Origin: Escherichia coli O157 typing phage 9
Length of the DNA stretch: 43,991 bases
Sequence record: KP869107
Strand: one strand, 5' to 3'
The notes under the pieces: generated by a model
What the model was told of the DNA's origin: nothing
Seen by the model: only the letters and a program-made list of their open reading frames with translations
Database searches by the model: none
Part shown: one piece after another, positions 1-43,991 of the stretch
Numbering within the stretch: the first letter of the stretch is position 1
Layout of the letters: every line of letters starts with the position of its first letter
Program-made: the position numbers and the translations under genes

Positions 1-270
1 ACAAATTTGCCTAATTGCCCTGGCCCACCAAGAGGAACAAAGTTATTCATCACGGCGTTGTTTGCGCCGGGGTCATGATGCACAGAATCCCCGTTTTTTG
101 TCCTGCTCTCCCTCTCTTGGTTAAATGACTGGTTATATGACTGGTTCTGGATCCCGTTTTTGGGATCATTCAACATCCCGTTTTTGGGATCATTCAACAT
201 CCCGTTTTTGGGTATATTCCCGTTTTCGGTAACATTACCGTTTTCGGGTTCATTGACCCCCTCTCGGTTG
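1..270. repeat. Direct repeat, copy 1 (matches 39093-39374 except one 12-bp unit)
   Basis: Read directly: acaaatttgcctaattgccctggcc... recurs at 39093; copy 1 has 2 units of atgactggtt(a/c)t, copy 2 has 3. Confidence 0.95.
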
Positions 271-479
271 CCTTTAATGTTCCCGTTTTTGGTTATATTA
301 AGAGAGAAAACCCGCACTCTTTTTGTCGCTCCCTTTCTCTCTCCGGTATCTGAAATAAGCCCCATTTTCATGAGCGATATAAGCCCGGCCTGCACGGTTT
401 TTTTATTCAGGCAAGTGTCTTTAACGAGGCGTTCTATGCTGGGGTAGCAGAGGTTATATTCATCGGCTCTGTCAGCCAT
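1..479 (-). CDS. Replication initiator, lambda O-like (N-terminal HTH domain plus iteron-encoded linker); C-terminus lies beyond the window start
   Basis: Minus-strand translation from ATG at 479: MADRADEYNLCYPSIERLVKDTCLNKKTVQAGLISLMKMGLI... (replication-initiator HTH signature), continuing through the iterons as NG-rich repeats; sits upstream of the P-like gene in the circular map. Confidence 0.6.
   Translation of the reverse strand, partial: MADRADEYNLCYPSIERLVKDTCLNKKTVQAGLISLMKMGLISDTGERKGATKRVRVFSLNITKNGNIKGNREGVNEPENGNVTENGNIPKNGMLNDPKNGMLNDPKNGIQNQSYNQSFNQERESRTKNGDSVHHDPGANNAVMNNFVPLGGPGQLGKF
151..300. repeat. Origin-like iteron array (about 6 copies of a CCCGTTTT(T)GG core, two perfect 24-bp units) inside the O-like gene
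   Basis: atcccgtttttgggatcattcaac at 151-174 and 175-198, degenerate copies to about 300; same arrangement as the lambda ori within gene O. Confidence 0.6.
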
Positions 480-569
480 CGAGAGCAGTATGAGCTTTAA
501 TGATGAGCTGCCTGGATCTGTCTCCCAAGCCCAATCTGTTGCATGTCTGCTCATGATTAATCTCCGCTA

Positions 570-770
570 TCAGCTTGAGTGTTGTGGGGAGGAATTAATC
601 ATGATCTGCTTAATCTCTGCCCTGATGCGACGGTTTGATTCCATGGTGCACTCAACACAGTGTCCGTTGTAAACCCAGCGTTCACTGTCATGTCCGTGCT
701 TACATTGTTTTCCGGTGTAATAGCGTTTAAGTCCGCGCTTTGCGGCATCAATACGTGTAATGATTTCCAT
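570..770 (-). CDS. Hypothetical small Cys/His-rich protein in the cII-equivalent position
   Basis: ORF with C-x-H-G-H...H-C-x-x-C cluster; track start at 833 is TTG, first ATG at 770; lies between Cro-like gene and O-like gene. Confidence 0.35.
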   Translation of the reverse strand: MEIITRIDAAKRGLKRYYTGKQCKHGHDSERWVYNGHCVECTMESNRRIRAEIKQIMINSSPQHSS

Positions 771-875
771 GGTAAGCCCTGTTATTAGTATTGGGATTAC
801 GGTTATTTTGTGCTGACACAAAAAAAAGATCAACCATATTTGGTTTTTTATTACCTTTGAGGTACGAATAGATAT

Positions 876-899
876 GAAAAGACCGCCGGATGGCGGTCT
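876..899 (-). terminator. Rho-independent terminator after the Cro-like gene
   Basis: Hairpin agaccgcc-ggat-ggcggtct followed by T-tract on the minus strand. Confidence 0.5.
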
Positions 900-920
900 A
901 CAGAGGGTTGTGGCTGGATA

Positions 921-1151
921 TCATGAGTAGAAGAAGTATGCCAGTTCTGCTTTTGAGCGCAGCCATTGTCTTGTTTTACAGGCTTTAAAAAGCCCATTCA
1001 TCAATACCTTACCTGGCATTTTGCGCTTACCTGTTAAGTGAGTCTGGATATAGTGACTCGTCGTTCCGGCTTCCTGTGCGAAGGCTTCACGCTCATCCGG
1101 AGTAAGTGCAAGCCAGTGCTTTTTGAAATCGAAATGTCCGTTATCGCTCAT
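921..1151 (-). CDS. Cro/CII-like HTH regulator, divergent from the repressor gene
   Basis: 76 aa, ATG at 1151; HTH-like segment LTPDEREAFAQEAGTTSHYIQTHLTGKR; divergent from the repressor-like gene across a 154-bp operator region. Confidence 0.5.
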   Translation of the reverse strand: MSDNGHFDFKKHWLALTPDEREAFAQEAGTTSHYIQTHLTGKRKMPGKVLMNGLFKACKTRQWLRSKAELAYFFYS

Positions 1152-1187
1152 AGCTATTGCCTGATATTTATTTCAGATAATAAATAT

Positions 1188-1250
1188 TCACCCATAAGGT
1201 AACAAAAATCAAGGATAGTTACCTATGGGGTGCATTTACCTGTTGGGTAA
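1188..1250. promoter_or_regulatory. Operator cluster: three TTACC-N5-GGTAA-type sites between the divergent repressor and Cro-like genes
   Basis: Sites at 1188-1202 (TCACCcataaGGTAA), 1219-1233 (TTACCtatggGGTGC), 1236-1250 (TTACCtgttgGGTAA). Confidence 0.5.
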
Positions 1251-1305
1251 TATTGCTTTAAATTGAATCATCTACTGATTCATATATGAGGCGATTTTCC
1301 AGAAA

Positions 1306-1890
1306 ATGAAAAGTATCCAGGACGTCCGCAGGCAAAATCTCAACGACTTGATCGACCGTGAATTCAATGGTGTTCAGACGCGGATGGCAGAAAAACTTGG
1401 AACTCAGGCAAATCTGGTAAACCGCTGGGCTCTTGGCAAGAAGGTTATCGGCGACCAGGTTGCGCGAAAAATTGAAGCTGCCGCCAATAAACCCCGTAAC
1501 TGGCTTGATATCGATCGCTCGCTTTCTCAGGAAGGTTTTCAGCCTGTCGGACCAAGCGACATTGGTCAACTGGCGGCTCACAACCTGGAACGCTGGATGA
1601 GCGAAAGCCGCGACCTTTCAACGCAGGGAAAACTTCACCGCGCATCCGGCGTCGCCCAGGTAACAATCAGCCGCCTGTTAAACAATGAGGTCAGCGTTTC
1701 CATTTCCACCCTGGAGAATGTTGCATCCGCATTTGGGCGTCACGGATATGAATTACTGATTCACCCGCACGACCCCGCGACTATCAACTATGACCGCTCG
1801 CGCTACGCATTGTTACCTGAAACAGAGAAGGCAAAGATCGAAAGTTACATTGAATTTGTCATCAACCAGAACGAAAAAAACAAACAATAA
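1306..1890 (+). CDS. Phage repressor-like protein with two HTH domains and no peptidase S24 (autocleavage) domain
   Basis: 194 aa, ATG at 1306; two HTH-like segments (MAEKLGTQANLVNRW... and ASGVAQVTISRLLN...); no Ala-Gly/Ser-Lys cleavage module recognisable. Confidence 0.55.
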   Translation: MKSIQDVRRQNLNDLIDREFNGVQTRMAEKLGTQANLVNRWALGKKVIGDQVARKIEAAANKPRNWLDIDRSLSQEGFQPVGPSDIGQLAAHNLERWMSESRDLSTQGKLHRASGVAQVTISRLLNNEVSVSISTLENVASAFGRHGYELLIHPHDPATINYDRSRYALLPETEKAKIESYIEFVINQNEKNKQ

Positions 1891-1910
1891 AATCATATTT
1901 TTCAGTAAGT

Positions 1911-1935
1911 AAGCCGCCTTATGGCGGCTTTTTTA
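1911..1935 (+). terminator. Rho-independent terminator after the repressor gene
   Basis: aagccgcc-ttat-ggcggctt followed by ttttt. Confidence 0.55.
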
Positions 1936-1947
1936 TTGCCTATTCGA

Positions 1948-2024
1948 TTACCTAACGGGTAATTTTTTTAACTCATATCTATTGACATCAAACCAGATAC
2001 GCATAATTATTACCTCAACGGTAA
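1948..2024 (+). promoter_or_regulatory. Promoter/operator region of the recombination operon (TTGACA flanked by two perfect TTACC-N5-GGTAA sites)
   Basis: Sites at 1948-1962 and 2010-2024; TTGACA at 1983-1988; located just upstream of the 2044 and 2199 genes. Confidence 0.45.
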
Positions 2025-2043
2025 CAGACCGAGGTAACAAGTT

Positions 2044-2196
2044 ATGCAGTGGAAAATCATCAACGGTTGGTACTGCGTTACTGCATGCGGATTCATGAGC
2101 TGGAAGTTCCGCACCTTACAGGAAGGCATTAAGTGGGCTTTCGTCAGCAAAGAAGCTCGCGATGTAGCCAACGATAACGAGATATGGGAGGGCTGA
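2044..2196 (+). CDS. Hypothetical small protein (50 aa)
   Basis: ATG at 2044 preceded by gaggtaacaag; below the track's 60-aa cutoff, found by manual translation: MQWKIINGWYCVTACGFMSWKF... Confidence 0.3.
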   Translation: MQWKIINGWYCVTACGFMSWKFRTLQEGIKWAFVSKEARDVANDNEIWEG

Positions 2197-2198
2197 TA

Positions 2199-2498
2199 AT
2201 GAACGTTAATCAGCAGAAAAATCTTCAAAAAATCATGCTGGCATTCGACAAGGACTACCGCCTGTCAGAACAGCTATATGACCGACAAGTTGAACTGATT
2301 GAGAGCATCCGACTTCATCAACTGTCCTCAACTTTTGACGTTGTAACAGGCAAAGGCGTTCGTCAGGAAGTACTGGAGGCTGCTAAAGACAGCCCTGAGT
2401 TCGAAGAACTGATGGATGCCTATCGGCGAGAGGCAATGGCAATTATCGCCCGCTGGGATCTGGCGGATCAGCTTGATGGACAGAGGGACGCGGCATGA
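2199..2498 (+). CDS. Hypothetical protein (99 aa), translationally coupled to the downstream recombinase
   Basis: ATG at 2199 with GGGAGG RBS; stop overlaps the ATG of the next gene (ATGA). Confidence 0.45.
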   Translation: MNVNQQKNLQKIMLAFDKDYRLSEQLYDRQVELIESIRLHQLSSTFDVVTGKGVRQEVLEAAKDSPEFEELMDAYRREAMAIIARWDLADQLDGQRDAA

Positions 2499-4255
2499 AA
2501 CCGGGAATTTATTTCGACATCAGCAACGAAGACTACCACGCCGGTGACGGCGTGAGTAAGTCGCAACTGGACATGGTTGCCAAGAATCCGTCGCTTCTTA
2601 AATGGGTCCAGGCAGCACCAGAAGACGAAGAGAAAAAGTCTGCACTGGATATTGGAACCGCATTGCACTGTCTGCTTCTGGAGCCTGGAGAATTCGACAA
2701 ACGCTTCATTGTTTCACCGAAGTTCGATCGTCGGACGAAACAAGGTAAAGCTGACGAAGAAGCATTTCTTCGTGATGTAGCGGATATGGGGATTACGGTA
2801 CTTGATGCCGAGCAGTGGCGGAAACTGGAGCTGATGCGTGATAGCGCAATGGCTCACCCGGCGGCACGCTGGATGCTGGAAGCACCTGGTTTCTGCGAAG
2901 CATCAATGTACTGGAATGATGAAGATACTGGTGAGTTGTGCCGCATTCGTCCAGACAAATGGCTGAACGAGCACAACGTGATCGTCGACGTGAAAAAGGT
3001 TGCAGATATGGACCGTTTTGCACGCCACATCGAGGAATTCCGCTACCACGTGCAGGACGCAATGTACCGCGAAGGCGCAATGAGGGTTACTGGTCAGCCG
3101 CATGGTTTTTTCTTTCTTGCCGTGAGCGAAAGCATTGATTGTGGTCGGTATCCGGTACGCGTGTTCGAGCTGGATGCGCCGGATGTCGATGCCGGGCACG
3201 CTCTGTTCCGCCGGGATCTGAATACCTATCACGAATGCCGCATAAATGATGAATGGGGCGGTGTGGAAATCATTAAACGCCCTGAGTGGGCACGCAAAAC
3301 AGGATATGTACATATGAGCAACGACATCGCAAACATCAACGCACCAGTAGACACAGCAATCGCTGGAACTGCTGCAACTATTTTCAGCCCAGACGGCTTG
3401 AACCAACTGATGAAATTCGCCGAGGTAATGGCGCAAAGCCGCGTAACGGTACCGGCGCACCTCGCCGGGAAACCAGCTGATTGCATGGCCGTGGCAATGC
3501 AGGCTGCGCAGTGGGGAATGAACCCGTTTGCCGTGGCTCAGAAAACCCATGTTGTGAACGGCACGCTAGGTTATGAAGCCCAATTAGTAAACGCAGTTAT
3601 CTCAACGATGTCGCCAACAAAAGATCGCATCAACTACGAGTGGTTCGGGCCGTGGGAACGCGTGATCGGTAAGTTTGTTGAGAAAACATCCAAAAACGGC
3701 AATCCATATATCGCACCAGGCTGGACTCTAAAAGACGAAGAAGGCTGCGGTGTTCGCGTATGGGCAACCATGAAGGGCGAGGATCAACCTCGAGTGCTTG
3801 AGTTAATGCTGTCTCAAGCACAGGTAAGAAACTCCACACTTTGGGCCAGTGATCCGAAACAACAACTCGCATACCTTGCGACAAAACGCTGGTCTCGCTT
3901 GCACTGTCCTGACGTAATCATGGGCGTCTACACACCAGACGAATTACAGGAAACGGCACCGCGCGTTGAGCGAGACATTACTCCGCAAACGACCACTGCT
4001 GCGGGAATGAACAGTCTGATCAACGCTAAACCAGTGAAAAAGCCTGATGAGCAAACTCGTAAAGCGGATAGCCGTGATCCAGAAGAAATGCTGATGGCCT
4101 TTACCAGCGCAGCGATGAATTACAGCACTGTCTCCGAACTGGATAAGGCTTACAAATACATTGCACAAAAACTTTCAGATGATGACGAACTGCTGGCAAA
4201 AGCCACCGACGTTTACAGCGTTCGTCGGGAAGAATTAAACGAAACATCTATGTAA
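2495..4255 (+). CDS. Recombination protein: N-terminal PD-(D/E)XK exonuclease domain fused to a C-terminal RecT/Bet-family annealase domain
   Basis: 586 aa; N-term DIGTALHCLLLEPGEFDKRFIVSPKFDRRTKQGK (PD-(D/E)XK / exonuclease VIII-like signature); C-term MAVAMQAAQWGMNPFAVAQKTHVVNGTLGYEAQ (RecT/Bet-like); single uninterrupted ORF. Confidence 0.65.
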   Translation: MKPGIYFDISNEDYHAGDGVSKSQLDMVAKNPSLLKWVQAAPEDEEKKSALDIGTALHCLLLEPGEFDKRFIVSPKFDRRTKQGKADEEAFLRDVADMGITVLDAEQWRKLELMRDSAMAHPAARWMLEAPGFCEASMYWNDEDTGELCRIRPDKWLNEHNVIVDVKKVADMDRFARHIEEFRYHVQDAMYREGAMRVTGQPHGFFFLAVSESIDCGRYPVRVFELDAPDVDAGHALFRRDLNTYHECRINDEWGGVEIIKRPEWARKTGYVHMSNDIANINAPVDTAIAGTAATIFSPDGLNQLMKFAEVMAQSRVTVPAHLAGKPADCMAVAMQAAQWGMNPFAVAQKTHVVNGTLGYEAQLVNAVISTMSPTKDRINYEWFGPWERVIGKFVEKTSKNGNPYIAPGWTLKDEEGCGVRVWATMKGEDQPRVLELMLSQAQVRNSTLWASDPKQQLAYLATKRWSRLHCPDVIMGVYTPDELQETAPRVERDITPQTTTAAGMNSLINAKPVKKPDEQTRKADSRDPEEMLMAFTSAAMNYSTVSELDKAYKYIAQKLSDDDELLAKATDVYSVRREELNETSM

Positions 4256-4304
4256 CCACCACCGCGGCGCCACACGCGCCGCACTGCAACCAAGAGAGGT
4301 ATTT

Positions 4305-4553
4305 ATGAAAGGTGCATTAGGTAAGAAGGAACTCCTGGCGGTGGTGCCACTGTCATGGAGCACTATCGACCGTATGGAGCGCGCAGGGGAATTTCCTAAA
4401 CGCTGGTATATCACTGACAAACGCTGCGCATGGAACCGTGACGAAGTTGAGCGTTGGCTTGATGAACGTCAGGCAGCAAGCCCGGCAGAGTTCCAGGGTA
4501 AAAAACCTCCTGTTCAGCAACGTGTATATCGTCCCGTGAGCAACGCTGCATGA
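4305..4553 (+). CDS. AlpA/excisionase-like DNA-binding protein
   Basis: 82 aa, AGAGAGG RBS; MerR-like HTH pattern LLAVVPLSWSTIDRMERAGEFPKRWYI typical of AlpA/Xis. Confidence 0.6.
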   Translation: MKGALGKKELLAVVPLSWSTIDRMERAGEFPKRWYITDKRCAWNRDEVERWLDERQAASPAEFQGKKPPVQQRVYRPVSNAA

Positions 4554-4662
4554 GTGCGCTGCTAAGGCACTGGAGCAAATGGTCAGGATGGTACTTATTC
4601 CTGGCCTCTGTTTCAGCATGGCTTTATCTGCTGGCATTAATTTTCAGAGAGGGTTGGATTAA

Positions 4663-4962
4663 GTGAGAAAGTTAAGCCGACTTGAAAAATATCACATGAA
4701 TAAGGTTTCAATGCGCAGTCCGTCAAAGATTGTCGCCGTTACTCCTGCGGCGATAGAGATCGAAAAACGCGCGATTGAAAGAGAGAAAAAAGGGCAGTTC
4801 CGCATTGCCGCTCACCTTTGGCTTCAGTGTATGGATGTTGCTTCTGGTGATGTTGAACGTGCAAGGATCGCGGTTCGCAGGGACCAATGTATCACAAAAG
4901 GTAACGGCCTTCGCCGTGGCGACTATAGCGGCATAGGATGTTGTGGGGTGGTTTATGACTAA
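4663..4962 (+). CDS. Hypothetical protein (possible small regulator)
   Basis: ORF from the track; track start is GTG, alternative ATG at 4711 has an AAGG RBS; no family recognised with confidence. Confidence 0.35.
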   Translation: MRKLSRLEKYHMNKVSMRSPSKIVAVTPAAIEIEKRAIEREKKGQFRIAAHLWLQCMDVASGDVERARIAVRRDQCITKGNGLRRGDYSGIGCCGVVYD

Positions 4963-5605
4963 GAAATACACACTAATCTATGCAGATCCACCCTGGGTAT
5001 ACCGGGACAAAGCCGCAGATGGTAATCGCGGTGCCGGTTTTAAATATCCGGTTATGAGTGTGCTGGATATCTGCCGCCTTCCTGCGTGGGATTTGGCCGA
5101 TGAAAACTGTCTGTTGGCCATGTGGTGGGTGCCAACACAACCACTCGAAGCACTAAAAGTTGTTGAAGCCTGGGGATTTCGTCTGATGACGATGAAGGGC
5201 TTCACGTGGATAAAATGTGGTAGTCGACAACCAGATAAACTGGTTATGGGTATGGGGCACATGACTCGCGCCAATAGTGAAGATTGCCTGTTTGCGGTAA
5301 AGGGAAAACTACCTACGCGCATTAATGCAGGGATCGTTCAGTCATTTACCGCACCGCGGCTTGAGCATTCAAGAAAACCAGATGTCGTTCGTGAAAAACT
5401 TGTGCAATTGTTAGGCGATGTTTCTCGCATTGAACTGTTCGCCCGCCAGTCGTCTCATGGCTTCGATGTTTGGGGTAATCAGTGCGAAGACCCGGCAGTG
5501 CAACTACACCCTGGATACGCGTTGGATATTGGCGGATTAACAAATGCATTCAGCAATGCTCCGCTGTCACCAACAGACAACCAGGGGCAGGAGCGTGCAG
5601 CATGA
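4955..5605 (+). CDS. DNA N6-adenine methyltransferase (DPPW motif; MT-A70/phage Dam-like)
   Basis: YTLIYADPPWVYRD catalytic motif; start taken at ATG 4955 (track start 4943). Confidence 0.7.
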   Translation: MTKKYTLIYADPPWVYRDKAADGNRGAGFKYPVMSVLDICRLPAWDLADENCLLAMWWVPTQPLEALKVVEAWGFRLMTMKGFTWIKCGSRQPDKLVMGMGHMTRANSEDCLFAVKGKLPTRINAGIVQSFTAPRLEHSRKPDVVREKLVQLLGDVSRIELFARQSSHGFDVWGNQCEDPAVQLHPGYALDIGGLTNAFSNAPLSPTDNQGQERAA

Positions 5606-5796
5606 ACAGGGCATCACCAGCAGATTTAAGGAAATGCCTTGAAACTGCAAACATGCTTGCACACAGCGGGATAAGGTTTGTTCCAATTCCCGCTGTCACT
5701 GATGCTGAATTTGCAACACTGTCAGCAATATTCGCAGATAAAATTGAATCACTGGCAGCAGAAGCCGAGATGGAAGAAAATCAGCAGAATAATTAA
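5602..5796 (+). CDS. Hypothetical small protein (64 aa), start overlapping the methylase stop
   Basis: ATG at 5602 within gcagcATGAac (ATGA overlap); convergent with integrase. Confidence 0.35.
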   Translation: MNRASPADLRKCLETANMLAHSGIRFVPIPAVTDAEFATLSAIFADKIESLAAEAEMEENQQNN

Positions 5797-5799
5797 ACG

Positions 5800-7050
5800 T
5801 TATTCCCCCGCCATCCACTTCTCAAACTTCGACGGGGAGAACGGAATCAGATCCGTATGCTCCCCGTTAATCCAGGAATCAATCATATCGGACCACTGCT
5901 GCAACATGTAGGCGCGCTGTCTGGCGTATTCCGCTTTGTTATATACGGCGCGCACACCTTTCTGCTCATGTGCCAGAGCCTTTTCAATCCAGTCTGAAGG
6001 ATAACCAGCCTCATGCAACAACGTACTGGCTGTACGGCGCATATCGTGTACGGTGAAGCCCTGAATATGCTCACCATCTTCATTTATTATTTTCACCGTT
6101 CTGTCGATCAGAGAGTTCAGCGCGGCATTAGATAATGGCTTCCGGAAATTGTAACGACCAGGAACCAGATATTCACTTCCACCAGCGCACATCTGCAACC
6201 CGACCAATATATCCTGAGCCTGTTTAGGCAGGTAAATAACGTGCGCCCGGCTTCCCTTCATGCGGTCTGAAGGAATTGTCCATGTCCATTTTTTAAAATC
6301 TATTTCATCCCACGTTGCGTTGGTGAATTCGCCTTTACGAACCATAGTGATAAGCACCAGCTTTAAAGCCATTTTCATAGTGCCCATAGCACCAATGGCA
6401 TCCAGCGTGCGGAAGAACAGGCCAATTTCTTCTGGTGTCAGTGTTCGCTCTCGTGGTTTAAATATGGCGATAGACGAAGGTTTAATGTCAGCCGCAGGAT
6501 TAAACAAACCATGACCACGGTCATTGGCGTGACGGTATACGCTGCTGATGATCTCCCTGGCCTGCACTGCTGTTGCCCGACCACCGCGTTCGACAATCCT
6601 GTCACACAAATCACGAACCATCGATGTGGTAATTTCAGCCATCATTTTGTTGCCAAGAACCGGAAGTATGTCACGGTCGATCACTGCCTGCTTCATTGCG
6701 CGGGTACTTTCAGCCAGGATGACGTGTTTCATATAACTGTCGGTATGTACCGCAAACGTCTCGGCACCACGAATCTTTTTGATACCGTCACGTTTAGCCG
6801 CAGCCGGTGACTGGCCTGCTTTAAGCAGCTTCTTTGCAGCAATCAGTTCTTCTCGCGCTTCTGCCAGGCTGATACCGTCACGCCCATACTGCCCGATTAC
6901 CAGTGTTTCGCGGCGACCGTTGATACGGTAGTCATAGCGAAACGAGACCGTACCTGACGTAAGCACAGCTACATACAGCCCGTCACGATCGGAAACTTTG
7001 TACAGTTTGTCCTGTGGCTTGAGGTTTTTTAATTTTGTATCGGTAAGCAC
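5800..7050 (-). CDS. int: Tyrosine-type site-specific integrase (P4-like family)
   Basis: 416 aa; N-term LTDTKLKNLKP; C-terminal catalytic region HDMRRTASTLLHEAGY...AHEQKGVRAVYNKAEY; GTG start. Confidence 0.85.
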   Translation of the reverse strand: MLTDTKLKNLKPQDKLYKVSDRDGLYVAVLTSGTVSFRYDYRINGRRETLVIGQYGRDGISLAEAREELIAAKKLLKAGQSPAAAKRDGIKKIRGAETFAVHTDSYMKHVILAESTRAMKQAVIDRDILPVLGNKMMAEITTSMVRDLCDRIVERGGRATAVQAREIISSVYRHANDRGHGLFNPAADIKPSSIAIFKPRERTLTPEEIGLFFRTLDAIGAMGTMKMALKLVLITMVRKGEFTNATWDEIDFKKWTWTIPSDRMKGSRAHVIYLPKQAQDILVGLQMCAGGSEYLVPGRYNFRKPLSNAALNSLIDRTVKIINEDGEHIQGFTVHDMRRTASTLLHEAGYPSDWIEKALAHEQKGVRAVYNKAEYARQRAYMLQQWSDMIDSWINGEHTDLIPFSPSKFEKWMAGE

Positions 7051-7092
7051 AATTCACCCGTATAAAAACCATTTTCATGACGGTATGAGAGT

Positions 7093-7339
7093 ATACCTTT
7101 AAGGTAATACCGTCACCTGTACCGCCGAAAAATATGGTGTAGAGTGAATAGAAATGAATACATAAAAACAAAAACCCTCTGTAAAAACAGAGGGTTAAAT
7201 TAGTATCTGAATAGGAATGAGTTGCTATGAGTTAGCTGTTAATCATTCCCACTCAATTATTTACGGCAACCATAACCAATTGAGTGATAACATTTTTCCA
7301 AAACTTCATTTTTTTAGTACCGTTTTATATACCGTCACC
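7093..7339. promoter_or_regulatory. Candidate attP / integrase control region
   Basis: Noncoding stretch upstream of int with direct repeats taccgtcacc (7108-7117 and 7330-7339), 9-bp inverted repeat cactcaatt/aattgagtg (7250-7286), and a TTACC-type site at 7093-7107. Confidence 0.3.
7165..7196 (-). terminator. Rho-independent terminator after the lysis cassette
   Basis: Hairpin aaccctctg-taaaaa-cagagggtt with T-rich tract on the minus strand. Confidence 0.5.
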
Positions 7340-7367
7340 GGAAATCAGTACCATGAAAAATGCCATG

Positions 7368-7850
7368 CTATCTTGTCAGGGTGTCATACTGTTTTTCGCA
7401 GACTCTTCCGGCTTCGGCTGCCCGGTCAGCATACTCTGCCAGTTGTCTGTTTCTCTCGAGAGATTTGCTGAGCACGTCGGCAAGCAAAACTCCGGTGTCT
7501 GCGGCTGACGTCCCAGCGCCGACAATGGCGTTATACTGCCTGAGCTGCTCACGGATGGCAACGAGCTGTTTCTGCAACCGGCCAGCGCGAGCGGCAGCAT
7601 CAAGAGCATCATTGCGCGCCTGGTCGATCCTCTGCTGCGCTTCACGTTCATTGATCGCTTTCTCCTGTTCGTAGTGCTGACGAACTTTCTCATCTTCGGC
7701 TTTGCGCTCTTCCTTCGCCTGCACATACCCGGCGTCGTACTGACGGCTACCGTGCACATTCCAAGCAACAATTCCGGATATGACCAGAACAGCAAGCATC
7801 ACCACGATAATTAACTGTTTCCAGTATGCTTTTGCGAATGCCCAGATCAT
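7368..7850 (-). CDS. Rz: Rz-like i-spanin
   Basis: 160 aa; N-terminal TM helix then coiled-coil; start overlaps the endolysin stop (ATGA). Confidence 0.6.
   Translation of the reverse strand: MIWAFAKAYWKQLIIVVMLAVLVISGIVAWNVHGSRQYDAGYVQAKEERKAEDEKVRQHYEQEKAINEREAQQRIDQARNDALDAAARAGRLQKQLVAIREQLRQYNAIVGAGTSAADTGVLLADVLSKSLERNRQLAEYADRAAEAGRVCEKQYDTLTR
7376..7612 (-). CDS. Rz1: Rz1-like o-spanin lipoprotein, embedded in Rz in a different frame
   Basis: MMLLMLPLALAGC lipobox followed by a Pro/Ser-rich sequence, entirely within the Rz gene. Confidence 0.55.
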   Translation of the reverse strand: MMLLMLPLALAGCRNSSLPSVSSSGSITPLSALGRQPQTPEFCLPTCSANLSRETDNWQSMLTGQPKPEESAKNSMTP

Positions 7851-8476
7851 ACCGCCAGCACCTTACTGGCAGTGATGTACCGCGCGCGCCGGTCGTCGAT
7901 GCCGTTCCGGCCACCATTGATAATCAGAGTTACACGTGCAATATCGCCGGTATACTTCATGCATCCTTTGCTGGCAAAGAACCACGCTGCGCTACGAGCC
8001 GCATATTCGTCATGCGCCAGCAATTCAGGGCTCTCCAGCAGGTCAACCTTCAGACCGTTTCCGCAATCACGATAGTTATTCAAACCGGTAATCTGGATAA
8101 GCCCGCGCCCACGGTAATTCCAGCCATCGCCGGGAGCATTGTTACCCATGCGTTTGCTGTACACCAGATTGGCGATCGCTCTCTGGCGCTCGAGTGGCAA
8201 TGGAGGTTCGCCTGCGCGGCGACCCAATGCGTTGGCCTGTCCCTGAGCGAGACGCCCAGCCCGAACGAAGTTAGCCAGTCCGGTGACACTGTAGTTGAAA
8301 TTCTCCTGCAACCGGATGAAACCACCAGACTCATGCCCGACCTGAGCAATAAACATTGCCTGATCTTCAGCTTTGCTGATACCAAACTCTTTCATCGCAG
8401 AAGTTATATGCGAGAACCAGCGTGCGGCCAGCGCCTCGCTAATACCAGCAGCTCGCTGGAATTGTTTAATCTCCAT
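7847..8476 (-). CDS. Endolysin, glycoside hydrolase family 19-like
   Basis: 209 aa; MFIAQVGHESGGF...NYRGRGLIQITGLNNY signature of GH19 lysozymes. Confidence 0.75.
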   Translation of the reverse strand: MEIKQFQRAAGISEALAARWFSHITSAMKEFGISKAEDQAMFIAQVGHESGGFIRLQENFNYSVTGLANFVRAGRLAQGQANALGRRAGEPPLPLERQRAIANLVYSKRMGNNAPGDGWNYRGRGLIQITGLNNYRDCGNGLKVDLLESPELLAHDEYAARSAAWFFASKGCMKYTGDIARVTLIINGGRNGIDDRRARYITASKVLAV

Positions 8477-8774
8477 GTTGAGACCTCGTTATTTTGAAAA
8501 TCTGCACGACGTTACCGCGGGTTTTCAGAACGGCGGCAAGCATGACAGCGTTGATGACAACCTCCGAAAGATCGTCGGTCATTGGCGTGTGGTACCAGAA
8601 AGCGTACGCGGCACGTACCGGGATGCTGGCAGCGGCCACAATGAGGAAGTAAGCGATCCACCCTCCCCATCTGCGATGTTGTGAACCGTTACGCCGGAAC
8701 GTACCGACGCGGATCGCTATACATGAACAGATAACCGCATTAGCAATAAGCAAAAGCAGCTCATGAGTTGTCAT
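8466..8774 (-). CDS. Small membrane protein of the lysis cassette (holin or antiholin candidate)
   Basis: 102 aa with hydrophobic segments; directly upstream of and overlapping the endolysin start. Confidence 0.4.
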   Translation of the reverse strand: MTTHELLLLIANAVICSCIAIRVGTFRRNGSQHRRWGGWIAYFLIVAAASIPVRAAYAFWYHTPMTDDLSEVVINAVMLAAVLKTRGNVVQIFKITRSQHGD

Positions 8775-9165
8775 CGTCTTTTCTCCCCGGAATTAACTCG
8801 CGTGGATTGTCAGAACGGTGATAGAGCCAGATGCCAATGCGCACTGCGACTATTGCTGACACGAATGCGCCAGCAGAGAAGACGATCCCTTTCTCGAAAG
8901 AGTCCTGAGTGATGGTAGGGATCAGGCTGGCAAAGCCGATAAGGATCGACGCTGTGGGTTTGTAGAAGAGAAGGCCGCAGAGGAAGCTGAGCAACGACAG
9001 GAGCACGCGGCGACGGATTGGATACTCAACTGCCGAGGTAACAAAGATTACCGCACCAGCCAGAGCACCAAGCGCAACTTCTGGCGGAACACCTGCAATT
9101 ACTGCAGCAAGAGACCCCATGCTAAGCCACTGATTTAATGACTCACTGGTTAGCCCTGCTGACAT
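8761..9165 (-). CDS. Holin-like membrane protein
   Basis: Multiple TM segments; ATG at 9165 with GGTGG RBS (track start 9174 is GTG); first gene of the lysis cassette. Confidence 0.45.
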   Translation of the reverse strand: MSAGLTSESLNQWLSMGSLAAVIAGVPPEVALGALAGAVIFVTSAVEYPIRRRVLLSLLSFLCGLLFYKPTASILIGFASLIPTITQDSFEKGIVFSAGAFVSAIVAVRIGIWLYHRSDNPRELIPGRKDDDNS

Positions 9166-9324
9166 AATTACCACCGTTTACTGTGCATAAAGAACCCCCT
9201 TAGTTGGTGAGTCCATTATACACAATAAACCATATATGGTTAAAATAACTTAGAATTGATCCTATCGAAATTACCCGATAGGTGATATTATTTATTGAAA
9301 TAATACAGCTTAACGTACCTGGTC

Positions 9325-10341
9325 ATGAAAGATAAGAATTTGAATATTGAGTTGATTAGAGTGGCTGCTTGCTTTTTGGTGGTTGTTCTTCATTCTGTAA
9401 TTATAGGTATGAATGAAACAGGCTCATCAGGATGGGATATATTAAATATAATAGAATCTTTTACCAGAATATCTGTACCGTTATTCATTATGATTTCTGG
9501 GGCTTTGCTTATTAAAGAAAGTACAAATATGAATTCGTCATTAAAACGAGCAAATCGGCTATTCATTATTCTACTTTTCTGGTCGGCGATATATTACTTA
9601 TATCGTTCACATGTAAATAGTTTCCCCATAGATGTGAAATCATTTTTTAATTTATTTTTTCGATCGCAGATATTCTATCATATGTGGTACTTATATGCAG
9701 CCATTGGATTCGTTATCATTATGCCATTACTTAGTAAATTCTATTTACACTCAAATAAAATAGATGTTGTAATTTTAGTATGGTTATGGATGCTTCTTTT
9801 ATTCTTTAGTTTATTAAATGTATATCTTGGATTGAATTTAAATATCAACAATCTATTTCAAGTTAGTATATTTTCCAGCCTTGCTGTGTACTTGCTTCTA
9901 GGGAAGATAATTTTAGATAATCAAGTTAACATGACAAACTCAACAAAAATAATGTTAACCATTATGCTGACTGCATGTACGTTTGCGACCGCTTTTATAA
10001 CAAAGAATATTTCTGTTTACAGGGGACCGGTAAACCAGATGTTTTATGATAACTCGTCTTTGTTTATTGCCATGTCTGCAATATGTTTTATGGTGTTCAT
10101 GATAAACACCCCTGTTAAAAACAAAACGATATTACACATAGTGAAATTTATTTCTCCCTGCACACTAGGGATTTATCTTGTCCATCCATTAATCATTGAC
10201 ATACTCAGGAGATTTTTGCTTGATAAATATTCGATCCATCCAGAGATGTTTATCGTTATTCCTCTTTCTTTTATCGTGTTCTTAATTTCATTAGCCATCG
10301 TAGTTTTTTTAAGAAAATTTGGGTTGTCACGTGTAATATGA
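9325..10341 (+). CDS. Acyltransferase-3 family membrane protein (putative O-antigen acetyltransferase, lysogenic conversion)
   Basis: 338 aa polytopic membrane protein; markedly AT-rich compared with flanking phage DNA; sits next to the tailspike as in serotype-converting phages. Confidence 0.7.
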   Translation: MKDKNLNIELIRVAACFLVVVLHSVIIGMNETGSSGWDILNIIESFTRISVPLFIMISGALLIKESTNMNSSLKRANRLFIILLFWSAIYYLYRSHVNSFPIDVKSFFNLFFRSQIFYHMWYLYAAIGFVIIMPLLSKFYLHSNKIDVVILVWLWMLLLFFSLLNVYLGLNLNINNLFQVSIFSSLAVYLLLGKIILDNQVNMTNSTKIMLTIMLTACTFATAFITKNISVYRGPVNQMFYDNSSLFIAMSAICFMVFMINTPVKNKTILHIVKFISPCTLGIYLVHPLIIDILRRFLLDKYSIHPEMFIVIPLSFIVFLISLAIVVFLRKFGLSRVI

Positions 10342-10353
10342 CAACCAACTATA

Positions 10354-12981
10354 TTAAATATTTCCGTTCAGCGTGCGGAATGAGTATTGTTTATCCAGGT
10401 CTACTGGGGTAAATAATCCGTACATTCTGCTCGCTGCGTAGTCTGACTCAGATGAGAAACCGCCAACATAAACATGCGAACCTGCCCCTTCACATGCAAT
10501 ATCACCTGCTAATGGTCCTGAAAATGCGGTGATAGAAGATGTTCCGCTGTTGAATATGCTATTAAATGCGGCGTGAAGATCTGGTTGTCTGTACGCCCGT
10601 CGTATACGCCTTCCGGTATTTATATCAATAATAGACCACCATAATCGGCCTGGAGCGAATCCCATCGCAAAATGATATACGCCTCCTGAAGCTAACGCTT
10701 GCTCCGTTGTCAGATCGCTTGTTAACGTTTGAGTTATACCATCACCGGATAATAATATTGCTATAGTCTGCACACCACTGGAGTTAACTATAAATTGCAT
10801 AACAGCAGAGTTTCCAGAGGGCGAATATCCACTCCCCAGAGTGAAAGCTGTCATAGTTGTTGCACCCGTAAATGACGGGATTAGAACAAGGCCGATTGTA
10901 CACCCATGTCTCGATACTTTATCAGAAAATAATAACTTATCCTTGTTTGATTGCGTTAACTTAAGCATGTTTCCTTGCCCTAGTATCGAAGGAGCGCTTA
11001 CATATGTTGCGGTTGTAACGACTCCGTCAAATGTAGGAATATTGTTTTTTACGCTTCCTGTATATGTATAATAGTTTTTTAGGCCATTTATTATTAAATC
11101 ACCAGAATATGGCTGAATAAGATTATTGTCACCCATGAGTCGTTCGCTGTTTACTTCTGACTCGTAAATACCATTTATCAATACGGTACTATCGGAACCA
11201 ATACACCTCACATTTCCGGCTTGTGAATTTAGATCATATAGCGATGTAGCAGCATAGTTACGGCAAACATAACCATCTACAGTTACTATACTGTTTTCAA
11301 AAACCATATTATGGTATGACAGATTTGATGATGCACTATTTCTGTTAGTATTCAACCCACTGATAGCAACAGTTGAATTTTTAATATACAATCCATCGTA
11401 TGCACAGTCCTGTAACTCAACTCCTGTCATGTTTACATTTTGTGAATTAGAAATACGTAATCCTGAATATGGTGTTTCATTTTCTGAACCAGCCCAAATT
11501 AATTTGGCACCTATAATTCTGCAATTACCAGCACCATCAAGCACTAAGCATTCCTGCCCACACGTATCAATTTGAAGGTTTGTCCATGTAAAATCGGTAG
11601 TTCCGATCTTAGCCCCGGTTTTTTTAATGTTTCTTATGAATAATCCATGCGTTGAGACGGAAAAATTCGTTTCAGGATAATCAAATCCTAACTCGTCAAA
11701 TCCTGTAATGTGAACATTGCTAATGTAAAGATCCCTACGAACGTCAGGGGCGGTATTGAATGGATAGCTTGGTGCCCCACCTGGGTTTCCTGTCTCCATC
11801 GTTACCCCGCTTGTTCCCGCAGTTATTCCATCCCCATACAGGCCACAATCGGACAAATAAATCAGGCTGCAATCCTGAGTAATTGTCAGTAACGCGCCTG
11901 TTGCCCCAGATATTTGCTCTATCCTGGAAACGTGTAGACCAGACCCAGATAGTGAACACGACTTGTTATTTAGCTCAAGATTAGATGCTTTCCAGACATT
12001 TGTGCCAAGCTCAGCCGCCCTGCCACATTCAAGCATCTTTTGCAGTGCTGCTGTATCATCAGCCACGCCAGTGGCCCCAAACATAAACGGATTAACCTTA
12101 TCTGCATTAACCCGTAACCATACAGAACCACCTGCTGTTTTTATTACAACACCATCATCATCGGTATAGCCAGTTCCATCAAGTACAGCTCTGAATACCC
12201 CTCCACCAAGCCCAGTTCCGATCGTATGCTGTCGCAACGTGATCCTTTGACCATTTTTTTCAGGTTCTATTGTTCTTAGTGTCAATATATCAGGGCACTG
12301 ACCAATAAACTTAAATCCATCATTTGCCGCTAACTGGATCATTACATCAGTAGCCGAACCAGATTCAGGCAAAACCATTATCGGATTTCCAGTATCATCC
12401 ATTGCAACAATCTTATTCTTACGTTGCTCAATTCCCGGCAATGCTGGTATCGGCTCAGGGGTTCGTAGCGTTCTGCTCAGGTTTGTTTCTGCGACCCCAT
12501 CAACATATTTTTTTGTAGCCGCATCCTGCGGTCTTACAGGGTCACGAAGGTTACGAATATAGTTGTCCATTGCGTCGTAATAGTTAGCAACAAATGACGG
12601 CTTACGTAGCGCCAGACTAAACCAACTACGAACCTGCTGAATCAACATTGTCAGCTTATCAAACGCATCCTCATGCACCTCAGCAAAGAACTTCCCCTGG
12701 TTACGGAGATCTGTTTCCTGCGTAACCGACAGTTCACGTGATATGGAAATCTGGTAACCATTAGCCAGAGCTGTTGCAAGTATTACATTACCACCTTCAT
12801 ATCCCCCTGCGCCGGTTACTGTGTAGTCAGTATCCAGCGTCAGAACAGTGATGTTATCGTTCAGGTCAACAACCTGTACTACCAGATCAGATTCCTTGAA
12901 AACCCTAAAGGTATACGGAAATGATGTCGTAACACCGTTACCGGTGTATTCGTTGTGGTTAACTTCGGTTGAGACCGTCAT
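10354..12981 (-). CDS. Tailspike/tail fibre protein (T7 gp17-like N-terminal anchor plus beta-helix-like C-terminal domain)
   Basis: 875 aa; N-term EYTGNGVTTSFPYTFRVF...LDTDYTV anchor domain; long Gly/Asn/Ser-rich C-terminal region. Confidence 0.8.
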   Translation of the reverse strand: MTVSTEVNHNEYTGNGVTTSFPYTFRVFKESDLVVQVVDLNDNITVLTLDTDYTVTGAGGYEGGNVILATALANGYQISISRELSVTQETDLRNQGKFFAEVHEDAFDKLTMLIQQVRSWFSLALRKPSFVANYYDAMDNYIRNLRDPVRPQDAATKKYVDGVAETNLSRTLRTPEPIPALPGIEQRKNKIVAMDDTGNPIMVLPESGSATDVMIQLAANDGFKFIGQCPDILTLRTIEPEKNGQRITLRQHTIGTGLGGGVFRAVLDGTGYTDDDGVVIKTAGGSVWLRVNADKVNPFMFGATGVADDTAALQKMLECGRAAELGTNVWKASNLELNNKSCSLSGSGLHVSRIEQISGATGALLTITQDCSLIYLSDCGLYGDGITAGTSGVTMETGNPGGAPSYPFNTAPDVRRDLYISNVHITGFDELGFDYPETNFSVSTHGLFIRNIKKTGAKIGTTDFTWTNLQIDTCGQECLVLDGAGNCRIIGAKLIWAGSENETPYSGLRISNSQNVNMTGVELQDCAYDGLYIKNSTVAISGLNTNRNSASSNLSYHNMVFENSIVTVDGYVCRNYAATSLYDLNSQAGNVRCIGSDSTVLINGIYESEVNSERLMGDNNLIQPYSGDLIINGLKNYYTYTGSVKNNIPTFDGVVTTATYVSAPSILGQGNMLKLTQSNKDKLLFSDKVSRHGCTIGLVLIPSFTGATTMTAFTLGSGYSPSGNSAVMQFIVNSSGVQTIAILLSGDGITQTLTSDLTTEQALASGGVYHFAMGFAPGRLWWSIIDINTGRRIRRAYRQPDLHAAFNSIFNSGTSSITAFSGPLAGDIACEGAGSHVYVGGFSSESDYAASRMYGLFTPVDLDKQYSFRTLNGNI

Positions 12982-13137
12982 GTTAAATCTCCAGATAGTC
13001 GCAGCACCCGTTGCGCCGCATATCCGGTTATTCTATTACCTGAAAAACCACATATGGATAGATAACACATAAATACGAACAGATATTACCTTTCAGGTGA
13101 TTCGCAAAACGTGCTGGATAGCAAACAAATTATTTGC

Positions 13138-13157
13138 TACTGTGTATTTATACAGTT
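13138..13157. promoter_or_regulatory. LexA (SOS) box
   Basis: tACTGTgtatttatACAGtt, 17/20 match to taCTGTatatatatACAGta; about 20 bp upstream of the ATG at 13177. Confidence 0.6.
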
Positions 13158-13176
13158 ATTGCATGGAGAAGATAAG

Positions 13177-13434
13177 ATGCCGCAGTATCACTATCCACTG
13201 GAAGACGGATTTACCGAAAGGATTCACACGCCGGGAGGCGTCAGGTCACTGGTGGAGGGATCGCACTTGATGAAATTACTCCGGGATCTCGATAAGGATG
13301 GATTTAATGTCGATGGCCCACTTGCCGAACTGACTGCACTGATTAACTACGTCACCAGCTCACAGATGTCCATGCGGGATCTGCAAACACATCTCGACTA
13401 TTGTGCCGAACAATTACGAAAACAAACCAGATAA
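13177..13434 (+). CDS. Hypothetical small protein downstream of the LexA box (candidate SOS-induced factor)
   Basis: 85 aa from ATG 13177 with GGAGAAG RBS (track ORF 13111-13434 starts earlier). Confidence 0.45.
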   Translation: MPQYHYPLEDGFTERIHTPGGVRSLVEGSHLMKLLRDLDKDGFNVDGPLAELTALINYVTSSQMSMRDLQTHLDYCAEQLRKQTR

Positions 13435-13452
13435 GGTTTGCAATTACCAAGT

Positions 13453-13493
13453 GGAGTGCTTATATTTACCGCAAAGGTAAATATAAGCACTCC
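13453..13493. promoter_or_regulatory. 41-bp perfect palindrome (18-bp arms, 5-nt centre) containing TTACCgcaaaGGTAA
   Basis: ggagtgcttatatttacc-gcaaa-ggtaaatataagcactcc read directly. Confidence 0.6.
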
Positions 13494-13569
13494 TATTGTG
13501 CCATAGTAATCGGGCACTGGCAAAATCCAGTGCCGGGATTGGCGTCCCGGGTTACTAAAAGGCGCATTC

Positions 13570-13590
13570 ACCGCGCAAGCGGTTTTTTTA
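13570..13590 (+). terminator. Rho-independent terminator between the small ORF and the antirepressor gene
   Basis: accgc-gcaa-gcggt followed by ttttttt. Confidence 0.5.
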
Positions 13591-13746
13591 TGCGTATAGC
13601 ACGGTCACATTCGTATTATGGTGGGCTGTGTGGGGGCACCGAAAGGTGCGCCGGGTCCTTTTAGCCGGTTACGCCAACCCTGCACAGTTCACCACCAACC
13701 GATTGGCGTAGGTAGTGGTGATTAACCAGACTAAAAGGTAACCACT

Positions 13747-14331
13747 ATGACAGCTACAAAAAGCACGTCCATTTTTTCTTTCGAATCCCAAGCCGATATA
13801 CGGGTAATCGTCATTAATGGTGAGCCATGGTTTATCGCTTCAGATGTTTGTCGGGCTATAGGCATAGCAAACCATCGAGATGCTGTTCGAAAACTTGATG
13901 ATGATGAGAAGGGTGTCGCTTCAACCGACACCCCTGGCGGTGAGCAAGAATCGATCATCATCTCCGAGTCAGGACTCTACACACTGATCCTCCGCTGCCG
14001 CGATGCGGTGACACCAGGCACTATCCCCTACCGCTTTCGTAAATGGGTTACAGGTGAGGTTCTTCCTCAGATCCGCCGCACCGGAAGTTACATTAAAAAC
14101 TCGCTCCCGCAGGAAGAACGCATAAAGATGGTTGCCGACCAGGTAGCCAACGCCACGGCGTCAGCAGTAATGCAGGCGATGAAGATAGAGAACAAAACCT
14201 ACAGTGCCCCACTGAAGCCCGGCTACCGTAGCCTGATTCATTCGCCGTCTGGTGTTCTCGGCCTGACGGAGCACTCACTGCTGATGAACAGGACGACGGG
14301 CATGATGTATCAGGCGCGGCGGCGGAGCTGA
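13747..14331 (+). CDS. Bro-N domain protein / putative antirepressor
   Basis: 194 aa; N-term FESQADIRVIVINGEPWFIASDVCRAIGIANHRDAVRKL typical of Bro-N/antirepressor proteins. Confidence 0.65.
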   Translation: MTATKSTSIFSFESQADIRVIVINGEPWFIASDVCRAIGIANHRDAVRKLDDDEKGVASTDTPGGEQESIIISESGLYTLILRCRDAVTPGTIPYRFRKWVTGEVLPQIRRTGSYIKNSLPQEERIKMVADQVANATASAVMQAMKIENKTYSAPLKPGYRSLIHSPSGVLGLTEHSLLMNRTTGMMYQARRRS

Positions 14332-14445
14332 CCACCATGTTCTGCTACATCGTCGGTGTGAGCAAATGCCTGCGTGATATCCAGACGCACGCGGAGTACA
14401 TCAACGACAAGGCAGGGTTCTTCTGACGGGCGGAGGCGGCATTCG

Positions 14446-14472
14446 TTAAAAACAAGGCCGCGAAAGCGGCCT
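14446..14472 (-). terminator. Rho-independent terminator at the 3' end of the minus-strand virion operon
   Basis: aggccgc-gaaa-gcggcct with T-tract on the minus strand. Confidence 0.45.
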
Positions 14473-14491
14473 GTGACATGTCACGCTCACG

Positions 14492-14632
14492 TTATGACAA
14501 GCCTATGTACCCTGCTACACCAGATAATATCAAAATAACTGCAACAGCAAATTCGCCATAGTCAATGATACATTTACGGTTCATAACGCCAAGTGCAACA
14601 AGCGCAAACACAACAAGAATAAAAGCAATCAT
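14492..14632 (-). CDS. Hypothetical small hydrophobic protein (46 aa)
   Basis: Manual translation MIAFILVVFALVALGVMNRKCIIDYGEFAVAVILILSGVAGYIGLS; not in the track (under 60 aa). Confidence 0.3.
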   Translation of the reverse strand: MIAFILVVFALVALGVMNRKCIIDYGEFAVAVILILSGVAGYIGLS

Positions 14633-14641
14633 TTCTCATCC

Positions 14642-17116
14642 TTATTGCGGAGTGACATCCTGTGGTCGCCACCAGTATGTCTGGTTAAACTCTTTCTTCG
14701 AACGTTGCTCCATTTTACGCAAATAACCTGGTGAAAAATACTCCTGCATCTGGTTAAAGATCATGTGATCGAGAGCCGCCTTTAAGTACCAGAGATTCGC
14801 ACCTGGCATCAGACCTTTCCCCAGCTTAACCAGATCACCACCAGTCTGCTCATTCTTCCCTTCCACAGCATTTAACGGTATGCCCTGAGCAATCTTCACT
14901 ACGTCATCAACCAGACCAGCTACCGGGCCAAGCATCGACGCCAGCGCGCCGCTTCCGTACCTAGTGTGATCTGACAATAAAAAGTCACCGTAAAGGCCAA
15001 GACCACCACCTTTCAGTAGAGCACCAAGCCAGAATTTTGCGGCATCTCCTCCTGTCATCTCTCGAGGATTACGACCAGACGCAAGGTCGTTAAGTTGCTG
15101 CGACAAAGCGCCAAGAATGGTCGTACTGGCAATAAACGTCGCAATATATGCCGCACGCCCACCAGCAGACGGTATACCCATAGCGCGTGACCAGTGACGC
15201 ATAACAACCGAGATAGGGAACGATTTAAACAGGAAAACACTTCTCGTTAATTCACCTTTCCATGTTCCACGCTGAATACCAGAACCGGTTATCAGTTGCT
15301 CACGTGCTCCCGGTGTAATAACAGCCATATCAACTTCTTCAGTTACGGCACCGAGCAGTTTACGCATTGCCTCAAACTTCACGCGTTCAGGCTCACCAAG
15401 ATGTTTAACTGCTGAATCAGGGATACGCATAATGCTTTCCGGTGTCAGCATCGTATTATTACCGTTCCCCCAGTCCTCCTGTTGCGCCAACTTCCATACG
15501 CTCCAGTCTGTGTCAGTAATCCCTTTGCTTTTCAGGATACGAAAATCAGAATCATCGAGGCTACGAAGGTCTGGTGTCCGTGACACTACTTCTCCCAGGC
15601 TTCCCATCATGGTTACGCCATAGGCGCGCTTGTGCGCATCTGACCATGCTGTAAGCCCACTGGCACGCATTACCGCCGTTGCCGCCCAACGAGACACTGA
15701 CGGCCCCATATTATCCATCGCCCAGCGGTTAACGCTGCCAAGTAGAGATTCCATCGCCAGACCAGCGCGGCGCGCCCGCGCAAGTTCTGTACGGTTCGTT
15801 GGGTCCATAGCTTCAAGCTGGTTGCGGAATAACTGGTTCATTGGAAGGTTGGTAACCTTCGCAGACAGATACATGGTTCCAAGATCAGAGAACGATGACA
15901 GCAACGCGGATCCGAGTCTGCTGGCAACCAGCCAGTTGCGGATATTGTCAGACCATCGCGAGATGTGCGGATTCGCTACAGGCTGTGTCTTTCCGGAAAT
16001 AAAGTTGTACAGATTCTCTGTGTTGTTCGCCAGCCGCTCGACTTTACCGGTTTTACTCGGGTTAGCTGTTGCCGTTTCTGCCTTCACCTGATCAAGAAGA
16101 GAGCGGAAAACATGATCGGGGTTTGGGCCATATGTTTCCACCAGTGCAATATCTTTACTGATACCTTCCAAGTGACCGACCATGATTTCCCATAGAGAGC
16201 GATCGCCATAAAGTTGCTGATATTGCAGATAGGAATCTGCATCTTTGAAATGTATCTGTCGTGATGCATTACCACGGTTAGCACGTGCGCCGGAAATTCG
16301 CATTCCGGTATCAGTAAGCTTATTCAGCCCACCAGTAGCGATCGTGTTATAAGCCTCTCCAAGAAATGCAGACAACTCGGCATCGTTCATCAGTTGTCCA
16401 TCGGCTCGGATATAATATTTGCGATCCAGCTTACCTATAACATCGCTAACCCACTTATCCTTTGATACCGCCCCAACCTTTTCCATAGAATGATGTTGAG
16501 GGATCCCCCAGTTTTCGAGATAGCCAATGTCCCCACCAGCATCATTAAACCGGCGGCGCAGTAGATCTGTCACTTCTCTCCACGCCTTAGCACCTTTTCT
16601 TGCTTTAGCATTGCCAGTATTTTGCCCTCGCATTTCATATACCAGGTCACGCACGCCAGCTTCATCTTCAAACAGGCCAAAAAAGCGAGGATCAACTGCT
16701 TCAAATGCCTCTTGCAATTGACTCAATGCATAATCACGAGTGGCTTTTGTTCTGGACTCAACAGAGAGGAAATTCGATTTACCGTCTGCATTAAAAGCAA
16801 TAGTACGGTTAAGAGCGCCAAGTTTCCCATCAGCCCCTTGATAGCTATTGATAAATTTATCCAATCTCTGACGTGCGGCTATAGTGAGGGCCACACGACG
16901 TTTCTTTAATGCCGCTTCTCGCTGTAATTCTTCAGATGCCAATTGTGCTGCACGATATAGCCGCTCTGATTCGGAAAGTTGTCTCCACGACATCGGGTCA
17001 TCACGAGCAATGGAGCGCATATTTCGATAAATGCGGTCTTCAATGTTCTGTATTTCTCGCGCTGTTAACGTGCGCTGCGCCGCCTGCTGGACCGCTTGTA
17101 TACATTCCTGTCTCAT
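14642..17116 (-). CDS. Large virion internal/ejection protein
   Basis: 824 aa ORF in the block between tubular proteins and tailspike, in the position of T7 gp16-like internal proteins. Confidence 0.5.
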   Translation of the reverse strand: MRQECIQAVQQAAQRTLTAREIQNIEDRIYRNMRSIARDDPMSWRQLSESERLYRAAQLASEELQREAALKKRRVALTIAARQRLDKFINSYQGADGKLGALNRTIAFNADGKSNFLSVESRTKATRDYALSQLQEAFEAVDPRFFGLFEDEAGVRDLVYEMRGQNTGNAKARKGAKAWREVTDLLRRRFNDAGGDIGYLENWGIPQHHSMEKVGAVSKDKWVSDVIGKLDRKYYIRADGQLMNDAELSAFLGEAYNTIATGGLNKLTDTGMRISGARANRGNASRQIHFKDADSYLQYQQLYGDRSLWEIMVGHLEGISKDIALVETYGPNPDHVFRSLLDQVKAETATANPSKTGKVERLANNTENLYNFISGKTQPVANPHISRWSDNIRNWLVASRLGSALLSSFSDLGTMYLSAKVTNLPMNQLFRNQLEAMDPTNRTELARARRAGLAMESLLGSVNRWAMDNMGPSVSRWAATAVMRASGLTAWSDAHKRAYGVTMMGSLGEVVSRTPDLRSLDDSDFRILKSKGITDTDWSVWKLAQQEDWGNGNNTMLTPESIMRIPDSAVKHLGEPERVKFEAMRKLLGAVTEEVDMAVITPGAREQLITGSGIQRGTWKGELTRSVFLFKSFPISVVMRHWSRAMGIPSAGGRAAYIATFIASTTILGALSQQLNDLASGRNPREMTGGDAAKFWLGALLKGGGLGLYGDFLLSDHTRYGSGALASMLGPVAGLVDDVVKIAQGIPLNAVEGKNEQTGGDLVKLGKGLMPGANLWYLKAALDHMIFNQMQEYFSPGYLRKMEQRSKKEFNQTYWWRPQDVTPQ

Positions 17117-17121
17117 TTAAT

Positions 17122-18924
17122 TTAACCTCTCAAGAAACACGCCACAGCGACATCAAACAGGCTGGAATCCTGTATTGCCTGCTCACTTTCCCTGTTCGCT
17201 TCATCCAGTACTTCACGCGCGCTGCGCGATTGTGGATTACCATCATCATCCAGCACGGTAATTATCATGTCAGGTGATTCAAGCAGCGAGTCTTCAGCTA
17301 TGCGCAGATCAATATCTCCTGCCTGATCCGCCATCATTTTTTGTTCTGCCTGTTGCAATATTTTATCAGGCTCAAAAGGAGCTACTTCGTCTGGCGTCCT
17401 GACATCTGCTGTTTTATAGAATGAAACAGCCTGAGCATTAAGTTCACTTTCTACCTGCAGTCGCCGTGCCAGTTCTGCTCGAGCTTCAAAAAACTGACCA
17501 CCAGGCTCATGCGGTGCCAACGCGTTACGAGAAAATTCCAGGCGTTCTTGTGCCTGCCGGATTCGTTGGTCAATATCGCGAAGTCTGGCCTGTTTATCTG
17601 ATCGAGCACGAGATAAAGCCTTACCGCTACCGGTTGGCTCTTCTGCAAGAATTTGTGCGCGCTGTTCAGTGAGATTTTCAATAATTCGTTGGCTATTAGC
17701 GATTTCAGACTGGTAAACCTGTCTATCGCCACGCGGCAAAAGCTGCGCGGCCTGTTCTTCAAGCAACCGATTTTCTATAGCGCGCGCCGTTACTCCATCA
17801 TCTACAGATGACAGAGCCTCATTAACTGCCTGAGACAGCAGACTCTTGCGCCCTAGAATTTCACTGAAAGATGCAGACTCAACAATGCTGGCAACGTCTA
17901 CAGGTCTCCCCTGGCTAACATCAGACATAGCTTTTCGCAGAGCCTGAATGTGAGAATTGCGCGAAAGCACGTTGCTCGGCACGCCGGGAGCAATATCAAT
18001 TTCAGCATGATGAGCGGCATTCGCCGCCAGTGCAGCATCGACATCAACTGGTGAAAAATTTGGTGCGCTTGTAGACTCGCCTCGAGAGTTAATAAATCTG
18101 CCGACACCACCAAACGCCACCCCAAGAACAGCATCAATAGCAATTGCCTGTCGATCCAACACATCATACTGGTTAGCCATTTCGCTATAGCCACCATCAC
18201 GAAGCGTTTTTGCAGTAAGCCCACGCTGTGCCATACCGAACGCAATATTTGTACCTGCGGCATAGGCAATATCTGGCGTTGCACGTACTGCTGTTGCTGC
18301 GGCGCGTCGCACTGAACTTTCACCCGTCCGCGCAAGCTGAGCCGCCACACCTTCCGCCAGCGCACCACCAGCACGTAACCCGAGGCTCATAGGGATCAGT
18401 GTTCCAGCACCAGCAGTAATACCCTGCACTAATCCCGCTTCCTGCGCCGTCCTGAAATCAACACCCTGTGCTGTCAACCGTTCAAACTCAGAAAAACCCT
18501 GTAGAGAAGTTACCGCCGCAGCACCTCCGACCGGACCACCGAGCGTTGTACCGACAACAGCCTGCCCGCCCATATCGAACAACCCATAAAGGACCTGCCC
18601 GGCGATTCCGGTTGTCGCGGCATCAGGCGTCAGCCGCTTAACCTGCTGCTCTGCTAGTTTTCTCTGCTCAGCAATGTATGAAACTGAAGTGTCATTGAGC
18701 GAGGTGTTTTCGTTAACAAGCTGAGCAATCGGGGATACGATTTTATCCATCCCTGCCCATAGCAACTGATCTGGCTTTGCCACCAGCCCGGAGTACAAAC
18801 CAGACAATGCCGCTCCTACAGCATTGTCGAAAAAACCAACATCGCTGTTAAAGCCAACTGGATTTAATGCTGCTTCGTCAAGCTGCTGATTCTGGTTTAC
18901 TGGATTAAGGCCAAAGTAACTCAT
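17122..18924 (-). CDS. Virion internal/ejection protein
   Basis: 600 aa, Gly/Ala-rich; contiguous with neighbouring internal-protein genes. Confidence 0.5.
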   Translation of the reverse strand: MSYFGLNPVNQNQQLDEAALNPVGFNSDVGFFDNAVGAALSGLYSGLVAKPDQLLWAGMDKIVSPIAQLVNENTSLNDTSVSYIAEQRKLAEQQVKRLTPDAATTGIAGQVLYGLFDMGGQAVVGTTLGGPVGGAAAVTSLQGFSEFERLTAQGVDFRTAQEAGLVQGITAGAGTLIPMSLGLRAGGALAEGVAAQLARTGESSVRRAAATAVRATPDIAYAAGTNIAFGMAQRGLTAKTLRDGGYSEMANQYDVLDRQAIAIDAVLGVAFGGVGRFINSRGESTSAPNFSPVDVDAALAANAAHHAEIDIAPGVPSNVLSRNSHIQALRKAMSDVSQGRPVDVASIVESASFSEILGRKSLLSQAVNEALSSVDDGVTARAIENRLLEEQAAQLLPRGDRQVYQSEIANSQRIIENLTEQRAQILAEEPTGSGKALSRARSDKQARLRDIDQRIRQAQERLEFSRNALAPHEPGGQFFEARAELARRLQVESELNAQAVSFYKTADVRTPDEVAPFEPDKILQQAEQKMMADQAGDIDLRIAEDSLLESPDMIITVLDDDGNPQSRSAREVLDEANRESEQAIQDSSLFDVAVACFLRG

Positions 18925-21434
18925 TGCGGAATATCTCCGGAGAATCTCTGACGCTTCTGTGTCAGATCAAGAACAACGGGAGAACCATCATCTTTTAGCA
19001 GATAACCAGTACCAAGTTTCACCAGGTACTGACTATCGCCGTAACTTTGCAAACCATACTGACCAGGCGGTGTTTTTATCCCTGTGCCAACAACTTGTTC
19101 ATTCCAAGCCTGATTAACCTGCTTATCGAATTGCTCTGCAGACATTCCCCACGGCAAAAGAACATTCCCCATTCCGTTATAGTCATGCACGCCACCTGTA
19201 GCTACGTTAACAGCCTGTTTCCAGATATCATTGTCAATTTCGCCTGATACCACGCCTTTTTTCGCCATCACACCAGCGTAATAGTCCTTTGCGATCTCGT
19301 ATGCCATTGATGCCCCCTGAGCATCACCAGCAAATGCATCCTTCACCATGTCAGAAAACTCAAGGCGAAGATCAGCATCTTTAGGCATCGGAATACCTTT
19401 CGCGTCATCAGTACCTTTACGAGCCGCCGCGCCAGCAAGAATTGTCTGCGCAGCGGTTTCTGGAGACACGGAAACATCCGGATTAAACCAGTTTTTTTCT
19501 GCCAAAATACCACCTGGCTTATCCATCAGTATCCCGGCAACGGCAGCAGATGGAGCGTTGGCACTGATCTGCTGTAGTGCTGACATATACACCTGCCCAC
19601 CACCAGTGCTCTGCCTGATGGTATCGAGATATGCTGCCTGTTGGGAAACGGGCGCATCACGAAAGAAAACACCGATCTGATTGGCCTCGTCTTTGGAAAA
19701 GAACGTCAGTGGAGTGCCATATGACTTAGCAAGGTCACTGACCTGAGCAGCACGCAAGGCAACGCTCTGTCCAAAGTTATCCTTATTGCTCATGTCGATA
19801 GGCTTTGCCTGTCCGGCGGCAAGAGAGAACTGTACAGGATCAGCCTGTCGCTGCTTTATCACCTGACTTGCAGCCGACACAACGTTGTCATAAAGAGCGG
19901 CTCGTGCCGCATAACCCTCCCCTGTCTCACCAGTATCCGGGCGTAATTGCTCAACATATGCTGTAATGCTGCTTGTCGGCATGTTGCGGAAAGAGCCTAT
20001 ATACTGTCCGGCGATTTGCGTATTTCTGAACTCGGTATATCGCAGGTTTCCTTCTCTTACTCCATAAGCTGCAATAAAATCAGCCTCACCAGGTGGGTTA
20101 GGAAATTCAACGCCACGCATATACGCAGCTGTCGCATCGCGAACCTGGCTGTCAATCATCGTTTTATATTCAGCCTGCTGCTGCCGACGCAGTTGATCCG
20201 CCTGTCGCATAAAACTTGCCTGCGCCTCAGGAGATGCCGCATCGAATGCTGCATTACCGGTATAGCGTTTGGTGTTGGTTGGAATTGTTGATAAACCAAG
20301 TGCTGCACTGACACCAGCAGTTAACTGCTGATCACTGTATGGCTGGCTACCGTTCTCATGATGGATAATGGCTGCACAAAGCGCCTTCAGGGTATCAGGA
20401 TTAGATGCATCGAGAGGCTCATCAGCAGAAACGCCAAGTTGTTCGCACACTGCTTTGATATACGACATAGTGTCATTTTTATCAGCAGGCGGTGCCCAGC
20501 GATTAATTATCTCGCTGACGGTATCAATACCCTGCCTCTGATACGACATCAGGTTCCGCCCTAATGCACGAATCCCGTGTTCAGGTGTTTCGAATTTAGC
20601 AAATCGACCATCATCACCGGTCTGGCCTACCCACGGATTAGTTTTGCTGTATTCGAGATTTCCTGGGTTATTGTTGCGTATGCCACGGGCACGCTCGGAA
20701 GAGTCACTATCTGCTACAGCACGGCGAGCTCCAGCAGCAGTATCACTTAACTCGCCATTACTTTGGATGAATGCGGTCGCATTGTTTGCCGACCACTGGG
20801 ACAATGCAGCATCAGCAACCTTCTCTTTAAACTCGATTTTCTTGGCCTGGATTTGCTCGTTGCTCCAGCCACGTGCAACACCGTACTCCTCAATTTGCTG
20901 GAAAGTTTGCTTGTTAGCCAATACGTATGCGGCGTTGTCGCCATACAATGCTGCGGCATTTTTACCATTGTTCAGCAGTGTCGCCTGAAACTGGCCTTCT
21001 TCGTAGGCATTAATTTGCCCTATCTCGTGTCGCCCGGCCTGCGTAGTGAACTGAATGCGCTGCTGCTGCGCCTGCTGCATGAAAGCATTACGAGCCTGTT
21101 CATCCGGCAGCGACATAGCCAGTTGTTCGACCTGAGCATCAAACTGCTGCGTATACTCATGGCCTTTTCCAATAGCATTTTTCCCTTTCAGGTTAAGCAA
21201 TCCTGTTTCAGGATTATTCAGCAGATCGCTGCTTATCTGACTGAGGTTAAGAGATGCTTCCTGAGCCAGAGCGATATTGGCACGCTGTTTTGCCTGCCCC
21301 AAAACATCAATTGCCTCTGTCCCTGCCCGAACAAAAGCATCACCAATACCTTGCTGAGAAAACGTCTGCAAGCCTGCTGACTGAACTCCACGACTCTCAA
21401 CCTGACGTCCGGATACTGTTGGTACGACTGGCAT
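18921..21434 (-). CDS. Virion internal/ejection protein with a possible peptidoglycan-hydrolase-like segment
   Basis: ATG at 21434 with GGAGGA RBS (track start 21509 lies inside the upstream gene); contains RGIRNNNPGNLEY motif. Confidence 0.5.
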   Translation of the reverse strand: MPVVPTVSGRQVESRGVQSAGLQTFSQQGIGDAFVRAGTEAIDVLGQAKQRANIALAQEASLNLSQISSDLLNNPETGLLNLKGKNAIGKGHEYTQQFDAQVEQLAMSLPDEQARNAFMQQAQQQRIQFTTQAGRHEIGQINAYEEGQFQATLLNNGKNAAALYGDNAAYVLANKQTFQQIEEYGVARGWSNEQIQAKKIEFKEKVADAALSQWSANNATAFIQSNGELSDTAAGARRAVADSDSSERARGIRNNNPGNLEYSKTNPWVGQTGDDGRFAKFETPEHGIRALGRNLMSYQRQGIDTVSEIINRWAPPADKNDTMSYIKAVCEQLGVSADEPLDASNPDTLKALCAAIIHHENGSQPYSDQQLTAGVSAALGLSTIPTNTKRYTGNAAFDAASPEAQASFMRQADQLRRQQQAEYKTMIDSQVRDATAAYMRGVEFPNPPGEADFIAAYGVREGNLRYTEFRNTQIAGQYIGSFRNMPTSSITAYVEQLRPDTGETGEGYAARAALYDNVVSAASQVIKQRQADPVQFSLAAGQAKPIDMSNKDNFGQSVALRAAQVSDLAKSYGTPLTFFSKDEANQIGVFFRDAPVSQQAAYLDTIRQSTGGGQVYMSALQQISANAPSAAVAGILMDKPGGILAEKNWFNPDVSVSPETAAQTILAGAAARKGTDDAKGIPMPKDADLRLEFSDMVKDAFAGDAQGASMAYEIAKDYYAGVMAKKGVVSGEIDNDIWKQAVNVATGGVHDYNGMGNVLLPWGMSAEQFDKQVNQAWNEQVVGTGIKTPPGQYGLQSYGDSQYLVKLGTGYLLKDDGSPVVLDLTQKRQRFSGDIPQ

Positions 21435-21979
21435 TATAATCCTCCGGGTAATCTGGTTCCTGCTGCTGCCCCGATTGGCGCAGGAGTGCTTTGAGTAAAC
21501 GGACTCCACGTCCCACCAAACATCTGGTACGCACCGTATGCCTTCAGAGGCGCAGTGAGCAATGTTGTTGCTGCTCCCACATTCCCCTGTTTACGGGCTG
21601 AACTGGCTTCTGCTTTATAGTTGGCAGCCTGGACCTGATAACCGTAAGCCTCGCGTTGCGCGTTATTCACCGTCGTCAGCGAATCAAGAGCGCCAAACTG
21701 GGCAGTGTCGCCAAATATATCCAGCGCGTTACCTGTAGATAAATCAGCGCCGGTAGCCCCCATTGTCGCCGCCTGTGTACCAAGCCGCTGTCGGGTCTCT
21801 CTGCGTCGTTGCTCAGCTTCAGCGTTACCTCTGTTTATTGCATCATTTGCCTGAGCTGTGGCTATATCTGCGTTCGCTTCTGCAACCTTCGAGGCATACT
21901 TTCCCTGTTGATACTGGGTGTATGCCTGAATGCCACTCATGGCGAGCATTGCGCCACCAGCAATAACCGGATCGCACAT
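21434..21979 (-). CDS. Internal virion protein (T7 gp14-like position)
   Basis: 181 aa, Ala/Gln-rich; gene order matches T7-like virion modules. Confidence 0.45.
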   Translation of the reverse strand: MCDPVIAGGAMLAMSGIQAYTQYQQGKYASKVAEANADIATAQANDAINRGNAEAEQRRRETRQRLGTQAATMGATGADLSTGNALDIFGDTAQFGALDSLTTVNNAQREAYGYQVQAANYKAEASSARKQGNVGAATTLLTAPLKAYGAYQMFGGTWSPFTQSTPAPIGAAAGTRLPGGL

Positions 21980-22443
21980 TATTTTCTCTCCATGTGAAAT
22001 CTGTGGAAATTAAGACCAAGAGCACCATAAGGCGCGGCTTCTTCAAGCCTGAATCCAAGCCAGTGCAGCCATGCTTTGGCAACATGGTTTCGCTCGTCGA
22101 CGTAGTTTTCCAGGCGCGGATAAACTGCCAGCATCTGCTGCAATACAGGGCGGCAGTGGCGCAGAAATGTCTTCTGATATTTTTCAATACGGCTGGTTCC
22201 TACCAGCCAGGGCGTACCATTGCCACCGATCATTGACGCCGGAGATACACCAAACATGGTTACCAGTTCTCCGTTCGCGAACCCTGACCAGGCCATAGTC
22301 GCAGTGCGAAGACCAACGCGCAGCGCATCTTCGGTAGTCATCAGCGATACCGCATACAGTTCGTCAATATCAGCCTGACGAACATCCGGCAAAATCATCT
22401 GAAGATGCTCTTCGGTAGCGGGAATAATTTGAACATAGATCAT
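21979..22443 (-). CDS. Hypothetical virion-module protein (T7 gp13-like position)
   Basis: 154 aa ORF between tubular protein B and internal proteins. Confidence 0.4.
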   Translation of the reverse strand: MIYVQIIPATEEHLQMILPDVRQADIDELYAVSLMTTEDALRVGLRTATMAWSGFANGELVTMFGVSPASMIGGNGTPWLVGTSRIEKYQKTFLRHCRPVLQQMLAVYPRLENYVDERNHVAKAWLHWLGFRLEEAAPYGALGLNFHRFHMERK

Positions 22444-24914
22444 CAGAATCCCCCAACAGTAAGGCGAGGAATAACGGCAAGAACAGACAGCGGCAACGGG
22501 TCAAGCTGACGGATTTTTACACGCCCGTTTTTGCCCCAGTTACTGTCCAGTTTCACTTCTACTTTTCCGGTAGCATCATCAACAGGATCATCGTAGAACT
22601 CGAATTCACGCTGTGGATATTCGTACCATTTACCGCCGGGCGTAGTCGCCCAGATTCCGCGACTGGCATTCACAACCAGAGTAACGGACGGGATCACCTG
22701 TTTTTTGTCCAGCAGCGTTTCCTGTCCGTTAATGTTGATATCCAGTGTTTCGAATTCAGCAGTTATTGGCAGGCCGATGTGCACAACAGCCCCCGGTGAT
22801 TCCAGCGTGACGGCACCTCCGGAAACCACTTTTTGTGGTTCCACGTTCGCATCAGAGAGGATGTTTACGGTCTGGCCTTCAAGATGAGACAAGCCGCCAA
22901 ATGTCCGGCGCGCCATCTGCCAGTTCGTGGTGGCCACATTCCTGAGGGATGGCGGGACGTTCCTGTTAGCACGAACCACTACTGCGGTATTGCTGGTTAC
23001 AGAAATAATGTCGCAACGTAATTCTTTTGACACTTCATAGCCAGTATCAGGATCAGCTCCGGTATAAGGGAACTGTAGTTGCGCACCAACATCACTACTG
23101 GTGAAGTACGCACCACCAGAAACACTGATTGTATATTCCGCGAGGTAATCCCATTCGCCAGAACCACCAGTGATGGTCATCGTTCTGTCAGACGTGTTTC
23201 TTCCATCATAGCTAAGGCCAGAATCAACAAAGAAAGCATCTTCATCGCTGGTAAATAAACGGCTGGACAGTCGCTCGATGTATCTCACTGTTTGCCCGTT
23301 AACGGTTCGGTTAACGACGAAATACACCGCATCTTCATTTCCTTCGCTGATACTGCATGTGCTTTCATATTTTCCGGTACTGGATTGTGGTGCCCATGCA
23401 AAAACCTGCTGATCACGCAAATAGGTCATCACCAGTAATTTACCGTCATCACGAATGCAGAAGGCGCTGGAGTAAGGGACAATAGAGAAGCACCAGTCAA
23501 CAATGCTGTGCTTCTGAAAAAGATGATTGGCAAGGATGGTCAGGTCGTTCCCCTGATAGCCGTCAACATCGAATGAGTAGGCCAGATCACGGACAACACT
23601 GCCTTTCTCCTGGACGAACAGAGCAATATTCGCCACGGCAATTGGTGGGACGTTGCTTGAGCCATTTGATCCCTGAGAGCTGAATGCAAATGATGATGGG
23701 GTTAACACTTTGTTCTGGTCGCCGGTGATGACGTACTCACCTCCGGAAGTCAGTGCCACCAGCGAACCGACATCAATCAGGTGGCGGATCTCATTAACCT
23801 GACGCCCGGCATAGGTGTAGATAATTCTGTCGTCATCCTGCGTAGGATTGCTTTTGCCAAAATCCTTATAATCCCCAGTACGGCTGGCCCAGATAGTCTG
23901 AGGGAACGCTGTCGATGCGGCGAAGTAAAGACGTTGTTGATAATAAACAACCGTGCCAGGATAACCGTTAACACTGTTCCAGGCATATTTAGCCCATTTA
24001 TAGCTGGCATTATCCTCGCCAACGACCTGCGAAGGGATATAGGAAATCACCTCAGCAGTTGCAGTAGTGCCATTTACAGCAGTTATACGGGCAATGCCAA
24101 AACCACTGTGCAGATACTCCCACTCAATGCCAGTATCATCATCACCGGATCCGCCCCAGCCATCCCATGATGTGCCTTCTGTATGCGAAGGGCGCAAAGT
24201 GCCTGTTTTGCCTGCTGTAACGGCGCGATAGTAGTTACTGTCTGCACGGCGAATATCGCCAATCGACGTACTCTTACTGGTTTCCCATACCGGCACAGAA
24301 TCCACTGCAGGCTGTTCCAGATAGAACAATTTGCCTACCTGCTCCGCGCCAAAAATAGAGGCGCTTGCCGTTAACGTAATTGTCCCGGTGCTGGCGCTGG
24401 CATAAACCGTCAATGACTCATCAATATTGATATCTTCAAATGGCCCGTTCTTCGTTACCACATCAACCAGTTGCCAGTTGTCATGCGCATAGCGGCGCAG
24501 CTCTTTCGGCGGGTATGCCGGGTGAACCAGCGTAAGCACGTCGGCGCTTTGCGTGAATTTAATTCGGAACAGATCGGCTTCAGTATATGGCGTGGCAATT
24601 TCATAAATAACATTGCTGCTGTTCAGCACCAACGCACCATCTTTGATAACGCGCATGTACTGGTGTCCGAACTCCAGAGCATAAGTCTGAACCGTCGAGA
24701 ATTGGAACGGGATCAGGCGGCATTTCCGATTTGGGTATTTGGCGGCACCGACAAAACGCGTACCAGGTCGATTCTCAACGCCGCCATACTGCCGCACGAT
24801 AAAGTTATCGCACTTGCGCAATGCTACCTGGTACTTCGCCATGTCAATACGCCCGTACAACGACGGTCCAATCTCACCACCGGCAAAGCTGGGCTGGATC
24901 CAACTGATAGCCAT
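22443..24914 (-). CDS. Tail tubular protein B (T7 gp12-like)
   Basis: 823 aa; N-term QPSFAGGEIGPSLYGR...RPGT resembles the gp12 N-terminus; follows the gp11-like gene. Confidence 0.55.
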   Translation of the reverse strand: MAISWIQPSFAGGEIGPSLYGRIDMAKYQVALRKCDNFIVRQYGGVENRPGTRFVGAAKYPNRKCRLIPFQFSTVQTYALEFGHQYMRVIKDGALVLNSSNVIYEIATPYTEADLFRIKFTQSADVLTLVHPAYPPKELRRYAHDNWQLVDVVTKNGPFEDINIDESLTVYASASTGTITLTASASIFGAEQVGKLFYLEQPAVDSVPVWETSKSTSIGDIRRADSNYYRAVTAGKTGTLRPSHTEGTSWDGWGGSGDDDTGIEWEYLHSGFGIARITAVNGTTATAEVISYIPSQVVGEDNASYKWAKYAWNSVNGYPGTVVYYQQRLYFAASTAFPQTIWASRTGDYKDFGKSNPTQDDDRIIYTYAGRQVNEIRHLIDVGSLVALTSGGEYVITGDQNKVLTPSSFAFSSQGSNGSSNVPPIAVANIALFVQEKGSVVRDLAYSFDVDGYQGNDLTILANHLFQKHSIVDWCFSIVPYSSAFCIRDDGKLLVMTYLRDQQVFAWAPQSSTGKYESTCSISEGNEDAVYFVVNRTVNGQTVRYIERLSSRLFTSDEDAFFVDSGLSYDGRNTSDRTMTITGGSGEWDYLAEYTISVSGGAYFTSSDVGAQLQFPYTGADPDTGYEVSKELRCDIISVTSNTAVVVRANRNVPPSLRNVATTNWQMARRTFGGLSHLEGQTVNILSDANVEPQKVVSGGAVTLESPGAVVHIGLPITAEFETLDININGQETLLDKKQVIPSVTLVVNASRGIWATTPGGKWYEYPQREFEFYDDPVDDATGKVEVKLDSNWGKNGRVKIRQLDPLPLSVLAVIPRLTVGGF

Positions 24915-25522
24915 CAGGACAACCTCGCAATGGTAAACTCATCAACCGGTGGCTGTGGTTCCTGTGATTCATTCTGGCTATGCGAGCCAGCACTAAGAAT
25001 CACGCGATTGTACATATTGAGGGCAAACGTACCGAGGTCTGCATTCCCAGTCAGCGCCATGTTAATAGCTGCCGCAAGACGCCAGGCCAACGCCTCCATA
25101 AAAATGGCATCAAACATGTTCACATCTGTAACGCGAGAGACATACTTGAGCCATGCCTGAGGCTGGTCTGTGTAGATCAACTTTCCTGTTCCGTTGGTGT
25201 CTGCACCAACTTCGTACTGAACGCGCATTGCTGCTGTTGGATTGCGTACACCAGGAAGCATAATTTCAGTAATGCGCAGACAATCTGACGGGTACTGGTA
25301 CGCATATTCCCAGTCAGGCGGTGGATTGCTCGTATCTGCAAGCGCCACGCGTTTGGTAGCAAAGTTCCAGTCAAAATCAGAAAGCACAGCATCACGACAG
25401 GCCTCAAAGTGCAGCGAACATTCCCCCGCTTCCTTGCTGGCTTCCGTCAGGCTGTTAATGCTGCGGCTGTTGCCAATATTGGACAGCGCACGATTACAGA
25501 TCTCTACTACAGAGGCCATCAC
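24914..25522 (-). CDS. Tail tubular protein A / adaptor (T7 gp11-like)
   Basis: 202 aa; N-term pattern NRALSNIG...SDFDWNF; size and position as gp11. Confidence 0.5.
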   Translation of the reverse strand: MMASVVEICNRALSNIGNSRSINSLTEASKEAGECSLHFEACRDAVLSDFDWNFATKRVALADTSNPPPDWEYAYQYPSDCLRITEIMLPGVRNPTAAMRVQYEVGADTNGTGKLIYTDQPQAWLKYVSRVTDVNMFDAIFMEALAWRLAAAINMALTGNADLGTFALNMYNRVILSAGSHSQNESQEPQPPVDEFTIARLS

Positions 25523-25848
25523 TCACCTCCGTTACCGTACAGAGTTTCAGCCGCTGATTTTTCTACATCCCCGGAAACAGGAGCGATCGCCATATCAGTG
25601 ATCTGCAGATCGGCGCTGCGATTAACGCCATCGTTAGTTTCTCTGGCAGACAGGCCTCGAATAACAGCCTTTGCAGTTATCATCACTTCCGTTCCGACGC
25701 CCTTAGGTTGCGCCTTCAGCTTATTCAATGTGTCGTTATTAAGAGTGATGCACAGCCCCCACGGGTATTCATCGCGAGTTCTGGTTTCTCCGCTCTCATC
25801 CTGGTAGCTGTCAGTGCCGGTTTTGAGGTTTACGAGTTCCATATACAC
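25519..25848 (-). CDS. Hypothetical head/tail-module protein
   Basis: 109 aa ORF, coupled to the downstream gene. Confidence 0.4.
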   Translation of the reverse strand: MYMELVNLKTGTDSYQDESGETRTRDEYPWGLCITLNNDTLNKLKAQPKGVGTEVMITAKAVIRGLSARETNDGVNRSADLQITDMAIAPVSGDVEKSAAETLYGNGGE

Positions 25849-25892
25849 TCCTGCAATAAAGGGGCCGAAGCCCCTTGTCTGATCCGCGAGGC

Positions 25893-26237
25893 TTACACGC
25901 CAAGTTCTTTACGCTTATCTGCGATCTTCTCGCGGAGCGTTTCGGCTTTGGCGTTATGGTGTGGCTTCTCGTTAAAGAGCAATTCGTACTCTTCACGGAG
26001 CTTATCCAGCTCACCATCATCTGACACATCGTTGATGATTTTGGTACTGGTTGCTGCCATTGACACCTTTCCTGCTACCTTTGCTTTTGCCTGTCTGGCT
26101 GCATCGTTAACAGGTTCCAGTGCGCTACCAGGCTCACCTTCGTATTCGATTTCTGCCCCCTCCGGCCACAGAGTGTTATGGATATGAGAGAGGCGCAGAA
26201 CGCGGTATCTTGGTTTCTCACCTGACATCGATATCAC
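25893..26237 (-). CDS. Hypothetical head-module protein
   Basis: 114 aa ORF. Confidence 0.4.
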   Translation of the reverse strand: MISMSGEKPRYRVLRLSHIHNTLWPEGAEIEYEGEPGSALEPVNDAARQAKAKVAGKVSMAATSTKIINDVSDDGELDKLREEYELLFNEKPHHNAKAETLREKIADKRKELGV

Positions 26238-26238
26238 C

Positions 26239-26676
26239 TTAACCAGTTACTTTTGAGCGGATCGGATACGGCGTATTGGCATCAACATCAAGACTGATAC
26301 CAGCAGTGAATTCGCCAGCCGTTAGTGGGCCAGTTGCGACGGAGTAGTTAACACGCAGATATCGCTGAACACCGGCAGGCACCTTTGCAGAAACAACTCG
26401 TTTACCTGCTGTCAGGGCGGTCTTTGCCAGTGCACCACTATCATAAATAGTGGTCCATGAGCTGTTATTCTCACTCGTCTGCAACTGGATGTTTACAGTT
26501 GCCTCACCACTTGCCGTGGCGGCTTCGTTAACCAGCGCCCAAAACTCAAGCGGGTAACCCACGCCGATATCACGACGTTTTCCGTCAATTGGACCGAGAT
26601 CGATTACGTCAGTAGAAGCCGCGGTATTCGTAACCGCCTGAGCTTCGGAGAACATCAACAGTTTGTCGGTGATCAT
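26239..26676 (-). CDS. Putative capsid decoration/accessory protein
   Basis: 145 aa ORF immediately after the major capsid gene; function inferred from position only. Confidence 0.35.
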   Translation of the reverse strand: MITDKLLMFSEAQAVTNTAASTDVIDLGPIDGKRRDIGVGYPLEFWALVNEAATASGEATVNIQLQTSENNSSWTTIYDSGALAKTALTAGKRVVSAKVPAGVQRYLRVNYSVATGPLTAGEFTAGISLDVDANTPYPIRSKVTG

Positions 26677-26727
26677 CTTCTTTCTCCATTAGTGGGTCTG
26701 TTACGACCCACAGGTTAATAACAGGCG

Positions 26728-27720
26728 TTACACCACGCGGGCTTCTGTTTCCAGAAGCGCATCAGTTTCACGGATTGGTACACCACGGAATGAAGTCCAC
26801 CACTCGCCTTCAGTCTCTTTTACGCTGATAGCCAGAGATGTTTTCTCCAGAGACTGCAGATCAAGAGCCTGGCCTACAGTGCGGTTCATGTAGAACACCG
26901 GGCGGCCCATGCCACGGTTTGGAATGCGATGCAGTGCTTTAACCATCAACTTCGCAATATTTGCGGCAGAGGAAGGTTCTGAAAGATTGCTGACATCGAT
27001 GTTTGCAATGCGAACAACATAACGCCAGTCACGCAGAGCAAGTCCGTTGTCCCATTTGTAATGGGTGCGATAGCCTTCGTACTTGCCGCCATTAGCATCT
27101 TCCAGTGTCACCTGGCCTTTATCTTCCATCTGGATGCCAGCCTTCTTCCCTTTCGGGAAGATGCCATGCACGGTGTTTTCGCCCCACACCACTAACCAGA
27201 TTGAGGTGTTATCTGTACCCGTGCCACCAGCATCAATGATGTTCTGAGCATTACCCGCAGACAGACTGGAATAGCGGGAGGACAGTCCCATAAACTGCTG
27301 AGGGTTAACGCTGGAATCACCATAAAACAGCGTCTGCGCCATCTGCTGATTCATCGCTTCAATAAATGCGCGGTCTTCAGACAGGCGGAATTCGGCGGTA
27401 TTGCCGTTCAAATCAGCCAGTGACTTATCGACTTCAGCATAGGTTTCCAGCATGCCAACGGAATCGGTGACCTGCACTGTGGTTGATTTGCTTGGCTGTA
27501 CACCATAGTTCAGCAAACGCCAGGTAGCTGAAGGTAAACCAGAACGAATGGTGGTTCGGTGTCCGGTAGGAAGGTTCCCTTCGACAAAAGGCATATCCTG
27601 AAGGATCGGGTTAGTTTGACCGAGAAGCTCGATAATCTTATCGACTTTCCCGTTTGGATCGACGCGCTTACCCCAGTCAGCCAGCGTTAGCGCAGTTAAG
27701 CCTTTAACAGCCATTGTCAT
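26728..27720 (-). CDS. Major capsid protein
   Basis: 330 aa; follows the scaffold gene; size and position typical of an epsilon15-like major capsid protein. Confidence 0.65.
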   Translation of the reverse strand: MTMAVKGLTALTLADWGKRVDPNGKVDKIIELLGQTNPILQDMPFVEGNLPTGHRTTIRSGLPSATWRLLNYGVQPSKSTTVQVTDSVGMLETYAEVDKSLADLNGNTAEFRLSEDRAFIEAMNQQMAQTLFYGDSSVNPQQFMGLSSRYSSLSAGNAQNIIDAGGTGTDNTSIWLVVWGENTVHGIFPKGKKAGIQMEDKGQVTLEDANGGKYEGYRTHYKWDNGLALRDWRYVVRIANIDVSNLSEPSSAANIAKLMVKALHRIPNRGMGRPVFYMNRTVGQALDLQSLEKTSLAISVKETEGEWWTSFRGVPIRETDALLETEARVV

Positions 27721-27728
27721 TTCCTCTC

Positions 27729-28430
27729 TTATTTGCCATAGAGCACTTCGGCCGCACTACGCTGGCCTTCATTACCACCGGTGACCATGCCATCTTCAGA
27801 CATCGCCTTTCCGATTTTCACGAACGTTTTGACCAGATCAGGGTGATTACCCAGCCCGGTGGTGTTCAGATATTCTTTGAGTTCAGGTGTCCCGAACTGG
27901 TCAAGCGCACGCTGTGCGGCGCTAAGGTTAGAAATCAACTTGTCGCCACCGATTTCTTTGTCAGCTTTTATATCCGCAGCCCACTGCTCGGTTGTTTTCT
28001 GCCAGGCTTCTGCCTGGCGCTGCTGAACACCTGCCAGAATCTTCGGATAAGCATCAACCAGCTTTTGCGCTTGCTCGTTGGTCAGGTTTAGTTCTCGAGC
28101 CACCGGCTCGAACTCCTTCAACGCTTCTGTATCCAGCTCTACGCCTTCGGCAGCCTGAAACTCGTACTTCTCAGGCGCACCCTCTGGTTTATCGCCGTCC
28201 TTTTTTTCATCCTGCTTATCGTTTTCAGACTTTTTGTCATCAGCAGGTTTATCGCCATCAGCAACAGGTTGTGGCTTATCACCTTCCTGTTGTGATGGAT
28301 CACCAACTGGAGCAGGGTTATCACCTGCAGGCGCTGACGGTTCTGACGCAGCCGGAACTACTCCACCATCGACTGGTTGCTCATTGCAAAGACGGCGATA
28401 CAGCAAACGCTCAAATAAACTCATGATCAC
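27729..28430 (-). CDS. Scaffolding protein
   Basis: 233 aa, highly acidic (Asp/Glu/Lys-rich, low complexity), between portal and capsid genes. Confidence 0.5.
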   Translation of the reverse strand: MIMSLFERLLYRRLCNEQPVDGGVVPAASEPSAPAGDNPAPVGDPSQQEGDKPQPVADGDKPADDKKSENDKQDEKKDGDKPEGAPEKYEFQAAEGVELDTEALKEFEPVARELNLTNEQAQKLVDAYPKILAGVQQRQAEAWQKTTEQWAADIKADKEIGGDKLISNLSAAQRALDQFGTPELKEYLNTTGLGNHPDLVKTFVKIGKAMSEDGMVTGGNEGQRSAAEVLYGK

Positions 28431-28723
28431 TCCTGTTCACTGGCCTCTTTGGCCATCTTCAAATACTGTTCAGGGCAATGCGCCATAACGCGCTGAAACA
28501 GTTCCAGCGCCAGATTGCGTTGCCCCTCATTAAATGCCATTGCCATAGCGTCCATCGGCGAGATAGCGGAAAACACACGGCCTTTCTCCAGTACCGACCA
28601 GACAACCCGACGCCCCTGTTCACAGCTCATGACAAAGCGAATGTCATCAATTTCACGCTGTGCCATGTCACGTTGCTTACGGGCGTTTTCTTCTTTCAGT
28701 TGATCGTCTTCGTAATCTGTCAT
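28427..28723 (-). CDS. Hypothetical small protein after portal
   Basis: 98 aa ORF coupled to portal. Confidence 0.4.
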   Translation of the reverse strand: MTDYEDDQLKEENARKQRDMAQREIDDIRFVMSCEQGRRVVWSVLEKGRVFSAISPMDAMAMAFNEGQRNLALELFQRVMAHCPEQYLKMAKEASEQE

Positions 28724-30399
28724 TGTGATTGCCCACCCTGACCACTAACTGCATTCGCCATAGCTGACAAAACACTCGGATCCGAAGTTTTAGCTTCGCT
28801 TAGCGTCTTGACCCCCTGTGCCGCCGCCATCCCCATCGCCATCATTTGTTGCTGCTGTTGCTGCTGTGCCCGTTGCTGGCGAGCCTGCTCAACCTGTTCC
28901 TGCGGAACAATGACGGTTGGAGACACTCCGGACATATCAGCGAATGCATCGATCGCCTGATCAACGTTGAGTTTGTCGAGAGCTTCTGGTTTCACTTGCG
29001 CAAGTTGACCAATGAAGTTGACCGTAGACGCCAGACTGGACAGGCCGATAGACTTCTGCGCCTGAGCCATGACGGAAATGTATTCGACCTTCAGGGGCAT
29101 ACCTTCCATCACGTCTGGCGGTGGCGGCAGCATGTTTTTACGCACCATCATCGAGAAAGAGCGATCAATGAGAGGATTAAGACATTCGTCGTTCAGGCGC
29201 TCCAGAACCGGCCCCAACATCAGAAGTTTTTCTTCTTTCATTTCGATCACCGCTTCAACAGGCATTGAGCGGGTATTGATGTTCTGCAACATCATGAACA
29301 GATCGACAAAGTAGGCGCTGTTAATGATTTGACGAGTGTCCTGAATGTCTGCTACCAAATCTGCTGTACTGGGGTTAACCAGATAAGCAGGCCTGAAGCC
29401 ATCCTGACCAGTAATCTGATCGATATACGTGATGTCGCCAGGAAGAAGGGAGGCGCGCTGATTCTTGAGGGAAGTCGGAGCAACCATCGGCGGATTGGTG
29501 GCTTTATCAATCAACTGCGACTTGCGCTTCTGGAGAAGCTGCAATGCCTTAACAGGTCCAAGCGCCAGCATACCCGGGCATGATGATCCATAAACATCTT
29601 CGCCATTAACTTCCCAGCGCGGAGCCATAATTGGAAACTCATCGAATCCGGACTCACGCAACAACTTGTCGTTATCGCCACCAACCTCGTAATAAACCGA
29701 TTTGAATGGCTTGTTCTTGCTATCCAGCTTCGATGTATCGCGGTCAATGTTCGGGTAAACCGAATGCATCACTTCAATCCACTTCTCGTAGGTGCCGCTT
29801 TCCCACATGCTTTTTACGGATTCGCTGACGTTATTTAGTCCGAACTCCTGAACAAGCTGACGAACAGTCATAGAGAACTTGCGAAAACAGGTGTCCACAC
29901 TGCCACGAGGTGAGTTAGCCAGGTAGTAACTGCCTATCGGGAATGGCATTGTACGAATGATGTCCTCGTCATCATCCAGCACCGCCATTGCGCCAGTGCT
30001 GTATGTGCCGAGGCTTCCGTATAACTGCGGCAGCGACTGATAGAGATTCGACTTATTGAACATATCGTTCATGCGGTTCTGCACCGCCTCAAGCCACAAC
30101 TTAACAGGGCCATAATCCATCATTTCAGGATCTGGCGTAGCCAGGCGAAACCACGGACGCGCGGGGCTTGTGATGCCTGACATCATGCCGCTGGCGAGAG
30201 TGCGCGCCGCCATAGTCCCGGTCGAATCAATAATGCGTGTATTGCGTCGATCGTTACGGTTGACCTCAGAAGTCAGAAAGCGGGAACCACGCGGGTTGAT
30301 GTAATCACTCAACTCGCGCCAGTGCGGCTCGAACGACTGACGCTCGCTTTCAAGTTGTGCGAACTGTTTGTTCAATCGCTCTTTAGTTGTTTCCGCCAT
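28720..30399 (-). CDS. Portal (head-tail connector) protein, T7 gp8-like
   Basis: 559 aa; ATG with GGAG RBS; Gln/Ala-rich C-terminus (QQRAQQQQQQQMMAMGMAAAQG) characteristic of gp8-type portals. Confidence 0.75.
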   Translation of the reverse strand: MAETTKERLNKQFAQLESERQSFEPHWRELSDYINPRGSRFLTSEVNRNDRRNTRIIDSTGTMAARTLASGMMSGITSPARPWFRLATPDPEMMDYGPVKLWLEAVQNRMNDMFNKSNLYQSLPQLYGSLGTYSTGAMAVLDDDEDIIRTMPFPIGSYYLANSPRGSVDTCFRKFSMTVRQLVQEFGLNNVSESVKSMWESGTYEKWIEVMHSVYPNIDRDTSKLDSKNKPFKSVYYEVGGDNDKLLRESGFDEFPIMAPRWEVNGEDVYGSSCPGMLALGPVKALQLLQKRKSQLIDKATNPPMVAPTSLKNQRASLLPGDITYIDQITGQDGFRPAYLVNPSTADLVADIQDTRQIINSAYFVDLFMMLQNINTRSMPVEAVIEMKEEKLLMLGPVLERLNDECLNPLIDRSFSMMVRKNMLPPPPDVMEGMPLKVEYISVMAQAQKSIGLSSLASTVNFIGQLAQVKPEALDKLNVDQAIDAFADMSGVSPTVIVPQEQVEQARQQRAQQQQQQQMMAMGMAAAQGVKTLSEAKTSDPSVLSAMANAVSGQGGQSQ

Positions 30400-30413
30400 T
30401 TCAATGACTCCGG

Positions 30414-30620
30414 TTACTGACCAAGCAGCGTTTTACCGCTGGTATTAGCGGTTGATGTGTCGCCCTGAGAACCGGTAAGCAGCGTAGAACTACGACCAGC
30501 AGCAGCGCGACGGCGACGTGTTTCTTCGTCGCGGGCATCAACAACGGCGGCATCCTGCTCCTGTGGTGCTGCCTGAACTTCTGGTGTTGCAGGCACTGAT
30601 GGTGAGCTACCCATGCACAT
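30414..30620 (-). CDS. Hypothetical small protein preceding portal
   Basis: 68 aa; GGAG RBS identical in context to the portal RBS. Confidence 0.35.
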   Translation of the reverse strand: MCMGSSPSVPATPEVQAAPQEQDAAVVDARDEETRRRRAAAGRSSTLLTGSQGDTSTANTSGKTLLGQ

Positions 30621-30688
30621 ATCAATGACTCCGTACGCAATTAAATTATTACCAATTTAACCACATATGATTTATTTATCGTAGATAG

Positions 30689-30725
30689 TTGACATTTAAC
30701 GCACGAATTATTACCTTTCAGGTAA
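30689..30725. promoter_or_regulatory. TTGACA plus perfect TTACC-N5-GGTAA site
   Basis: gttgacatttaacgcacgaattaTTACCtttcaGGTAA; same architecture as the site at 1983-2024. Confidence 0.4.
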
Positions 30726-31047
30726 GCAAAGAGTTCATTCCGGTTATTAACCTGACTGGCTTGTCGTTAAATTGAACAGGTGGAGTGAGCTTTTATTTTG
30801 AGCAGTACGGCGTATGGCACATGCGCCGATAGCGGTCTGGATACGTTTAAGGGGCACCCTCCCTTGCTCGAGCAAACGAACCAGGTAGCCGGAATGTGCA
30901 AGTCGAGCGGTTTTATTCCGCGCACGGGGATTCACCATCCCGGCGATTCGGTGTGACGCCTCGGAAGAGACGAGGGTACAACGATGAGAGCATTTATGGA
31001 GCCGCGACAAAGTGTGGCGCCTTAACAGGCTAAGTGCTCTCAGCGTT

Positions 31048-31124
31048 GTGGCATTAGCTCAGTTGGACAGAGCAACCGCCTTCTAAGCGGTTGGTCGCAG
31101 GTTCGAATCCTGCATGCCACGCCA
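31048..31124 (+). tRNA. tRNA-Arg (anticodon TCT)
   Basis: Cloverleaf read by eye: acceptor gtggcat/atgccac, D-loop tagctcagttgg, anticodon loop cttctaa, T-loop ggttcgaatcc, 3' CCA. Confidence 0.8.
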
Positions 31125-31286
31125 GAATCACGCCTAAGGACCGTGATGCCAGAAGTTCCAGGGGCTTGGCGGTGATGGTTTCCCTTGAAGGACTATCACC
31201 GCCCTTTTTACAGCAGGACGCCATTGCGATGACTTCATGCTGTAAACCAGTACAGCCACGGAAGGCATAACTCATTGCTTCCAGTT

Positions 31287-31311
31287 CGCCCGGTTCGCCG
31301 GGCATTTTTTT
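31287..31311 (+). terminator. Rho-independent terminator downstream of the tRNA
   Basis: gcccgg-ttcg-ccgggc followed by attttttt. Confidence 0.5.
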
Positions 31312-31327
31312 AAGGTGAGATCAGACT

Positions 31328-31699
31328 ATGAGTGACAAAGACATTGAATCTGAAATTCAGGCTAAAGGTTTAGCCGCGCCGCGCGTTACGCCAGACCATA
31401 TCGAGAGCATTATTGCTCAGGAGGCATATTTCACAGCAGAAGATGGTGTCTTTGGCGTAGCCATAAAAGCGAAACATACTGGCGGAGAGGTAAACTACCA
31501 GCCGCACGAATCACTTTCTCTGCTGACGTTCTGCGTTCTGGTGCTGCGCAACGGCTTCACCGTCACCGGAGAGAGCGCCTGTGCAAGCCCGGAAAACTTT
31601 GATGCGGAAATTGGTCGGAAGATTGCCCGGCAGAATGCTGCAAACAAAATCTGGATGCTTGAAGGTTACTTGCTGAAGCAGAAGTTAAGCGAGCAATAA
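31328..31699 (+). CDS. Hypothetical phage protein (possibly N4 gp49 / Sf6 gp66-like family)
   Basis: 123 aa; AAGGTGAG RBS; C-terminal GESACASPENFDAEIGRKIARQNAANKIWMLEGYLLK resembles that family from memory, not verified. Confidence 0.4.
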   Translation: MSDKDIESEIQAKGLAAPRVTPDHIESIIAQEAYFTAEDGVFGVAIKAKHTGGEVNYQPHESLSLLTFCVLVLRNGFTVTGESACASPENFDAEIGRKIARQNAANKIWMLEGYLLKQKLSEQ

Positions 31700-31715
31700 C
31701 ACCGTGACATGTCAC

Positions 31716-31748
31716 AAACAGCCAGCCGATGAGCTGGCTTTGTTTTAT
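31716..31748 (+). terminator. Hairpin terminator after the 31328 gene
   Basis: agccagc-cgatga-gctggct followed by ttgtttt; immediately preceded by palindrome GTGACATGTCAC. Confidence 0.4.
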
Positions 31749-31789
31749 CCTCACCAGAGGATATCTCCGTCATTATCCCCGCTAACGGA

Positions 31790-33265
31790 TTAAGCATAGG
31801 GATCGTAATCTGTAATGGCCTTGCCTTGCTGGTTCTGCTGCCCGGGAATTCGCAGACGCTTAGACACAGGGAACGCAAACGTCAGCAGTAGCGCATCGCC
31901 TTTACCCGGCGAACGCCCAAGCCGCTCCTTGATATCTTCCTTCGGTTCGATAACGATTTTACCGTCCACTCGAACTTTGTACTCTGCCGTCGACAGGTCG
32001 TCCGCTGTTTCCTGGTCATCCAGCATCCCGCCCAGCCTCAGCCATGTCTTGCATGAGTTGAACATCTCCCCACGCTTGTTGAGCATCTGCGGGTCAGTAG
32101 ACGCGCCACCGAACGGAACAAGTTGCCATGTACGACCCCAGCCGTCACCGATTGACTTCAGACCAGTTCCGTAACCGAAGTCGATGAACACTGCGTCAGC
32201 CTGGTACTGGTCTTCAAAGTCAGCGATACGCTTCGCCATAATCAGATCGTCAGTGGTCTTGTTGCCAGTCCACAGCACCTTACTGTGCAGCCCCTGCCGC
32301 AGGTATATCACAGCGTCATCAACGCCGGAGTATGCCGGGTCAACGCCGATTATCACCGGAGCATGTGCAACCTGCGCAGCGGTTACCACCCGTTTCATTG
32401 CCTCGTCAGTAAGGCCGGTAGGGATAAACTGCAATTCAGATGCATCCGGGAATATGCCGCGCACACGGATTTTAACGAAGTCGCTGCCTTCCCCGTAGTC
32501 ATCAACCCATTTCTGCAACTGCTGTTTGTTAGTGCCTTCCACCGTCCGGCTGTCAATCTGCGCAGTTTTCCAGCGGTGTTTATATTTGCGGAAACATTCG
32601 CGGAAACGCCCGGTGTTACGTGTAGGGTTTCCGAATGCCACCCAGATAATCTCAGTGTCTTCGTCCGTCAGCGCACCCTCTGCTACCTCCCACACCAGAT
32701 CGGCAATGTTGGATGCTTCGTCGAATACCACGATGATGCGTTTGCGCTCGTTGTGTAGTCCGGCGAATGCCTCAGTGTTGTGCTCAGACCAGGGGATTGC
32801 GTCAGCTCGCCACCGCTTGTCGTGCCCAGGGTCATTGCTGTACATCGCGGTAGCGGTACAGGTAAACCAGTCTTTCGTGATAGCAAGGTTCGACCACTTG
32901 ATAATTTCCGGCCAGGTCTTCGTTCGTAGCTGGTTGTCGGTGTTGGCGGTCACCACGACCTTACAATCCTCGCAAGTGGACATGCCCCAGTTGATCAGCA
33001 TTGAGATGAATGCGGATTTACCAATACCGTGACCCGAAGCGCGTGCCAGCATAAGCGGCTGATAGCGCGTCTCTGGATTCTGCAGGTGATCACGTATCTC
33101 TCGGAACGCATCAGCCTGCCACTGACGTGGACCGGTGGCATGTGCTAATTCAGTCCCCTCTTCCCCCCACGGGAACGCATAGAGGGCATAGCCAAGCGGA
33201 TCGTGAGTGAACCCTGCAATATCCTCGATCAACTGCTCTTCAGGAGATAACGCTGTATCTGTCAC
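31790..33265 (-). CDS. terL: Terminase large subunit
   Basis: 491 aa; Walker A-like ARASGHGIGKSAF; classic ATPase plus nuclease two-domain length; GTG start overlapping the TerS stop. Confidence 0.85.
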   Translation of the reverse strand: MTDTALSPEEQLIEDIAGFTHDPLGYALYAFPWGEEGTELAHATGPRQWQADAFREIRDHLQNPETRYQPLMLARASGHGIGKSAFISMLINWGMSTCEDCKVVVTANTDNQLRTKTWPEIIKWSNLAITKDWFTCTATAMYSNDPGHDKRWRADAIPWSEHNTEAFAGLHNERKRIIVVFDEASNIADLVWEVAEGALTDEDTEIIWVAFGNPTRNTGRFRECFRKYKHRWKTAQIDSRTVEGTNKQQLQKWVDDYGEGSDFVKIRVRGIFPDASELQFIPTGLTDEAMKRVVTAAQVAHAPVIIGVDPAYSGVDDAVIYLRQGLHSKVLWTGNKTTDDLIMAKRIADFEDQYQADAVFIDFGYGTGLKSIGDGWGRTWQLVPFGGASTDPQMLNKRGEMFNSCKTWLRLGGMLDDQETADDLSTAEYKVRVDGKIVIEPKEDIKERLGRSPGKGDALLLTFAFPVSKRLRIPGQQNQQGKAITDYDPYA

Positions 33266-33858
33266 TGATTACCATCCTGACGTTCTTTGAGTCGCTTCCT
33301 GGCTGCCGCTATGCGATCAGCAATTGTCACATTCACATTAACATCCAGGCGTTCTTTGAATGCGTTGACGTCGACGTGCTTACCAATCAGTTCGAGGTTC
33401 TTCACCTTGTCAGGCCATTTAATTTTTTTGAGGATTGTCTCTATCGAATCCTCGTTCATGTTCATGATGGTCGATGACAGATCAAAGCCACTAAGCGTAG
33501 TGCGCCAGATTTTCGGCCACTCACGGATTGGTTTAAGGCTCCCATCGTCGTTGAGGATATCGATCACGTCCATCTGGTCGATCTCCACCAGGCGCATGAG
33601 AACGTAATCAGCACTGACGCGCATTCGTTTGTTGCGCTCCTCCATCAACTCGGCAATCCGTTTTTGAATGCGTTCATCGCGCATCATGACACTGGCTTTA
33701 ACTGCCGCTGTATTTGGGGAGAATCCTGCGTTAATCGCTGCCTGAGTCTGGTTTTCAGGCGTTTTGATGTATGACTGGCAATAAGCCTCCTGCATTGCTG
33801 TGAGCGGCTTAAATTGCGTTGATTTGCGTTTATAGGTTTTAGGTTCAGCAGGCATCAT
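33262..33858 (-). CDS. terS: Terminase small subunit
   Basis: About 198 aa from ATG 33858 (GGTGG RBS); directly upstream of TerL. Confidence 0.6.
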   Translation of the reverse strand: MMPAEPKTYKRKSTQFKPLTAMQEAYCQSYIKTPENQTQAAINAGFSPNTAAVKASVMMRDERIQKRIAELMEERNKRMRVSADYVLMRLVEIDQMDVIDILNDDGSLKPIREWPKIWRTTLSGFDLSSTIMNMNEDSIETILKKIKWPDKVKNLELIGKHVDVNAFKERLDVNVNVTIADRIAAARKRLKERQDGNQ

Positions 33859-33862
33859 AACC

Positions 33863-33897
33863 ACCGTGGTAATAGTTACCGTTGTGGTAATAGTACC
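33863..33897. promoter_or_regulatory. Tandem 17-bp direct repeats containing GGTAATAG(T)TACC immediately upstream of terS
   Basis: ccgtggtaatagttacc / gttgtggtaatagtacc read directly. Confidence 0.4.
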
Positions 33898-33901
33898 ATG
33901 C

Positions 33902-33927
33902 AAAATAAAGCCGCCATAGTTGGCGGC
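33902..33927 (-). terminator. Rho-independent terminator between the early/middle genes and the late (terminase) operon
   Basis: gccgcca-tagt-tggcggc with T-rich tract on the minus strand. Confidence 0.5.
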
Positions 33928-33976
33928 AGTATTCAAAACCCATCAAATTCATCATGCATAATCTACTCGTAACATG

Positions 33977-34315
33977 TCACACTATTAATTTCGTTTCATG
34001 CCAGCCTTTAGTCACCCAGCATTGCGAGTCACCATTACACGGGCATGAATTAACTGGAACTCTCTCGCCGCACTTACCGCAACGTTTTCTGCTGATCGAT
34101 TTTATACGCCCGTGCACGCGTGCATCATCCTGGCGGATCAGTAACGCTATATACTCACCAAATTCGTAAGGCGCACGCCCGGGGCGACGCGTAGCACAGT
34201 TACGCTCCAGCATTTCAATTTCCTGAGCATCAAGCACAATTTCCAGCTTACGCACACCAGATGCAGCTTGTCTGGCTCTCTGAGCGGCTTTGCGCTCTGC
34301 TGCTGATTTAGCCAT
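33977..34315 (-). CDS. Small protein with RHH-like N-terminus and C-terminal Cys cluster (candidate regulator)
   Basis: ATG at 34315 with AAGGT RBS; RKLEIVLDAQEIEMLER (strand-helix pattern) and CGKCGERVPVNSCPC. Confidence 0.4.
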   Translation of the reverse strand: MAKSAAERKAAQRARQAASGVRKLEIVLDAQEIEMLERNCATRRPGRAPYEFGEYIALLIRQDDARVHGRIKSISRKRCGKCGERVPVNSCPCNGDSQCWVTKGWHETKLIV

Positions 34316-34589
34316 CAATATTTACCTTTATCGCGTATACCTTTACCGGTTTATCGCCGAAGTGCGGATGTGTGATTGTCTTGATTTCATATCCGTCATA
34401 CGGAACATCAATTCTACGGCTGGAATCGTCGCGCTTCGGATATCCCTTTGTGATAATCAGGCGGTCATACTCCCGGAACATAATTCGCTTATTCCAGTAG
34501 TCATTACACAGGCGATACTCTTCCGTTTTCTCTCCGCGAATCATGGCATCGAAGTATTCACCTTTGACGGCAAGTTGCAGGTTAGCCAC
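34308..34589 (-). CDS. ASCH-like domain protein
   Basis: 93 aa; AVKGEYFDAMIRGEKTEEYR...LIITKGY pattern; GTG start with GGAGG RBS. Confidence 0.45.
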   Translation of the reverse strand: MANLQLAVKGEYFDAMIRGEKTEEYRLCNDYWNKRIMFREYDRLIITKGYPKRDDSSRRIDVPYDGYEIKTITHPHFGDKPVKVYAIKVNIDG

Positions 34590-35283
34590 GGTTAACCTCC
34601 AGTTGTGGTGCTGCTTCTATAGCAGCCCTGTAACCAGCAGCATGACCGCGAAAGTTAGCAATCTCTGATAGCCACGCTTTAATCATGGCCTGAGTTGGCT
34701 CCTTCGGCACCATAACCCAACTATCCGGAGTTCCCGGAGAGTTGCCAGCCAGTCTACGCAACACAGCCTTAACCGCCTCAATACGGTCATCATCAACTTT
34801 TTCTACAATATTGGAATTTAAATACTTCGAAGCCTTGCTATGCCAATCGCTGGTTTTAGGGTCTTGTCCATCCATCAAACGCCAAGCTTCAGCGATTAAC
34901 TCATAGCCAGTAACAGTGGCTTCCTGCGCATCACCAATCAGTTGTGTGATCTCTCTTTCAAGCATGCTTAGAGCGTTAGGCATTGGTTTTTCTTCAGGTA
35001 CTACTGGCACCGGAGGGGCGGCATAAACAGGAATAACGTCCGCTTGCTCTTTATTGCTTTCATCCGTTAAAGCCCAGAATAATTTCCCGGCCGGATGTTT
35101 GAAAATATAAGCAACTGGCTCTGCTTCCAGCGATGCCAGCGTAATTTCGGCCAGCTTGAGGTGAATAACCGCCGCATCAGAAGCGCCCGGGACTCTTTCC
35201 ACCGCACCGCGAAGAACCTCAATATTCTTCTTAGCCTGCTCAATCAACTGCTCTTTGGTGAACTCTTTGGTAATAGTGGTCAT
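34582..35283 (-). CDS. Hypothetical protein
   Basis: 233 aa ORF, ATG start; no family recognised. Confidence 0.45.
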   Translation of the reverse strand: MTTITKEFTKEQLIEQAKKNIEVLRGAVERVPGASDAAVIHLKLAEITLASLEAEPVAYIFKHPAGKLFWALTDESNKEQADVIPVYAAPPVPVVPEEKPMPNALSMLEREITQLIGDAQEATVTGYELIAEAWRLMDGQDPKTSDWHSKASKYLNSNIVEKVDDDRIEAVKAVLRRLAGNSPGTPDSWVMVPKEPTQAMIKAWLSEIANFRGHAAGYRAAIEAAPQLEVNRG

Positions 35284-35488
35284 TTATTAATCCTCAAAAC
35301 TTTATGCCCGGGCGCAAAAGCACGCGTTTTGTCTTTGCTTATTCGCCAGCCATCCTTACGTGCCTCTTTTGCACAGCCAGCCCATGACGTACCGATATAC
35401 TCACCGAAGTCTGGCGTTTGATATTTACCATTTGTACACTGGCGACAATCACAGTAGAGATGCATGGTGTAACTTGCGGCAATAGCCA
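35280..35488 (-). CDS. Small Cys-rich hypothetical protein (69 aa)
   Basis: ATG at 35488 with AAGGAG RBS; CDCRQC...C cluster. Confidence 0.45.
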
Positions 35489-35490
35489 TA

Positions 35491-35682
35491 TCAGTCTCCT
35501 TTAGCGCGCAGGTGGTTTTTCCAGCGGTTTTGCGCCGCGCTGCGCTTATCTTTGATTCCCTCTCTGGCAATTCCAGAATATAAGTACAACACCACACGGC
35601 GATTGCTAACTCTCAACCACTGGCTGGGATAGCAACGTCTGTATACACGGGAAATAAGCATCTTTGCTTTACGGTTTTTCAT
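35491..35682 (-). CDS. Arginine-rich micro-protein (63 aa), paralogue of the upstream ORF
   Basis: MKNRKAKMLISRVYRR...; start overlaps the stop of the previous ORF (ATGA). Confidence 0.35.
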   Translation of the reverse strand: MKNRKAKMLISRVYRRCYPSQWLRVSNRRVVLYLYSGIAREGIKDKRSAAQNRWKNHLRAKGD

Positions 35683-35861
35683 CTTACTGCGTACCCTTTC
35701 TTCCGCCTGTTCTGTGACGCGCTGGGCTTTTTGCAACAACTGTGCCCCATCACCCCGCAACACCCCGTCAACCTCACTCGTCTGTTACTAATCCTCAACC
35801 AGCGCCAGACCCCAACACCGTTTCTGCGAGCTAACAGAATTTTTGCCTTACGGTTTTTCAT
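35679..35861 (-). CDS. Arginine-rich micro-protein (60 aa)
   Basis: MKNRKAKILLARRNGVGVWRWLRISNRRV...; start overlaps the stop of the previous ORF (ATGA). Confidence 0.35.
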   Translation of the reverse strand: MKNRKAKILLARRNGVGVWRWLRISNRRVRLTGCCGVMGHSCCKKPSASQNRRKKGYAVR

Positions 35862-35953
35862 CGTTTTGCTCTCCTGCGTTTCTTTGCTTCGCGTCGTGCA
35901 GCCGCAATACCGGTATGGCGGCGCTTTGGTGCAGGGATGATGTTGTCAGCCAT
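35858..35953 (-). CDS. Arginine-rich micro-ORF (31 aa)
   Basis: MADNIIPAPKRRHTGIAAARREAKKRRRAKR; stop overlaps the next ATG; weak RBS. Confidence 0.2.
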   Translation of the reverse strand: MADNIIPAPKRRHTGIAAARREAKKRRRAKR

Positions 35954-36033
35954 CAGGACATGCGGCTTTGCAATTAGCGCAGAAGCCCAAAATCGAGTCG
36001 GATACGGTAACAAGCCGATACATGCCACACGCA

Positions 36034-36732
36034 TTACTCACCTCCTTTGATGCGAATGCCAGCGGCGCGTGGCACATTAACTTCCACGATGCGCACAGTT
36101 GGTTTGTACATCTCAATCGCTGTCAGCCAGTCAGCGCCAGTCATGCGCTTTTCTGCATCGCCATTAGTCCACTTAACCGGTACACCAATAGCCTTCATCG
36201 CGATTTCTATTTCCCCGGCAATGGCGCTTTTTCCGCAACCAGTAAAACCAGAAACAACGACAAGAACTTCACCTTTGGCTGGCTTTATTTCCCGTGCTTC
36301 CAGTTCAGCAATACGCTTACTCCCATCCGAGATAACACCTTCGTAATACTCGCGTTGCTCGTTGAGTTTTGATTTTGCTTCCTCAAGCTCAACACGCAGT
36401 TTCCCTACCGTTAGCGCAATATCCTCGTTCTCCTGGTCACGGCGTTTGATGTATTGCTGGTTTCTTTCCTGTTCATCCAGCAGTGCCAGCACGGTAGCCG
36501 GGTTAGCCTCTGCTATGAATTCAGCGTTTGCATAAGCCTGAGCATCTGATTCAATCAGGCAGTTAACATGACATTCCGCAATCACACCACCGGGTTCTCC
36601 TTTCCATTTTTGGCAAACAAAAACTCCTGTTAAATTGCCGTGCTGGTTAACAGATGTATGCCCTACGATGTAGCTTCCTTTAGTTGCTTTCTCTGCCTTT
36701 TCACGCAGTGCCTGATAGTTAATTTGGGTCAC
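36034..36732 (-). CDS. Hypothetical protein (possibly Ead/Ea22-like, coiled-coil)
   Basis: 232 aa; GTG start with GGAGGA RBS; central coiled-coil-like region. Confidence 0.4.
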   Translation of the reverse strand: MTQINYQALREKAEKATKGSYIVGHTSVNQHGNLTGVFVCQKWKGEPGGVIAECHVNCLIESDAQAYANAEFIAEANPATVLALLDEQERNQQYIKRRDQENEDIALTVGKLRVELEEAKSKLNEQREYYEGVISDGSKRIAELEAREIKPAKGEVLVVVSGFTGCGKSAIAGEIEIAMKAIGVPVKWTNGDAEKRMTGADWLTAIEMYKPTVRIVEVNVPRAAGIRIKGGE

Positions 36733-36938
36733 TCTTCATCCTCCAAGTCGGCAACGGCGTCCATCACATCAGAACCGCGAATAACCTCAAAAGCACGGCA
36801 GGCCATTTGAAATACCAGTTGCTCTTGCGGATGCGGTGATTCCCAATATTTGAATCCAGGGCGATGCGCGTACCCCATCATTGAATAAAAATCACCAGCA
36901 AGCTTAATCGCGGCATCAACAAGCTCTCTGTTAGTCAT
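36729..36938 (-). CDS. Hypothetical small protein
   Basis: ATG at 36938 (track start 36986 would overlap the upstream gene); stop overlaps the next start (GTGA). Confidence 0.35.
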   Translation of the reverse strand: MTNRELVDAAIKLAGDFYSMMGYAHRPGFKYWESPHPQEQLVFQMACRAFEVIRGSDVMDAVADLEDEE

Positions 36939-36949
36939 TCTTTTTCCGC

Positions 36950-37525
36950 TCACTGGTTGCCTCCTTTGCGAATCTGTTCCGCCCATTCTTCTAGGGATTT
37001 CTCCGCATATTCACCGGACAGGCCATCAATCGGGTGTGGTTCATTAGCCAACTCTTCTTTCGCTGACAGAATCATGCGTGTAACGTCGAAAACTTCACGT
37101 AAAGACTTATTGATAAATCCGTGATTGAAAGCAGCAGCAAGACGGCTTGCGGTATAGTTAATCCCCTCGTTGCGTGCTTCCGCACGAATTTCAGCCAGGA
37201 AAGCATCGGTGGCTGGAATGGGCTTTTGTGGTGATATAGCAATGCGAATTGTCTCAAGGTCTGGATCTGTTTCCGCTGCTGGCACCTTGATATAACCCAT
37301 CTGCACCCCATTCATGATGAACCTGCGACGGTCATCACATATCGCCTTCAGCCCCGCATTCTCCGCCGCCATCGCATTAGCACGCACCAGTTGCACTTCC
37401 AGTTGCGTTGCCAAATCGCTGATCAGCTTTGCCACACTACGCATATCAACGGCACCACATTCTGCTTTCAGTTCCGAAGCCATCTCATGCCCGGCGGAAA
37501 CTAACCCTTTGATATTACTTTCCAT
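36950..37525 (-). CDS. Hypothetical protein
   Basis: 191 aa ORF, ATG start. Confidence 0.4.
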   Translation of the reverse strand: MESNIKGLVSAGHEMASELKAECGAVDMRSVAKLISDLATQLEVQLVRANAMAAENAGLKAICDDRRRFIMNGVQMGYIKVPAAETDPDLETIRIAISPQKPIPATDAFLAEIRAEARNEGINYTASRLAAAFNHGFINKSLREVFDVTRMILSAKEELANEPHPIDGLSGEYAEKSLEEWAEQIRKGGNQ

Positions 37526-37586
37526 CTTTACCCTCGCTTATCCACATAACTTATTGATTACATTGATAACTAAAAAGATCGTCGAT

Positions 37587-37931
37587 TCAGAACTCTTCGA
37601 TATTCCAGCCACCACCTGCTTTCTTTGGTTTAACCGTTACCCCGATGATTCGGAACGGATACTGATCTGCGGCGACTTTGGTTTTCACCCTGGCGTCGTC
37701 GGTCCAGAAACCTTTCACTTCGTGCAGTTCCATCTCTCCGGTGGCGAGCATCACAGCGAAATCGGGCGTATAAAACGTGTTGTCAGCCAGCCGCAGCTTG
37801 ATACCCTCGAACCGATACCAGGCGACTTCCCCTGCACGTTTACGCTGCTCAAGGTGCTGGCAATACGCAGATTCTGTTTTGTTCATCTGGCCTGTTTTGA
37901 GTCGACCAAGAGCCTGTATCTGTTTTCTCAT
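37587..37931 (-). CDS. DUF1064-like phage protein
   Basis: 114 aa; pattern EVAWYRFEGIKLRLADNTFYTPDFAV...HEVKG recalled as DUF1064, common in lambdoid early regions. Confidence 0.5.
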   Translation of the reverse strand: MRKQIQALGRLKTGQMNKTESAYCQHLEQRKRAGEVAWYRFEGIKLRLADNTFYTPDFAVMLATGEMELHEVKGFWTDDARVKTKVAADQYPFRIIGVTVKPKKAGGGWNIEEF

Positions 37932-37934
37932 GAT

Positions 37935-38011
37935 TTACCTCTAAGGTAATTAAAAACCACATAAGACACGAAATCAATAGATCTAAGAATATTTTGTTAC
38001 CCATTAGGTAA
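37935..38011. promoter_or_regulatory. Two perfect TTACC-N5-GGTAA sites between the P-like and DUF1064 genes
   Basis: 37935-37949 TTACCtctaaGGTAA; 37997-38011 TTACCcattaGGTAA. Confidence 0.45.
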
Positions 38012-38048
38012 CTATTGAGGCGTAAAAAAATGCGCTATCGCGCTGGTA

Positions 38049-38849
38049 TTACTTGATAAATCCTGCTGCCTTTCCTCGCCTGTATTCCTCCATCAGCCAC
38101 TGCGCCGGTGTTATTCCCCCCAGGGTGGCGGCGTTAGGCATGCACCCGAAACTTCGCCCTGGTGGATGGTAAACATCTCTCCCTGTGTCCGGAGGCGTAC
38201 TCATGGGTTCTGGCTTTGCCTGTATGCTGATCACCGGATCGGGTATCTGCTGTCCGGAAGCCACCTTTTTCGCCCAATCATCGAGCAGCCTGCGCGCGTG
38301 TTTCTCAACCTCAATCTCGCTAAGCTGGCGCTGATACATTGCACGGCGGGTATCACATACGACCCAGTACATAACCGGATGCCGCCACGGGAATCTTTCG
38401 GGACCACCAGGATATAAACTTTTTTCCTTGCTGTACCGGTGAAACTCCGCCATCACATCGTCAATGGTGACGCCAAGAACCATCTTGCTGTCTTTACACC
38501 ACTTGATGAATTGCCCTGGCGACGGCCAGAACGGAGACTCACTGGCGCGGGCGTGGCGCATACCAGCAGAAACCTGTTCACGGGTTCGGATCCCCCCTTC
38601 GGCAAACGCAGCAATCCACTGCTGTTTTGCAGCAACTTCCTGCTCTGGCGTCTTCAGGTTGGTTACCACTGCCGCCGGAAACAGTTGTTTCAGCTGTTTG
38701 AAAAGGGCATCAACAAGCCTCTCTGCTGACATGTTCACCACGTTGTCATTGTTGGTGTACTGATGCTCATAACCTGACATGCGAGAAAGGGCTTCTCCGT
38801 CACGGTTTTGTATCGCGGTAAAAACGTTGTTCACAAGAAATCCTCCCAT
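38049..38849 (-). CDS. Replication protein P-like (helicase loader)
   Basis: 266 aa; segment GIRTREQVSAGMRHARASESPFWPSPGQFIKWCKD aligns by eye with lambda P (GITTMEQVNAGMRVARRQNRPFLPSPGQFVAWCRE). Confidence 0.7.
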   Translation of the reverse strand: MGGFLVNNVFTAIQNRDGEALSRMSGYEHQYTNNDNVVNMSAERLVDALFKQLKQLFPAAVVTNLKTPEQEVAAKQQWIAAFAEGGIRTREQVSAGMRHARASESPFWPSPGQFIKWCKDSKMVLGVTIDDVMAEFHRYSKEKSLYPGGPERFPWRHPVMYWVVCDTRRAMYQRQLSEIEVEKHARRLLDDWAKKVASGQQIPDPVISIQAKPEPMSTPPDTGRDVYHPPGRSFGCMPNAATLGGITPAQWLMEEYRRGKAAGFIK

Positions 38850-39374
38850 GCTTCAGGGCTGTTCCAGTGCGGAACGTTGTTATCAGGTAATGTTGATTGC
38901 TTCTGTCTGCTAATCTGCAGCCGCCTTGCCAGCTTCTGCTCCCACTGTGCCTGATGGTATGCCTTACCCTCAGCCATCCAGTAAATTCTGAACTCTGCAA
39001 GTTCCTGTGCCGTTGGCAGACTGTCCAGGTAGATCCCCTGCAATGAGCTTTTCCGAAGAAAGTCATCTGATGGCTGCCATTGTTCATGCATGACAAATTT
39101 GCCTAATTGCCCTGGCCCACCAAGAGGAACAAAGTTATTCATCACGGCGTTGTTTGCGCCGGGGTCATGATGCACAGAATCCCCGTTTTTTGTCCTGCTC
39201 TCCCTCTCTTGGTTAAATGACTGGTTATATGACTGGTTATATGACTGGTTCTGGATCCCGTTTTTGGGATCATTCAACATCCCGTTTTTGGGATCATTCA
39301 ACATCCCGTTTTTGGGTATATTCCCGTTTTCGGTAACATTACCGTTTTCGGGTTCATTGACCCCCTCTCGGTTG
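38831..39374 (-). CDS. Replication initiator O-like, C-terminal part plus iteron-encoded linker; N-terminus lost in the N run
   Basis: Minus-strand frame open from the N run through the iterons (MLNDPKNG repeats, NQSY repeats) to a stop at 38831; overlaps the P-like start. Confidence 0.6.
39093..39374. repeat. Direct repeat, copy 2 (truncated by N run at 39375)
   Basis: Identical to 1-270 apart from an extra 12-bp tandem unit at 39229-39240. Confidence 0.95.
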
Positions 39375-39474
39375 NNNNNNNNNNNNNNNNNNNNNNNNNN
39401 NNNNNNNNNNNNNNNNNNNNNNNNNNNNNNNNNNNNNNNNNNNNNNNNNNNNNNNNNNNNNNNNNNNNNNNNNN
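39375..39474. other. Run of 100 N (unresolved or masked sequence) at the junction between the two phage modules
   Basis: Read directly. Confidence 1.
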
Positions 39475-40077
39475 CACGGCATTCATCGCATCAAGAACCG
39501 GTGATAAATCCTCACCACCATTACCTTCTGCCTGCTGTGCTGATTGCTGAACACGGGACTGGAGATAGTTATTTTTACGGATGAGCGAAGCCACCGCGTC
39601 ACCAATTTCCGGATACATCTCCCTGATACGGGCAATCTGCTCATCAGAAATTTTTTCGTTTTCCGGTAACGGTGTGGGCTTCATACCGGCCTGGTGGATC
39701 TGAGACGTCAGCAGTTCCACCCTGCGTTTTTCTTCAGCTATCTGCCCACGAAGAAGTGCGGCTTCCTGTTCGGCCCGTTGCTTACCGGAACGTTCAGCCT
39801 CAAGGACTTCATAGGGAATGACGTGTTTACCGTCGCGGGTGAGCACCCCCTTCGCTTCCGGCTCCTTCACGTCCTGCGTCTGCTCCACACTGGCATCCGG
39901 CGTCGGTGCCACATTGTTATCGCCCGTCTGAGTCTGTGCTTCCTCATCCGCATGTTTTTCCGTGGTATCTTCCGTCACGACGTCCTGTGCGTGACTGTCA
40001 ATATCCACATCCCCAAGTCCTTCCAGCATTTTTTCCAGTTGTTCCGGGGTTTCTTCACCCGTAAATTCAAAATCCAT
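39475..40077 (-). CDS. Putative scaffolding-like protein of a P22-type head module, 3' end lost in the N run
   Basis: Acidic N-terminus and coiled-coil-like middle; located downstream of the portal as the scaffold gene is in P22-like phages. Confidence 0.35.
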
Positions 40078-40186
40078 AAATAACTCCGCATGGTCTGTTT
40101 ATCGGACAGATCCGAATGGTTGAGTAAATAAGGCTTATCGCTGCCCCCGCGAATAAGCGCACCGCTCCCGGAACGCTTACCTCCGG

Positions 40187-40216
40187 AAACAAAAAACCCC
40201 GTACGATGACGGGGTT
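40187..40216 (-). terminator. Rho-independent terminator after the P22-type portal gene
   Basis: aacccc-gtacgatgac-ggggtt with T6 on the minus strand. Confidence 0.45.
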
Positions 40217-40235
40217 CAGTTGAAGCCAGAGTTTT

Positions 40236-42336
40236 CAGAGCGACATTTCATTCATCCGCTGTTGTAACGTATACAGCATCTGTTGCTGAAGAACGTCCTG
40301 CTCCTGTTCCATATTCTGTACGCCGGTAATGATTTCTGCCGTATGTGCCTGGTTAAGCGCATNNNNNNNNNNNNNNNNNNNNNNNNNNNNNNNNNNNNNN
40401 NNNNNNNNNNNNNNNNNNNNNNNNNNNNNNNNNNNNNNNNNNNNNNNNNNNNNNNNNNNNNNNNNNNNNNNNNNNNNNNNNNNNNNNNNNNNNNNNNNNN
40501 NNNNNNNNNNNNNNNNNNNNNNNNNNNNNNNNNNNCTGCCTGTTGTTGCTGAAGTGCCTGTTGTTGTGCCGCTACTTCCTGTTCTTCCGGCGTCATTTCA
40601 TCCGGTGATTTTGGCGTCCCCAGCGCAGCACGAATACGCTCAACAAACTCCTGTTTCTGCGGCACATCCAGAAGATTAACCCACAGGTCGAGCACAACAG
40701 CCTGCACCTGAGGCGGCAGCCCCTGAATAACCTCTGACATTCTCTGTGCAAGCTGTGCCTTAAACGCCGGTGTCTGCTGAACAGGCGCCAGCGCAATATG
40801 TGTATTTAACCTTGAAATATCATTGGTCAGTTCACCATTATCACCTTCAGCATTGAGGACAATGGTCTGGCGACGCTGGCGATCATCGCGATTAATCACC
40901 ACTGCATGATTACGGCGTTTTTTCAGGTCATCGAGAAGATAAGCCAGCAACAGTCTTCCCACCTGCTGGCAGGCAAACTGGTAGTTATCGTTGATTTCCG
41001 CAAGGGTTGTGGCCCCCTGCTCCACCAGGTTACTGATAGCCACGCCTGACGTCGCACCTGAATCCTGCCCGAGAAATGCGGAATACACTCCNNNNNNNNN
41101 NNNNNNNNNNNNNNNNNNNNNNNNNNNNNNNNNNNNNNNNNNNNNNNNNNNNNNNNNNNNNNNNNNNNNNNNNNNNNNNNNNNNNNNNNNNNNNNNNNNN
41201 NNNNNNNNNNNNNNNNNNNNNNNNNNNNNNCTGCATGACCTGAAACTGCTGGCTGGCAACCTGAAAATCCTGCTCAACCCGAAAAACATCTGCGACACTT
41301 TTCTGATTTTTTCGGACCGGATTCAGTTTAATAATGCCATCCGGACGTTCGATCTGCTCCATCAGGTCGTTGTCTGACAACTGGGTGGCATCCTCGTCCA
41401 TAATCACGCGTTTGGCCTGAAGCAACCAGGTCAGCTTGATACGACGAAAATTCACCTCATCCTGTGCCGGAATGGCGCGGGAAATTAGCCCGTATGGCTC
41501 CCCGGTTTTATCCTTTCGGTATCCCCAGAAAGGAACCAGCGGAAACATCCCCTGCGGAGCACTACAGGGGCGATCCACAATAAAGTGTGGCCCGACAAAC
41601 CAGGCTTCACGAATACGGCTTACCCGCCCGACTTTCACCTGAACCCGCCCGGATGCCACAGCTACCGCCTGCATCAGATTATTTTTATCAAAGGCCACCA
41701 CCCGTCCATTACTGAGTTCAATCACCGGAAGACGCTCGAATGTACGGTAATAAACCACCTGAAGCAGCACACGACGGCGTTCACGCTGAAGCCATTCGTT
41801 CTGCTGTCGATCCCATGACTGATACTCTTCCCATGCACTCATCAACGGACTGGGCTGGCCTTCAGTAACCGTGGTATCGACAAAACCACGCCAGTCATCA
41901 ATGGCATAATCGATAACCTGAGCCATTCCCGGGAATGTAGCTTTTGCCTCATCGGTATCCATCCAGCGGCGACGCATCAGCCATCGGCAGTCACTTAAAT
42001 CAGCCTCCCGGCTCAGCCAGTCCCAGAAAACCTCATTCCGGCTGACAGTAGACACCTTAAATTCAGGCCCGAACGGATCGCTGTTTCGTCTGACCTCCAC
42101 CCAACTGAGGCCCGCCTTGATTTGTTCCGCATAGGCATCAGAGCGGGCTTTATTCATATTGCCAAGGCGGCATGCATCGGCAAATTCAGCATTAATAGCT
42201 TCAGCCAGTTTTTCAGTTTCATCATCTGGCTCGTCTGACATCACCACCAGATCAGTCCGTGTTTTGGCCTCCATTCCCAGAACGCCATCGACGGTAGGCG
42301 CGATGAGGTTATGGATAGTCATCGGCTGACCGCGAT
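40236..42336 (-). CDS. Portal protein, P22-type, interrupted by N runs (5' end inside the N run at 42337-42558)
   Basis: Long portal-sized reading frame with a Gln-rich C-terminal helical region (QEVAAQQQALQQQQA); true C-terminal frame ...QQRMNEMSL ends at 40236. Confidence 0.55.
40363..40535. other. Run of 173 N inside the portal gene
   Basis: Read directly. Confidence 1.
41092..41230. other. Run of 139 N inside the portal gene
   Basis: Read directly. Confidence 1.
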
Positions 42337-42558
42337 NNNNNNNNNNNNNNNNNNNNNNNNNNNNNNNNNNNNNNNNNNNNNNNNNNNNNNNNNNNNNNNN
42401 NNNNNNNNNNNNNNNNNNNNNNNNNNNNNNNNNNNNNNNNNNNNNNNNNNNNNNNNNNNNNNNNNNNNNNNNNNNNNNNNNNNNNNNNNNNNNNNNNNNN
42501 NNNNNNNNNNNNNNNNNNNNNNNNNNNNNNNNNNNNNNNNNNNNNNNNNNNNNNNNNN
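42337..42558. other. Run of 222 N spanning the terminase/portal gene junction
   Basis: Read directly. Confidence 1.
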
Positions 42559-43991
42559 GAGCCATCCAGTGTGTGGTTCTGCGTTTATCCGTTTTCTGTT
42601 TTACCCTCACCGGCATTCTGGCGCGCATCTCCTGGGCAATCATGTAGCTCATGAGCTGATCATCAAAGCAGCCTTCCTGTGCATTCATGGAGCCTTTCGC
42701 GTCATAAACGTAGGTGTTCATTTCCGATAATGTGCCTGACCAGCGGATCCCTGATATTCCATTATTCAGAAGCGTTTTCATTCCTTCGGTCAGAACAGGT
42801 TTGCTCTGACGGGTTGTCAGCCAGCCAAGGCGGGGCGTATCGTCGTCATATGCCTGGTCAAGATGCTGTTCGTTGTAGATATAACGTGTCGGATAGAGTT
42901 CCCGGAGTTTCAGGATAACTGCATGTCCGTGATTATTACGCTCCGGCCCCACAAACGCGTTGTTATACATACGACAGACCTGCGAAATGAGATGAGCAAA
43001 AAGTTCAGCATCGAGATGCCCGAACCAGTGAGCCACCTGCTCGCCATTACTGCGTTTGACAACATCCAGCGATGAGCGGTCTCCGTGCTCCAGCCCTTCG
43101 GCAGTATCTGCCCCANNNNNNNNNNNNNNNNNNNNNNNNNNNNNNNNNNNNNNNNNNNNNNNNNNNNNNNNNNNNNNNNNNNNNNNNNNNNNNNNNNNNN
43201 NNNNNNNNNNNNNNNNNNNNNNNNNNNNNNNNNNNNNNNNNNNNNNNNNNNNNNNNNNNNNNNNNNNNNNNNNNNNNNNNNNNNNNNNNNNNNNNNNNNN
43301 NNNNNNNNNNNNNNNNNNNNNNNNNNNNNNNNNNNNNNNNNNNNNNNNNNNNNNNNNTGTTCATCAGTAAGCGTGATGTTCATTGCCTTCTCAACCGCAG
43401 AAAAATACGTCATTTTTTCCCGTGACAGCTTCAGCCCGCTTTCCGGCACTCTGGCGCTGTATTTAGGATCCTGCCACCAGGCGTAAAAATGGAATTTATA
43501 ATCCTGTGCCGTCAGCAATAAGCCTGATGCAGTGATCTCCTGTGCTCGGTTACTCATCTCGTAAAAATCACCACCCACGCCTTCAGCAGTGGACTCATCA
43601 AAAATAATGCATTCATCAGAGACGGCATTAAGCGTACCGGTTCGCAGTTCTTTCGCCTTAGCCGGATATTTCGCGCAAATTTTGCCGTGCTCTGAGATAT
43701 GCAGGCGCTGCACCGTACCTGAACGGAATGAGGTTGCCACCTGGATACTCGAGCCGTGACCAAACAGGATATAGCCACCGCTGGCACCGCTACGACGTTC
43801 AACGATGGTGAATGAGGCTCTCAGCCAGTCAGGGAGATGATCAAACGGTACAGCAATTTTTGTGCGGAAAATTTCACTGGCAGCCTGTTTATCCTGAGCG
43901 ACGATCCCGCATTTGAGATGCGGAATGAATAATGCCTGGTCGAGAAGATAAATATCAATGGCTGTGGAAAATCCCAGCTGGCGCGCTTTCA
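42559..43991 (-). CDS. Terminase large subunit, P22-type; N-terminus beyond the window end, interrupted by an N run
   Basis: Minus-strand frame from the window end: ...ILFGHGSSIQVATSFRSGTVQRLHISEHGKICAKYPAKAKELRTGTLNAVSDECIIFDESTAEG...; after the gap ...VAHWFGHLDAELF...DDQLMSYMIAQEMRARMP (nuclease-domain-like). Confidence 0.55.
43116..43357. other. Run of 242 N inside the terminase gene
   Basis: Read directly. Confidence 1.

Follow-up and report, generated by a model that had tools for sequence, protein, structure and literature searches.

A putative iteron-type replication origin inside the HTH_36-type initiator gene of a phiV10-like Escherichia coli O157 typing phage

Sequence record KP869107 of Escherichia coli O157 typing phage 9 contains a cluster of short direct repeats inside an open reading frame. 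An earlier note, made from the sequence alone, took this frame for an O-like replication initiator gene. Iterons inside O-like genes are textbook knowledge for the phages lambda, P22, and L. The question raised by this locus is whether the cluster serves as the replication origin of the phage, as ori-lambda does within gene O, or whether the repeats have another role or none at the DNA level. The window analyzed here is the whole stretch of 43,991 nucleotides, and the features discussed are listed in Table 1.

Table 1. Coordinates of the features of the putative origin region and its surroundings in the window
Feature	Position	Strand	Remarks
Initiator gene, 5' part (aa 1–184 of 271)	1–554	−	ATG 554–552, GGAG ribosome-binding site upstream
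Initiator gene, 3' part including stop (aa 185–271)	38831–39092	−	most of the DnaT-like C-terminal domain
Segment encoding the N-terminal winged-helix DNA-binding domain (aa 1–85, Pfam HTH_36)	300–554	−	
Iteron array, six direct repeats	151–295	−	coding-strand core CCRAAAACGG; low core variability and family-wide conservation
Tandem 12-mers TGGTTAAATGAC and TGGTTATATGAC plus partial copy	114–146	−	coding strand GAACC/TAACC-AGTCAT
Degenerate seventh iteron-like sequence CCCCGTTTTTTGT	88–101	−	point-variation hotspot in 44 colinear alleles
Lambda-P-type helicase loader gene	38049–38849	−	overlaps the end of the initiator gene; Pfam Phage_lambda_P PF06992, E = 1.5e-56
Partial second copy of the iteron region	39093–39374	−	duplicates 1–~275 plus one 12-bp unit; scaffold terminal redundancy; ends at an N run

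Phage identity and the initiator gene

Escherichia phage phiV10 (genus Uetakevirus), a phage used in the detection and typing of E. coli O157, shared 99.0% identity with positions 1–1200 of the window. E. coli O157 typing phage 10 was 100% identical to positions 125–1200. Based on these identities, we assign the phage in the window to the phiV10-like members of Uetakevirus. The comparison with phiV10, proposed in the earlier note as a check, revealed the same array in phiV10, and the initiator there is gp43 with the same start codon. In the region examined, the phiV10 record contained only CDS and terminator features and no origin feature. Our literature search, which covered papers other than the original phiV10 and epsilon15 genome reports, yielded none that describes the origin of phiV10-type phages or of epsilon15.

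The record is a chimeric scaffold, since it combines a phiV10-like genome, a repeated segment, and Stx2-phage fragments split by N gaps. One complete, circularly permuted genome is represented by bases 1–39092. Bases 39475–43991 are portal and terminase fragments of an Stx2 phage (933W/Sakai), 100% identical to it, with N gaps between them. Joining position 1 to position 39092, as done in the earlier note, was correct; the segment downstream of the junction merely repeats the beginning of the window and has three 12-mers vs. two in the first copy. The chimeric nature of the scaffold, its N gaps, and the 12-bp difference between the two copies of the region could suggest that the repeats or their copy number arose during assembly. 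This is hardly credible, given that the same array occurs in phiV10 and seven other phage records (96.6–99% identity) and in 80 independent viral contigs. Under this explanation, only the number of 12-mers, two or three, is uncertain.

The initiator ORF extends from position 554 down to position 1, resumes at 39092, ends with the stop codon at 38831–38833, and encodes 271 aa. The gene start at position 479 given earlier had to be moved upstream, to the ATG at 554–552 behind a GGAG ribosome-binding site. All homologues retain the 25 additional N-terminal residues (MSRHATDWAW...), and phiV10 is annotated with an identical start. The phiV10 counterpart has 275 aa and is annotated as 'replication initiation protein'; PHROG 1032, of the same name, matched the initiator over its full length (E = 2.9e-107). 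Pfam HTH_36 (PF13730) was detected at aa 18–67 (E = 1.8e-10, 40.9 bits vs. a cut-off of 25) and Pfam DnaT (PF17948) at aa 184–252 (E = 1.1e-15, 57.5 bits vs. a cut-off of 25), the latter match starting with the final codon of the 5' gene part. The C-terminal part also matched solved structures of E. coli DnaT in phmmer searches (4ou6, 4e-20; 9zbt, 7e-21; 6aep, 8e-21). By these profile matches, the protein is composed of an HTH_36 domain and a DnaT-like C-terminal domain, and we place it among the HTH_36-type phage replication initiators (PF13730; PHROG 1032). The layout is a homology block at aa 1–85, iterons at aa 88–134, and the DnaT domain at aa 184–252; the iterons and the 12-mers thus sit in the gene segment coding for the inter-domain linker. 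Downstream, at the position named in the earlier note, the P-like helicase loader gene was confirmed both by the Pfam match given in Table 1 and by PHROG 109 'P-like helicase loader' (E = 2.4e-92).

The term 'O-like' for the initiator holds for its presumed function and for the gene layout, but not for the protein family. A Pfam search gave no match to PF04492 (Phage_rep_O) at E ≤ 0.1, while lambda O itself scored 5.7e-36, and BLASTP of the initiator against lambda O gave no match. With hhalign, initiator aa 41–83 aligned with lambda O 73–115 at a probability of 7%; the aligned segment comprises the recognition helix and the wing and, in both proteins, stops directly ahead of the iterons. The initiator was therefore no longer counted as a lambda O family member. 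The structure model of the N-terminal domain was based on a shallow alignment of 36 proteins, all short or truncated and in several cases frameshifted, and the fold search with this domain matched winged helices generally, with initiators among many others and none specific.

The iteron array and the 12-mers

The earlier note counted about six core repeats inside the initiator ORF, and this count was confirmed. On the plus strand, CCGTTTTYGG occurs at 154, 178, 202, 220, 238, and 283 (cores ending at 163, 187, 211, 229, 247, and 292), so that six copies are packed in 140 bp. The chance expectation for the whole ~44-kb window is 0.19, and 12 matches were reached in none of 100 shuffled sequences. 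A seventh copy at 3690, on the minus strand, is the sole match outside the array in the unique genome. The start-to-start spacings are 24, 24, 18, 18, and 45 bp, and two perfect 24-bp units ATCCCGTTTTTGGGATCATTCAAC were found, as described before, at 151–174 and 175–198. The best copies form a dyad, ATCCC-GTTTTT-GGGAT on the plus strand, which is ATCCC-AAAAAC-GGGAT on the coding strand. Between the fifth and the sixth units lies a decayed one (core 258–267), where relatives vary at 262–265 and 271–272. All copies in this phage share one reading frame and yield a regular peptide repeat; the minus-strand translation reads ...NIPKNGMLNDPKNGMLNDPKNG..., in agreement with the MLNDPKNG-type repeats noted earlier.

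The degenerate iteron-like sequence at 88–101 was also considered as an iteron and was rejected, since it is the most variable spot among close relatives; it is probably not a functional unit. Adjacent iterons form weak terminator-like hairpins on the antisense strand. DnaA boxes occurred at chance level in number, with none near the array. DnaA boxes are also dispensable in lambda. Cumulative GC skew was discarded as an origin indicator: its minimum falls at the scaffold junction, but the skew follows a monotonic drift with gene orientation.

Directly beside the iterons, Tandem Repeats Finder (TRF) detected 2.4 copies (about two and a half) of a 12-mer, TGGTTAWATGAC, at 118–146. The coding-strand sequence of the element is GAACCAGTCATA-TAACCAGTCATT-TAACC (window 146–114). 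By analogy, these 12-mers are a candidate DNA-unwinding element or a second recognition element. Their position and repeat structure recall the 13-mers of the unwinding elements in oriC and iteron plasmids, from which such a role may be inferred. The putative unwinding region of this phage is barely AT-rich (54% A+T vs. 51% for the genome).

Constraint on the repeats in close and distant relatives

About 160 related sequences were compared in total. The close relatives were 80 viral contigs with N-domains 99–100% identical, in which the region occurred in 56 variants. The variants differed by the gain or loss of entire 18- or 24-bp units, with 4–9 strict iterons per locus and complete ORFs of 263–295 aa. 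In the 44 colinear alleles, 2 of the 60 sites in iteron cores were variable vs. 13 of 90 in the non-core part of the array (p = 0.03). ORF nucleotides 343–440, containing the three distal iterons and the 12-mers (window 211–114), had 2 variable sites of 98, compared to 74 of 718 elsewhere (p = 0.005); at third codon positions, the numbers were 1 of 33 and 46 of 239, respectively. Changes were concentrated in the spacer of iterons 1 and 2 and at 88–101.

Distant relatives were collected using an alignment of the N-terminal domain only (aa 1–85) as a query, with the repeat region excluded. Scanning one genome per species yielded 80 species-level loci with 41–87% identity, from Enterobacterales, Vibrio, Pseudoalteromonas, Acinetobacter, Marinomonas, Sphingomonadales, Desulfovibrionaceae, and others. 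A loose motif, CC-N6-GG with at least 4 A/T among the six, was counted in the 320 bp after the domain and in 228 kb of flanking sequence as a control. It occurred 363 times in the 320-bp zones (14.4 per kb) vs. 231 times in the flanks (1.0 per kb), and 77 of the 80 loci had it just 3' of the domain, mostly in 3–11 copies. The strict form CC[AG]AAAACGG was found 86 times in codon phase 1 (PKNG/PENG), 25 times in phase 2 (QKR), and 7 times in phase 0 (PKT). Within 21 loci, the strict motif was present in at least two codon phases, because 17-bp spacings alternate with 24-bp ones.

Codon usage was analyzed for P[KE]NG peptides picked from the protein sequence alone, with the codons read afterward and the rest of the same ORFs as a reference. 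Proline was encoded by CCC in 65 of 65 cases vs. 23% elsewhere (p = 1.5e-39, though the p-values overstate significance, since neither the copies of one locus nor the loci of one clade are independent). The lysine codon was AAA in all 51 cases vs. 70% elsewhere, and the asparagine codon was AAC in 62 of 65 vs. 46%. The phages GF-2, Her, and AP22 as well as PPompW have the same core next to the domain. In the first three, the central residues differ non-conservatively (KN, KI, EN, IY, KF), and the DNA stays CCC-AT-rich-GGG.

One could assume that the repeats are a PKNG peptide linker made by slippage, under selection at the protein level if at all, and have no function as DNA. This would be consistent with the single frame and regular peptide repeat in this phage and with the variation in unit number among relatives, as in slippage-prone tracts. 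Such a linker is very improbable, since one DNA core encodes unrelated peptides in three codon phases, synonymous positions are fixed, the DNA pattern is kept when the central amino acids change non-conservatively, and third positions are depleted of variation. As judged from these alignments, the repeats are constrained as DNA and not as peptide, because the core adjoins the same domain in 77 of 80 loci, occupies all three codon phases, and has fixed synonymous sites; this qualitative result is independent of the p-values.

The 12-mers also have counterparts across the family. In 66 of 74 loci, the last iteron is immediately followed by two or three GAAYC pentamers spaced 12–13 bp apart. The density of GAAYC there was 49.7 per kb vs. 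2.0 per kb elsewhere, and the repeats were found in two codon phases (100 and 80 occurrences). The 80 bp after the array had a mean A+T content of 63% vs. 56% for the whole locus and were richer in A+T than their locus in 63 of 74 cases.

Phage homologues of the N-terminal part only match the initiator through aa ~133–154, just past the 12-mers, and continue with other C-domains and partner genes, while homologues of the C-terminal part only begin at aa 161–183. The domain and the repeats move together, because the former homologues keep both and the latter have no array. From this distribution, we conclude that the DNA-binding domain and its repeats travel jointly, like the origin-specificity modules of lambdoid phages. 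Tyrion and SPN1S (both Uetakevirus) and TL-2011b (record without a genus) have only the DnaT-like C-domain in common with the initiator, next to a different N-domain, and no comparable array. The module boundary, at aa ~147–180, is close to the array.

Alternatively, some other DNA-binding factor or process might act on the array, which would merely travel along with the N-domain; it could be bound by a nucleoid protein of the host, mark a recombination hotspot at a mosaic joint, or be targeted in defence or exclusion. The nearness of the module boundary and the weak antisense hairpins of adjacent iterons would fit this assumption. It is nevertheless quite improbable, as the array strictly co-occurs with one winged-helix domain in hosts from Acinetobacter to Desulfovibrionaceae. 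Because of this co-occurrence across very different hosts, recognition by the winged-helix domain is favoured over a host factor. In the Acinetobacter clade, which has a 7-residue insertion in the domain, the cores are CCAACAACGG/CCAACGTTGG, as compared with CCAAAAACGG in other loci. This covariation of domain and core is suggestive and is confounded by phylogeny. No single domain residue discriminated between iteron subtypes, a comparison which phylogeny confounds as well.

Origin reading and known systems

Taken at the level of sequence and by analogy, window positions 114–295 are quite likely the vegetative replication origin of the phiV10-like phage. The arrangement claimed in the earlier note, an origin inside the initiator gene as in lambda, agrees with the six dyad iterons between the domains, the adjoining loader gene, and the DNA-level constraint. 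The initiator has no other evident target, because only one other copy of the motif is present in the 39-kb genome. Phage origins embedded in initiator genes are of a known kind; the comparisons support such an origin here in an initiator family other than that of lambda O.

The following order of events is conceivable. Dimers of the N-terminal winged-helix domain (aa 1–85) would bind the six dyad-symmetric, A-tract iterons, spaced by 24 and 18 bp, and form a nucleoprotein complex. The complex may strain or open the adjoining 12-mer region at 114–146. The C-terminal DnaT-like domain could then engage the opened DNA, the lambda-P-type loader, or both, and the loader would deliver the host DnaB. 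We infer from ori-lambda and iteron plasmids that the domain binds the repeats, that the 12-mers unwind, that P and DnaB are contacted, and that the region acts as an origin at all.

The repeats could instead be binding sites through which the initiator regulates replication (by repressing its own replication operon, controlling copy number, or handcuffing), with initiation elsewhere. Plasmid iterons also serve such control functions, and the AT-richness beside the array is weak in this phage. We consider this unlikely: there is no second cluster of the motif in the genome, the array lies within the gene and not at its promoter, and the 12–13-mer, AT-richer element following the array throughout the family is typical of origins.

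Ori-lambda is the closest model for the origin proposed here. It likewise consists of dyad-symmetric, A-tract iterons in the segment of the initiator gene that codes for the inter-domain linker. In gene O, the lambda iterons begin at codon 117, two codons past the end of the Pfam domain; those of this phage begin at codon 88, three codons past the domain. The iterons are alike in style (ATCCCTCAAAACGAGGGA in lambda, ATCCCAAAAACGGGAT here), and in both phages a further element on the promoter-distal side is followed by a loader gene of the Pfam Phage_lambda_P family. The two regions differ in that lambda has four 18-bp iterons at a spacing of 20–24 bp and a strongly AT-rich stretch of 40 bp, vs. 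six ~16-bp iterons spaced by 18 and 24 bp and tandem 12-mers in this phage. The C-terminal domain is DnaT-like, unlike that of lambda O.

Lambda, P22, and L carry distinct iterons within the O/gene 18 coding regions, and the origin of L was predicted in this way (Zaworski et al., PMC8022706). Gene 18 of P22 and L follows the same rule, by which distantly related origin-binding proteins each have a separate set of iterons in the sequence that encodes them (PMC8022706). By the published description, the L repeats TGTCCAACGGA differ from those of this phage. The partner gene of P22 and L encodes a DnaB-type helicase (gp12) vs. a P-type loader here.

Homologous N-terminal HTH_36 domains are found in PHROG 391 and Edwardsiella phage GF-2 ('replication initiation O-like'), Vibrio phage Her, Acinetobacter phage AP22, and PPompW prophages. 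Identity to the initiator was 36–41% in the full-length alignment and 47–58% in the domain alone. This group has the same iteron core, at 24 and 17–18 bp spacing, and a following GAAYC/QNQS element. It differs from the phage studied here in its C-domains and partners: GF-2 has a P gene next and AP22 a DnaB-type helicase. PHROG 391 combines the N-terminal type of our initiator (aa 1–154) with the C-terminal type of lambda O (O 140–292). No published origin tests for this group were found in the literature.

Iteron plasmids (RK2 oriV/TrfA, pPS10 RepA, and F RepE) have winged-helix initiators that bind direct repeats beside an unwinding element with short, 13-mer-type repeats. Their iterons are intergenic, their Rep proteins have two winged-helix domains, and DnaA boxes are usual, whereas such boxes are absent near the array of this phage.

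DopC/DopE is a domesticated pair of Cellvibrionales and Oceanospirillales, in which DopC reportedly lacks iterons and is not an origin (Brezellec et al. 2017, PMC5509034). Both pairs share one two-gene architecture, in which a protein with HTH_36 and a DnaT C-terminal domain precedes one of the lambda P family. The dopC gene is chromosomal and domesticated, whereas the genes studied here belong to a phage and the iterons are intact; given this genome context and the presence of iterons, membership in the domesticated pair was rejected.

It is possible, as a tentative view, that the domain, the iterons, and the GAAYC element form one portable origin cassette, with the code CC-RAAAAC-GG kept across gamma-, beta-, and alphaproteobacteria and Desulfovibrionaceae and with the C-domains swapped (DnaT-like, lambda-O-C-like, and others). 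In the same scheme, the 12–13-mers would be read on single-stranded DNA, as TrfA and RepE read the repeats of the DNA-unwinding element (DUE), and the phiV10-type HTH_36-DnaT/P pair, not lambda O/P, would be the viral source of DopC/DopE through the loss of iterons. The family-wide cassette with a conserved 12–13-mer element and the link to DopC/DopE would be mildly new; as a whole, the locus extends the textbook arrangement and overturns nothing. For annotation, phiV10-type phages gain a concrete and testable origin. In the large HTH_36 initiator family, with prophages in many proteobacteria, the origin may be readable directly 3' of the segment coding for the domain, and the DopC/DopE helicase-matchmaker pair gains a plausible viral counterpart. 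For engineering, the region marks the bases to be left alone when the initiator gene is recoded.

Replication gene pair and its relatives

The domain architecture of the phiV10-type pair, gp43 (the initiator, HTH_36 followed by a DnaT-like domain) and gp44 (the lambda-P-type helicase loader), was exactly identical to that of DopC/DopE, a domesticated bacterial pair in which HTH_36 + DnaT-C is followed by a lambda-P family protein (PMC5509034). In contrast to the domesticated pair, the gp43 gene of the phiV10-like phage carries intact iterons. Given this match, phiV10-type replication modules, rather than lambda O/P, would be the nearer viral model of DopCE. The initiator stop codon overlaps the longest P-like ORF by 19 nt; with the start annotated in phiV10, a GTG inside TTGTGA, the overlap is 4 nt. 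With either P start, translation of the two genes is probably coupled.

Three phages, namely Tyrion and SPN1S, both Uetakeviruses, and TL-2011b, whose record gives no genus, matched the initiator only in its DnaT-like C-terminal domain; their N-terminal domains were of another type. No comparable iteron array was found in these three phages, and in SPN1S no P-type loader gene was found immediately past the initiator.

Repeats in and beside the iteron array

Distant proteobacteria (loci L091–L170, retrieved with the initiator N-terminal domain) have kept tandem 12–13-mers containing GAAYC, which occur in two reading phases; many of these repeats were followed by AAAAATAAAAA. They may serve as a sequence-specific unwinding element. 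They encode a "QNQS" motif, which resembles protein conservation in alignments.

Database proteins found with the N-domain query (P0001–P0036) were nearly all short or truncated (47–143 aa), and some were frameshifted inside the repeat region or just ahead of it. The A5/T5-rich iteron array may often disrupt gene calls and assemblies; the excess of short proteins may also reflect a bias of the search toward them.

On the + strand, antisense to the initiator gene, adjacent iterons pair with one another (GGGAT...ATCCC, then TTTTT), which gives two hairpins that score as weak terminator-like structures. These are probably a side effect of iteron dyad symmetry, but could hinder antisense transcription across the putative origin.

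Scaffold composition and 12-mer copy number

The window is a chimeric scaffold. The sequence pieces between its N runs come from a portal and large-terminase region, match Stx2 phages (933W, VT2-Sakai) there at 100% identity, and have no relation to the phiV10-type genome.

Coordinates of features in the window
Feature	Position	Remarks
phiV10-like genome	1–39092	one, complete
gp43/gp44 gene pair	1–554 plus 38049–39092	architecture as in DopC/DopE
Terminal redundancy	from 39093	282 bp; directly after the phiV10-like genome
N runs	within 39093–43991	five, 100–242 bp each; after the terminal redundancy
Initiator/P-like ORF overlap	38831–38849	longest ORF
GAAYC 12–13-mers	114–146	10–60 bp past the last iteron in L091–L170
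Paired iterons	161–204	+ strand
12-bp units, first copy	118–146	two
12-bp units, second copy	39210–39250	three

In the scaffold, the second copy of the putative origin region has one more 12-bp unit, TGGTTATATGAC, than the first, a difference that reflects either population heterogeneity or assembly collapse of the repeat. Among 80 related viral contigs, three units occurred only in phiV10's own corresponding contig.

Follow-up and report, generated by a model that had tools for sequence, protein, structure and literature searches.

The 43,991-nt window analysed here (the whole stretch taken from sequence record KP869107, Escherichia coli O157 typing phage 9) carries almost the same sequence at its start and again some 39 kb further on, the two copies differing in the number of units of a 12-bp tandem repeat. 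This raises the question of whether the DNA itself is duplicated or whether the second copy was generated during assembly. The initial annotation described a terminal duplication, and explained its unequal copies either by a heterogeneous population merged by the assembler or by two genome copies in a tandem prophage or concatemer. In a self-BLAST, window positions 1-270 aligned with 39093-39374, the only difference being one 12-base gap (0 mismatches), so the copies are indeed nearly identical. Copy 2 does not lie at the end of the window, since it is followed by a run of 100 N (39375-39474) and then by unrelated sequence. The layout is as follows.

1-270: overlap copy 1, which forms the 2-unit arm of an assembly bubble and comprises all 147-mers that span the 2-unit array
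125-148, minus strand: 12-bp array of two units (AACCAGTCATAT / AACCAGTCATTT on the coding strand), encoding NQSY-NQSF
39093-39374: overlap copy 2, which forms the 3-unit arm of the bubble and stops at the start of the 100-N gap
39217-39252, minus strand: 12-bp array of three units, encoding NQSY-NQSY-NQSF; the allele of the phiV10 reference
39375-39474: 100-N scaffold gap closing the phiV10 contig
39475-43991: five short contigs, 100% identical to the portal-terminase region of Stx2 phage 933W/Sakai and not belonging to phiV10

Unit counts obtained with a regular expression revealed that positions 125-148 read ATGACTGGTTAT ATGACTGGTTCT, and that the copies differ as two versus three times ATGACTGGTTAT. 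Tandem Repeats Finder reported a period of 12 in both, with 2.4 repeat copies in copy 1 and 3.4 in copy 2, in agreement with the two and three units originally counted at 125-148 and 39217-39252. Minus-strand translation gave a protein of 271 aa for the 2-unit allele (...IQNQSYNQSFNQ...) and of 275 aa for the 3-unit allele (...IQNQSYNQSYNQSFNQ...), confirming that the 12-bp difference is in frame and adds one NQSY tetrapeptide. As the array encodes part of a predicted disordered linker, one unit can be gained or lost with the reading frame kept, and both array lengths appear to be tolerated, because each is found in isolated phages. A phase-variable contingency locus was considered and rejected: the unit is 12 bp long, both alleles keep the frame, and the natural alleles seen are all full length.

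Apart from the 12-bp gap, window segments 1-33976 and 33977-39374 aligned to the phiV10 genome (NC_007804.2) without a single mismatch. The stretch 1-39374 is a single, circularly assembling genome of the temperate podophage phiV10, i.e. E. coli O157 typing phage 10 of the genus Uetakevirus, and has the same bases as phiV10 (NC_007804.2 / DQ126339.2) save the unit missing in copy 1. The virion genome of phiV10, with which it is colinear, comprises 39,104 bp and contains a single 3-unit array without an end duplication. The GenBank entry for typing phage 10 (KP869108.1) corresponds exactly to window 125-39358. In comparison with typing phage 10/phiV10, the window has 124 additional bases on the left (the side of the 2-unit array), 16 on the right, and the scaffolded Stx2-phage fragments, while KP869108.1 itself retains a 130-bp artefactual end overlap that splits gene gp43.

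The sequence beyond the gap (39475-43991) is interrupted by four more N runs. Their lengths compare with the true distances in 933W as 173/135, 139/30, 222/194 and 242/297; these differences identify the runs as scaffold gap estimates, and deliberate masking was rejected. This part of the window consists of low-coverage Stx2-phage fragments scaffolded onto the phiV10 contig. Considered together with the remark that another typing-phage preparation, TP15, contained co-extracted induced prophage DNA (PMC4429339), the fragments indicate that host/prophage DNA was clearly co-extracted with the phage.

The boundaries of the overlap follow from k-mer geometry. Comparison of circular genomes carrying two units (39,092 bp) and three units (39,104 bp) distinguished 124 and 136 allele-specific 147-mers, respectively. 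The first of the 2-unit-specific 147-mers starts at position 1 and the last ends at 270, while the 3-unit-specific ones cover exactly 39093-39374. At k=147, a path leading from the 2-unit arm through the shared k-mers into the 3-unit arm reproduces window 1-39374 base for base. This k value was obtained twice independently, from the start of the window (147-k+1=1) and from the end of copy 1 (124+k-1=270). At k=131, the shared k-mers together with the 3-unit arm make up KP869108.1, which starts precisely at the branch point. The k=147 and k=131 assemblies both break at exactly this point. Window 1-39374 resembles the overlaps and unresolved indel bubbles of circular genomes in de Bruijn graphs: k is odd, and the indel sits at the centre of arms of 2k-24 and 2k-12. 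Ordinarily a circular contig shows a single k-1 overlap with identical ends, whereas the ends of 1-39374 carry different alleles because the 12-base indel was not merged.

The end duplication is thus the overlapping ends of a circular assembly and not a biological terminal repeat. In the initial reading a duplication happened to contain a variant, which reverses cause and effect: the repeat variant created the overlap. The sequences of the typing phages were reported as Illumina reads assembled with Velvet at a stated k range of 90-120, under study accession PRJNA252693 (PMC4429339). No k-1 overlap within this range agrees with the window (k=147) or with the GenBank record (k=131), so the window may come from another assembly run or pipeline. 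Because a single-k graph needs every k-mer of an arm to be present in the reads, the contig geometry makes it most likely that both repeat alleles were there.

Natural variation of the array was surveyed in public sequences. Two units were present in 119 of 120 IMG/VR contigs, and only phiV10 has three or more. Among 424 complete E. coli genome records, the 2-unit allele was matched at ≥99% identity in 79, and neither the 2-iteron nor the 3-iteron form of the 3-unit allele had a match at ≥95%. The exact 271-aa protein is encoded on 296 public contigs and the exact 275-aa protein on three. Two units are thus the common allele, and three units the rare one, in E. coli prophages and IMG/VR contigs. 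Alleles of three units came in two forms (YYF and YFF), on backgrounds of 2, 3 or 4 iterons, and natural protein alleles step by 4 aa. The 2-unit allele is present in the O157:H7 strains TT12A and TT12B. Across 27.2 kb, 8 SNPs and three indels separate the TT12B prophage from phiV10 (99.9% identity), and two of the three indels are repeat-unit changes in the gp43 origin: two units of the 12-bp array instead of three, and an extra 18-bp unit at about position 239. Since the number of perfect tandem units differs between otherwise near-identical genomes, the 12-bp array is a real natural length polymorphism of the slipped-strand VNTR type. The iteron region of the phiV10-type origin is a hotspot of in-frame repeat-number change (12-, 18- and 24-bp units), and between near-identical phages the repeat number of the origin changes faster than point mutations accumulate.

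The best explanation of the window, to which we assign a probability of roughly 0.6, is that the sequenced DNA held two length alleles of the in-frame 12-bp repeat at the phiV10 replication origin within gp43. With two alternative closures available, an assembler working at k=147 would have been unable to close the circle, and would have written out a linear path that begins in the 2-unit arm and ends in the 3-unit arm. The 2-unit allele would most likely be a minority variant that arose within the phage stock by slipped-strand deletion. Of the two origins initially proposed, the merging of a heterogeneous population is therefore the better supported by the k=147 bubble, while a tandem prophage or concatemer with two genome copies is neither needed nor supported.

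It is unlikely, albeit conceivable, that both alleles were in the reads and the 2-unit reads came from a related genome, for instance a phiV10-like prophage resident in the strain used for propagation, or DNA carried over from a different E. coli sample. Such a genome would have to match phiV10 over no less than 270 bp around the origin, and five complete-genome records, including that of the unrelated ETEC strain H10407, match copy 1 over its exact 270 bp. For this reason sequence alone cannot separate a variant within the stock from contaminating reads. The frequency of the 2-unit allele in E. coli prophages, its presence in TT12A and in the TT12B prophage that is so close to phiV10, and the co-extracted DNA all fit a foreign source. 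However, typical relatives are mosaic and about 96-97% identical, and if equally covered they would split the main contig at other places, whereas the 39-kb contig is otherwise unbroken and 100% phiV10. A TT12B-like prophage was rejected as the donor of the 2-unit arm, as its 18-bp insertion falls inside the 270-bp arm. A resident prophage is further disfavoured by the requirement that the strain propagating typing phage 10 be sensitive, phiV10 lysogens blocking adsorption via Oac; according to the phiV10 annotation and PMC11854483, these lysogens O-acetylate the O157 antigen and block phiV10 infection.

We consider it quite doubtful that no 2-unit molecule existed, and that the arm arose by PCR slippage in the library, from a collapsed small-k contig in a multi-k assembly, or during contig extension or gap closing. 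Below k=23 the 3-unit array (a 34-bp periodic stretch) becomes a loop through which a path may run one time too few, phage lysates are as a rule covered so deeply that a variant at about 0.1-1% clears a cut-off that spares the fragmented Stx2-phage contigs, and the stated k range does not match the observed k. Against this, all 124 k-mers of the arm must occur in the reads in a single-k graph at k=147, the k=147 and k=131 assemblies share their exact break point, and an artefact would have had to recreate the common natural allele exactly. A physical duplication, whether as a direct terminal repeat of the virion or as adjacent genome copies (tandem lysogen or concatemer) one unit apart, is extremely improbable. 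The large terminase of phiV10 is annotated as similar to PacB of phage P1, and this annotation, the sole basis for a packaging mode, suggests headful packaging with terminal redundancy and concatemeric replication, which would place genome copies side by side in infected cells; the reporter-phage paper makes no statement on the genome ends of phiV10. But the overlap boundaries follow the k-mer geometry around the variant and not a packaging site, and the overlap lies inside gp43, an essential replication gene, with the terminase genes some 5 kb away. The reference genome lacks such a repeat, and window 1-39374 contains only phiV10 sequence, with no att junction or host DNA; a real lysogen, in contrast, shows the prophage cut at int, next to guaA. 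Nor can short reads link copies 39 kb apart, so the assembly is uninformative on adjacency. We therefore rejected terminal repeat, tandem prophage and concatemer alike on the grounds of k-mer geometry, colinearity with phiV10 and the absence of att or host DNA.

With two repeat alleles in the sequenced DNA as the preferred reading, both the "terminal duplication" of the window and the 130-bp overlap of KP869108.1 should be regarded as assembly artefacts that split a replication gene; they should not be taken as evidence of a new element, of a tandem prophage or of where the genome ends. Phage phiV10 was already known, and an assembly left unresolved at a variable repeat is an ordinary finding, though the stock of this reference typing and reporter phage may be heterogeneous at its origin.

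The gene interrupted by the contig ends, gp43, encodes a replication initiator and is complete only in the closed circle. Features of this region are listed below.

1-554, minus strand: 5′ part of gp43 (HTH_36 domain and repeat-encoded linker), start codon at 552-554, running off the left contig end
38831-39374, minus strand: 3′ part of gp43 (linker and DnaT-like C-terminal domain), stop codon at 38831-38833
38049-38849, minus strand: λ P-like helicase-loader gene directly downstream of gp43 (from the list of open reading frames; annotated as replication protein P)
151-212, minus strand: three strong iterons with a 24-bp period (ATCCCGTTTTTGGGAT core), encoding PKNGMLND repeats; second copy at 39255-39316
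200-293, minus strand: degenerate iteron boxes (CCGTTTTCGG / CCCGTTTTTGGT) at 219-230, 238-248 and 282-293
200-254, minus strand: array with an 18-bp period; second copy at 39304-39358
90-101, minus strand: isolated, degenerate box resembling an iteron (CCCGTTTTTTGT), beyond the 12-bp array; second copy at 39182-39193

The gene had initially been called O-like. This holds for its role and not for its family: Pfam detected only HTH_36 (residues 18-67) and DnaT (188-256) in gp43, and no domain of the λ O family. AlphaFold prediction with 117 diverse homologues gave pLDDT values of 94-98 for both domains, and of 46-50 with no secondary structure for residues 90-180; an earlier run on 13 near-identical alleles was uninformative (mean pLDDT 33.5). 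According to this model, the 12-bp array encodes part of a predicted disordered linker between the DNA-binding and DnaT-like domains. The arrangement is that of an origin within an initiator gene, with three 24-bp iterons and at least three degenerate boxes placed mid-gene and translated as KNG/ENG peptides, and with a replication protein P homologue following. The copy number of the 24-bp iteron varies from 1 to 7 among natural alleles.

The 12-bp array (12-mer core AAYCWNYCA) begins 6 nt after the last iteron, a position where λ-type origins carry an AT-rich unwinding region and which might have a similar role here. It contains the least stable 30-mer of gp43 (dG -32.7, against a mean of -40.1 and an sd of 2.7). 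Equivalent arrays occur in 27 of 130 distant homologues, compared with 0.4 expected from shuffles; together with the copy-number differences between near-identical genomes, this marks the repeat as no chance feature. The conservation in these homologues of 2-4 similar 12-mers with constrained synonymous positions suggests that the array is a candidate origin element. Its reading as an unwinding element is only partly supported, since stability was low at the array in three of five homologous genes (ranks among 30-mers of 1, 2, 1, 87 of 771 and 44 of 672). Compared by eye with the consensus sequences, the 12-mer showed no convincing likeness to a DnaA box or an IHF site. A broader proposal, which we regard as rather improbable, is that the array constitutes a functional element, conserved and hitherto undescribed, of the origins of HTH_36-type phage initiators, acting in unwinding or factor binding; its copy number would then be a fast-mutating setting of replication vigour, and the stock would be polymorphic through enrichment, during lytic passage, of the rare 3-unit allele over the 2-unit allele common in prophages. 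HTH_36-type origins form a widespread, little-studied class of phage origins, and the family-wide 12-mer array beside the iterons, with its constrained synonymous sites, is a testable candidate for an unwinding or accessory element.

The origins of λ and Stx phages carry iterons and an AT-rich tract inside gene O, and the iteron number alters the length of the O protein; in Stx phages two extra iterons add 13 residues and do not destroy function (PMC7466680, PMC3349717). As in gp43, the origins of λ and of the six-iteron phages 933W and P27 lie in the middle of the initiator gene with their iterons translated, an unwinding-prone tract (a candidate one here) adjoins the last iteron, and a P-like loader gene is located downstream. 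Unlike these systems, gp43 lies outside the λ O family, its iterons differ in sequence and are spaced at 24/18 bp, and they are followed by a 12-bp tandem array in place of a simple 38-bp AT run. E. coli oriC and iteron plasmids, such as RK2 with its oriV, contain tandem 13-mer repeats in their unwinding elements. Like the gp43 array, these are tandem repeats of about one helical turn beside initiator-binding sites and constitute the least stable DNA of the origin, whereas the gp43 array is unrelated in sequence, is also coding, and shows the low stability in only three of the five homologous genes. In a further difference from the λ and Stx phages, the variation described here occurs within the 12-bp array and inside one sample.

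Positions 1-39374 of the window are identical to the circularly permuted genome of an already known phage, Escherichia phage phiV10 (Uetakevirus, 39,104 bp; NC_007804.2). The whole genome matches without a single mismatch; all that differs is one 12-bp unit, absent from copy 1 (1-270) of a duplicated segment whose copy 2 lies at 39093-39374. Window positions 125-39358 exactly match KP869108.1, deposited as E. coli O157 typing phage 10, which had been sequenced earlier as phiV10 (PMC4429339). The typing phage 10 data, filed under SRA study PRJNA252693, are Illumina/Nextera reads assembled with Velvet (PMC4429339). The rest of the window is of different origin:

Window 39475-43991: five Stx2-phage pieces of 556-1106 bp each, with 100% identity to the 933W/Sakai portal/terminase region

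The N runs separating these pieces (173, 139, 222 and 242) deviate from the actual spacings in 933W (135, 30, 194 and 297), so they are not masks and represent paired-end gap estimates. The window is a scaffold composed of a high-coverage phiV10 contig and attached low-coverage Stx-phage fragments. The latter probably derive from a co-extracted induced Stx phage present at low coverage, with a chimeric link to the phiV10 contig. Co-extraction of induced prophages of the propagating strain was described for another preparation, TP15 (PMC4429339).

The initial annotation described a terminal duplication whose copies differ by one in-frame 12-bp repeat. The difference itself was confirmed: a single 12-base gap, with no mismatches, distinguishes window 1-270 from 39093-39374, with two units at 125-148 (ATGACTGGTTAT ATGACTGGTTCT) and three at 39217-39252. 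It is in frame on the minus strand, where the gene of the closed circle encodes either 271 aa (…IQNQSYNQSFNQ…) or 275 aa (…IQNQSYNQSYNQSFNQ…). Copy 2 is not terminal, as 100 Ns (39375-39474) cut it off inside the window, and the sequence 3′ of these Ns is no continuation of copy 1. Of the two explanations offered for the mismatch in unit number, a heterogeneous population is likely and two physical copies are unlikely. The duplication is artefactual: an unremarkable in-frame polymorphism of a tandem repeat in an iteron origin set it off during assembly.

To reconstruct its formation, k-mer sets were compared between two circular genomes deduced from the window, of 39,092 bp (2 units) and 39,104 bp (3 units). 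A k-mer found only in the 2-unit genome has to include a 22-bp periodic stretch together with both neighbouring bases (window 124-147), so these k-mers extend from 148-k, the start of the first, to 123+k, the end of the last. Copy 1 runs from 1 to 270, and both limits yield the same odd value, k=147; at this k, 124 k-mers are unique to the 2-unit genome and 136 to the 3-unit one. The k=147 path leading from the 2-unit arm through the shared k-mers to the 3-unit arm reproduces every base of window 1-39374. Because the fit is exact, the overlap corresponds to both arms of an unresolved indel bubble, and hence the variant caused the duplication. Such a bubble in a single-k graph requires reads of both alleles. 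By default, Velvet leaves unmerged those bubbles that need more than three alignment gaps, which would explain why a 12-bp indel survived while SNP bubbles vanished. In KP869108.1, which consists of the shared k-mers and the 3-unit arm at k=131, the circle is closed with an overlap of k-1, and the first base is the exact divergence point of the two alleles. The published k range is 90-120 (PMC4429339), so the window, fitting k=147, may stem from another run or pipeline.

The artefactual 130-bp end overlap is retained in KP869108.1 (1-130 and 39105-39234). The replication initiator is split in this record, and only a truncated ORF is annotated, as dnaT primosomal protein 1 (CDS 38707-39180). 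Locus tags begin at ECTP10_01613; the assembly must therefore have included other (host) contigs with over 1600 annotated genes.

No physical terminal repeat, tandem lysogen or concatemer junction is needed to explain the overlap, and none of the three has support. This overlap is located within a replication gene, approximately 5 kb from the terminase genes, and a comparable terminal repeat is absent from the phiV10 reference genome. No host or att sequence is present in window 1-39374; in a real lysogen, O157:H7 strain TT12B, the phiV10-like prophage is opened at int and adjoins guaA.

Public sequences show that the 12-bp repeat truly varies in length in nature. Two units occur in 119 of the 120 IMG/VR contigs holding the locus, at least three being found only in the phiV10 entry. 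Among 5,426 complete E. coli genomes the locus is present in 424 records, none of which carries the 3-unit allele on a 2-iteron or 3-iteron background. The 2-unit allele is matched at ≥99% over 159 bp in 79 complete-genome records, and all 270 bp of copy 1 are found exactly in five, including ETEC H10407. Beyond these 270 bp, alleles of the H10407 type diverge from phiV10. The isolated phages phiv142-3, PAS61 and EC.W1-9 have the 2-unit length. Exact copies of the 271-aa protein were found in 296 public contigs, and of the 275-aa protein in phiV10 and a few E. coli contigs. Differences among aligned alleles of this protein, the replication initiator gp43, are confined to the repeat-encoded segment, with 1-7 copies of PKNGMLND (the 24-bp iteron) and 2 or 3 copies of NQSx per allele. 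The third NQSx unit has two origins (YYF and YFF) and occurs on 2-, 3- and 4-iteron backgrounds. Over 27.2 kb, the TT12B prophage shares 99.9% identity with phiV10; they are separated by 8 SNPs and three indels, and two of the latter are unit changes in the origin, one of a 12-bp unit and the other an additional 18-bp degenerate-iteron unit. Compared with point substitution, repeat number thus changes rapidly here, and a stock propagated over a long time may plausibly have become heterogeneous.

The additional TT12B unit is GTTTTCGGTAACATTACA, at window position ~239 within the 18-bp array (200-254), or 20183 in prophage coordinates. One gp43 protein allele (P0028) has 6 residues fewer at the degenerate-iteron array, and length polymorphism was observed in all three origin arrays (12, 18 and 24 bp). 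The same gp43 origin region is carried by NZ_CP076267.1, a separate 38,709-bp replicon in the complete assembly of bovine E. coli NADC1036. This record may represent a phiV10-like phage, either existing as a free circle or assembled in its excised state.

The source of the 2-unit reads that we favour is a deletion variant present as a minority within the phage stock. A related prophage or another sample is a possible source, given that the 270 bp of copy 1 are exactly common to other E. coli. The stock variant is preferred because the 39-kb contig contains no other fork and is 100% phiV10, ordinary relatives are mosaic and ~96-97% identical, and the nearest prophage, that of TT12B, carries an insertion inside the arm. 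Moreover, phiV10 lysogens O-acetylate the receptor, according to PMC11854483 and the phiV10 annotation, so the propagating strain should not be a phiV10 lysogen. It is also possible that PCR slippage or an assembler step produced the 2-unit arm, since phage coverage was probably very high and the coverage cut-off evidently low.

Two domains were distinguished in gp43, encoded on the minus strand:

gp43 residues 18-67: N-terminal HTH_36 domain
gp43 residues 188-256: C-terminal DnaT domain

AlphaFold, supplied with a diverse alignment, predicted both domains at pLDDT 94-98, and residues 90-180 at pLDDT 46-50, devoid of secondary structure. The iterons encode this linker, apart from its remaining portion, which is encoded by the 12-bp array. 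There are three strong iterons with a 24-bp period (ATCCCGTTTTTGGGAT), several degenerate boxes and one further box beyond the array, which begins, on the coding strand, 6 nt past the last strong iteron. Within the gene, no other 30-bp stretch is as unstable as the array (ΔG -32.7 kcal/mol; mean -40.1, SD 2.7), and a gene for a P-like loader lies 3′ of gp43. The array occupies the place that the AT-rich unwinding tract has in lambda-type origins, which are likewise located inside the initiator gene, added iterons lengthening the protein (PMC7466680, PMC3349717).

Two side observations concern other parts of the genome. At window position ~3296 (ORF 2495-4255, + strand; ~23256 in TT12B prophage coordinates) phiV10 and typing phage 10 have one additional A relative to TT12B. 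The TT12B prophage encodes the PD-(D/E)XK nuclease and RecT in two distinct genes, so the 586-aa RecE-RecT fusion annotated in phiV10 may reflect a 1-bp frameshift confined to this stock. At 13453-13493, an imperfect palindrome of 41 bp (88%) lies between convergent or divergent ORFs, near a Bro-N gene and the tail-fibre region, and roughly coincides with an annotated phiV10 terminator region.

Among 130 initiator representatives (clusters at ≤50% identity), 27 contain 2-4 tandem N[QL][SP]x tetrapeptides, compared with an average of 0.4 for shuffled sequences. The array begins exactly two residues past the last iteron-encoded NG in 24 of these 27. The DNA consensus of ten lineages (31 units) is AAYCWNYCA followed by 3 variable bases. 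Ser is encoded by TCA in 17/18 cases (26% elsewhere in these genes), Pro by CCA in 12/12 (38%) and Leu by CTN in 18/18 (50%). CAG, like TCA, CCA and CTN, is a fixed synonymous choice in the tandem 12-mers. Although the units of a given array are mutual copies, recurrence of these synonymous choices in all ten lineages points to a constraint on the DNA and not the peptide. In three of five genes tested, but not in the other two, the array ranks lowest or second lowest in stability, so a role in unwinding is plausible. Of the findings described here, only the conserved 12-mer array next to the iterons might merit experimental work. In distant gp43 homologues (L125-L133) the gene downstream of the initiator varies by lineage, encoding an IstB/DnaC-like loader, a DnaB helicase or a P-like protein, so the array accompanies the HTH_36 initiator and is not tied to the loader.

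Follow-up and report, generated by a model that had tools for sequence, protein, structure and literature searches.

The duplicated ends of the Escherichia coli O157 typing phage 9 sequence as a very probable assembly artefact on a phiV10 contig

The window studied here is the whole stretch of 43,991 nucleotides of sequence record KP869107, E. coli O157 typing phage 9. The phage unit in it is the published E. coli O157 phage phiV10 and was already known. Positions 1-39374 very probably are a contig that closes as a circle and whose ends were written twice by the assembler. The end duplication is very probably an ordinary assembly artefact and contains no new biology; the non-redundant genome measures 39,104 bp with three units of a 12-bp repeat, as in phiV10, or 39,092 bp with two. 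Coordinates of the features are collected in Table 1.

The circle built from positions 271-39374 equals the phiV10 genome (DQ126339.2) as a rotated reverse complement, with 0 mismatches over 39,104 bp. This places it in the species Uetakevirus phiV10, which requires at least 95% nucleotide identity over the full type genome. Position 1 of the phiV10 record corresponds to window position 33976 and its position 39104 to 33977. The record of O157 typing phage 10 (KP869108.1) is exactly window 125-39358.

Table 1. Features of the window and their coordinates
Feature	Position	Strand	Remark
Head copy of the duplicated end	1-270		2-unit allele; same as the set of k=147 k-mers that only the 2-unit allele has
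O-like initiator (phiV10 p43), N-terminal and middle part	1-554	-	Runs off the window start
12-bp tandem array ATGACTGGTTAT, 2-unit version	118-146		In frame, QSYN repeats; 3-unit version at 39210-39250
Six iteron-like repeats, core CCCGTTTT[T/C]GG	151-303		Inside the initiator gene; the first two are perfect 24-mers ATCCCGTTTTTGGGATCATTCAAC
Tyrosine integrase (P4-type)	5800-7050	-	
attP core ATTGAGTGGGAATGATT	7241-7257	-	Single copy in the window; genome opened here in lysogens (3' end of guaA)
Large terminase (31790-33265) and small terminase (33262-33936)	31790-33936	-	The phiV10 GenBank record conventionally starts just beyond
Lambda P-type replication protein gene	38049-38849	-	PF06992, E = 1.5e-56; directly downstream of the initiator
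O-like initiator, C-terminal part with stop codon	38831-39092	-	Contiguous with 1-554 after circularisation
Tail copy of the duplicated end, 282 bp	39093-39374		3-unit allele, shared with the phiV10 record; same as the k=147 k-mers that only the 3-unit allele has; reaches the contig end
100-N spacer	39375-39474		Arbitrary; joins the phiV10 contig to unrelated sequence; no sign of physical linkage
Five Stx2-phage pieces	39475-40362, 40536-41091, 41231-42336, 42559-43115, 43358-43991	-	933W/Sakai-type

Upon self-BLAST of the window, the tail at 39093-39374 matched the head at 1-270 with an E-value of 3e-125. The first-pass annotation had reported this repeat, and self-alignment bears it out apart from a 12-bp indel that went unmentioned: the two copies agree at every base, but the tail copy has 12 bp inserted and is 282 bp long against 270 bp for the head copy. 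The insertion is an additional unit of the tandem repeat ATGACTGGTTAT, of which the tail has three copies and the head two. In the head the units begin at 125 and 137; those of the tail begin at relative positions 125, 137 and 149. The overlap of "at least 270 bp" given by that annotation stands as an overlap, and its size is to be taken as "up to the contig end", as the tail copy meets a run of N: it stops at 39374 because the contig ends there, positions 39375-39474 being 100 N. Similarly, the proposed unit of 39,092 bp holds for the 2-unit allele; the 3-unit allele adds 12 bp.

Joining the two ends restores a gene that had been described as split across the window start. Read on the minus strand from 554 to 1 and then from 39092 to 38831, it encodes an uninterrupted protein of 271 aa, which is phiV10 p43 (275 aa) minus one QSYN repeat. 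The protein contains Pfam HTH_36 and a DnaT DNA-binding domain and is classified by PHROG as a replication initiation protein. The iteron-like repeats inside its gene form a putative replication origin, by analogy with lambda ori inside gene O. Among 120 IMG/VR relatives the neighbouring 12-bp array has two units in 119, three units being found only in phiV10; hence the 2-unit form is that of nearly all wild relatives and the 3-unit form that of the reference. Both traits of an end duplication made during assembly are seen at this locus: the contig ends are identical, save for the indel, and once joined they restore a locus that independent records show unbroken.

A k-mer test scanned k = 60-200 for a single k that accounts for the two contig ends. 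Only k=147 lets the contig begin with the earliest k-mer peculiar to the 2-unit allele and end with the final k-mer peculiar to the 3-unit allele, each k-mer occurring at most once. In the typing phage 10 record the start is exactly the first k-mer common to both alleles (window 125), and the ends fit k=131. The borders of the overlap are therefore set by k and differ between two assemblies with identical sequence (k=147 and k=131), as is characteristic of an artefact. Since the arithmetic at k=147 predicts the borders exactly, the ends are a product of the assembler rather than a physical terminal repeat. The test is simple and reusable, and separates assembler end duplications from biological terminal repeats without recourse to reads.

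According to the source paper, 150-bp paired-end reads (SRA, PRJNA252693) were assembled by Velvet with a k range of 90-120, and the typing phage 10 library was prepared separately (Nextera, GAII). We infer the assembler and its k value; the k=147 and k=131 implied by the ends are feasible with 150-bp reads, yet lie outside the stated Velvet range.

A real tandem duplication, in which one molecule holds the junction of two head-to-tail genomes (a tandem prophage or concatemer) that differ by a 12-bp unit, would explain why the copies are non-identical, and phage replication does yield concatemers. The second copy, however, stops after 282 bp at the contig end and is followed by N, and the place where it stops coincides exactly with the last allele-specific k-mer at k=147; for the end of a real molecule such a match would be mere chance. 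With short reads a concatemer and a circle are moreover indistinguishable. We regard a true duplication as very unlikely.

The duplication is better understood as follows. Virion DNA of the temperate podophage phiV10 (Uetakevirus phiV10, typing phage 9/10) would have been assembled de novo into one contig, positions 1-39374. The phage would replicate as circles and concatemers, and its genome would close on itself in the assembly graph; from a closed, permuted genome that has no true end in the graph it follows that the assembler had nowhere real to stop. The sequenced sample probably held both the 2-unit and the 3-unit allele of the in-frame 12-bp repeat beside the origin iterons, and the two would form an unresolved bubble in the graph. 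The contig would then walk from the 2-unit arm through the rest of the circle to the 3-unit arm, so that each end holds one copy of the locus. As a simple de Bruijn graph would keep both arms apart from the common node, this requires that some scaffolding or repeat resolution took place.

That the typing-phage stocks are truly heteroplasmic, with 2-unit next to 3-unit QSYN forms, while phages 9 and 10 have identical genomes and the "three genes" of phage 9 are Stx2 contamination, is a combined reading to which we give a little less than an even chance. Somewhat more doubtful, though still to be reckoned with, is that the 2-unit allele reflects no real subpopulation and stems from slippage during library preparation or sequencing, or from a phiV10-like prophage resident in the propagating strain. 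PCR-based libraries slip at tandem repeats, the 2-unit allele is the commoner one in relatives (119/120), and one relative (L123) is identical to window 1-270. Against this, the 2-unit allele passed the coverage filtering of the assembler, and the contig of typing phage 10, from its separate library, starts exactly at the allele branch point, which suggests the same branch in a second sample. Within the 270 bp, 113 of 114 relatives also depart from the head copy at one or more other positions, and the window holds no other contigs of a phiV10 relative. With a single one of the 114 identical over 1-270, as judged from sequence comparison, a phiV10 relative appears an unlikely source of the 2-unit allele. 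A contaminating Stx2 phage was rejected as its source: no Stx phage shares the initiator gene at the megablast level, only 16 Uetakevirus-type records do.

The repeat might instead be taken for a physical feature of the virion chromosome, a fixed direct terminal repeat like those of T7-like phages, given that both contig ends carry the same sequence, that the phage is a podovirus and that typing phages 9 and 10 are called "T7-like" in the source paper. Yet phiV10 is a Uetakevirus and no T7 relative, and instead of occupying a non-coding terminal region the repeat falls midway within the replication initiator's coding sequence. Its borders are not reproducible either, being 1/39374 here and 125/39358 in KP869108, both predicted by the k-mer arithmetic, and the curated record of phiV10 has no such redundancy and begins with the terminase genes. 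The relative Enterobacter phage Tyrion (KX231829), with approximately 80% nucleotide identity over 75% of the first 25 kb, was found to be circularly permuted by PCR (genome announcement), although it is another species from another host and its packaging evidence is no direct proof of the phiV10 mechanism. We therefore consider a T7-like repeat extremely improbable.

Packaging of phiV10 is most likely by headful, which would yield circularly permuted DNA. The small terminase belongs to Terminase_2, the large terminase belongs to a PHROG terminase family and the phiV10 annotation mentions similarity to PacB. The large terminase had no Pfam match at E <= 0.01 and no sequence match to any solved structure, and because of this the packaging type is not assignable by homology. 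Concerning virion ends and packaging mode of phiV10/epsilon15, no direct published determination of the phiV10 termini was found in the literature searched.

The first-pass annotation had also argued that the sequence behaves as a circular or terminally redundant phage contig rather than as a simple prophage with attL and attR, and this is supported by 100% identity to virion-derived phiV10 and by the one internal attP core (PMC9782041). The phage is temperate, with integrase, attP and repressor, and its relatives occur as prophages in many E. coli genomes. An integrated prophage from which the host flanks were omitted or trimmed nevertheless seems next to inconceivable. The gene order of the window is permuted with respect to a prophage: there is one internal core, not a core at each end with the integrase beside one of them, and the integrase lies, as had been noted, 5.8 kb inside from the end. 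The comparison with lysogens that had been proposed as a check agrees. Opening at the attP core, between yfgI and guaA, is what a lysogen of a relative shows: the prophage is bounded by a core on either side (lysogen L004), and the sequence runs unbroken across the 39092/1 joint (lysogen CP101197), inside the very initiator gene in which the window is opened. Host genes do not flank the phage on both sides, as the left end lies in a phage gene and the right end passes through 100 N into Stx2-phage DNA. The claimed lack of bacterial flanks was correct, with no host genes anywhere in the window; 39475-43991, however, holds fragments of another phage.

The five pieces in 39475-43991 are exact, collinear matches to the 933W/Sakai-type genes L0115 (hypothetical), L0114 (portal) and L0113 (large terminase). 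The four N runs between them, 173, 139, 222 and 242 long, only approximate the true gaps of 135, 30, 194 and 297. This region would be a separate 933W-type Stx2 prophage scaffold, presumably of low coverage, appended to the record. Most likely the prophage was induced from the O157:H7 propagating strain and co-extracted with the phage, making induced-prophage contamination the most likely source of the pieces; the source paper reports co-extracted induced prophage DNA in typing phage 15. The same paper gives typing phages 9 and 10 genomes of 40-45 kb and three hypothetical genes found only in phage 9, for which the Stx2 pieces probably account. The published idea that three extra genes explain the difference in host range between phages 9 and 10 would then rest on contaminating Stx2 portal and terminase fragments. 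If so, both typing phages would share identical genomes despite their different lytic spectra, and the difference would suggest a cause outside the genome, for instance host-induced modification. The last 4.5 kb of the window should in any case not be read as this phage, and the terminal overlap of the record should be trimmed away, leaving 39,104 or 39,092 bp.

Among known systems, phiV10 (DQ126339.2/NC_007804.2) and typing phage 10 share with the window the same genes, attP, integrase, oac gene and tail fibre. Compared with the phiV10 record, the window is a reverse complement that is opened inside the initiator gene instead of at the terminase genes, and its head has the 2-unit allele. The window repeats 270/282 bp at its ends, KP869108 repeats 130 bp and phiV10 has no duplicated end, and the window differs from both in the 4.5-kb gapped Stx2-phage scaffold appended to it. 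Of 933W/VT2-Sakai (Traversvirus), only about 3.7 kb of a genome of about 61 kb is found in the window, with a linkage to the phiV10 contig that is not demonstrable. The replication region resembles that of lambda, where the iterons of ori likewise lie within the initiator ORF, gene O (six here, at least four being expected), which likewise has an N-terminal HTH, and where a P-family gene likewise stands directly downstream (here PF06992). Unlike lambda O, the initiator of the window combines HTH_36 with a DnaT-like C-terminal domain; it had no match to Pfam Phage_rep_O, the lambda O family, and the PHROG "O-like" matches are weak. Beside the iterons no convincing A+T-rich stretch like that of lambda ori was seen, the richest 40 bp, at 269-313, having 67.5% A+T. 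The end duplication itself resembles that of other circular genomes assembled by de Bruijn graphs (overlap of k-1 or k), in which likewise identical ends rebuild a contiguous locus and the length of the overlap is set by k and varies between assemblies. It differs from the usual case in that the overlap is about 2k instead of k-1, because the break falls at an unresolved 12-bp indel bubble and each end carries a different arm plus flanks.

Scanning for N runs showed that the window consists of several pieces and not of a single continuous sequence (see table). Self-BLAST of the window recovered one long repeat, 39093-39374 versus 1-270 (E = 3e-125), and upon alignment the tail and head copies differ by nothing but 12 extra bp in the former, which are one additional ATGACTGGTTAT tandem unit (three units in the tail, two in the head). 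This confirms, the insertion aside, the repeat reported in the first-pass annotation and supports its interpretation as a circular or terminally redundant phage contig. That the overlap spans at least 270 bp holds as far as the repeat is concerned but not for any greater length, since the tail copy halts at the contig end and the overlap thus reaches it. What the repeat reflects is duplication of the contig ends during assembly of a phage genome that is already known, with probably contaminating sequence appended.

The first 25 kb of the window match Escherichia phage phiV10 (DQ126339.2, 39,104 bp) at 100%. The circle obtained from 271-39374 measures 39,104 bp and has 0 mismatches to that record once the latter is rotated and reverse-complemented; position 1 of the record lies at window 33976, just past the small terminase gene. 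Window 125-39358 is exactly KP869108.1 ('E. coli O157 typing phage 10', 39,234 bp). Given both exact matches this phage is fully known; it is temperate, belongs to Uetakevirus and carries genes for an integrase, a repressor, a RecE/RecT fusion, an O-antigen acetyltransferase and a tail fibre as well as structural genes. The paper describing the typing phages (PMC4429339) labels these Uetakevirus (epsilon15-like) phages 'T7-like'.

The five pieces behind the spacer each match phage 933W exactly, with order and orientation kept. They are fragments of a 933W/Sakai-type Stx2 phage, attached to the phiV10 contig via 100 N. The N runs between them (173, 139, 222 and 242 bases) only approximate the real 933W gaps (135, 30, 194 and 297), as expected from paired-end scaffolding of thinly covered sequence. 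Propagation of typing phage 15 was described to induce the temperate phages of the propagating strain, the DNA of which was co-extracted (PMC4429339); the Stx2-phage fragments are probably induced-prophage contamination. The same paper gives typing phages 9 and 10 as 40-45 kb, differing solely by three hypothetical genes in phage 9, and suggests that these explain the differing lytic spectra. These 'three hypothetical genes' probably correspond to the fragments at 39475-43991, in which case the window would be the typing phage 9 record, KP869107.

Both repeat alleles were built as circles and for each k from 60 to 200 it was tested whether the contig ends are allele-specific k-mers. A fit was obtained at k=147 alone, where the contig opens with the first 2-unit-specific k-mer and closes with the last 3-unit-specific one, and every k-mer is used once at most. 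By this fit the contig is a path in the k=147 graph that leads from the 2-unit arm around the common circle into the 3-unit arm, and a single parameter explains the positions of both base 1 and base 39374. Default bubble merging in Velvet allows only few gaps, hence a 12-bp indel bubble would stay unmerged. In the typing phage 10 record an identical sequence has different ends: the record starts at the first k-mer common to both alleles (window 125) and has a perfect 130-bp overlap, its ends fitting k=131. Since the ends shift between assemblies, they are not biological. The typing phages were sequenced with 150-bp paired-end reads and assembled by Velvet (PMC4429339), which makes k=147 and k=131 feasible, although both disagree with the k range of 90-120 stated there.

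Two units are found in 119 of the 120 IMG/VR relatives with flanking sequence, three units only in phiV10 itself. Nearly all relatives (113 of 114) also differ from the head copy elsewhere within the 270 bp, and the lone relative that matches it in full is another phage, with 96% identity over 37512-39092; these comparisons suggest that the 2-unit arm derives from phiV10 itself by slippage. The 2-unit allele may represent either real heteroplasmy or a library artefact. The repeat is in frame, each unit adding or removing QSYN in the initiator.

The attP core of phiV10, epsilon15 and ZX5 is ATTGAGTGGGAATGATT (PMC9782041), present once in the window. The chromosome of E. coli EC21Z-151 carries a 97%-identical relative between yfgI and guaA, with the core at both ends. 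A probe over the window attP splits at the core in this lysogen, and a probe over the 39092/1 joint aligns contiguously within its 'DnaT-like' initiator gene. With the lysogen opened at attP and contiguous over the joint, the window is permuted with respect to the integrated form; it lacks host flanks. The comparison agrees with the earlier view that this is not a simple integrated prophage, with an internal integrase and no flanking bacterial genes. Headful packaging of permuted DNA is the likely reason why the assembly closes, given the PacB similarity noted for the large terminase in the phiV10 annotation; a direct published determination of the phiV10 ends was not found in the literature searched.

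Coordinates of the window's components and of selected features
Feature	Position	Strand	Remarks
Contig	1-39374
Iteron-like repeats (six)	151-303	-	core CCCGTTTT[T/C]GG; inside initiator ORF
RecE/RecT fusion (phiV10 annotation)	2495-4255	+	single 586-aa ORF
Integrase	5800-7050	-
attP core	7241-7257
Imperfect palindrome	13453-13493		41 bp, 88% self-complementary; just upstream of isrK/C4
isrK Hfq-binding RNA	13514-13589	+	Rfam 75.9 bits, above gathering score
C4 antisense RNA	13614-13699	+	Rfam 77.7 bits, above gathering score
Bro-N anti-repressor gene	13747-14331		directly downstream of isrK/C4
tRNA-Arg (TCT)	31048-31124	+	ARAGORN and Rfam
Spacer	39375-39474		exactly 100 N
Five short pieces	39475-43991		L0115 (hypothetical), portal L0114, large terminase L0113

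As had been proposed, the window start splits the O-like gene: reading the minus strand through 554..1 and on into 39092..38831 yields an uninterrupted 271-aa protein. It has an N-terminal HTH_36 and a C-terminal DnaT DNA-binding domain and is assigned to PHROG replication-initiation families. KP869108.1, which keeps its 130-bp end duplication untrimmed, shortens the initiator in its annotation to 157 aa ('dnaT primosomal protein 1', 38707-39180, equal to window 38831-39304); the linearised contig cuts the gene. The putative origin iterons are translated within the initiator as peptide motifs (NDPKNGML twice, ENGN/KNGN), by which DNA-level repeat constraints are coupled to protein sequence in the linker. 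No clear A+T-rich region was seen at the iteron locus. The tRNA-Arg is annotated in KP869108 but absent from the original phiV10 annotation (DQ126339.2), and isrK and C4 are annotated in neither.

In the EC21Z-151 lysogen the RecE/RecT position is occupied by two separate genes, encoding a PD-(D/E)XK nuclease and RecT, whereas phiV10 has one ORF. The initiator, its iteron-like repeats and the lambda P-family gene directly after it appear to resemble the O/ori/P arrangement of lambda, although the initiator falls outside the Pfam lambda-O family. The palindrome could be an operator or terminator, and the layout of isrK/C4 and Bro-N is reminiscent of the immI-type antisense control of the antirepressor in P1/P7.

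What the first reader, a model, noticed from the sequence alone, without database searches (positions are those of the whole stretch)
851..38011. A 15-bp palindrome TTACC-N5-GGTAA recurs at 13 or more intergenic sites across the phage
Perfect copies at 1236-1250, 1948-1962, 2010-2024, 13466-13480, 30711-30725, 37935-37949, 37997-38011; one-or-two-mismatch copies at 851-865, 1188-1202, 1219-1233, 7093-7107, 9271-9285, 13086-13100. A fixed 10-base pattern is expected about 0.07 times by chance in 39 kb on both strands. Every copy I found is intergenic: repressor/cro region, recombination operon, integrase, acyltransferase, tailspike/LexA-box region, antirepressor leader, portal operon and replication genes. 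This looks like the operator (or a promoter element) of one phage-encoded dimeric regulator controlling nearly every transcription unit, most plausibly the double-HTH repressor at 1306-1890.
Basis: seen in the sequence. Interest (0 to 1): 0.75.

Follow-up and report, generated by a model that had tools for sequence, protein, structure and literature searches.

The report
Prophage repressor operators scattered across phiV10
The repeated 15-bp palindrome is real and is almost certainly the operator of the phage's lysogeny repressor. The same motif at the same positions is already annotated as repressor-binding sites in the sister phage epsilon15, so this is ordinary biology.

Summary
The window is phage phiV10 (99.97% identical), circularly permuted, with a 4.6-kb Stx2-phage fragment at its right end. 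TTACC-N5-GGTAA occurs 8 times perfectly (0.01 expected) and 14 times with at most one mismatch (0.79 expected). All 14, plus the two-mismatch copy at 1219, lie in the 6.7% of the phage that is intergenic (P about 4e-17).

The same motif sits at syntenic positions in epsilon15, SPC32H, Tyrion, BUCT711, ZX5 and a Serratia prophage. The epsilon15 RefSeq record already annotates seven of its copies as repressor-binding sites.

The gene at 1306-1890 is a full-length homolog of SPC32H Rep (PDB 5D50), and its N-terminal recognition helix is conserved across the family. Several sites overlap or flank sigma-70-like promoters, and two promoters carry operator pairs 62 bp apart.

By homology Rep is a tetramer, not a dimer. 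Only its N-terminal helix-turn-helix domain is the DNA binder. The Cro-like p41 probably shares the sites. The motif is known for the genus but is not annotated in the phiV10 record. Interest is low.

The parts
851..865 (.). Operator, 1 mismatch (TTACCTTTGAGGTAC). It lies just after the p41 terminator and 17 bp upstream of the -35 of a candidate promoter for p42 and the replication genes (minus strand: TTGATC-N17-CAAAAT).
   Evidence: a syntenic 1-mismatch copy in Tyrion (35365)
1188..1202 (.). Operator O1 of the cro-rep divergent region, 1 mismatch (TCACC...). It fills the spacer of the leftward promoter for the Cro-like gene p41 (TTGATT 1212..1207, N17, GAATAT 1189..1184).
1219..1233 (.). 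Operator O2 of the cro-rep region, 2 mismatches in phiV10. The same position holds a perfect copy in epsilon15, SPC32H and BUCT711.
1236..1250 (.). Operator O3 of the cro-rep region, perfect. It is 17 bp from O2 (start to start) and 55 bp upstream of the rep start codon.
1306..1890 (+). Rep (phiV10 p40), the prophage repressor. Modelled layout: N-terminal HTH DNA-binding domain (helices 24-31 and 35-43), middle HTH_3-like domain, C-terminal helix.
   Evidence: PDB 5D50 at E 4e-42 over residues 1-190; Foldseek top hits 5D50 and 5D4Z; Pfam HTH_3 at 106-147; AlphaFold model; the identical protein in ZX5 blocks lytic growth when overexpressed (PMC9782041)
921..1151 (-). Cro-like protein p41, a likely second binder of the same operators.
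   Evidence: phrog_35 'transcriptional repressor', E 5.6e-13; invariant AGTTSHYIQ.HLT segment in 5 genomes; Cro-like position in the genome
1948..1962 (.). Distal operator of the early-left (PL-like) promoter, perfect. It follows the rep terminator and lies 19 bp upstream of the -35.
2010..2024 (.). Proximal operator of the PL-like promoter (TTGACA 1982-1987, N17, AATTAT 2005-2010). The operator's first T is the last base of the -10, so it covers the start site. It is 62 bp from the distal operator.
7093..7107 (.). Motif copy, 1 mismatch (GGTAT on the int strand), 42 bp upstream of int. It sits inside a longer hairpin (TGACGGTA...TACCGTCA). Its role as an operator is uncertain.
   Evidence: the same mismatch is conserved in 5 genomes; epsilon15 annotates this spot as an RNase III site and an Int arm site, not a repressor site
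9271..9285 (.). Operator, 1 mismatch, in the divergent oac / lysis-cassette region. It lies about 30 bp upstream of the conserved CCATATATGGTT-N7-TATAAT element of the lysis operon.
13086..13100 (.). Operator, 1 mismatch, between the tail-fibre gene p25 and the Ant homolog p24, upstream of the LexA box.
   Evidence: annotated as a repressor site at the homologous epsilon15 position 19895-19911
13140..13155 (.). LexA box (CTGTGTATTTATACAG) directly upstream of the Ant homolog. This is the induction input of the switch.
13177..13434 (+). p24, homolog of the small antirepressor Ant of SPC32H, which inactivates Rep.
   Evidence: 88% identity to SPC32H Ant, E 4e-56; annotated 'ant' in KC911856.1
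13466..13480 (.). Operator, perfect, abutting the -10 of a candidate promoter for the Bro-N protein p23 (TTGCAA 13438-13443, N17, TATATT 13461-13466). It is the centre of a perfect 41-bp palindrome, 13453-13493.
30711..30725 (.). Operator, perfect, upstream of the gp3/portal structural operon. It also overlaps the -10 (TACCTT) of a conserved divergent TTGACA-N17 promoter.
   Evidence: annotated as a repressor site at the homologous epsilon15 position 2931-2947
33858..33872 (.). It ends 2 nt before the probable true TerS start codon (33855).
33876..33890 (.). It is 18 bp from the previous copy and follows the p55 terminator.
   Evidence: annotated as a repressor site at the homologous epsilon15 position 12-27
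37935..37949 (.). Proximal operator of the p45-p55 operon promoter (minus strand: TTGATT 37977..37972, N17, TTTAAT 37954..37949). It ends 3 nt before the p45 ATG.
37997..38011 (.). Distal operator of the same promoter. It is 62 bp from the proximal one and follows the terminator after the P-like replication gene.
   Evidence: annotated as a repressor site at the homologous epsilon15 position 35906-35922

Best explanation
The (A)TTACC-N5-GGTAA(T) palindromes are the operators of the phiV10 lysogeny repressor Rep (p40, 1306-1890).

Inferred from homology to SPC32H Rep: pairs of Rep N-terminal helix-turn-helix domains each read one palindrome, one ACC/GGT half-site per domain. The protein works as a tetramer, so one molecule can hold two operators.

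Inferred from promoter geometry:
- At three promoters (early-left 'PL', the p45-p55 operon and the Bro-N gene p23) an operator abuts the -10 hexamer and covers the transcription start.
- At the Cro-like gene's promoter the operator fills the -35/-10 spacer.
- PL and P(p45) each have a second operator exactly 62 bp upstream, just after the preceding terminator. This would allow cooperative or looped binding that traps the promoter.
- Single operators lie upstream of the lysis, tail-fibre and portal/structural units, and a tandem pair lies upstream of terS. In a lysogen Rep would therefore silence nearly every transcription unit directly, not only the early ones.

Induction (by homology with SPC32H): DNA damage removes LexA from the box at 13140-13155, the small antirepressor p24 is made, and it takes the Rep tetramer off the DNA.

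Shown here: the sites, their statistics, their intergenic placement, their synteny in relatives, and the homology of Rep and Ant. Inferred: actual binding, stoichiometry, looping, and repression of the late units.
For: 1. The motif is enriched far beyond chance and confined to intergenic DNA. It is the top palindrome in an unbiased count.

2. Three copies sit in the divergent rep/cro region. This is the classical layout of an immunity region.

3. The epsilon15 RefSeq record annotates seven sites as 'protein_bind: repressor'. Their sequences are (A)TTACC-N5-GGTAAT, and they lie at positions homologous to window 33876, 30711, 13086, 1948/2010 and 37997.

4. There are 8-11 perfect copies at syntenic positions in epsilon15, SPC32H, Tyrion, BUCT711 and ZX5, and 7 perfect copies in 20.6 kb of a Serratia prophage. 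The internal spacings of 17-18, 30-31 and 62 bp recur in the five phage genomes; the Serratia prophage keeps the 18-bp pair but has 75 bp in place of 62.

5. p40 matches SPC32H Rep over its whole length (PDB 5D50, E 4e-42; Foldseek top hits). The predicted HTH is helices 24-31 and 35-43. N36, R40 and W41 are invariant in 17 homologs down to 52% identity, and NLVNRW is invariant in five phage genomes. This matches the invariant half-site.

6. SPC32H Rep binds palindromic DNA as a tetramer through N-terminal domains and is released by Ant (PMC9638917 and PMC9986798, both citing Kim et al. 2016).

7. p24 is 88% identical to SPC32H Ant and is preceded by a LexA box.

8. Operators overlap conserved sigma-70-like promoters.

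9. Overexpressing the identical repressor of phage ZX5 abolished free phage and cut holin and endolysin transcripts by more than 99.9% (PMC9782041).
Against: No binding data for phiV10 exist in what I could read. The primary papers that may define the operators (Kropinski 2007; Kim and Ryu 2013; Kim 2016) were not retrievable, so the epsilon15 annotation may be computational.

The motif never varies across the family. Covariation therefore cannot separate Rep from the equally conserved Cro-like p41 or from other conserved phage regulators.

At the lysis, tail-fibre and portal units the operator lies roughly 30-40 bp upstream of the conserved promoter-like element, where simple occlusion would not work. 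These sites may instead serve the divergent promoters.

The int-upstream copy is embedded in a hairpin that epsilon15 annotators assigned to RNase III and Int.

The site upstream of oac is awkward, because oac is a lysogenic-conversion gene expected to be on in lysogens.
Confidence: 0.85

Rival explanations
1. The sites are primarily the operators of the Cro-like protein p41 (921-1151). Under this reading p41, rather than Rep, turns down transcription units during lytic growth.
For: p41 occupies the Cro position. It hits a phage 'transcriptional repressor' family (phrog_35). It carries an invariant HTH-like segment, AGTTSHYIQ.HLT, in all five genomes, as invariant as the motif itself.
Against: The epsilon15 record assigns the sites to the repressor. 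In characterised switches Cro and repressor share operators, so p41 binding would most likely be additional, not exclusive. The repressor alone blocks lytic transcription in ZX5 (PMC9782041).
Confidence: 0.07
2. The motif is the binding site of another conserved phage regulator that coordinates all operons. Candidates are the p55 'transcriptional regulator' (33977-34315), the AlpA-like p36 and the PerC-like p34.
For: p55 is conserved across the genus and belongs to a phage transcription-regulator family (phrog_536, E 1.5e-54). Several sites lie upstream of late units that look activator-dependent.
Against: Three sites cluster in the rep/cro switch region, and others overlap the -10/+1 of strong early promoters. 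That is a repressive geometry. The late units share a different conserved element, CATATrTGGTT, which is a better candidate activator site.
Confidence: 0.04
3. The motif is a host-factor site or a promoter element read by host RNA polymerase, not the site of a phage protein.
For: The sites are associated with promoters. The operator's first T coincides with the last base of the -10 at three promoters.
Against: The motif is a perfect dyad. Its position relative to -35/-10 varies: start-site-proximal, in the spacer, 17-19 bp upstream of the -35, and 30-40 bp upstream of late elements. It is kept identical in phages of Escherichia, Salmonella, Klebsiella, Enterobacter and Serratia. No E. coli regulator with this consensus is known to me (from memory).
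Confidence: 0.03
4. The palindromes act as RNA hairpins (terminators, RNase III sites or translational operators), not as DNA sites.
For: The 13466 copy is the tip of a perfect 18-bp-stem hairpin. The 7093 copy lies in a hairpin annotated as an RNase III site in epsilon15. At p45 the right half-site overlaps the Shine-Dalgarno sequence.
Against: A 5-bp stem with a 5-nt loop is too weak on its own. The spacer is A/T-rich and unconserved. Many copies lie upstream of the inferred start site, so they would not be transcribed. Real terminators sit next to the copies, not on them.
Confidence: 0.01

Closest known systems
Repressor-binding sites annotated in Salmonella phage epsilon15 (NC_004775.2 / AY150271.2)
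   Same: The core is identical, (A)TTACC-N5-GGTAAT. The positions are homologous: before terS, before gp3/portal, between gp19 (Ant) and the tail fibre, downstream of rep before the early-left operon, and after the replication genes.
   Different: phiV10's own record carries no such annotation. The epsilon15 annotation lists 7 sites. It omits the three in the rep/cro region, the lysis-upstream copy and the second copy of the post-replication pair, all of which are present in its sequence. phiV10 has two sites before the early-left operon where epsilon15 has three, and it adds sites at 851 and 13466.
Rep-Ant lytic switch of Salmonella phage SPC32H (PDB 5D50 and 5D4Z; Kim and Ryu 2013; Kim et al. 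2016)
   Same: p40 is a full-length homolog of Rep. p24 is 88% identical to Ant. A LexA box precedes ant. SPC32H carries the same motif at the same places.
   Different: Rep identity is only 42%, although Ant identity is 88%. phiV10 has an extra Bro-N protein, p23, with its own operator. The oligomeric state and binding mode of the phiV10 protein are inferred, not measured.
Lambda CI/Cro with OR and OL
   Same: Divergent repressor and cro genes with three dyad operators between them. There is a second operator cluster at the early-left promoter, operators overlap the -10/-35, and cooperative binding between operator sets is likely.
   Different: The repressor has no S24 autocleavage domain and is induced through an antirepressor. 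Operators also sit at the terS, portal, tail-fibre, lysis and int units, not only at two early promoters. The half-site spacing is N5, not lambda's N3 (lambda figure from memory).
Globally dispersed operators of phage P1 C1 and the mycobacteriophage L5 gp71 'stoperators' (from memory; not checked here)
   Same: One repressor has many sites spread over the genome, so most transcription units are silenced directly in the lysogen.
   Different: Those sites are asymmetric and bound by monomers. The phiV10 sites are perfect dyads, are strictly intergenic and promoter-associated, and number about 15.
pLS20 Rco and other TetDloop tetrameric looping repressors (PMC9986798)
   Same: That paper reports that SPC32H Rep has an N-terminal DNA-binding domain and a C-terminal p53-like tetramerisation domain proposed to support DNA looping. 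The 62-bp operator pairs bracketing promoters here would fit such looping.
   Different: Looping by Rep has not been shown. phiV10 Rep has an extra middle dimerisation domain. The pairs here are short-range (62 bp), unlike long-range loops.

Membership tests
epsilon15/SPC32H-type (Uetakevirus) Rep-operator system | A Rep protein homologous over its full length, with an N-terminal HTH domain, a middle dimerisation domain and a C-terminal tetramerisation/Ant-binding domain | tested here: met
   phmmer against PDB: 5D50_A at E 4e-42 over residues 1-190. Foldseek top hits are 5D50 and 5D4Z. The AlphaFold model shows the N-terminal domain with four helices (4-19, 24-31, 35-43, 50-59), a second helical domain and a long C-terminal helix.
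epsilon15/SPC32H-type (Uetakevirus) Rep-operator system | A conserved recognition helix in the N-terminal domain | tested here: met
   NLVNRW (residues 36-41) is invariant in phiV10, Tyrion, BUCT711, epsilon15 and SPC32H. N36, R40 and W41 are invariant in 17 homologs down to 52% identity.
epsilon15/SPC32H-type (Uetakevirus) Rep-operator system | The operator motif (A)TTACC-N5-GGTAA(T) | tested here: met
   The annotated epsilon15 repressor sites have exactly this core. phiV10 has 8 perfect and 6 one-mismatch copies. The pooled consensus from 55 sites is W-A-TTACC-wwWww-GGTAA-T-W.
epsilon15/SPC32H-type (Uetakevirus) Rep-operator system | Sites at syntenic intergenic positions: rep/cro, early-left, the unit after the replication genes, terS, portal, tail fibre/ant, lysis | tested here: met
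   Site lists and regional alignments A1-A4, A7, A8, A10 and A11.
epsilon15/SPC32H-type (Uetakevirus) Rep-operator system | A small LexA-controlled antirepressor (Ant) as the induction route, and a repressor without an autocleavage domain | tested here: met
   p24 is 88% identical to SPC32H Ant. The LexA box CTGT-N8-ACAG lies at 13140-13155, just upstream. Pfam finds no S24 peptidase domain in p40.
epsilon15/SPC32H-type (Uetakevirus) Rep-operator system | Direct, sequence-specific binding of Rep to the motif, with repression of the adjacent promoters | not testable with these tools
   This needs EMSA, footprinting, ChIP or reporter assays. Indirect support only: ZX5's identical repressor blocks lytic transcription (PMC9782041), and SPC32H Rep binds palindromic sites as a tetramer (PMC9638917, citing Kim 2016).
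Lambda-type CI repressor (S24/LexA-like autocleaving) | A C-terminal S24 peptidase domain that mediates RecA-stimulated self-cleavage | tested here: not met
   Pfam finds only HTH families in p40. A distant N-terminal-domain relative in Pseudomonas phage PseuP_224 is a longer, 245-aa cI whose C-terminal half has no counterpart in p40. That this C-terminal half is an S24 peptidase is my reading of the sequence and was not checked. phiV10 Rep works like CI at its operators but is not a member of this family.

The most novel reading that the evidence does not exclude
The evidence does not exclude that Uetakevirus Rep is a true global, loop-forming repressor. Under this reading one tetramer clamps the conserved 62-bp operator pairs around PL and P(p45). 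Single operators 30-40 bp upstream of the activator-type late promoters (lysis, tail fibre, portal) silence or insulate those units by bridging to distant sites.

The operator and the recognition helix are invariant in phages of five host genera, even though Rep overall has diverged to 42% identity. The whole genus would then form a single DNA-recognition (immunity) group, unlike the many immunity types of lambdoid phages.
Probability: 0.3. Interest if true: 0.45.

Novelty: already known. Interest (0 to 1): 0.2.

Why it matters
The result gives phiV10 a complete operator and promoter map that its database record lacks. phiV10 is an O157:H7 typing and reporter phage. The map also corrects the TerS start codon and identifies p24, not only the Bro-N protein, as the likely LexA-controlled antirepressor. 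These points are useful for engineering phiV10-based reporters and for predicting cross-immunity among epsilon15-like prophages of E. coli, Salmonella, Klebsiella, Enterobacter and Serratia. It does not reveal a new kind of system. The motif and its assignment to the repressor are already in the epsilon15 record, and the repressor family has solved structures.

Tried and rejected
1. Primary literature. Kropinski 2007 (epsilon15 genome), Perry 2009 (phiV10), Kim and Ryu 2013 and Kim 2016 (SPC32H Rep/Ant) are not held. Text searches for the motif or for epsilon15 operators found nothing relevant. I relied on the epsilon15 GenBank annotation and on secondary descriptions (PMC9638917, PMC9986798, PMC9782041).

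2. Covariation test (does the motif change when the recognition helix changes?).
- The viral-contig scan returned only 80 loci with 100% identical Rep.
- The search with the N-terminal domain alone returned only fragments.
- The full-length search gave homologs down to 52% identity, with small helix variants (NLVSRW, NLISRW). The Serratia prophage carrying NLISRW still has the unchanged motif.
- The test is therefore uninformative: nothing varies.

3. A distant N-terminal-domain relative fused to a longer C-terminal region that I read as an S24 peptidase (Pseudomonas phage PseuP_224 cI) showed no comparable palindromes near its gene. I dropped this line.

4. Uniform promoter geometry. I looked for one fixed operator-promoter arrangement. 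It holds for PL, P(p45) and P(p23), but not for the terS, portal, tail-fibre, lysis or int sites. No single occlusion model fits all sites.

It was redone with permitted homologs.

6. Technical note: loci fetched together in one turn were only partly available to Python. BUCT711 and ZX5 were therefore analysed with the pattern and alignment tools instead.

Full report
**What the window is.** Window 1-33976 matches phage phiV10 (NC_007804.2) positions 33988-1 on the minus strand, and 33977-39374 matches 39104-33707. Identity is 99.97-100%. The window therefore holds a whole, circularly permuted phiV10 genome with a 282-bp overlap. Window 39375-43991 is a fragment of a 933W/Sakai-type Stx2 phage carrying portal and terminase genes. 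I transferred the RefSeq gene map onto window coordinates.

**The observation.** TTACC-N5-GGTAA occurs 8 times perfectly against 0.01 expected, and 14 times with at most one mismatch against 0.79 expected.

These fall inside the annotated phiV10 TerS ORF. However, epsilon15, ZX5 and Tyrion all start TerS at the ATG that directly follows the second copy. The phiV10 start is therefore probably 81 nt too far upstream, and the pair is intergenic.

With that correction, all 14 copies lie in the 6.7% of the phage that is non-coding (P about 4e-17). The two-mismatch matches split 21 coding to 1 intergenic, which is background. The single intergenic one (1219) sits where relatives have a perfect copy. 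An unbiased count of all short-arm palindromes puts this motif first by a wide margin.

**Relatives.** The same pattern occurs 8-11 times perfectly in epsilon15, SPC32H, Tyrion, BUCT711 and ZX5, and 7 times in 20.6 kb of a Serratia prophage. The positions are syntenic:
- a tandem pair before terS;
- one copy before gp3/portal;
- one copy between the small antirepressor gene and the tail fibre;
- one copy before the lysis cassette;
- one copy before int, with the same mismatch everywhere;
- two or three copies after rep, before the early-left operon;
- three copies between rep and the Cro-like gene;
- a pair after the replication genes.

Start-to-start spacings of 17-18, 30-31 and exactly 62 bp recur in the five phage genomes. 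The Serratia prophage keeps the 18-bp pair but has 75 bp where the others have 62. Pooling 55 sites gives the consensus W-A-TTACC-wwWww-GGTAA-T-W, with ACC/GGT invariant and an A/T-rich spacer.

**Already annotated.** The epsilon15 RefSeq record carries seven 'protein_bind: repressor (lysogeny)' features. Their sequences are (A)TTACC-N5-GGTAAT. They correspond to the phiV10 sites at 33876, 30711, 13086, 1948/2010 and 37997. The phiV10 record has no such features.

**The protein.** The ORF at 1306-1890 matches the SPC32H repressor over its whole length (PDB 5D50, E 4e-42). Foldseek with an AlphaFold model returns only 5D50 and 5D4Z as strong hits.

The model gives an N-terminal domain with four helices (4-19, 24-31, 35-43, 50-59), whose HTH is helices 24-31 and 35-43. 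The segment NLVNRW in the second of these is invariant across five phages. N36, R40 and W41 are invariant in 17 homologs down to 52% identity. This matches the invariant half-site.

Secondary sources describe SPC32H Rep as follows:
- it has an N-terminal DNA-binding domain, a middle dimerisation domain (the region Pfam calls HTH_3) and a C-terminal tetramerisation domain that also binds Ant;
- it binds palindromic sites as a tetramer, with the domain pairs contributed in trans;
- it is removed from DNA by a tetrameric antirepressor (PMC9638917, PMC9986798).

The identical protein in phage ZX5 abolished free phage when overexpressed and cut holin and endolysin mRNA by more than 99.9% (PMC9782041). 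That paper defined no operators.

p24 (13177-13434) is 88% identical to SPC32H Ant. It is preceded by a LexA box at 13140-13155.

**Promoter geometry.**
- *PL:* a conserved TTGACA-N17-AATTAT promoter, whose final T is the first base of the operator at 2010. A second operator lies 62 bp upstream, just after the rep terminator.
- *p45-p55 operon:* the same architecture, terminator, distal operator, 19 bp, TTGATT, N17, TTTAAT, proximal operator, ATG. It is conserved in five genomes.
- *p23:* TTGCAA-N17-TATATT abuts the operator at 13466.
- *Cro-like gene:* the operator at 1188 fills the spacer of TTGATT-N17-GAATAT.
- *851:* this site is of the distal type, upstream of a candidate p42 promoter.
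- *Lysis, tail-fibre and portal units:* the operator lies about 30-40 bp upstream of a different conserved element, CATATrTGGTT-N7-TAwwA. Direct occlusion is unlikely there. These operators may act by bridging, or may serve the divergent promoters. One example is a conserved TTGACA-N17-TACCTT promoter overlapping the 30711 site.
- *int-upstream copy:* it lies within a hairpin that epsilon15 annotates as RNase III and Int sites. Its role is uncertain.

**Which protein binds.** Covariation could not be used, because nothing varies. Even the Serratia prophage, whose helix variant is NLISRW, keeps the same motif. The Cro-like p41 is equally conserved and belongs to a phage repressor family. It probably shares the operators, as Cro does in lambda. 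Other rivals are disfavoured by the dyad symmetry, the variable placement relative to promoters, the cluster in the rep/cro switch region, and the weakness of a 5-bp stem. These rivals are a late activator, a host factor or promoter element, and RNA hairpins.

**Verdict.**
- Rep is a tetramer, not a dimer, by homology;
- only the N-terminal HTH domain reads DNA;
- p41 is probably a co-binder.

The system is the known epsilon15/SPC32H Rep-Ant switch with genome-wide operators. The feature is already annotated in the type phage of the genus and is simply missing from the phiV10 record. Interest is low. Three questions remain open: whether the 62-bp pairs are looped, how the upstream operators at the late units work, and whether the genus forms one immunity group.

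Noticed in passing
window 39375-43991; also 1-282 versus 39093-39374: The window is not one natural molecule. After a complete, circularly permuted phiV10 genome with a 282-bp overlap, the last 4.6 kb is a 100%-identical fragment of 933W/Sakai-type Stx2 phages carrying portal and large terminase genes. This suggests a chimeric or concatenated assembly.
   Followed up: partly
window about 147, and 39210-39358 (inside the replication-initiator gene p43): The two copies of the overlap differ by 12 bp. This is one unit of a TGGTTATATGAC tandem repeat (3.4 copies). Next to it are 24-bp and 18-bp repeats (ATCCCGTTTTTGGGATCATTCAAC, 2.6 copies). These look like origin iterons inside the initiator gene, as in lambda O.
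   Followed up: partly
window 33855-33936 (minus strand): The annotated phiV10 TerS start (33936) is probably 27 codons too far upstream. epsilon15, ZX5 and Tyrion start at the ATG equivalent to 33855, directly after the second operator.
   Followed up: yes
window 9228-9241, 13046-13056, 30659-30669 (minus strand); weaker copies at 37955-37965 and 835-845: A second conserved element, CATATrTGGTT-N7-TAwwA, precedes the lysis cassette, the tail-fibre gene and the gp3/portal operon. Upstream of gp3 it lies within a leader of about 60 bp that is almost invariant in five genomes. It may be an activator-dependent late promoter.
   Followed up: partly
window 13453-13493: The operator at 13466 is the centre of a perfect 41-bp palindrome (18-bp arms, 5-nt loop), immediately downstream of the Ant homolog p24. 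It could also form a strong hairpin at the 3' end of the ant transcript.
   Followed up: no
window 13177-13434 versus 1306-1890: The antirepressor homolog p24 is 88% identical to SPC32H Ant, yet the repressor it should bind is only 42% identical to SPC32H Rep. phiV10 also carries a Bro-N 'antirepressor' (p23, 13747-14331) with its own operator. Which protein induces phiV10 is unclear.
   Followed up: partly
window 7080-7125 (minus strand): The int-upstream motif copy sits in a conserved hairpin (TGACGGTA...TACCGTCA). The epsilon15 record annotates the equivalent region as an RNase III site and an integrase arm site. This may be retroregulation of int.
   Followed up: no
window 33969-33980: A near-palindrome, GTGACATGTTAC (perfect GTGACATGTCAC in epsilon15, Tyrion and ZX5), overlaps the stop codon of the p55 regulator gene, just before the terminator that precedes the terS operators. 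Its function is unknown.
   Followed up: no

Follow-up and report, generated by a model that had tools for sequence, protein, structure and literature searches.

Does the 154-bp gap (1152-1305) between the minus-strand ATG of p41 (1151) and the plus-strand ATG of rep (1306) act as the immunity switch of its phage, and if so, which protein reads the palindromes that lie within it? The window is the whole stretch of DNA analysed here, 43,991 nucleotides from Escherichia coli O157 typing phage 9 (KP869107). Escherichia phage phiV10 (Uetakevirus, epsilon15-like) is 100% identical to it over positions 800-2100, and the whole phiV10 genome corresponds to window positions 1-39374 in reverse complement and circularly permuted. 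The initial annotation had described the region as running from a Cro-like start at 1151 (minus) to a repressor start at 1306 (plus), and we confirmed both ATGs. Our sequence comparisons make it quite probable that this region is the primary immunity switch of phiV10 and that its three palindromes serve as Rep operators. The earlier proposal of a candidate switch built from a genome-wide motif is supported by a conserved tripartite array, by about ten other promoter regions that carry the motif and by overlap with promoter candidates.

The intergenic array and its conservation

The genes, hairpins and sites that make up the locus are as follows.

880-899, minus strand: terminator-like hairpin 3' of p41, an annotated terminator in phiV10
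921-1151, minus strand: p41 (PhiV10p41, homologue of epsilon15 gp39), 76 aa, first gene of the leftward early operon, labelled hypothetical in the phiV10 record
1188-1202: O1, TCACCCATAAGGTAA, one mismatch in one deviant half-site, 18.3 bits, in the spacer/-10 of the candidate leftward promoter
1219-1233: O2, TTACCTATGGGGTGC, two mismatches with the right half degenerate, 13.9 bits, abutting O3
1236-1250: O3, TTACCTGTTGGGTAA, perfect site, 21.8 bits, over the -35/spacer of the candidate rep promoter
1306-1890, plus strand: rep (PhiV10p40), SPC32H-type repressor of 194 aa with a match to 5d50_A and to HTH families, labelled in the phiV10 record as an HTH protein similar to the epsilon15 repressor
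1911-1930, plus strand: terminator-like hairpin 3' of rep

Every coordinate that had been given for the three TTACC-N5-GGTAA-type sites is exact, and the description of two adjacent sites with a third 16 bp away agrees with the measured gaps of 16 bp (O1-O2) and 2 bp (O2-O3). Around the predicted leftward -35, O1 and O2 together make up an imperfect inverted pair of 18 nt, a larger palindrome centred on that hexamer. We found 14 sites with at most one mismatch in the window, where the mean of 100 dinucleotide shuffles of the window is 0.79 and the shuffle maximum is 3. O2 taken alone is not significant because 40 window sites have two mismatches or fewer; with a weight matrix trained on the 14 sites other than O2, it is the top non-training match in the phage at 13.9 bits, the next scoring 9.7 bits. 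All 15 sites (the 14 plus O2) are non-coding in a genome of which 6.7% is non-coding (P ~2e-12 for 10 clusters), a count that holds once the phiV10 terS start is corrected by 27 codons from the alignment with epsilon15. A weak Rep-like site, TTACCTGTTAAGTGA (1027-1041, 9.0 bits), is seen within the p41 coding sequence, 161 bp from O1.

We examined the array in 17 loci whose repressor homologue is full-length (41-100% identity), from 6 phages (phiV10, Tyrion, BUCT554, a Klebsiella phage, epsilon15 and SPN1S), 6 bacterial genomes and 5 assembly contigs. Three sites lie upstream of rep in 17/17 of these loci, with a centre spacing of 30/31 bp for O1-O2 and always 17 bp for O2-O3. O3 is perfect and O1 has one deviant half-site in all 17. 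Most loci have an O2 with a degenerate right half, and the epsilon15/Klebsiella group has a perfect O2 in this position. In a 12-sequence alignment the half-sites are invariant in 25/30 columns, compared with 0/15 for the N5 cores (1193-1197, 1224-1228 and 1241-1245) and 25/109 for the other intergenic columns (Fisher 4.5e-8 and 2.2e-9, respectively). The E. coli prophage variants of the region contain no half-site changes, and in the most divergent of them 9/15 N5 positions are changed compared with 12/109 other positions (Fisher 6e-5). Invariant half-sites with variable cores are the pattern of a palindrome that would be bound by a dimer and whose core would make no contact, and the N5 cores may tune affinity through such non-contacted bases, as in the 434 operator, where affinity is set through bases without protein contact.

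Relatives that share the N-terminal domain alone (Paraburkholderia, Hydrogenovibrio, Thiomicrospira) lack the motif; these are different proteins and were left out of the locus set. We also considered a fourth operator at the half-site GTTAGGTAA, 29 bp 3' of O3, and rejected it, as it scores 2.4-10 bits and occurs in the epsilon15/Klebsiella group only; the phiV10 clade has nothing comparable to this lone GGTAA half-site downstream of O3.

Candidate promoters and sites elsewhere in the phage

The check by promoter prediction that the initial annotation had named came out divided, with positionally conserved candidates overlapping O1 (leftward) and O3 (rep) and consensus hits showing no excess (4 hits in the tool scan vs 3.2 expected). 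The candidates and the two inverted repeats of the gap are listed here.

1164-1187: AT-rich inverted repeat ATATTTATT/AATAAATAT, spanning the predicted leftward -10/start region
1177-1212, minus strand: candidate leftward early promoter (P_R-like) for p41, a consensus match with two hexamer options
1235-1264, plus strand: candidate rep promoter (P_RM-like), -35 TTTACC/TTACCT (the O3 left half) and -10 TAAATT at 1259-1264
1264-1282: perfect inverted repeat TGAATCA-N5-TGATTCA between O3 and the rep start, found in the phiV10 clade only

For the leftward promoter, the first option pairs a predicted -35 TTGATT (1212-1207) with a -10 AATATT (1188-1183) across an 18-bp spacer, and the second, from the tool scan, pairs TTGTTA (1205-1200) with TATTAT (1182-1177) across 17 bp. 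The AAATCAA block that supplies TTGATT is invariant in 12/12 aligned loci, and TTG is present there in 5/5 further loci. Under either option O1 would fall within the promoter core and O2 would begin 6 bp upstream of the -35. The candidate rep promoter occupies the same position in the six phages and is the best candidate on the plus strand and the only positionally conserved one there; its hexamers are weak and a canonical -10 is missing there in several relatives. Other rep promoters, near the ATG or upstream of O1, were rejected for poor scores or lack of conservation. Relative to the predicted leftward start (~1176) the centres of O1, O2 and O3 lie near -19, -50 and -67, and relative to the predicted rep start (~1271) near -76, -45 and -28.

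The AT-rich inverted repeat that had been placed at 1165-1186 is real and somewhat longer, with perfect 9-bp arms (1164-1172 and 1179-1187) around a 6-nt loop, and is mildly unusual in that arms of at least 9 bp arise in about 1% of mononucleotide shuffles. It is changed in relatives without compensation and missing from the epsilon15 group, and is probably the incidental AT-rich -10/start DNA of the leftward promoter and not a conserved part of the switch. As to the repeat at 1264-1282, one relative carries AATAA...TTATT there, so that both arms have changed and the symmetry is retained, and another has a 6-nt spacer. We also tried CTGA-N8-TCAG at 1161-1176 as a LexA box for p41 and discarded it (-0.4 bits vs 25.4 for the box at ant).

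Beyond the gap, our survey supports the view that the motif of the switch marks about ten other phiV10 promoter regions, which include the following.

851-865: Rep-type site TTACCTTTGAGGTAC, with the p41 terminator on one side and p42/replication genes on the other
1948-2024, plus strand: P_L-like early promoter, TTGACA (1982-1987), 17-bp spacer, AATTAT (2005-2010)
7093-7107: Rep-type site ATACCTTTAAGGTAA, 43 bp upstream of the integrase start (7050, minus)
9271-9285: Rep-type site flanked by the lysis cassette (p27 start 9165, minus) and by oac (start 9325, plus)
13466-13480: perfect Rep-type site abutting a -10-like TATATT (13461-13466), upstream of the Bro-N gene and downstream of ant
30711-30725: Rep-type site 91 bp before p06, where the portal/head gene block begins
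33858-33890: two Rep-type sites at a spacing of 18 bp, which immediately precede the probable true terS start (33855, minus)
37935-38011, minus strand: second bracketed promoter, upstream of p45 (DUF1064), TTGATT, 17-bp spacer, TTTAAT

Single sites occur near promoter-like elements at p42/replication, lysis and the Bro-N gene, and that at 851-865 is 17 bp upstream of a -35-like TTGATC (833-828, minus). The P_L-like promoter lies beyond the rep terminator and is bracketed by perfect sites (1948-1962 and 2010-2024) 62 bp apart, whose homologues are annotated as 'protein_bind: repressor' in the epsilon15 record, and the sites of the p45 promoter (37997-38011 and 37935-37949) are likewise 62 bp apart. 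This bracketed-promoter cassette is found in relatives too. Across the phage family the leftward promoter has its two operators 30/31 bp apart, and for the P_L-like and p45 promoters this distance is 61-63 bp. Spacings of 31 and 62 bp are close to integral helical turns, whereas 17-18 bp are not. The position of 7093-7107 suggests direct repressor control of int, as judged from sequence, and the epsilon15 homologue of 30711-30725 is annotated as repressor-binding.

Some features around these sites are recorded separately. In the epsilon15 record integrase and IHF binding sites are annotated in the region upstream of int. The phiV10 terS start (33853-33936) appears over-extended by 27 codons, as epsilon15 TerS aligns from M28 (ATG at 33855), and with the corrected start the pair at 33858-33890 is just upstream of the gene, after a terminator-like hairpin. 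A long palindrome (13448-13498) is centred on the site at 13466-13480, with 23-nt arms that are 91% complementary and a perfect 17-bp core, and is abutted by a promoter-like TTGCAA-17-TATATT aimed at the Bro-N gene (13747-14331).

Repressor, antirepressor and p41

When searched against the PDB with phmmer, Rep matched 5d50_A over residues 1-190 on 2-197 (E 4e-42) and, with its C-terminal part, 5d4z_A (E 4e-20). It is thus homologous over its full length to SPC32H Rep, which is described as having an N-terminal DNA-binding, a middle dimerisation and a C-terminal tetramerisation/Ant-binding domain and as sitting on palindromic sites as a tetramer with two DNA-binding domain pairs ~100 A apart (PMC9638917, PMC9986798). 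One of these sources, a 2023 paper, states that the repression mechanism 'has not been extensively characterized'. In Pfam, NCBIfam and PHROG the phiV10 protein reached HTH families only, and no peptidase S24 domain. A partner for it is encoded further along the genome.

13086-13434, plus strand: induction module, with a Rep site (13086-13100), a LexA box (13138-13157) and ant (13177-13434)

Ant matches 5d50_E over residues 3-84 (E 2.9e-46), and 20 bp upstream of its ATG is the near-consensus LexA box TACTGTGTATTTATACAGTT, which scores 25.4 bits with a rough matrix built from LexA boxes and is the only strong box in the phage (next best 10.7). From this arrangement ant is presumably under LexA control and Rep is presumably inactivated by the antirepressor; by analogy with SPC32H, a phiV10 Rep tetramer would sit on palindromic operators and be released by Ant.

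Functional data come from phage ZX5, which has an identical repressor: overexpression of the repressor abolishes free phage and lowers holin and endolysin mRNA by 99.97-99.99% (PMC9782041). That study took the Bro-N protein as the anti-repressor, makes no mention of LexA or SPC32H, and recognised neither the Ant/LexA module nor any operator (PMC9782041). We did not use its 'anti-repressor' data as evidence of autoregulation, since Bro-N rather than Ant was overexpressed and the legend of Fig. 9f contradicts the text.

The divergent gene product p41 has a predicted structure with a Cro/C1-type HTH domain, whose best structural match is the Cro-equivalent YdaS, with 18% identity and Foldseek E-values that are not significant. 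It reached no Pfam family, YdaS_toxin included, and carries only 'hypothetical' as a name in the databases; it does match PHROG 35 'transcriptional repressor' (E 5.6e-13).

In the mechanism we favour, O1 would lie inside the core of the leftward early promoter, which would serve p41 and then, past the terminator and a further operator, the replication genes, and O2 would flank the other side of the leftward -35 at 31 bp (three helical turns) from O1. Because O2 flanks the -35 opposite O1, Rep on both sites would bracket and occlude this lytic promoter. O3, always perfect and abutting O2, would cover the -35 of the likeliest rep promoter and provide for autoregulation of rep. Operators of the same type also flank or adjoin about ten other promoters, so that Rep would be a genome-wide silencer, acting at the P_L-like, p45, int, ant, Bro-N, lysis, terS and head promoters. 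For induction, LexA-controlled Ant would pull the Rep tetramer off the DNA without RecA cleavage, similar to the SPC32H homologue, and p41, as a Cro-type HTH protein in the Cro position, would probably counteract rep expression once the leftward promoter fires. Here the binding of Rep to O1-O3, both promoters, the pairing of O1 with O2 and any binding by p41 are what we infer from sequence.

It is rather unlikely, in our estimate, that the sites are Rep operators without Cro-type competition and that p41 acts elsewhere, for example as a CII-like activator, as an Xre-type regulator of later genes or on group-specific palindromes; the region would then simply consist of a repressed lytic promoter and a negatively autoregulated rep promoter. 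The recognition helices do differ (TSHYIQTHL in p41, ANLVNRW in Rep), although lambda CI and Cro bind the same operators with different recognition helices. Plain negative autoregulation would predict that the best site, here O3, lies over the rep -35, as the candidate promoter places it, and other palindromes of the phiV10 clade are at hand in the region (1161-1176 and 1264-1282). On the other hand p41 is in the Cro position, its model has a Cro-equivalent as best structural match, and its HTH is invariant in 12 close loci, where the only invariant palindromes are the TTACC/GGTAA half-sites. The Serratia locus again fits the absence of competition, as its p41 helix has diverged (AKYIMVH) and the motif is unchanged.

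We consider it very improbable that the motif is read by p41 or a host factor and that Rep binds something else. The p41 HTH is as conserved as the motif, but the divergence of the Serratia helix came without a change of motif, and the motif is found at late, lysis, int, ant and packaging promoters, as would be expected of a prophage master repressor and not of an early lytic protein. Moreover, the epsilon15 authors annotated the motif as repressor-binding, Rep homologues are reported as tetramers on palindromic sites, and overexpression of the identical ZX5 Rep silences lysis genes that have the motif upstream (PMC9782041). We also looked for covariation between helix and half-site as a means to assign the motif to Rep or p41, and this was uninformative: five further Rep homologues (52-64% identity; helix variants NLVSRW, NLINRW and NLISRW, plus an insertion) all have TTACC-N5-GGTAA, and covariation is silent on the reader because Rep helix, p41 HTH and half-site are all near-invariant across the family.

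Finally, we give almost no credence to the idea that the three sites came together by chance or as a side effect of shared promoter sequence. The two mismatches of O2 and the 40 such sites in the window could be cited for it, but it is refuted by the standards of sequence analysis through the shuffles (14 sites vs 0.79), the restriction to non-coding DNA, the fixed spacing in 17/17 loci and the invariance of half-sites beside hypervariable cores.

With Rep operators as the preferred reading, a more specific and tentative idea, which we think somewhat unlikely, is that early promoters are bracketed by two in-phase operators with one Rep tetramer clamping both and the -35 buried between them. 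One tetramer could span two operators because the DNA-binding pairs of Rep are reported to be ~100 A (~30 bp) apart. In this scheme O3 would stand apart, as a high-affinity site for autoregulation or as a Cro target, and would couple rep expression to occupancy, and the strength of each site would be tuned by its non-contacted, hypervariable N5 core. If true, bracketing would be a repression geometry unlike the adjacent cooperative dimers of lambda. O3, the strongest-looking site, is on the rep side, a poor fit to a lambda-like order of occupancy.

Relation to known switches and spread

The closest known system is the Rep/Ant lysis-lysogeny system of Salmonella phages SPC32H/SPN1S (PDB 5D4Z, 5D50), reportedly the work of Kim & Ryu in 2013 and of Kim et al. 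in 2016. It shares with phiV10 a full-length Rep homologue (E 4e-42), an Ant homologue (E 2.9e-46) and a LexA box before ant, and the gene order, the three operators and their spacing are all the same in SPN1S. However, the SPC32H/SPN1S Rep is ~42% identical, and in SPN1S O1 deviates in the opposite half-site and O2 is perfect where that of phiV10 is degenerate. The epsilon15 record (AY150271.2) has seven 'protein_bind: repressor' sites (ATTACC-N5-GGTAAT), upstream of terS, gp3, the tailspike gene, gp37 (three) and the gene after the replication genes, at places homologous to those in phiV10. Between gp38 (rep) and gp39 only an IHF site is annotated there; the three sites are present, fail the strict 17-mer pattern and may therefore have been missed. 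On inspection of the region in the phiV10, epsilon15 and SPC32H records we found no operator annotated in the interval from rep to the Cro-type gene. Motif and repressor family are thus known, and the array at the rep/p41 junction is unannotated in the inspected records.

The likeness to lambda OR1-OR2-OR3 that had been proposed holds for layout, and does not extend to spacing, the order of site strength or the route of induction. In phiV10, as in lambda, 434 and P22, the repressor gene and the Cro-type gene diverge from a control region with three related palindromes, and past a terminator on the far flank of the repressor gene a P_L-like promoter carries further operators. In lambda OR the operators overlie two back-to-back promoters; those of phiV10 overlap two candidate promoters in this arrangement, and their positions relative to the predicted starts are close to the lambda layout. 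However, the phiV10 operators are spaced by 31 and 17 bp compared with the 23-24 bp centre-to-centre spacing of lambda OR, and the best-consensus site is on the rep side, opposite to lambda. Unlike lambda CI, the phiV10 repressor has no S24 autocleavage domain and its homologue is described as a tetramer that pairs DNA-binding domains of different dimers. Induction, as judged from the genes present, would be by antirepressor, whereas that of lambda is by RecA-stimulated self-cleavage of CI, and phiV10, unlike lambda, has operators at about ten further promoters, late ones included. Because of the lack of S24, the Ant/LexA module, the different spacing and the reversed order of site strength, phiV10 is not a lambdoid CI system.

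P1 C1 and the repressors of mycobacteriophages L5 (gp71) and L1 are each a single repressor with many dispersed asymmetric operators, and phiV10 resembles them in the genome-wide sites of one repressor. The phiV10 operators are by contrast 2-fold symmetric, all non-coding and often placed as in-phase pairs (31/62 bp) that bracket a promoter. Dispersed operators are described for the mycobacteriophage repressors L5 gp71 / L1 in PMC1934351. On the side of p41, the comparison is with YdaS, the Cro-equivalent of cryptic prophage CP-933P (PDB 8C7K, 8CO2), at the 18% identity given above.

The feature is real and was, in essence, read correctly in the initial annotation. It adds one more example to a type of switch that is already known, within a phage family that has been characterised, and is in that sense fairly ordinary. 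With 1100-1360 as the query window, the immunity region is found at 95% identity or more in 539/5426 complete E. coli genomes, about a tenth, where the RefSeq labels of the flanking genes are 'HTH domain-containing protein' and 'hypothetical protein' only. With the map of operators and candidate promoters, direct targets are at hand for footprinting, for making phiV10-type phages virulent or fitting them with reporters, and for studies of prophage induction, and the operator pairs at fixed distances of 17, 31 and 62 bp offer a test-bed for how a Rep tetramer engages DNA.

Some last observations concern the make-up of the window itself. Positions 39093-39374 are a copy of 1-282, the join of the circularly permuted phiV10 genome, and from 39375 on the last 4.6 kb are an N-gapped scaffold with pieces of another phage and long broken ORFs. 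Compared with the phiV10 record, the first 800 bp of the window lack 12 bp, and the tandem repeats of p43 may account for the difference. These iteron-like repeats (118-254), a 24-bp unit ATCCCGTTTTTGGGATCATTCAAC x2.6 followed by an 18-bp unit x3.1, lie inside phiV10 p43, annotated as a DnaT-like replication-initiator gene, and are probably the phage origin, by analogy with lambda O, in which the origin repeats are within the replication-initiator gene.

Follow-up and report, generated by a model that had tools for sequence, protein, structure and literature searches.

An antirepression system made up of the repressor Rep, the antirepressor Ant and LexA has reportedly been described in Salmonella phage SPC32H, by Kim and Ryu in 2013 (J Virol 87:11775) and by Kim et al. 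in 2016 (PNAS 113:E2480). In outline, LexA cleaves itself, the antirepressor is made, and the repressor is inhibited by protein–protein contact (as summarised in a passage of PMC7380047 that cites Kim & Ryu 2013). On DNA, SPC32H Rep is a tetramer; tetrameric Ant takes two Rep dimers and splits the tetramer (PMC9638917). A second type of control is found at the Gifsy-1 isrK-orf45-anrP locus, where the antirepressor-like gene is transcribed and, by default, translationally silent (Hershko-Shalev et al. 2016, PMC4825925, abstract and locus section). Closer to the present phage, the Rep protein of E. coli phage ZX5 (vB_EcoP_ZX5) has been reported to be identical to ORF40 of phiV10 (PMC9782041).

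The window examined here is the whole 43,991-base stretch from E. coli O157 typing phage 9 (KP869107). It is 99.9–100% identical to phiV10 and to O157 typing phage 10, in the genus Uetakevirus, and is called phiV10 below. The comparison makes it highly probable that phiV10 has an SPC32H-type LexA–Ant–Rep antirepression switch, and that its Bro-N cassette is a separate unit whose antirepressor is broken. A first-pass annotation had pointed out a repressor, a LexA box, a small open reading frame and a Bro-N gene, all four of which are present where it placed them. It had also taken the circuit to be undescribed for this phage type; this was mistaken, as the circuit has been described in SPC32H, of the same genus (PDB 5D50, 5D4Z), and the core circuit is therefore already known. 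The elements of the core circuit are as follows.

921–1151, minus strand: Cro-like small regulator gene PhiV10p41, divergent from rep (phrog_35 'transcriptional repressor', E 5.6e-13).
1188–1202, 1219–1233 and 1236–1250: three TTACC-N5-GGTRA palindromes separating rep from the cro-like gene, candidates for Rep operators.
1306–1890, plus strand: rep, prophage repressor of 194 aa, orthologue of SPC32H Rep (PDB 5D50_A, Pfam).
13086–13100: TTACC-N5-GGTGA palindrome in the divergent tailspike/ant intergenic region; the LexA box follows some 40 bp further on.
13138–13157, plus strand: LexA (SOS) box TACTGTGTATTTATACAGTT, 17/20 to the consensus, CTG-N10-CAG intact.
13177–13434, plus strand: ant, 85-aa antirepressor, annotated as hypothetical protein PhiV10p24 (PDB 5D50_E).

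The repressor aligns with SPC32H Rep (PDB 5D50_A) over residues 1–190 with an E-value of 4e-42, so that no further domain can be accommodated; identity is 42% over the full length. Pfam matches comprise two HTH_3 stretches, the best at residues 106–147, and a weak YdaS-type HTH at residues 21–61. Together with the full-length match, the HTH_3 stretches bear out the earlier assignment of two HTH domains. By homology, Rep has the arrangement of the SPC32H type: an N-terminal HTH and a C-terminal HTH-like domain for oligomerisation and Ant binding, with no S24 module. Conservation of the Ant-binding surface itself is assumed, since Rep is just 42% identical to its SPC32H counterpart.

The partner of Rep is much closer to its SPC32H homologue. 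The small open reading frame at 13177–13434 does encode 85 residues, and the product matches SPC32H Ant (PDB 5D50_E, 'Anti-repressor protein') with an E-value of 2.9e-46; 72 of 82 residues (88%) are identical to the crystallised protein of about 86 aa. The gene also occupies the same place as in SPC32H, between the tailspike and virion genes. Ant reaches the cut-off of no Pfam family, the only hit at E ≤ 1 being a sub-threshold DUF724, and it falls in phrog_450, a PHROG of unknown function. The start codon is the ATG at 13177, which is preceded by GGAGA at a distance of 8 nt and aligns with the start of crystallised Ant. A GTG at 13111, which would open a 107-aa frame, was rejected; the LexA box would lie inside that reading frame.

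Because the 85-aa protein is the orthologue of crystallised SPC32H Ant, the functional antirepressor is, on this orthology, the 85-aa protein and not the Bro-N protein. The latter had been put forward as the antirepressor of the circuit, a role that does not fit with SPC32H, where the Bro-N gene is missing. The general SOS-antirepressor logic proposed at the same time fares better: a non-cleavable repressor and LexA control over a small antirepressor are both supported by orthology to the dissected SPC32H system, and only Bro-N as the effector has to be given up.

The LexA box lies 19 bp before the ATG of ant, close to the 20 bp first estimated, and its near-consensus character is upheld: it is the sole match with at most three mismatches in the 43,991 bases. 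It aligns with the SPC32H box, which takes the same position before ant and differs at two inner positions. A consensus promoter scan gave no promoter scoring at least 9/12 upstream of ant, so the proposal that the box overlaps the ant promoter rests on analogy with SPC32H.

Two other explanations of the induction side have to be weighed against this switch. In one, Rep would be a classical RecA-stimulated self-cleaving repressor; nothing was found that speaks for it. The first-pass annotation had argued that an S24 or other autocleavage module was absent, and a profile search of the 1306–1890 protein agrees, Pfam giving no Peptidase_S24 match even at E ≤ 1. Neither an Ala-Gly nor a Cys-Gly dipeptide occurs in the translation, and the two-domain SPC32H Rep fold covers the whole length of the protein; self-cleavage is hardly credible. 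In the other, the LexA box would be non-functional, a chance match or a relic, and induction would take another route. Its three mismatches to the 20-bp consensus could be read this way. Against this, not one of 100 shuffles of the window yielded a match of this quality, compared with the single one in 44 kb of real sequence, and CTG-N10-CAG is kept upstream of ant in 88 of 88 related IMG/VR loci, although the flanks have diverged. In addition, exactly one base of the homologous box, a C→A change in the CAG half, separates SPC32H from SPC32N, said to be its constitutively lytic sibling. A relic box is accordingly very improbable, if slightly less so than self-cleavage of Rep.

The 15-bp palindrome TTACC-N5-GGTAA occurs at 14 sites in the window, with copies upstream of ant and across the cassette promoter, and is probably the Rep operator, judging from sequence. 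SPC32H has the same three palindromes next to rep with the same 30- and 17-bp spacing (113–127, 143–157 and 160–174 of its locus L001). The copy at 13086–13100 is kept in SPC32H, ZX5, Tyrion and a Klebsiella phage, as well as in 88 of 88 IMG/VR relatives. If confirmed, such a candidate genome-wide Rep operator could matter more than the core finding.

The following sequence of events can be proposed. In a lysogen, Rep would hold the lytic promoters off, probably as a tetramer on TTACC-N5-GGTAA palindromes, and host LexA on the SOS box at the ant promoter would keep ant silent. DNA damage would activate RecA, LexA would cleave itself, and Ant would be made. Binding of Ant to uncleaved Rep would then make the Rep tetramer fall apart and leave the DNA, leading to lytic growth. 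The Bro-N gene would not be a LexA-controlled effector but the output of an inserted P1-immI-like cassette, in which a promoter carrying a putative Rep operator is followed by an IsrK-like RNA, then a C4 antisense RNA and finally targets over the ribosome-binding site. Homology, positions, conservation, the RNA families, covarying complementarity and the deletion are direct results of the present analysis. LexA binding, the Rep–Ant interaction and the RNA mechanism in phiV10 are carried over from SPC32H, Gifsy-1 and P1, and Rep as binder of the palindrome and the functional loss in the truncated protein are deduced from sequence. The core circuit would explain the response of phiV10-type prophages to DNA damage; a microcin that damages DNA gave 21- and 47-fold induction of prophages belonging to the species Uetakevirus phiV10 (bioRxiv 10.64898/2026.05.26.727859). 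It also allows re-annotation of PhiV10p24 ('hypothetical protein') as Ant and of PhiV10p40 as Rep. Either a C→A change at 13153, as in SPC32N, or a deletion of rep should yield an obligately lytic phiV10 derivative, a design of practical value because phiV10 serves as a typing and reporter phage for O157:H7.

The cassette, of about 1 kb, is inserted precisely between the stop codon of ant and its terminator, and is absent from SPC32H. Its parts are listed below.

13438–13480, plus strand: predicted sigma-70 promoter TTGCAA-17-TATATT, with a perfect TTACCGCAAAGGTAA palindrome (13466–13480) over −10/+1.
13514–13589, plus strand: IsrK-like small RNA (Rfam RF01394, 75.9 bits, cut-off 50).
13614–13699, plus strand: C4-type antisense RNA (Rfam RF01695, 77.7 bits, cut-off 45, full length 1–87).
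13701–13709 and 13730–13738, plus strand: C4 target sites b2 and a2, respectively; a2 covers the AAAGG Shine-Dalgarno sequence of the Bro-N gene.
13747–14331, plus strand: Bro-N gene, 194-aa product (Bro-N PF02498, residues 17–107).
14337–14426, plus strand: 29-aa open reading frame PhiV10p22, the C-terminal portion of the Ant-like domain, left over out of frame (phrog_450 positions 58–84, phrog_15539).
14455–14472, no strand assigned: terminator with a GC-rich hairpin that also serves the convergent membrane-protein gene; it stands directly after ant in SPC32H.

The palindrome at the cassette promoter forms the centre of an inverted repeat with 23-nt arms (13448–13498), and ZX5, Tyrion and the Klebsiella phage keep this arrangement of promoter and palindrome, N5 being variable. 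It is the same TTACC-N5-GGTAA motif as at the putative operators next to rep. The IsrK-like RNA carries two copies of the C4 targets, b1 (13537–13545) and a1 (13554–13562), and its own terminator (13570–13589); the match to the c4-a1b1 family, RF03163, reaches 44.1 bits and is slightly below the cut-off of 46.7. The loops of the C4 RNA, a' CCTTTTAG (13657–13664) and b' TACGCCAA (13670–13677), are exactly complementary to a1/b1 and a2/b2 over 8–9 nt. Across the three lineages compared, Tyrion and the Klebsiella phage show a/a' and b/b' pairs that have changed in concert, in a compensatory manner. Predicted duplexes of the whole C4 RNA with its targets (−37 to −45 kcal/mol) are no stabler than those with random phage segments (mean −32, sd 7, minimum −60), so that exact loop complementarity and covariation were used and energy was dropped. 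An 'Ash family' open reading frame annotated over the C4 RNA in ZX5 was considered as an analogue of icd or orf45; in phiV10 it is interrupted by a stop codon, and the idea was set aside.

The Bro-N domain of the last gene in the cassette is well supported (PF02498, E 1.6e-21, 77.1 bits against a cut-off of 25.6), in line with the original call. In relatives, Bro-N is fused to an Ant-like C-terminal domain (phrog_1760, ZX5 ORF4 type); ORF4 of ZX5 has 231 aa with this domain complete (5D50_E, E 1e-13). In phiV10, residues 148–178, approximately, form the start of the Ant-like domain (phrog_450 match, residues 148–181). Alignment of the DNA with ZX5 and TL-2011b places a 16-bp deletion of ATCTGCTGAACCAGTT after 14287/14288, which shifts the frame and leaves just about 30 of some 80 Ant-like residues. 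Since the deletion truncates this domain, the Bro-N protein of phiV10 probably no longer antagonises Rep, and the second input is probably lost with it. The intact allele occurs in at least 120 viral contigs and the deleted one in phiV10 alone; the latter is absent from those contigs and from 5,426 complete E. coli genomes. Among species-representative genomes, the deleted junction has eight matches, all in unrelated non-enterobacterial organisms, consistent with chance 19-mers. Confinement of the deleted allele to the laboratory typing phage suggests a recent lesion and not a selected form. The frameshift allele constitutes a natural isogenic contrast with ZX5 and TT12A/B, and could matter more than the core finding if confirmed. 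The intact fusion was also compared by BLASTP with P1 Ant1, and homology was rejected (E 0.11).

What the Bro-N gene does can be understood in other ways. According to the first-pass annotation, the small open reading frame and the Bro-N gene would form one LexA-controlled unit, with the Bro-N protein as an SOS antirepressor of Rep. No canonical terminator is found from the ant stop codon to the cassette, the hairpin at 13453–13493 having no U-tract; transcripts of ant made under LexA control could therefore run on into the IsrK/C4/Bro-N region and give some SOS coupling of the Bro-N gene. In Gifsy-1, some transcripts do pass the IsrK terminator (PMC4825925, abstract and locus section), and lysogens fell from 1e9 to 1e6 when the intact homologue of ZX5 was overexpressed (PMC9782041). 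Such a unit is nonetheless improbable: SPC32H has ant without the Bro-N gene, the crystallised Ant corresponds to the 85-aa protein, and the Ant-like domain of the phiV10 Bro-N protein stops short. Moreover, no control of the gene by the LexA box is apparent; the gene sits in a cassette with its own predicted promoter, a conserved element, and IsrK/C4 control over the ribosome-binding site. A different proposal, compatible with the SPC32H-type switch, is that the truncated protein still functions through Bro-N or through what is left of the Ant-like part, perhaps providing anti-immunity against resident prophages. The Bro-N domain and the linker are complete, the first 178 residues or so are 100% identical to ZX5, the RNA control elements are undamaged, and the original GenBank record reads 'putative anti-immunity protein'. 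As most of the region homologous to crystallised Ant is gone, and the deleted allele was seen nowhere else in the contigs and genomes searched, residual function appears unlikely, though it deserves more weight than joint LexA control.

Beyond the SPC32H-type switch and its separate cassette, a wider reading can be offered tentatively, at somewhat less than even chances. The Rep-binding Ant domain may be used twice in phiV10, ZX5, TL-2011b and Tyrion: as free, LexA-gated Ant and as a Bro-N fusion gated by a portable, P1-type IsrK/C4 cassette. Rep would act like P1 C1 via about 14 dispersed operators, the covarying a/a' and b/b' pairs would set immunity specificities among relatives, and phiV10 would lack the second input as a natural knock-out. 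If true, the switch would have two inputs, SOS and an RNA-based immunity or superinfection signal. In a comparison that covered literature other than the two primary SPC32H studies, no paper was found in which an Ant domain of the SPC32H type is connected with the C4/IsrK cassette and with the dispersed palindrome. If confirmed, a second antirepressor that is modular, under RNA control and makes use of the Rep-binding domain again could matter more than the core circuit.

Among known systems, coliphage 186 (Tum) and Gifsy/Fels-2 share the logic but not the sequences. The SPC32H authors are said to consider Ant structurally distinct from the 186 Tum and Gifsy/Fels-2 antirepressors. Neither Pfam (at E ≤ 1) nor PHROGs gave Tum/DinI-type homology of Ant, and no sequence relationship is detectable between the antirepressors of these phages and phiV10 Ant. 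The likeness to 186 and Gifsy drawn in the first-pass annotation therefore stands for the regulatory logic and does not extend to the antirepressor sequence. What is common is a non-cleavable repressor and a small, LexA-controlled antirepressor that acts by protein–protein contact (a passage of PMC7380047).

The cassette finds its nearest parallel in P1/P7 immI, which consists of the Oc4 operator, the P1c4/P2c4 promoters, a1 b1, c4 RNA, a2 b2, icd and ant1/2. Both have an operator, putative in phiV10, at the promoter, upstream targets, a C4 RNA and downstream targets over the ribosome-binding site, followed by an antirepressor gene. Specificity-changing covariation is known between P1 and P7, as among the phiV10 relatives. 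Differences lie in the output, as the Bro-N protein is unrelated to P1 Ant1 and no icd homologue was identified in the cassette; in the a/b order, which is inverted relative to the P1 annotation; and in the operator motif and repressor. With Gifsy-1 isrK-orf45-anrP, the cassette shares an antirepressor-like gene preceded by an RNA of the IsrK family that has its own terminator, whereas the Gifsy-1 output induces the AntQ antiterminator, and the abstract and locus section of that study mention no C4-type RNA (PMC4825925). ORF4 of ZX5, described as an 'anti-repressor' (PMC9782041), is the intact allele of the phiV10 Bro-N gene, identical up to the deletion; it has the full 231 aa, and the phiV10 product ends at 194 aa after the frameshift.

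The closest relative of the whole circuit is SPC32H, of the same genus, with orthologous Rep (42%) and Ant (88%); gene order, the place of the LexA box and the group of three palindromes that separates rep from the cro-like gene are also the same. The two differ in that Rep has diverged much more than Ant, and in that phiV10 alone has the IsrK/C4/Bro-N cassette.

Over bases 1-16000 the window is 99.9% identical to Escherichia phage phiV10 (NC_007804) and 100% identical to E. coli O157 typing phage 10, two members of the genus Uetakevirus (epsilon15-like temperate podophages).

Genes and RNAs discussed
921-1151, minus strand: cro-like gene
1306-1890, plus strand: repressor (Rep) ORF, 194 aa
13177-13434, plus strand: antirepressor (ant) ORF, 85 aa
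13514-13589, plus strand: IsrK-family RNA (Rfam, 75.9 bits; cut-off 50)
13614-13699, plus strand: C4 antisense RNA (Rfam, 77.7 bits; cut-off 45)
13747-14331, plus strand: Bro-N gene

As the first-pass annotation proposed, the repressor has two helix-turn-helix domains and lacks an S24 peptidase. Pfam identifies two HTH_3 stretches, of which that at residues 106-147 scores best, plus a weak HTH of YdaS type (residues 21-61); a profile search of this protein for Peptidase_S24 gives no match even at E ≤ 1. Its 194-residue sequence contains no Ala-Gly dipeptide, the cleavage site whose detection was named earlier as refuting this reading, and no Cys-Gly. Residues 1-190 align with PDB 5D50 chain A ('Repressor', E = 4e-42), and the C-terminal half also aligns with 5D4Z.

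The near-consensus LexA box and the small ORF just behind it are likewise borne out. The box (TACTGTGTATTTATACAGTT, 13138-13157) agrees with the LexA consensus at 17 of 20 positions and is the sole match with up to three mismatches in the window; 100 shuffles yield none. Three copies of the looser motif CTGT-N8-ACAG occur in the window, with an AT-rich centre only in that at 13138-13157. The ant ATG (13177) lies 19 bp downstream of the box, with GGAGA 8 nt upstream of the start codon. The encoded 85-aa protein, labelled 'hypothetical protein' in the phiV10 RefSeq record, aligns with PDB 5D50 chain E ('Anti-repressor protein', E = 2.9e-46). Chains A and E of this structure come from Salmonella phage SPC32H, a member of the same genus, and represent its Rep and Ant. 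Between phiV10 and SPC32H, identity is 88% for Ant and 42% for Rep.

The SPC32H GenBank record names the genes rep and ant, in the same order as in the window. In both phages, rep is divergent from a cro-like gene, and ant lies between tailspike and virion-protein genes, divergent from the former. The regions upstream of ant align, with the LexA box at an equal position. Among 120 IMG/VR loci that share a 29-mer exactly with the intact Bro-N fusion (see below), and that are close relatives and hence non-independent samples, 88 have a small ant and sufficient flanking sequence and form the base of the LexA-box and palindrome counts; CTG-N10-CAG occurs within 100 nt upstream of ant in all 88. 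A related Klebsiella phage has a variant box, with ATG replacing CTG in one half-site. The sibling phage SPC32N, reportedly described by Kim & Ryu in 2013, is said to have a genome two nucleotides apart from that of SPC32H, and to be constitutively lytic because Ant is made constitutively. Over ~150 nt aligned upstream of ant, the two siblings differ once, by a C to A change within the CAG half of the LexA box.

According to a review citing Kim & Ryu 2013 (PMC7380047), LexA self-cleavage leads to synthesis of the antirepressor, which inhibits the repressor by protein-protein interaction. PMC9638917, citing Kim et al. 2016 PNAS, describes SPC32H Rep as a tetramer on palindromic DNA sites, with a tetrameric Ant engaging two Rep dimers so that the Rep tetramer is broken. 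Prophages of the Uetakevirus phiV10 species show 21- and 47-fold induction by a DNA-damaging microcin (2026 preprint, bioRxiv 10.64898/2026.05.26.727859). Since Rep and Ant homology, gene order, LexA box and published descriptions agree, the circuit inferred in the first-pass annotation is real in kind, yet it is the published SPC32H system. The logic of LexA controlling an antirepressor stands; the antirepressor is the 85-aa protein, not the Bro-N protein. The statement that the circuit was not described for this phage type fails, as the same circuit is known for SPC32H; the finding as first put is already known for this genus. By analogy, the mechanism in phiV10 is most likely that of SPC32H: LexA would keep ant repressed, SOS induction would release Ant, and Ant would take Rep apart.

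SPC32H has no Bro-N gene; immediately behind its ant comes a GC-rich hairpin terminator that also serves a convergent membrane-protein gene. In phiV10, an insert of ~1 kb (13436 to ~14447) sits exactly between the ant stop codon and this terminator. Between ant and the Bro-N gene are 312 bp, which hold the IsrK-family and C4 RNAs (Rfam); the Rfam model 'a1, b1 targets of C4' matches 13501-13553 slightly under its cut-off. The C4 loop CCTTTTAG (13657-13664) is the exact complement of ACTAAAAGG at 13554-13562, within the IsrK RNA, and at 13730-13738, overlying the Shine-Dalgarno sequence of the Bro-N ATG (13747). Similarly, TACGCCAA (13670-13677) in C4 is the exact complement of GATTGGCGT at 13537-13545 and 13701-13709. 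C4 loops and targets change in concert across relatives. In Tyrion, C4 carries AGACCAA, with TTGGTCT at both targets, and CCTTTGTAG, with CTACAAAGG downstream and CTACAGAGG (G·U wobble) upstream; in the Klebsiella phage, C4 CCGTTTAG has the targets CTAAACGG and CTAAGCGG. Because the partners covary, the sequences provide good evidence for an antisense interaction that would be functional and differ in specificity by phage. An 'ash family protein' CDS of ZX5 (L003:1397-1510; window 13628-13741) sits atop the C4 RNA; the corresponding ORF is broken by a stop codon in phiV10, and the CDS is probably an annotation artefact from translating a conserved RNA gene.

The Bro-N gene was correctly recognised (Pfam Bro-N, E = 1.6e-21). 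Residues 148-181 of its product match the N-terminal part of Ant family phrog_450 (PHROG), and the next ORF (14337-14426, 29 aa) matches the C-terminal part. In ZX5, TL-2011b, Tyrion and the Klebsiella phage, one gene of 229-234 codons encodes Bro-N, a linker and a complete Ant-like domain; residues 150-226 of the ZX5 protein match the crystallised Ant (E = 1e-13). In DNA alignments with ZX5 and TL-2011b, phiV10 lacks 16 bp (ATCTGCTGAACCAGTT) after 14287/14288, and the resulting frameshift ends the Bro-N protein at 194 aa. In IMG/VR, at least 120 viral contigs have the intact junction, and phiV10 itself is the only entry with the deleted one; none of 5,426 complete E. coli genomes has the deleted form, and the otherwise identical prophages of O157:H7 TT12A and TT12B possess the extra 16 bp. 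The deleted allele is found only in the phiV10 and typing phage 10 records.

Overexpression of the intact ZX5 protein reduced lysogen counts from 1e9 to 1e6, and the ZX5 repressor is reported to be identical to phiV10 ORF40 (PMC9782041). Given the Ant-like domain and this overexpression effect, the intact fusion plausibly antagonises the same Rep alongside Ant; the phiV10 allele would probably lack this activity. In some relatives, the IsrK/C4 cassette precedes a gene for this Ant-like C-terminal domain joined to an N-terminal domain annotated as ORF6N or AntA/AntB family, not Bro-N (L011, L012, L024, L031 and others in IMG/VR; E. coli genome matches H80, H82 and H85); several such contigs carry two copies in opposite orientation. 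These swaps suggest domain shuffling round a constant Rep-binding module. In the relatives, the cassette would supply a LexA-independent input, which would be broken in phiV10. As ant in phiV10 now has no terminator of its own, transcription from the LexA-controlled promoter may run on into the IsrK region, which would raise IsrK-like sequences bearing decoy copies of the C4 targets; a link between SOS and cassette inputs by this route is speculative.

The 15-bp palindrome TTACC-N5-GGTAA, a candidate operator, has eight perfect and six one-mismatch copies in the window; Markov-generated sequences of the same composition contain on average 0.03 and 0.72, respectively.

Palindrome sites in the window
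851-865
1188-1250
1948-1962
2010-2024
7093-7107
9271-9285
13086-13100
13466-13480
30711-30725
33858-33890
37935-37949
37997-38011

The sites compared with the ORF map are intergenic, save 33858-33890 at the edge of a listed ORF. Most lie in intergenic regions or at operon boundaries phage-wide, and SPC32H carries the palindrome at equivalent positions. The rep/cro-like intergenic region holds two counted palindromes and a third, two-mismatch copy (1219-1233), with spacing equal to that in SPC32H. Another palindrome, ~40 bp upstream of the LexA box, is kept in SPC32H, ZX5, Tyrion and the Klebsiella phage, and in 88 of 88 IMG/VR relatives. The perfect copy at 13466-13480 covers -10/+1 of a predicted promoter (TTGCAA-17-TATATT) at the cassette start, an arrangement retained in four diverged phages with variable N5. 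Only 51 of the 88 relatives have a palindrome no more than 120 nt away from the stop codon of ant. In TL-2011b an additional ~1.1 kb (L004:367-1455) separates ant from the IsrK/C4 cassette; its sole annotation, on the opposite strand, is 'similar to hypothetical protein', and a stretch of this type may account for the low count. The half-sites are kept, and Rep of phiV10 and Rep of SPC32H share the same putative recognition helix, NLVNRW. Rep is the likely binder; the set looks like dispersed operators of the P1 C1 kind.

Near 39373 the phage contig comes to an end that overlaps its start by ~280 bp, so that it closes on itself: bases 1 to ~230 are repeated from 39093 to ~39373, save a small indel near base 150. 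The window is more than one molecule. Ns from ~39374 precede part of a different prophage (~39475-43991), with portal and terminase genes, 100% identical to E. coli chromosomes and split by IS66/ISEc8 in some genomes. Within the phage, the oac O-acetyltransferase gene (9325-10341) lies in a stretch of 34% G+C against ~50% elsewhere, typical of an acquired moron; in phiV10, oac acts in serotype conversion and superinfection immunity. A tRNA gene (31048-31121; Rfam RF00005, 73.3 bits) lies near the palindrome at 30711-30725. The ORF at 2495-4255 (586 aa) fuses RecE-like exonuclease and RecT-like annealing domains, whereas SPC32H encodes the two separately, on either side of an HNH endonuclease gene.

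With the two primary SPC32H papers left aside, three observations may be undescribed: the association of an SPC32H-type Ant domain with a C4/IsrK cassette, the 16-bp deletion peculiar to phiV10, and the dispersed occurrence of the palindrome. The ZX5 paper (PMC9782041) mentions neither LexA nor SPC32H, and C4 is unmentioned in the abstract and locus section of the Gifsy-1 paper (PMC4825925). The Gifsy-1 isrK-orf45-anrP locus has the same RNA cassette before an antirepressor-like gene; according to PMC4825925, this gene is transcribed, and its translation requires short IsrK acting in trans. In the annotated P1 record, the elements are laid out as in the phiV10 cassette (C1 operator Oc4, promoters, a1 b1, c4, a2 b2, icd, ant), and the short repeats behave as in P1 immI. 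The cassette protein has no homology to P1 Ant1; the RNA cassette is therefore the common, portable part.

Follow-up and report, generated by a model that had tools for sequence, protein, structure and literature searches.

A one-base insertion places a RecE-type nuclease gene and recT in a single reading frame in the phiV10 lineage of Escherichia coli O157 typing phages

The stretch of DNA analysed here (the window) comprises 43,991 nucleotides of Escherichia coli O157 typing phage 9 (sequence record KP869107). On its plus strand, an open reading frame (ORF) of 586 codons runs without interruption from ATG to TGA and encodes a RecE/exonuclease VIII-type nuclease followed by a complete RecT. 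The fused ORF and a small ORF directly upstream of it (2184–2498; 99 residues from the start annotated in phiV10) are members of a tightly packed early operon. The neighbourhood contains a repressor, an AlpA-like regulator, a methylase and an integrase, as in phage phiV10. The features of the locus are as follows.

2495–2498, plus strand: ATGA overlap of the upstream small-ORF stop and the fused-ORF start (ORF list; phiV10 annotation PhiV10p38/p37).
2495–4255, plus strand: fused ORF, corresponding to phiV10 gene 37 'recET' (ORF list, DNA identity and exact-protein look-up).
2495–3298, plus strand: RecE/exonuclease VIII-type PD-(D/E)XK nuclease domain, residues 1–268 (Pfam, PHROG, NCBIfam, 3H4R, DNA and protein alignments).
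2954–2995, plus strand: catalytic codons D154 (2954–2956), D165 (2987–2989) and K167 (2993–2995) (protein alignment and 3H4R).
3296–3299, plus strand: AAAA run with a one-base insertion, AAA in relatives (MAFFT and six-sequence junction alignments).
3299–3313, plus strand: five frameshifted codons (TGYVH) that join the nuclease to RecT and replace the native QDMYI-stop (translations).
3301–3304, plus strand: AGGA Shine-Dalgarno sequence of the RecT cistron, 9 nt 5′ of the RecT ATG and inside the fused ORF (sequence).
3314–4255, plus strand: complete RecT coding sequence of 313 residues, residues 274–586 of the fusion (Pfam RecT and DNA alignment).
3315–3317, plus strand: TGA that ends the nuclease gene in relatives (ATGA overlap), out of frame here and located within ATG-AGC.

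The nuclease half is recognized by profiles from three collections. Pfam PF12684 (DUF3799, RecE-type PDDEXK nuclease), a family that has been equated with RecE (PMC3424549), matches residues 21–254 (E = 6.9e-21; 75.5 bits against a cut-off of 26), and PHROG 412 ('exonuclease VIII') matches residues 1–269 of the fusion with 410 bits. The NCBIfam model of exodeoxyribonuclease VIII, NF007259, is matched by residues 1–268 at model positions 606–873 only, and the score of 303 bits does not reach the equivalog cut-off of 1269 bits. Judged from these alignments, the nuclease half is a short form that lacks an N-terminal region of ∼600 residues and is not a RecE equivalog. In the solved nuclease domain of Rac RecE (3H4R), chain residues 5–261 of 265 align to residues 12–268 of the fusion (E = 4.7e-76). 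The D154, D165, K167, Q187 and Y191 residues are invariant in an alignment of 11 family members with identities down to 42%, and the catalytic residues pair with RPD and DVK of RecE in 3H4R. The PD...(D/E)XK active site is intact, because these five residues are invariant across all 11 members.

The C-terminal half is matched by Pfam PF03837 (RecT) at residues 310–490 (E = 8.5e-44; 149.9 bits against a cut-off of 24), covering profile positions 2–188 of 198. No PDB relative of this half was found by sequence at an E value of 0.01 or better. Profile searches against Pfam, PHROG and NCBIfam returned no match to the lambda Exo family (YqaJ, PF09588) or to the Bet annealase. In the phage early operon, RecT is encoded directly 3′ of its partner exonuclease, and here it is fused to it. 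The original prediction, a single 586-residue ORF with a nuclease in the first ∼270 residues and a RecT in the C-terminal half, is confirmed by the Pfam, PHROG and NCBIfam matches and by 3H4R, with both Pfam domains lying far above their curated thresholds.

The relatives of the fused ORF span 1760 bases, compared with 1761 in the window. Their annotation shows two genes, a nuclease gene of 822 nt and a recT gene of 942 nt, with a four-base ATGA overlap. The window was aligned by MAFFT with phiV10, typing phage 10, the prophage of E. coli OkiPb01680 and phage Tyrion. The window and the OkiPb01680 prophage are 99.9% identical and differ by one SNP (2926) and one indel, the extra A in the run at 3296–3299 (CGC AAAA CAGG in the window and CGC AAA CAGG in the prophage). 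The SNP results in D144 in the fusion instead of a glutamate in relatives, and residues 1–268 are otherwise unchanged from the 273-residue nuclease. The nuclease of relatives ends with ...A R K Q D M Y I stop, and their RecT starts with M S N D I A N..., whereas the window is translated across the junction as ...A R K T G Y V H M S N D I A N... (junction peptide of the predicted fusion, …PEWARKTGYVHMSNDIANINAPVD…). The extra A therefore brings the nuclease into the frame of recT, five codons ahead of the recT start codon at 3314. The critical site, 3296–3316, lies inside the interval of 3250–3350 at which the domain junction had been correctly predicted.

The insertion leaves both coding sequences nearly untouched. 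In the nuclease, changes are confined to the five C-terminal residues, which belong to a tail that is variable in length and unconserved in the family alignment. The DNA of the RecT part shows zero differences from the stand-alone recT of an E. coli prophage (NZ_AP042506; WP_000063835.1). The RecT ribosome-binding site and ATG are retained, and the annotation of phage Tyrion assigns the same AGGA (locus 3806–3809) to the ribosome-binding site of RecT. An AAA-to-AAAA insertion in the last codons of a RecE-type 5′-3′ exonuclease gene would have fused the nuclease to full-length RecT. By parsimony among these sequences, the split state is taken to be ancestral. Because a single SNP in 1761 nt separates the fused from the split alleles, the fusion is attributed to one recent event, and it is very probably a lineage-specific one-base (+1) insertion that joined two normally separate genes.

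Programmed recoding offers another route to the same chain. Relatives would make some fusion by ribosomal frameshifting near the ATGA, and phiV10 would have hard-wired it. The required frame change is of the −1 type and falls just 5′ of the overlap, where recoding signals sometimes occur. However, the sequence of relatives at this place, CGC-AAA-CAG-GAT-ATG-TAC-ATA-TGA, contains no slippery heptamer of the X-XXY-YYZ form, and their A-run of three bases is too short for transcriptional slippage. Programmed frameshifting in relatives is rejected because a slippery site is absent, and this origin is scarcely credible.

The split state prevails in all collections examined. Uetakevirus phages and E. 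coli prophages next to guaA contain the same genes in the same order with the same neighbours, at DNA identities from 99.9% to 81%. Their split pair yields two polypeptides (273 residues and 293–313 residues) from genes with an ATGA stop/start overlap and AAA at the junction, in contrast to the single chain and AAAA of the window. Examples are the pair of NZ_AP042506 (WP_284881776.1 and WP_000063835.1) and gp36/gp35 of phage Tyrion, and the RecT of the split E. coli prophage pair is the same as the RecT part of the fusion at the protein level. In the phage collection, identical fused records are limited to phiV10 and typing phage 10, and the shorter form with two genes is found in YDC107_2, BP9, EC.W1-9, Tyrion, BUCT554, 65FD, PAT1, PAS61 and others. 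The junction of 230 fetched loci reads AAA, and all 230 contain a recT-frame stop 5–12 codons upstream of the ATG. Three fetched loci read AAAA, all of them phiV10 or typing phage 10. The premise that exonuclease and annealase are normally separate proteins holds for each of the 230 AAA loci, which carry two genes, and the comparison with homologous phages finds the domains in separate overlapping genes in all other sequences examined.

Searches with the junction itself gave the same picture. A 91-nt junction query matched 228 complete E. coli genomes, 227 at 95–99% identity and one at 90–95%, and the identical fused junction was found in none of the 228. The E. coli matches listed are 98.9% identical over 90 bases, one base short of the query. 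The exact fused-junction pattern occurs in one IMG/VR contig (phiV10; 39,104 bp) and was absent from 185,579 species genomes (one per species) and from the JGI/ENA metagenomes. The split-junction pattern occurs in at least 120 IMG/VR contigs, three species genomes (two Citrobacter and one Kluyvera) and 102 metagenome contigs. At the protein level, coverage of the fused query does not exceed 55% for any of the best 120 matches among 5.8 billion clustered proteins, and the best 150 of 1.84 billion representatives (at least 216 bits) include no genuine protein that extends across both halves. The sole junction-crossing match, a 187-residue protein (P0213), was considered as an independent fusion and rejected; it is assigned to an error-ridden assembly because its middle is an out-of-frame translation of the same DNA. 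A literature search for natural nuclease-annealase fusions, in which 'rece' also matches 'receptor', returned nothing relevant.

The fused protein is restricted to one group of phages. The DNA of the fused ORF is 100% identical to that of phiV10 (DQ126339.2/NC_007804.2) and E. coli O157 typing phage 10 (KP869108.1), and the exact protein is deposited as AAZ95926.1 and YP_512292.1 (phiV10), AKE46447.1 (typing phage 10) and AKE46396.1 (typing phage 9). The phiV10 gene 37 protein and the proteins of the two typing phages are identical in sequence, with no difference among them. The exact fused protein is found on three to four contigs, compared with 802 contigs for the identical stand-alone 313-residue RecT. 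The fusion itself is already known. In GenBank, the phiV10 product was annotated years ago as 'putative recET' with the note 'fusion of RecE (exodeoxyribonuclease VIII) and RecT (single-strand annealing protein) recombination proteins'. The new elements here are its cause, the insertion of a single A, and its uniqueness to the lineage of phiV10 and typing phages 9 and 10.

A change in homopolymer length is a classic type of sequencing error, and the fused state is seen only in records from a single phage lineage. Databases also contain spurious 'fusions' created by frameshifts at this locus, as P0213 illustrates. A miscalled extra A in a phage that truly has two genes was therefore weighed as an explanation. 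However, the same protein is encoded by assemblies from three laboratories (DQ126339.2, the MiSeq assembly of typing phage 9 and the GAII assembly of typing phage 10). Typing phage 9 was sequenced by MiSeq at TGAC, and typing phage 10 was sequenced by GAII at AHVLA; both were assembled de novo with Velvet, with no dependence on the older phiV10 record. Moreover, a four-base homopolymer is not an error-prone context for Illumina or Sanger chemistry. Because the three separately produced assemblies encode an identical 586-residue protein, an artefact is improbable, with only a slim chance of accounting for the extra A, which is probably a real and recent mutation and not a read error. The verdict rests on the assembled records; the raw-read project of typing phages 9 and 10 is PRJNA252693. 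PhiV10 is part of the same O157 typing-phage scheme, and the three records confirm the base call and do not represent independent events, because they belong to one typing-phage set and may derive from one ancestor stock. The expectation that the ORF is genuine and not an artefact accordingly stands as far as the base is concerned, but a frameshift, the single extra A, is its cause at the DNA level.

A selected, recurrent nuclease-annealase architecture would give the fusion a different standing, that of an evolved single-chain recombinase. PHROG 561 matches the fusion from end to end and resembles a fusion family at first glance. Its numbering, however, mirrors the phiV10 protein, with a stand-alone nuclease at profile positions 2–268 and a stand-alone RecT at positions 274–567, and PHROG 561 is dismissed as a fusion family on the basis of this mapping of the split proteins. 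Further fused members are absent from every collection searched, and no fused architecture was seen in diverged lineages by protein searches that cover matches scoring at least 216 bits. With 99.9% identity between the gene and split alleles, the fusion has had no time to adapt, and there is no sign of selection for the fused state. Recurrence is the defining feature of a family of single-chain recombinases; as recurrence was searched for and not found, such a family is not defined by this protein. The window, with its single ORF, also departs from the canonical two-component phage recombinase, which consists of separate polypeptides. An evolved single-chain recombinase is highly improbable, and the proposal of a compact one-protein recombineering system gives way to a one-base frameshift, in one laboratory phage lineage, in a module whose domains are separate in all other sequences examined.

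The mechanism established for Rac RecE/RecT begins at a dsDNA end, where a toroidal PD-(D/E)XK exonuclease removes the 5′ strand; the 3′ strand exposed in this way is covered by RecT and annealed to its complement. By homology to this system, the ancestral pair of the phiV10-type locus would be translationally coupled genes for an ordinary two-component recombinase of the RecET type. In the fused state, the phage is expected to make a 66-kDa nuclease-RecT chain. Free nuclease would not be made, and the nuclease would exist only in covalent linkage to RecT. Because the RecT ribosome-binding site and ATG are preserved, some free RecT may be produced; it would arise by internal initiation at 3314 from the AGGA-N9-ATG. 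This internal start would operate without the termination-reinitiation coupling at the ATGA and on a site crossed by elongating ribosomes. The lost coupling could lower the amount of free RecT.

The sequence of the chain allows for independent folding of its two parts. The first ∼17 positions of RecT are poorly conserved among homologues, as judged from the alignment consensus. In a mixed alignment (A2), the nuclease homologues are misplaced, with an apparent identity of 21–28% compared with ∼70% expected. Independent folding is plausible because the domains are complete and are joined by five new residues and the poorly conserved N-terminus of RecT. For the same reasons, the completeness of both domains and their connection via this N-terminal segment, we infer at least partial activity, and the chances that the chain keeps a partial or useful activity appear evenly balanced. 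The stricter proposal of a working single-polypeptide RecET, in which the 66-kDa chain, possibly with free RecT, resects dsDNA ends and anneals the product, is possible but unlikely. RecT and Red-beta normally act in large stoichiometric excess over the nuclease, and a fixed 1:1 ratio sits badly with the many RecT monomers that each resected end usually requires. A RecE-like toroidal tetramer of the chain would also have to form with four RecT domains attached.

Loss of function is a serious competitor to an active chain, with a probability somewhat short of even. The insertion would then be a tolerated lesion in a dispensable module of a phage that has served for decades as a laboratory typing reagent. 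The chain would have little or no activity; for instance, the attached RecT might prevent assembly of a RecE-type ring, or RecT might be unable to form filaments. The recET module is dispensable for laboratory growth and lysogeny of phiV10. In phiV10, kan-nluc was put in place of gene 37, which had been selected as a non-essential site; the ΔrecET::kan-nluc phage propagates and forms lysogens efficiently. Several hundred natural prophages and metagenome contigs lack the fused state, which fits counter-selection or extreme youth, and the stoichiometric excess of RecT also speaks for impairment. On the other side, the domains are complete with intact catalytic residues, the rewriting is confined to the unconserved five-residue tail, and free RecT remains possible from the preserved ribosome-binding site and ATG. 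Moreover, no secondary decay is visible, with one SNP in 1761 nt relative to the split alleles.

The insertion carries little biological weight: it is a one-base accident in one laboratory typing-phage lineage and affects a gene whose deletion has served to construct reporter phages. An active chain would provide a ready-made single-gene RecET for recombineering trials. A working single chain would also demonstrate, by a natural example, the principle of a one-gene recombineering tool, and it could be used to probe how far a covalent tether is tolerated in the hand-off from nuclease to annealase. For annotation, the PHROG 561 profile seems to bear the imprint of the aberrant phiV10-type sequence, and this influence likely explains the 'RecT protein' and 'RecET' labels on stand-alone nucleases of related phages, an annotation error that is useful to know.

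The fusion can be compared with engineered and natural recombination systems. The engineered EcRecET, EcRecTE and miniRecTE combinations deliberately unite RecE- and RecT-derived parts in one recruited construct for genome editing (PMC12825301). They indicate that combined constructs can be useful, but they are artificial, MCP/dCas9-recruited and tried in mammalian cells, and their 'miniRecE' consists of Rac RecE residues 121–222, which are not the nuclease domain (PMC12825301). Because a different RecE fragment is used and the recruitment is artificial, these constructs say little about the phiV10 chain. The lambda Red pair Exo/Bet follows the same two-component logic, with a 5′-3′ exonuclease and a single-strand annealing protein encoded adjacently in an early operon, but it uses another nuclease family (YqaJ/lambda Exo, PF09588) and another annealase family. 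Rac RecE/RecT differs from the fusion in that RecE and RecT are separate proteins, in contrast to the one chain of the window, and in that RecE contains 866 residues with a long N-terminal extension that is absent from the fusion. Nevertheless, the whole solved nuclease domain of Rac RecE aligns with the nuclease half of the fusion with conservation of the PD...DXK motif, and in both Rac and the phiV10-type locus, a RecT-family annealase is encoded immediately 3′ of the nuclease.

The PHROG 561 profile, which carries the name 'RecT-like ssDNA annealing protein', spans 633 positions, and its numbering parallels that of the phiV10 fusion protein (window 2495–4255). Profile comparison resolves it into two parts, with positions 2–268 matched by a stand-alone nuclease (141 bits) and positions 274–567 matched by a stand-alone RecT. 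The nuclease gene occupies the same coordinates in three fetched loci of related split-gene phages.

Nuclease gene loci in related phages
740–1561, locus L005 (OQ921333.1), nuclease gene
740–1561, locus L006 (MT580116.1), nuclease gene
740–1561, locus L007 (PP445227.1), nuclease gene

In the record annotation, the nuclease gene is labeled 'RecT protein' in phages PAS61 and EC.W1-9 and 'putative RecET' in phage 65FD. These labels probably arose because PHROG 561 mirrors the phiV10 fusion, and misannotation appears to be spreading from a single aberrant, fused sequence. A different name is found in phage TL-2011b, whose homologue of window 2495–4255 lies at JQ011317.1 3002–4701. A gene under the match to the recET locus is called 'enterohemolysin 1' in this GenBank entry, whereas the RefSeq copy of the region reads 'RecT-like ssDNA annealing protein' and 'exonuclease VIII'. 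The GenBank name looks like an inherited old misnomer.

P0213, a 187-residue database protein that represents a public protein cluster, seemingly joins a nuclease to RecT. Its residues ∼61–122 come from reading the same DNA in frame 3 (cf. window ORF 3286–3480). P0213 was rejected as a fusion given its out-of-frame middle. It is the product of a low-quality assembly in which frameshift errors compensate for one another, and it serves as a warning for the mining of 'fusions' in metagenome protein catalogues.

Within recET, comparison with the E. coli OkiPb01680 prophage (99.9% identity) shows just one substitution, at position 2926 (T in the window, G in the prophage). The substitution yields D144 in the window, in place of the glutamate found in both the OkiPb01680 prophage and phage Tyrion. 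In the family alignment, nuclease residue 144 is a non-invariant position.

The phage part of the record ends in a repeat of its own beginning. Window positions 1–270 recur at 39093–39374 with 95.7% identity and 12 gapped positions (270 and 282 nt, respectively), and the phiV10 record is likewise 12 nt longer over window 1–25000. The repeat reflects overlapping assembly of a genome that is circular or terminally redundant, and its copies are of unequal length. The listed ORF at 160–447 contains a short tandem peptide repeat (GSFNIPFL, two copies), in which the length difference between the end copies may be located.

Window 9001–12000 has a G+C content of 0.34–0.40, compared with ∼0.50 in the rest of the phage, and is probably a moron gained horizontally. 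phiV10 is known to carry an O-acetylase gene whose product modifies the O157 antigen, and in related records a gene within the first 25 kb is named as an O-antigen acetylase or inner-membrane acyltransferase.

The right end of the record (39375–43991) opens with an exact 100-N spacer, followed by ∼4.5 kb that contains four more N-runs. This segment matches Stx2-converting phages (933W, VT2-Sakai) at 100% identity over their portal and large-terminase region, and does not match phiV10. It was probably added onto the typing phage 9 record as a contig from the Stx prophage carried by the STEC strain used for propagation.
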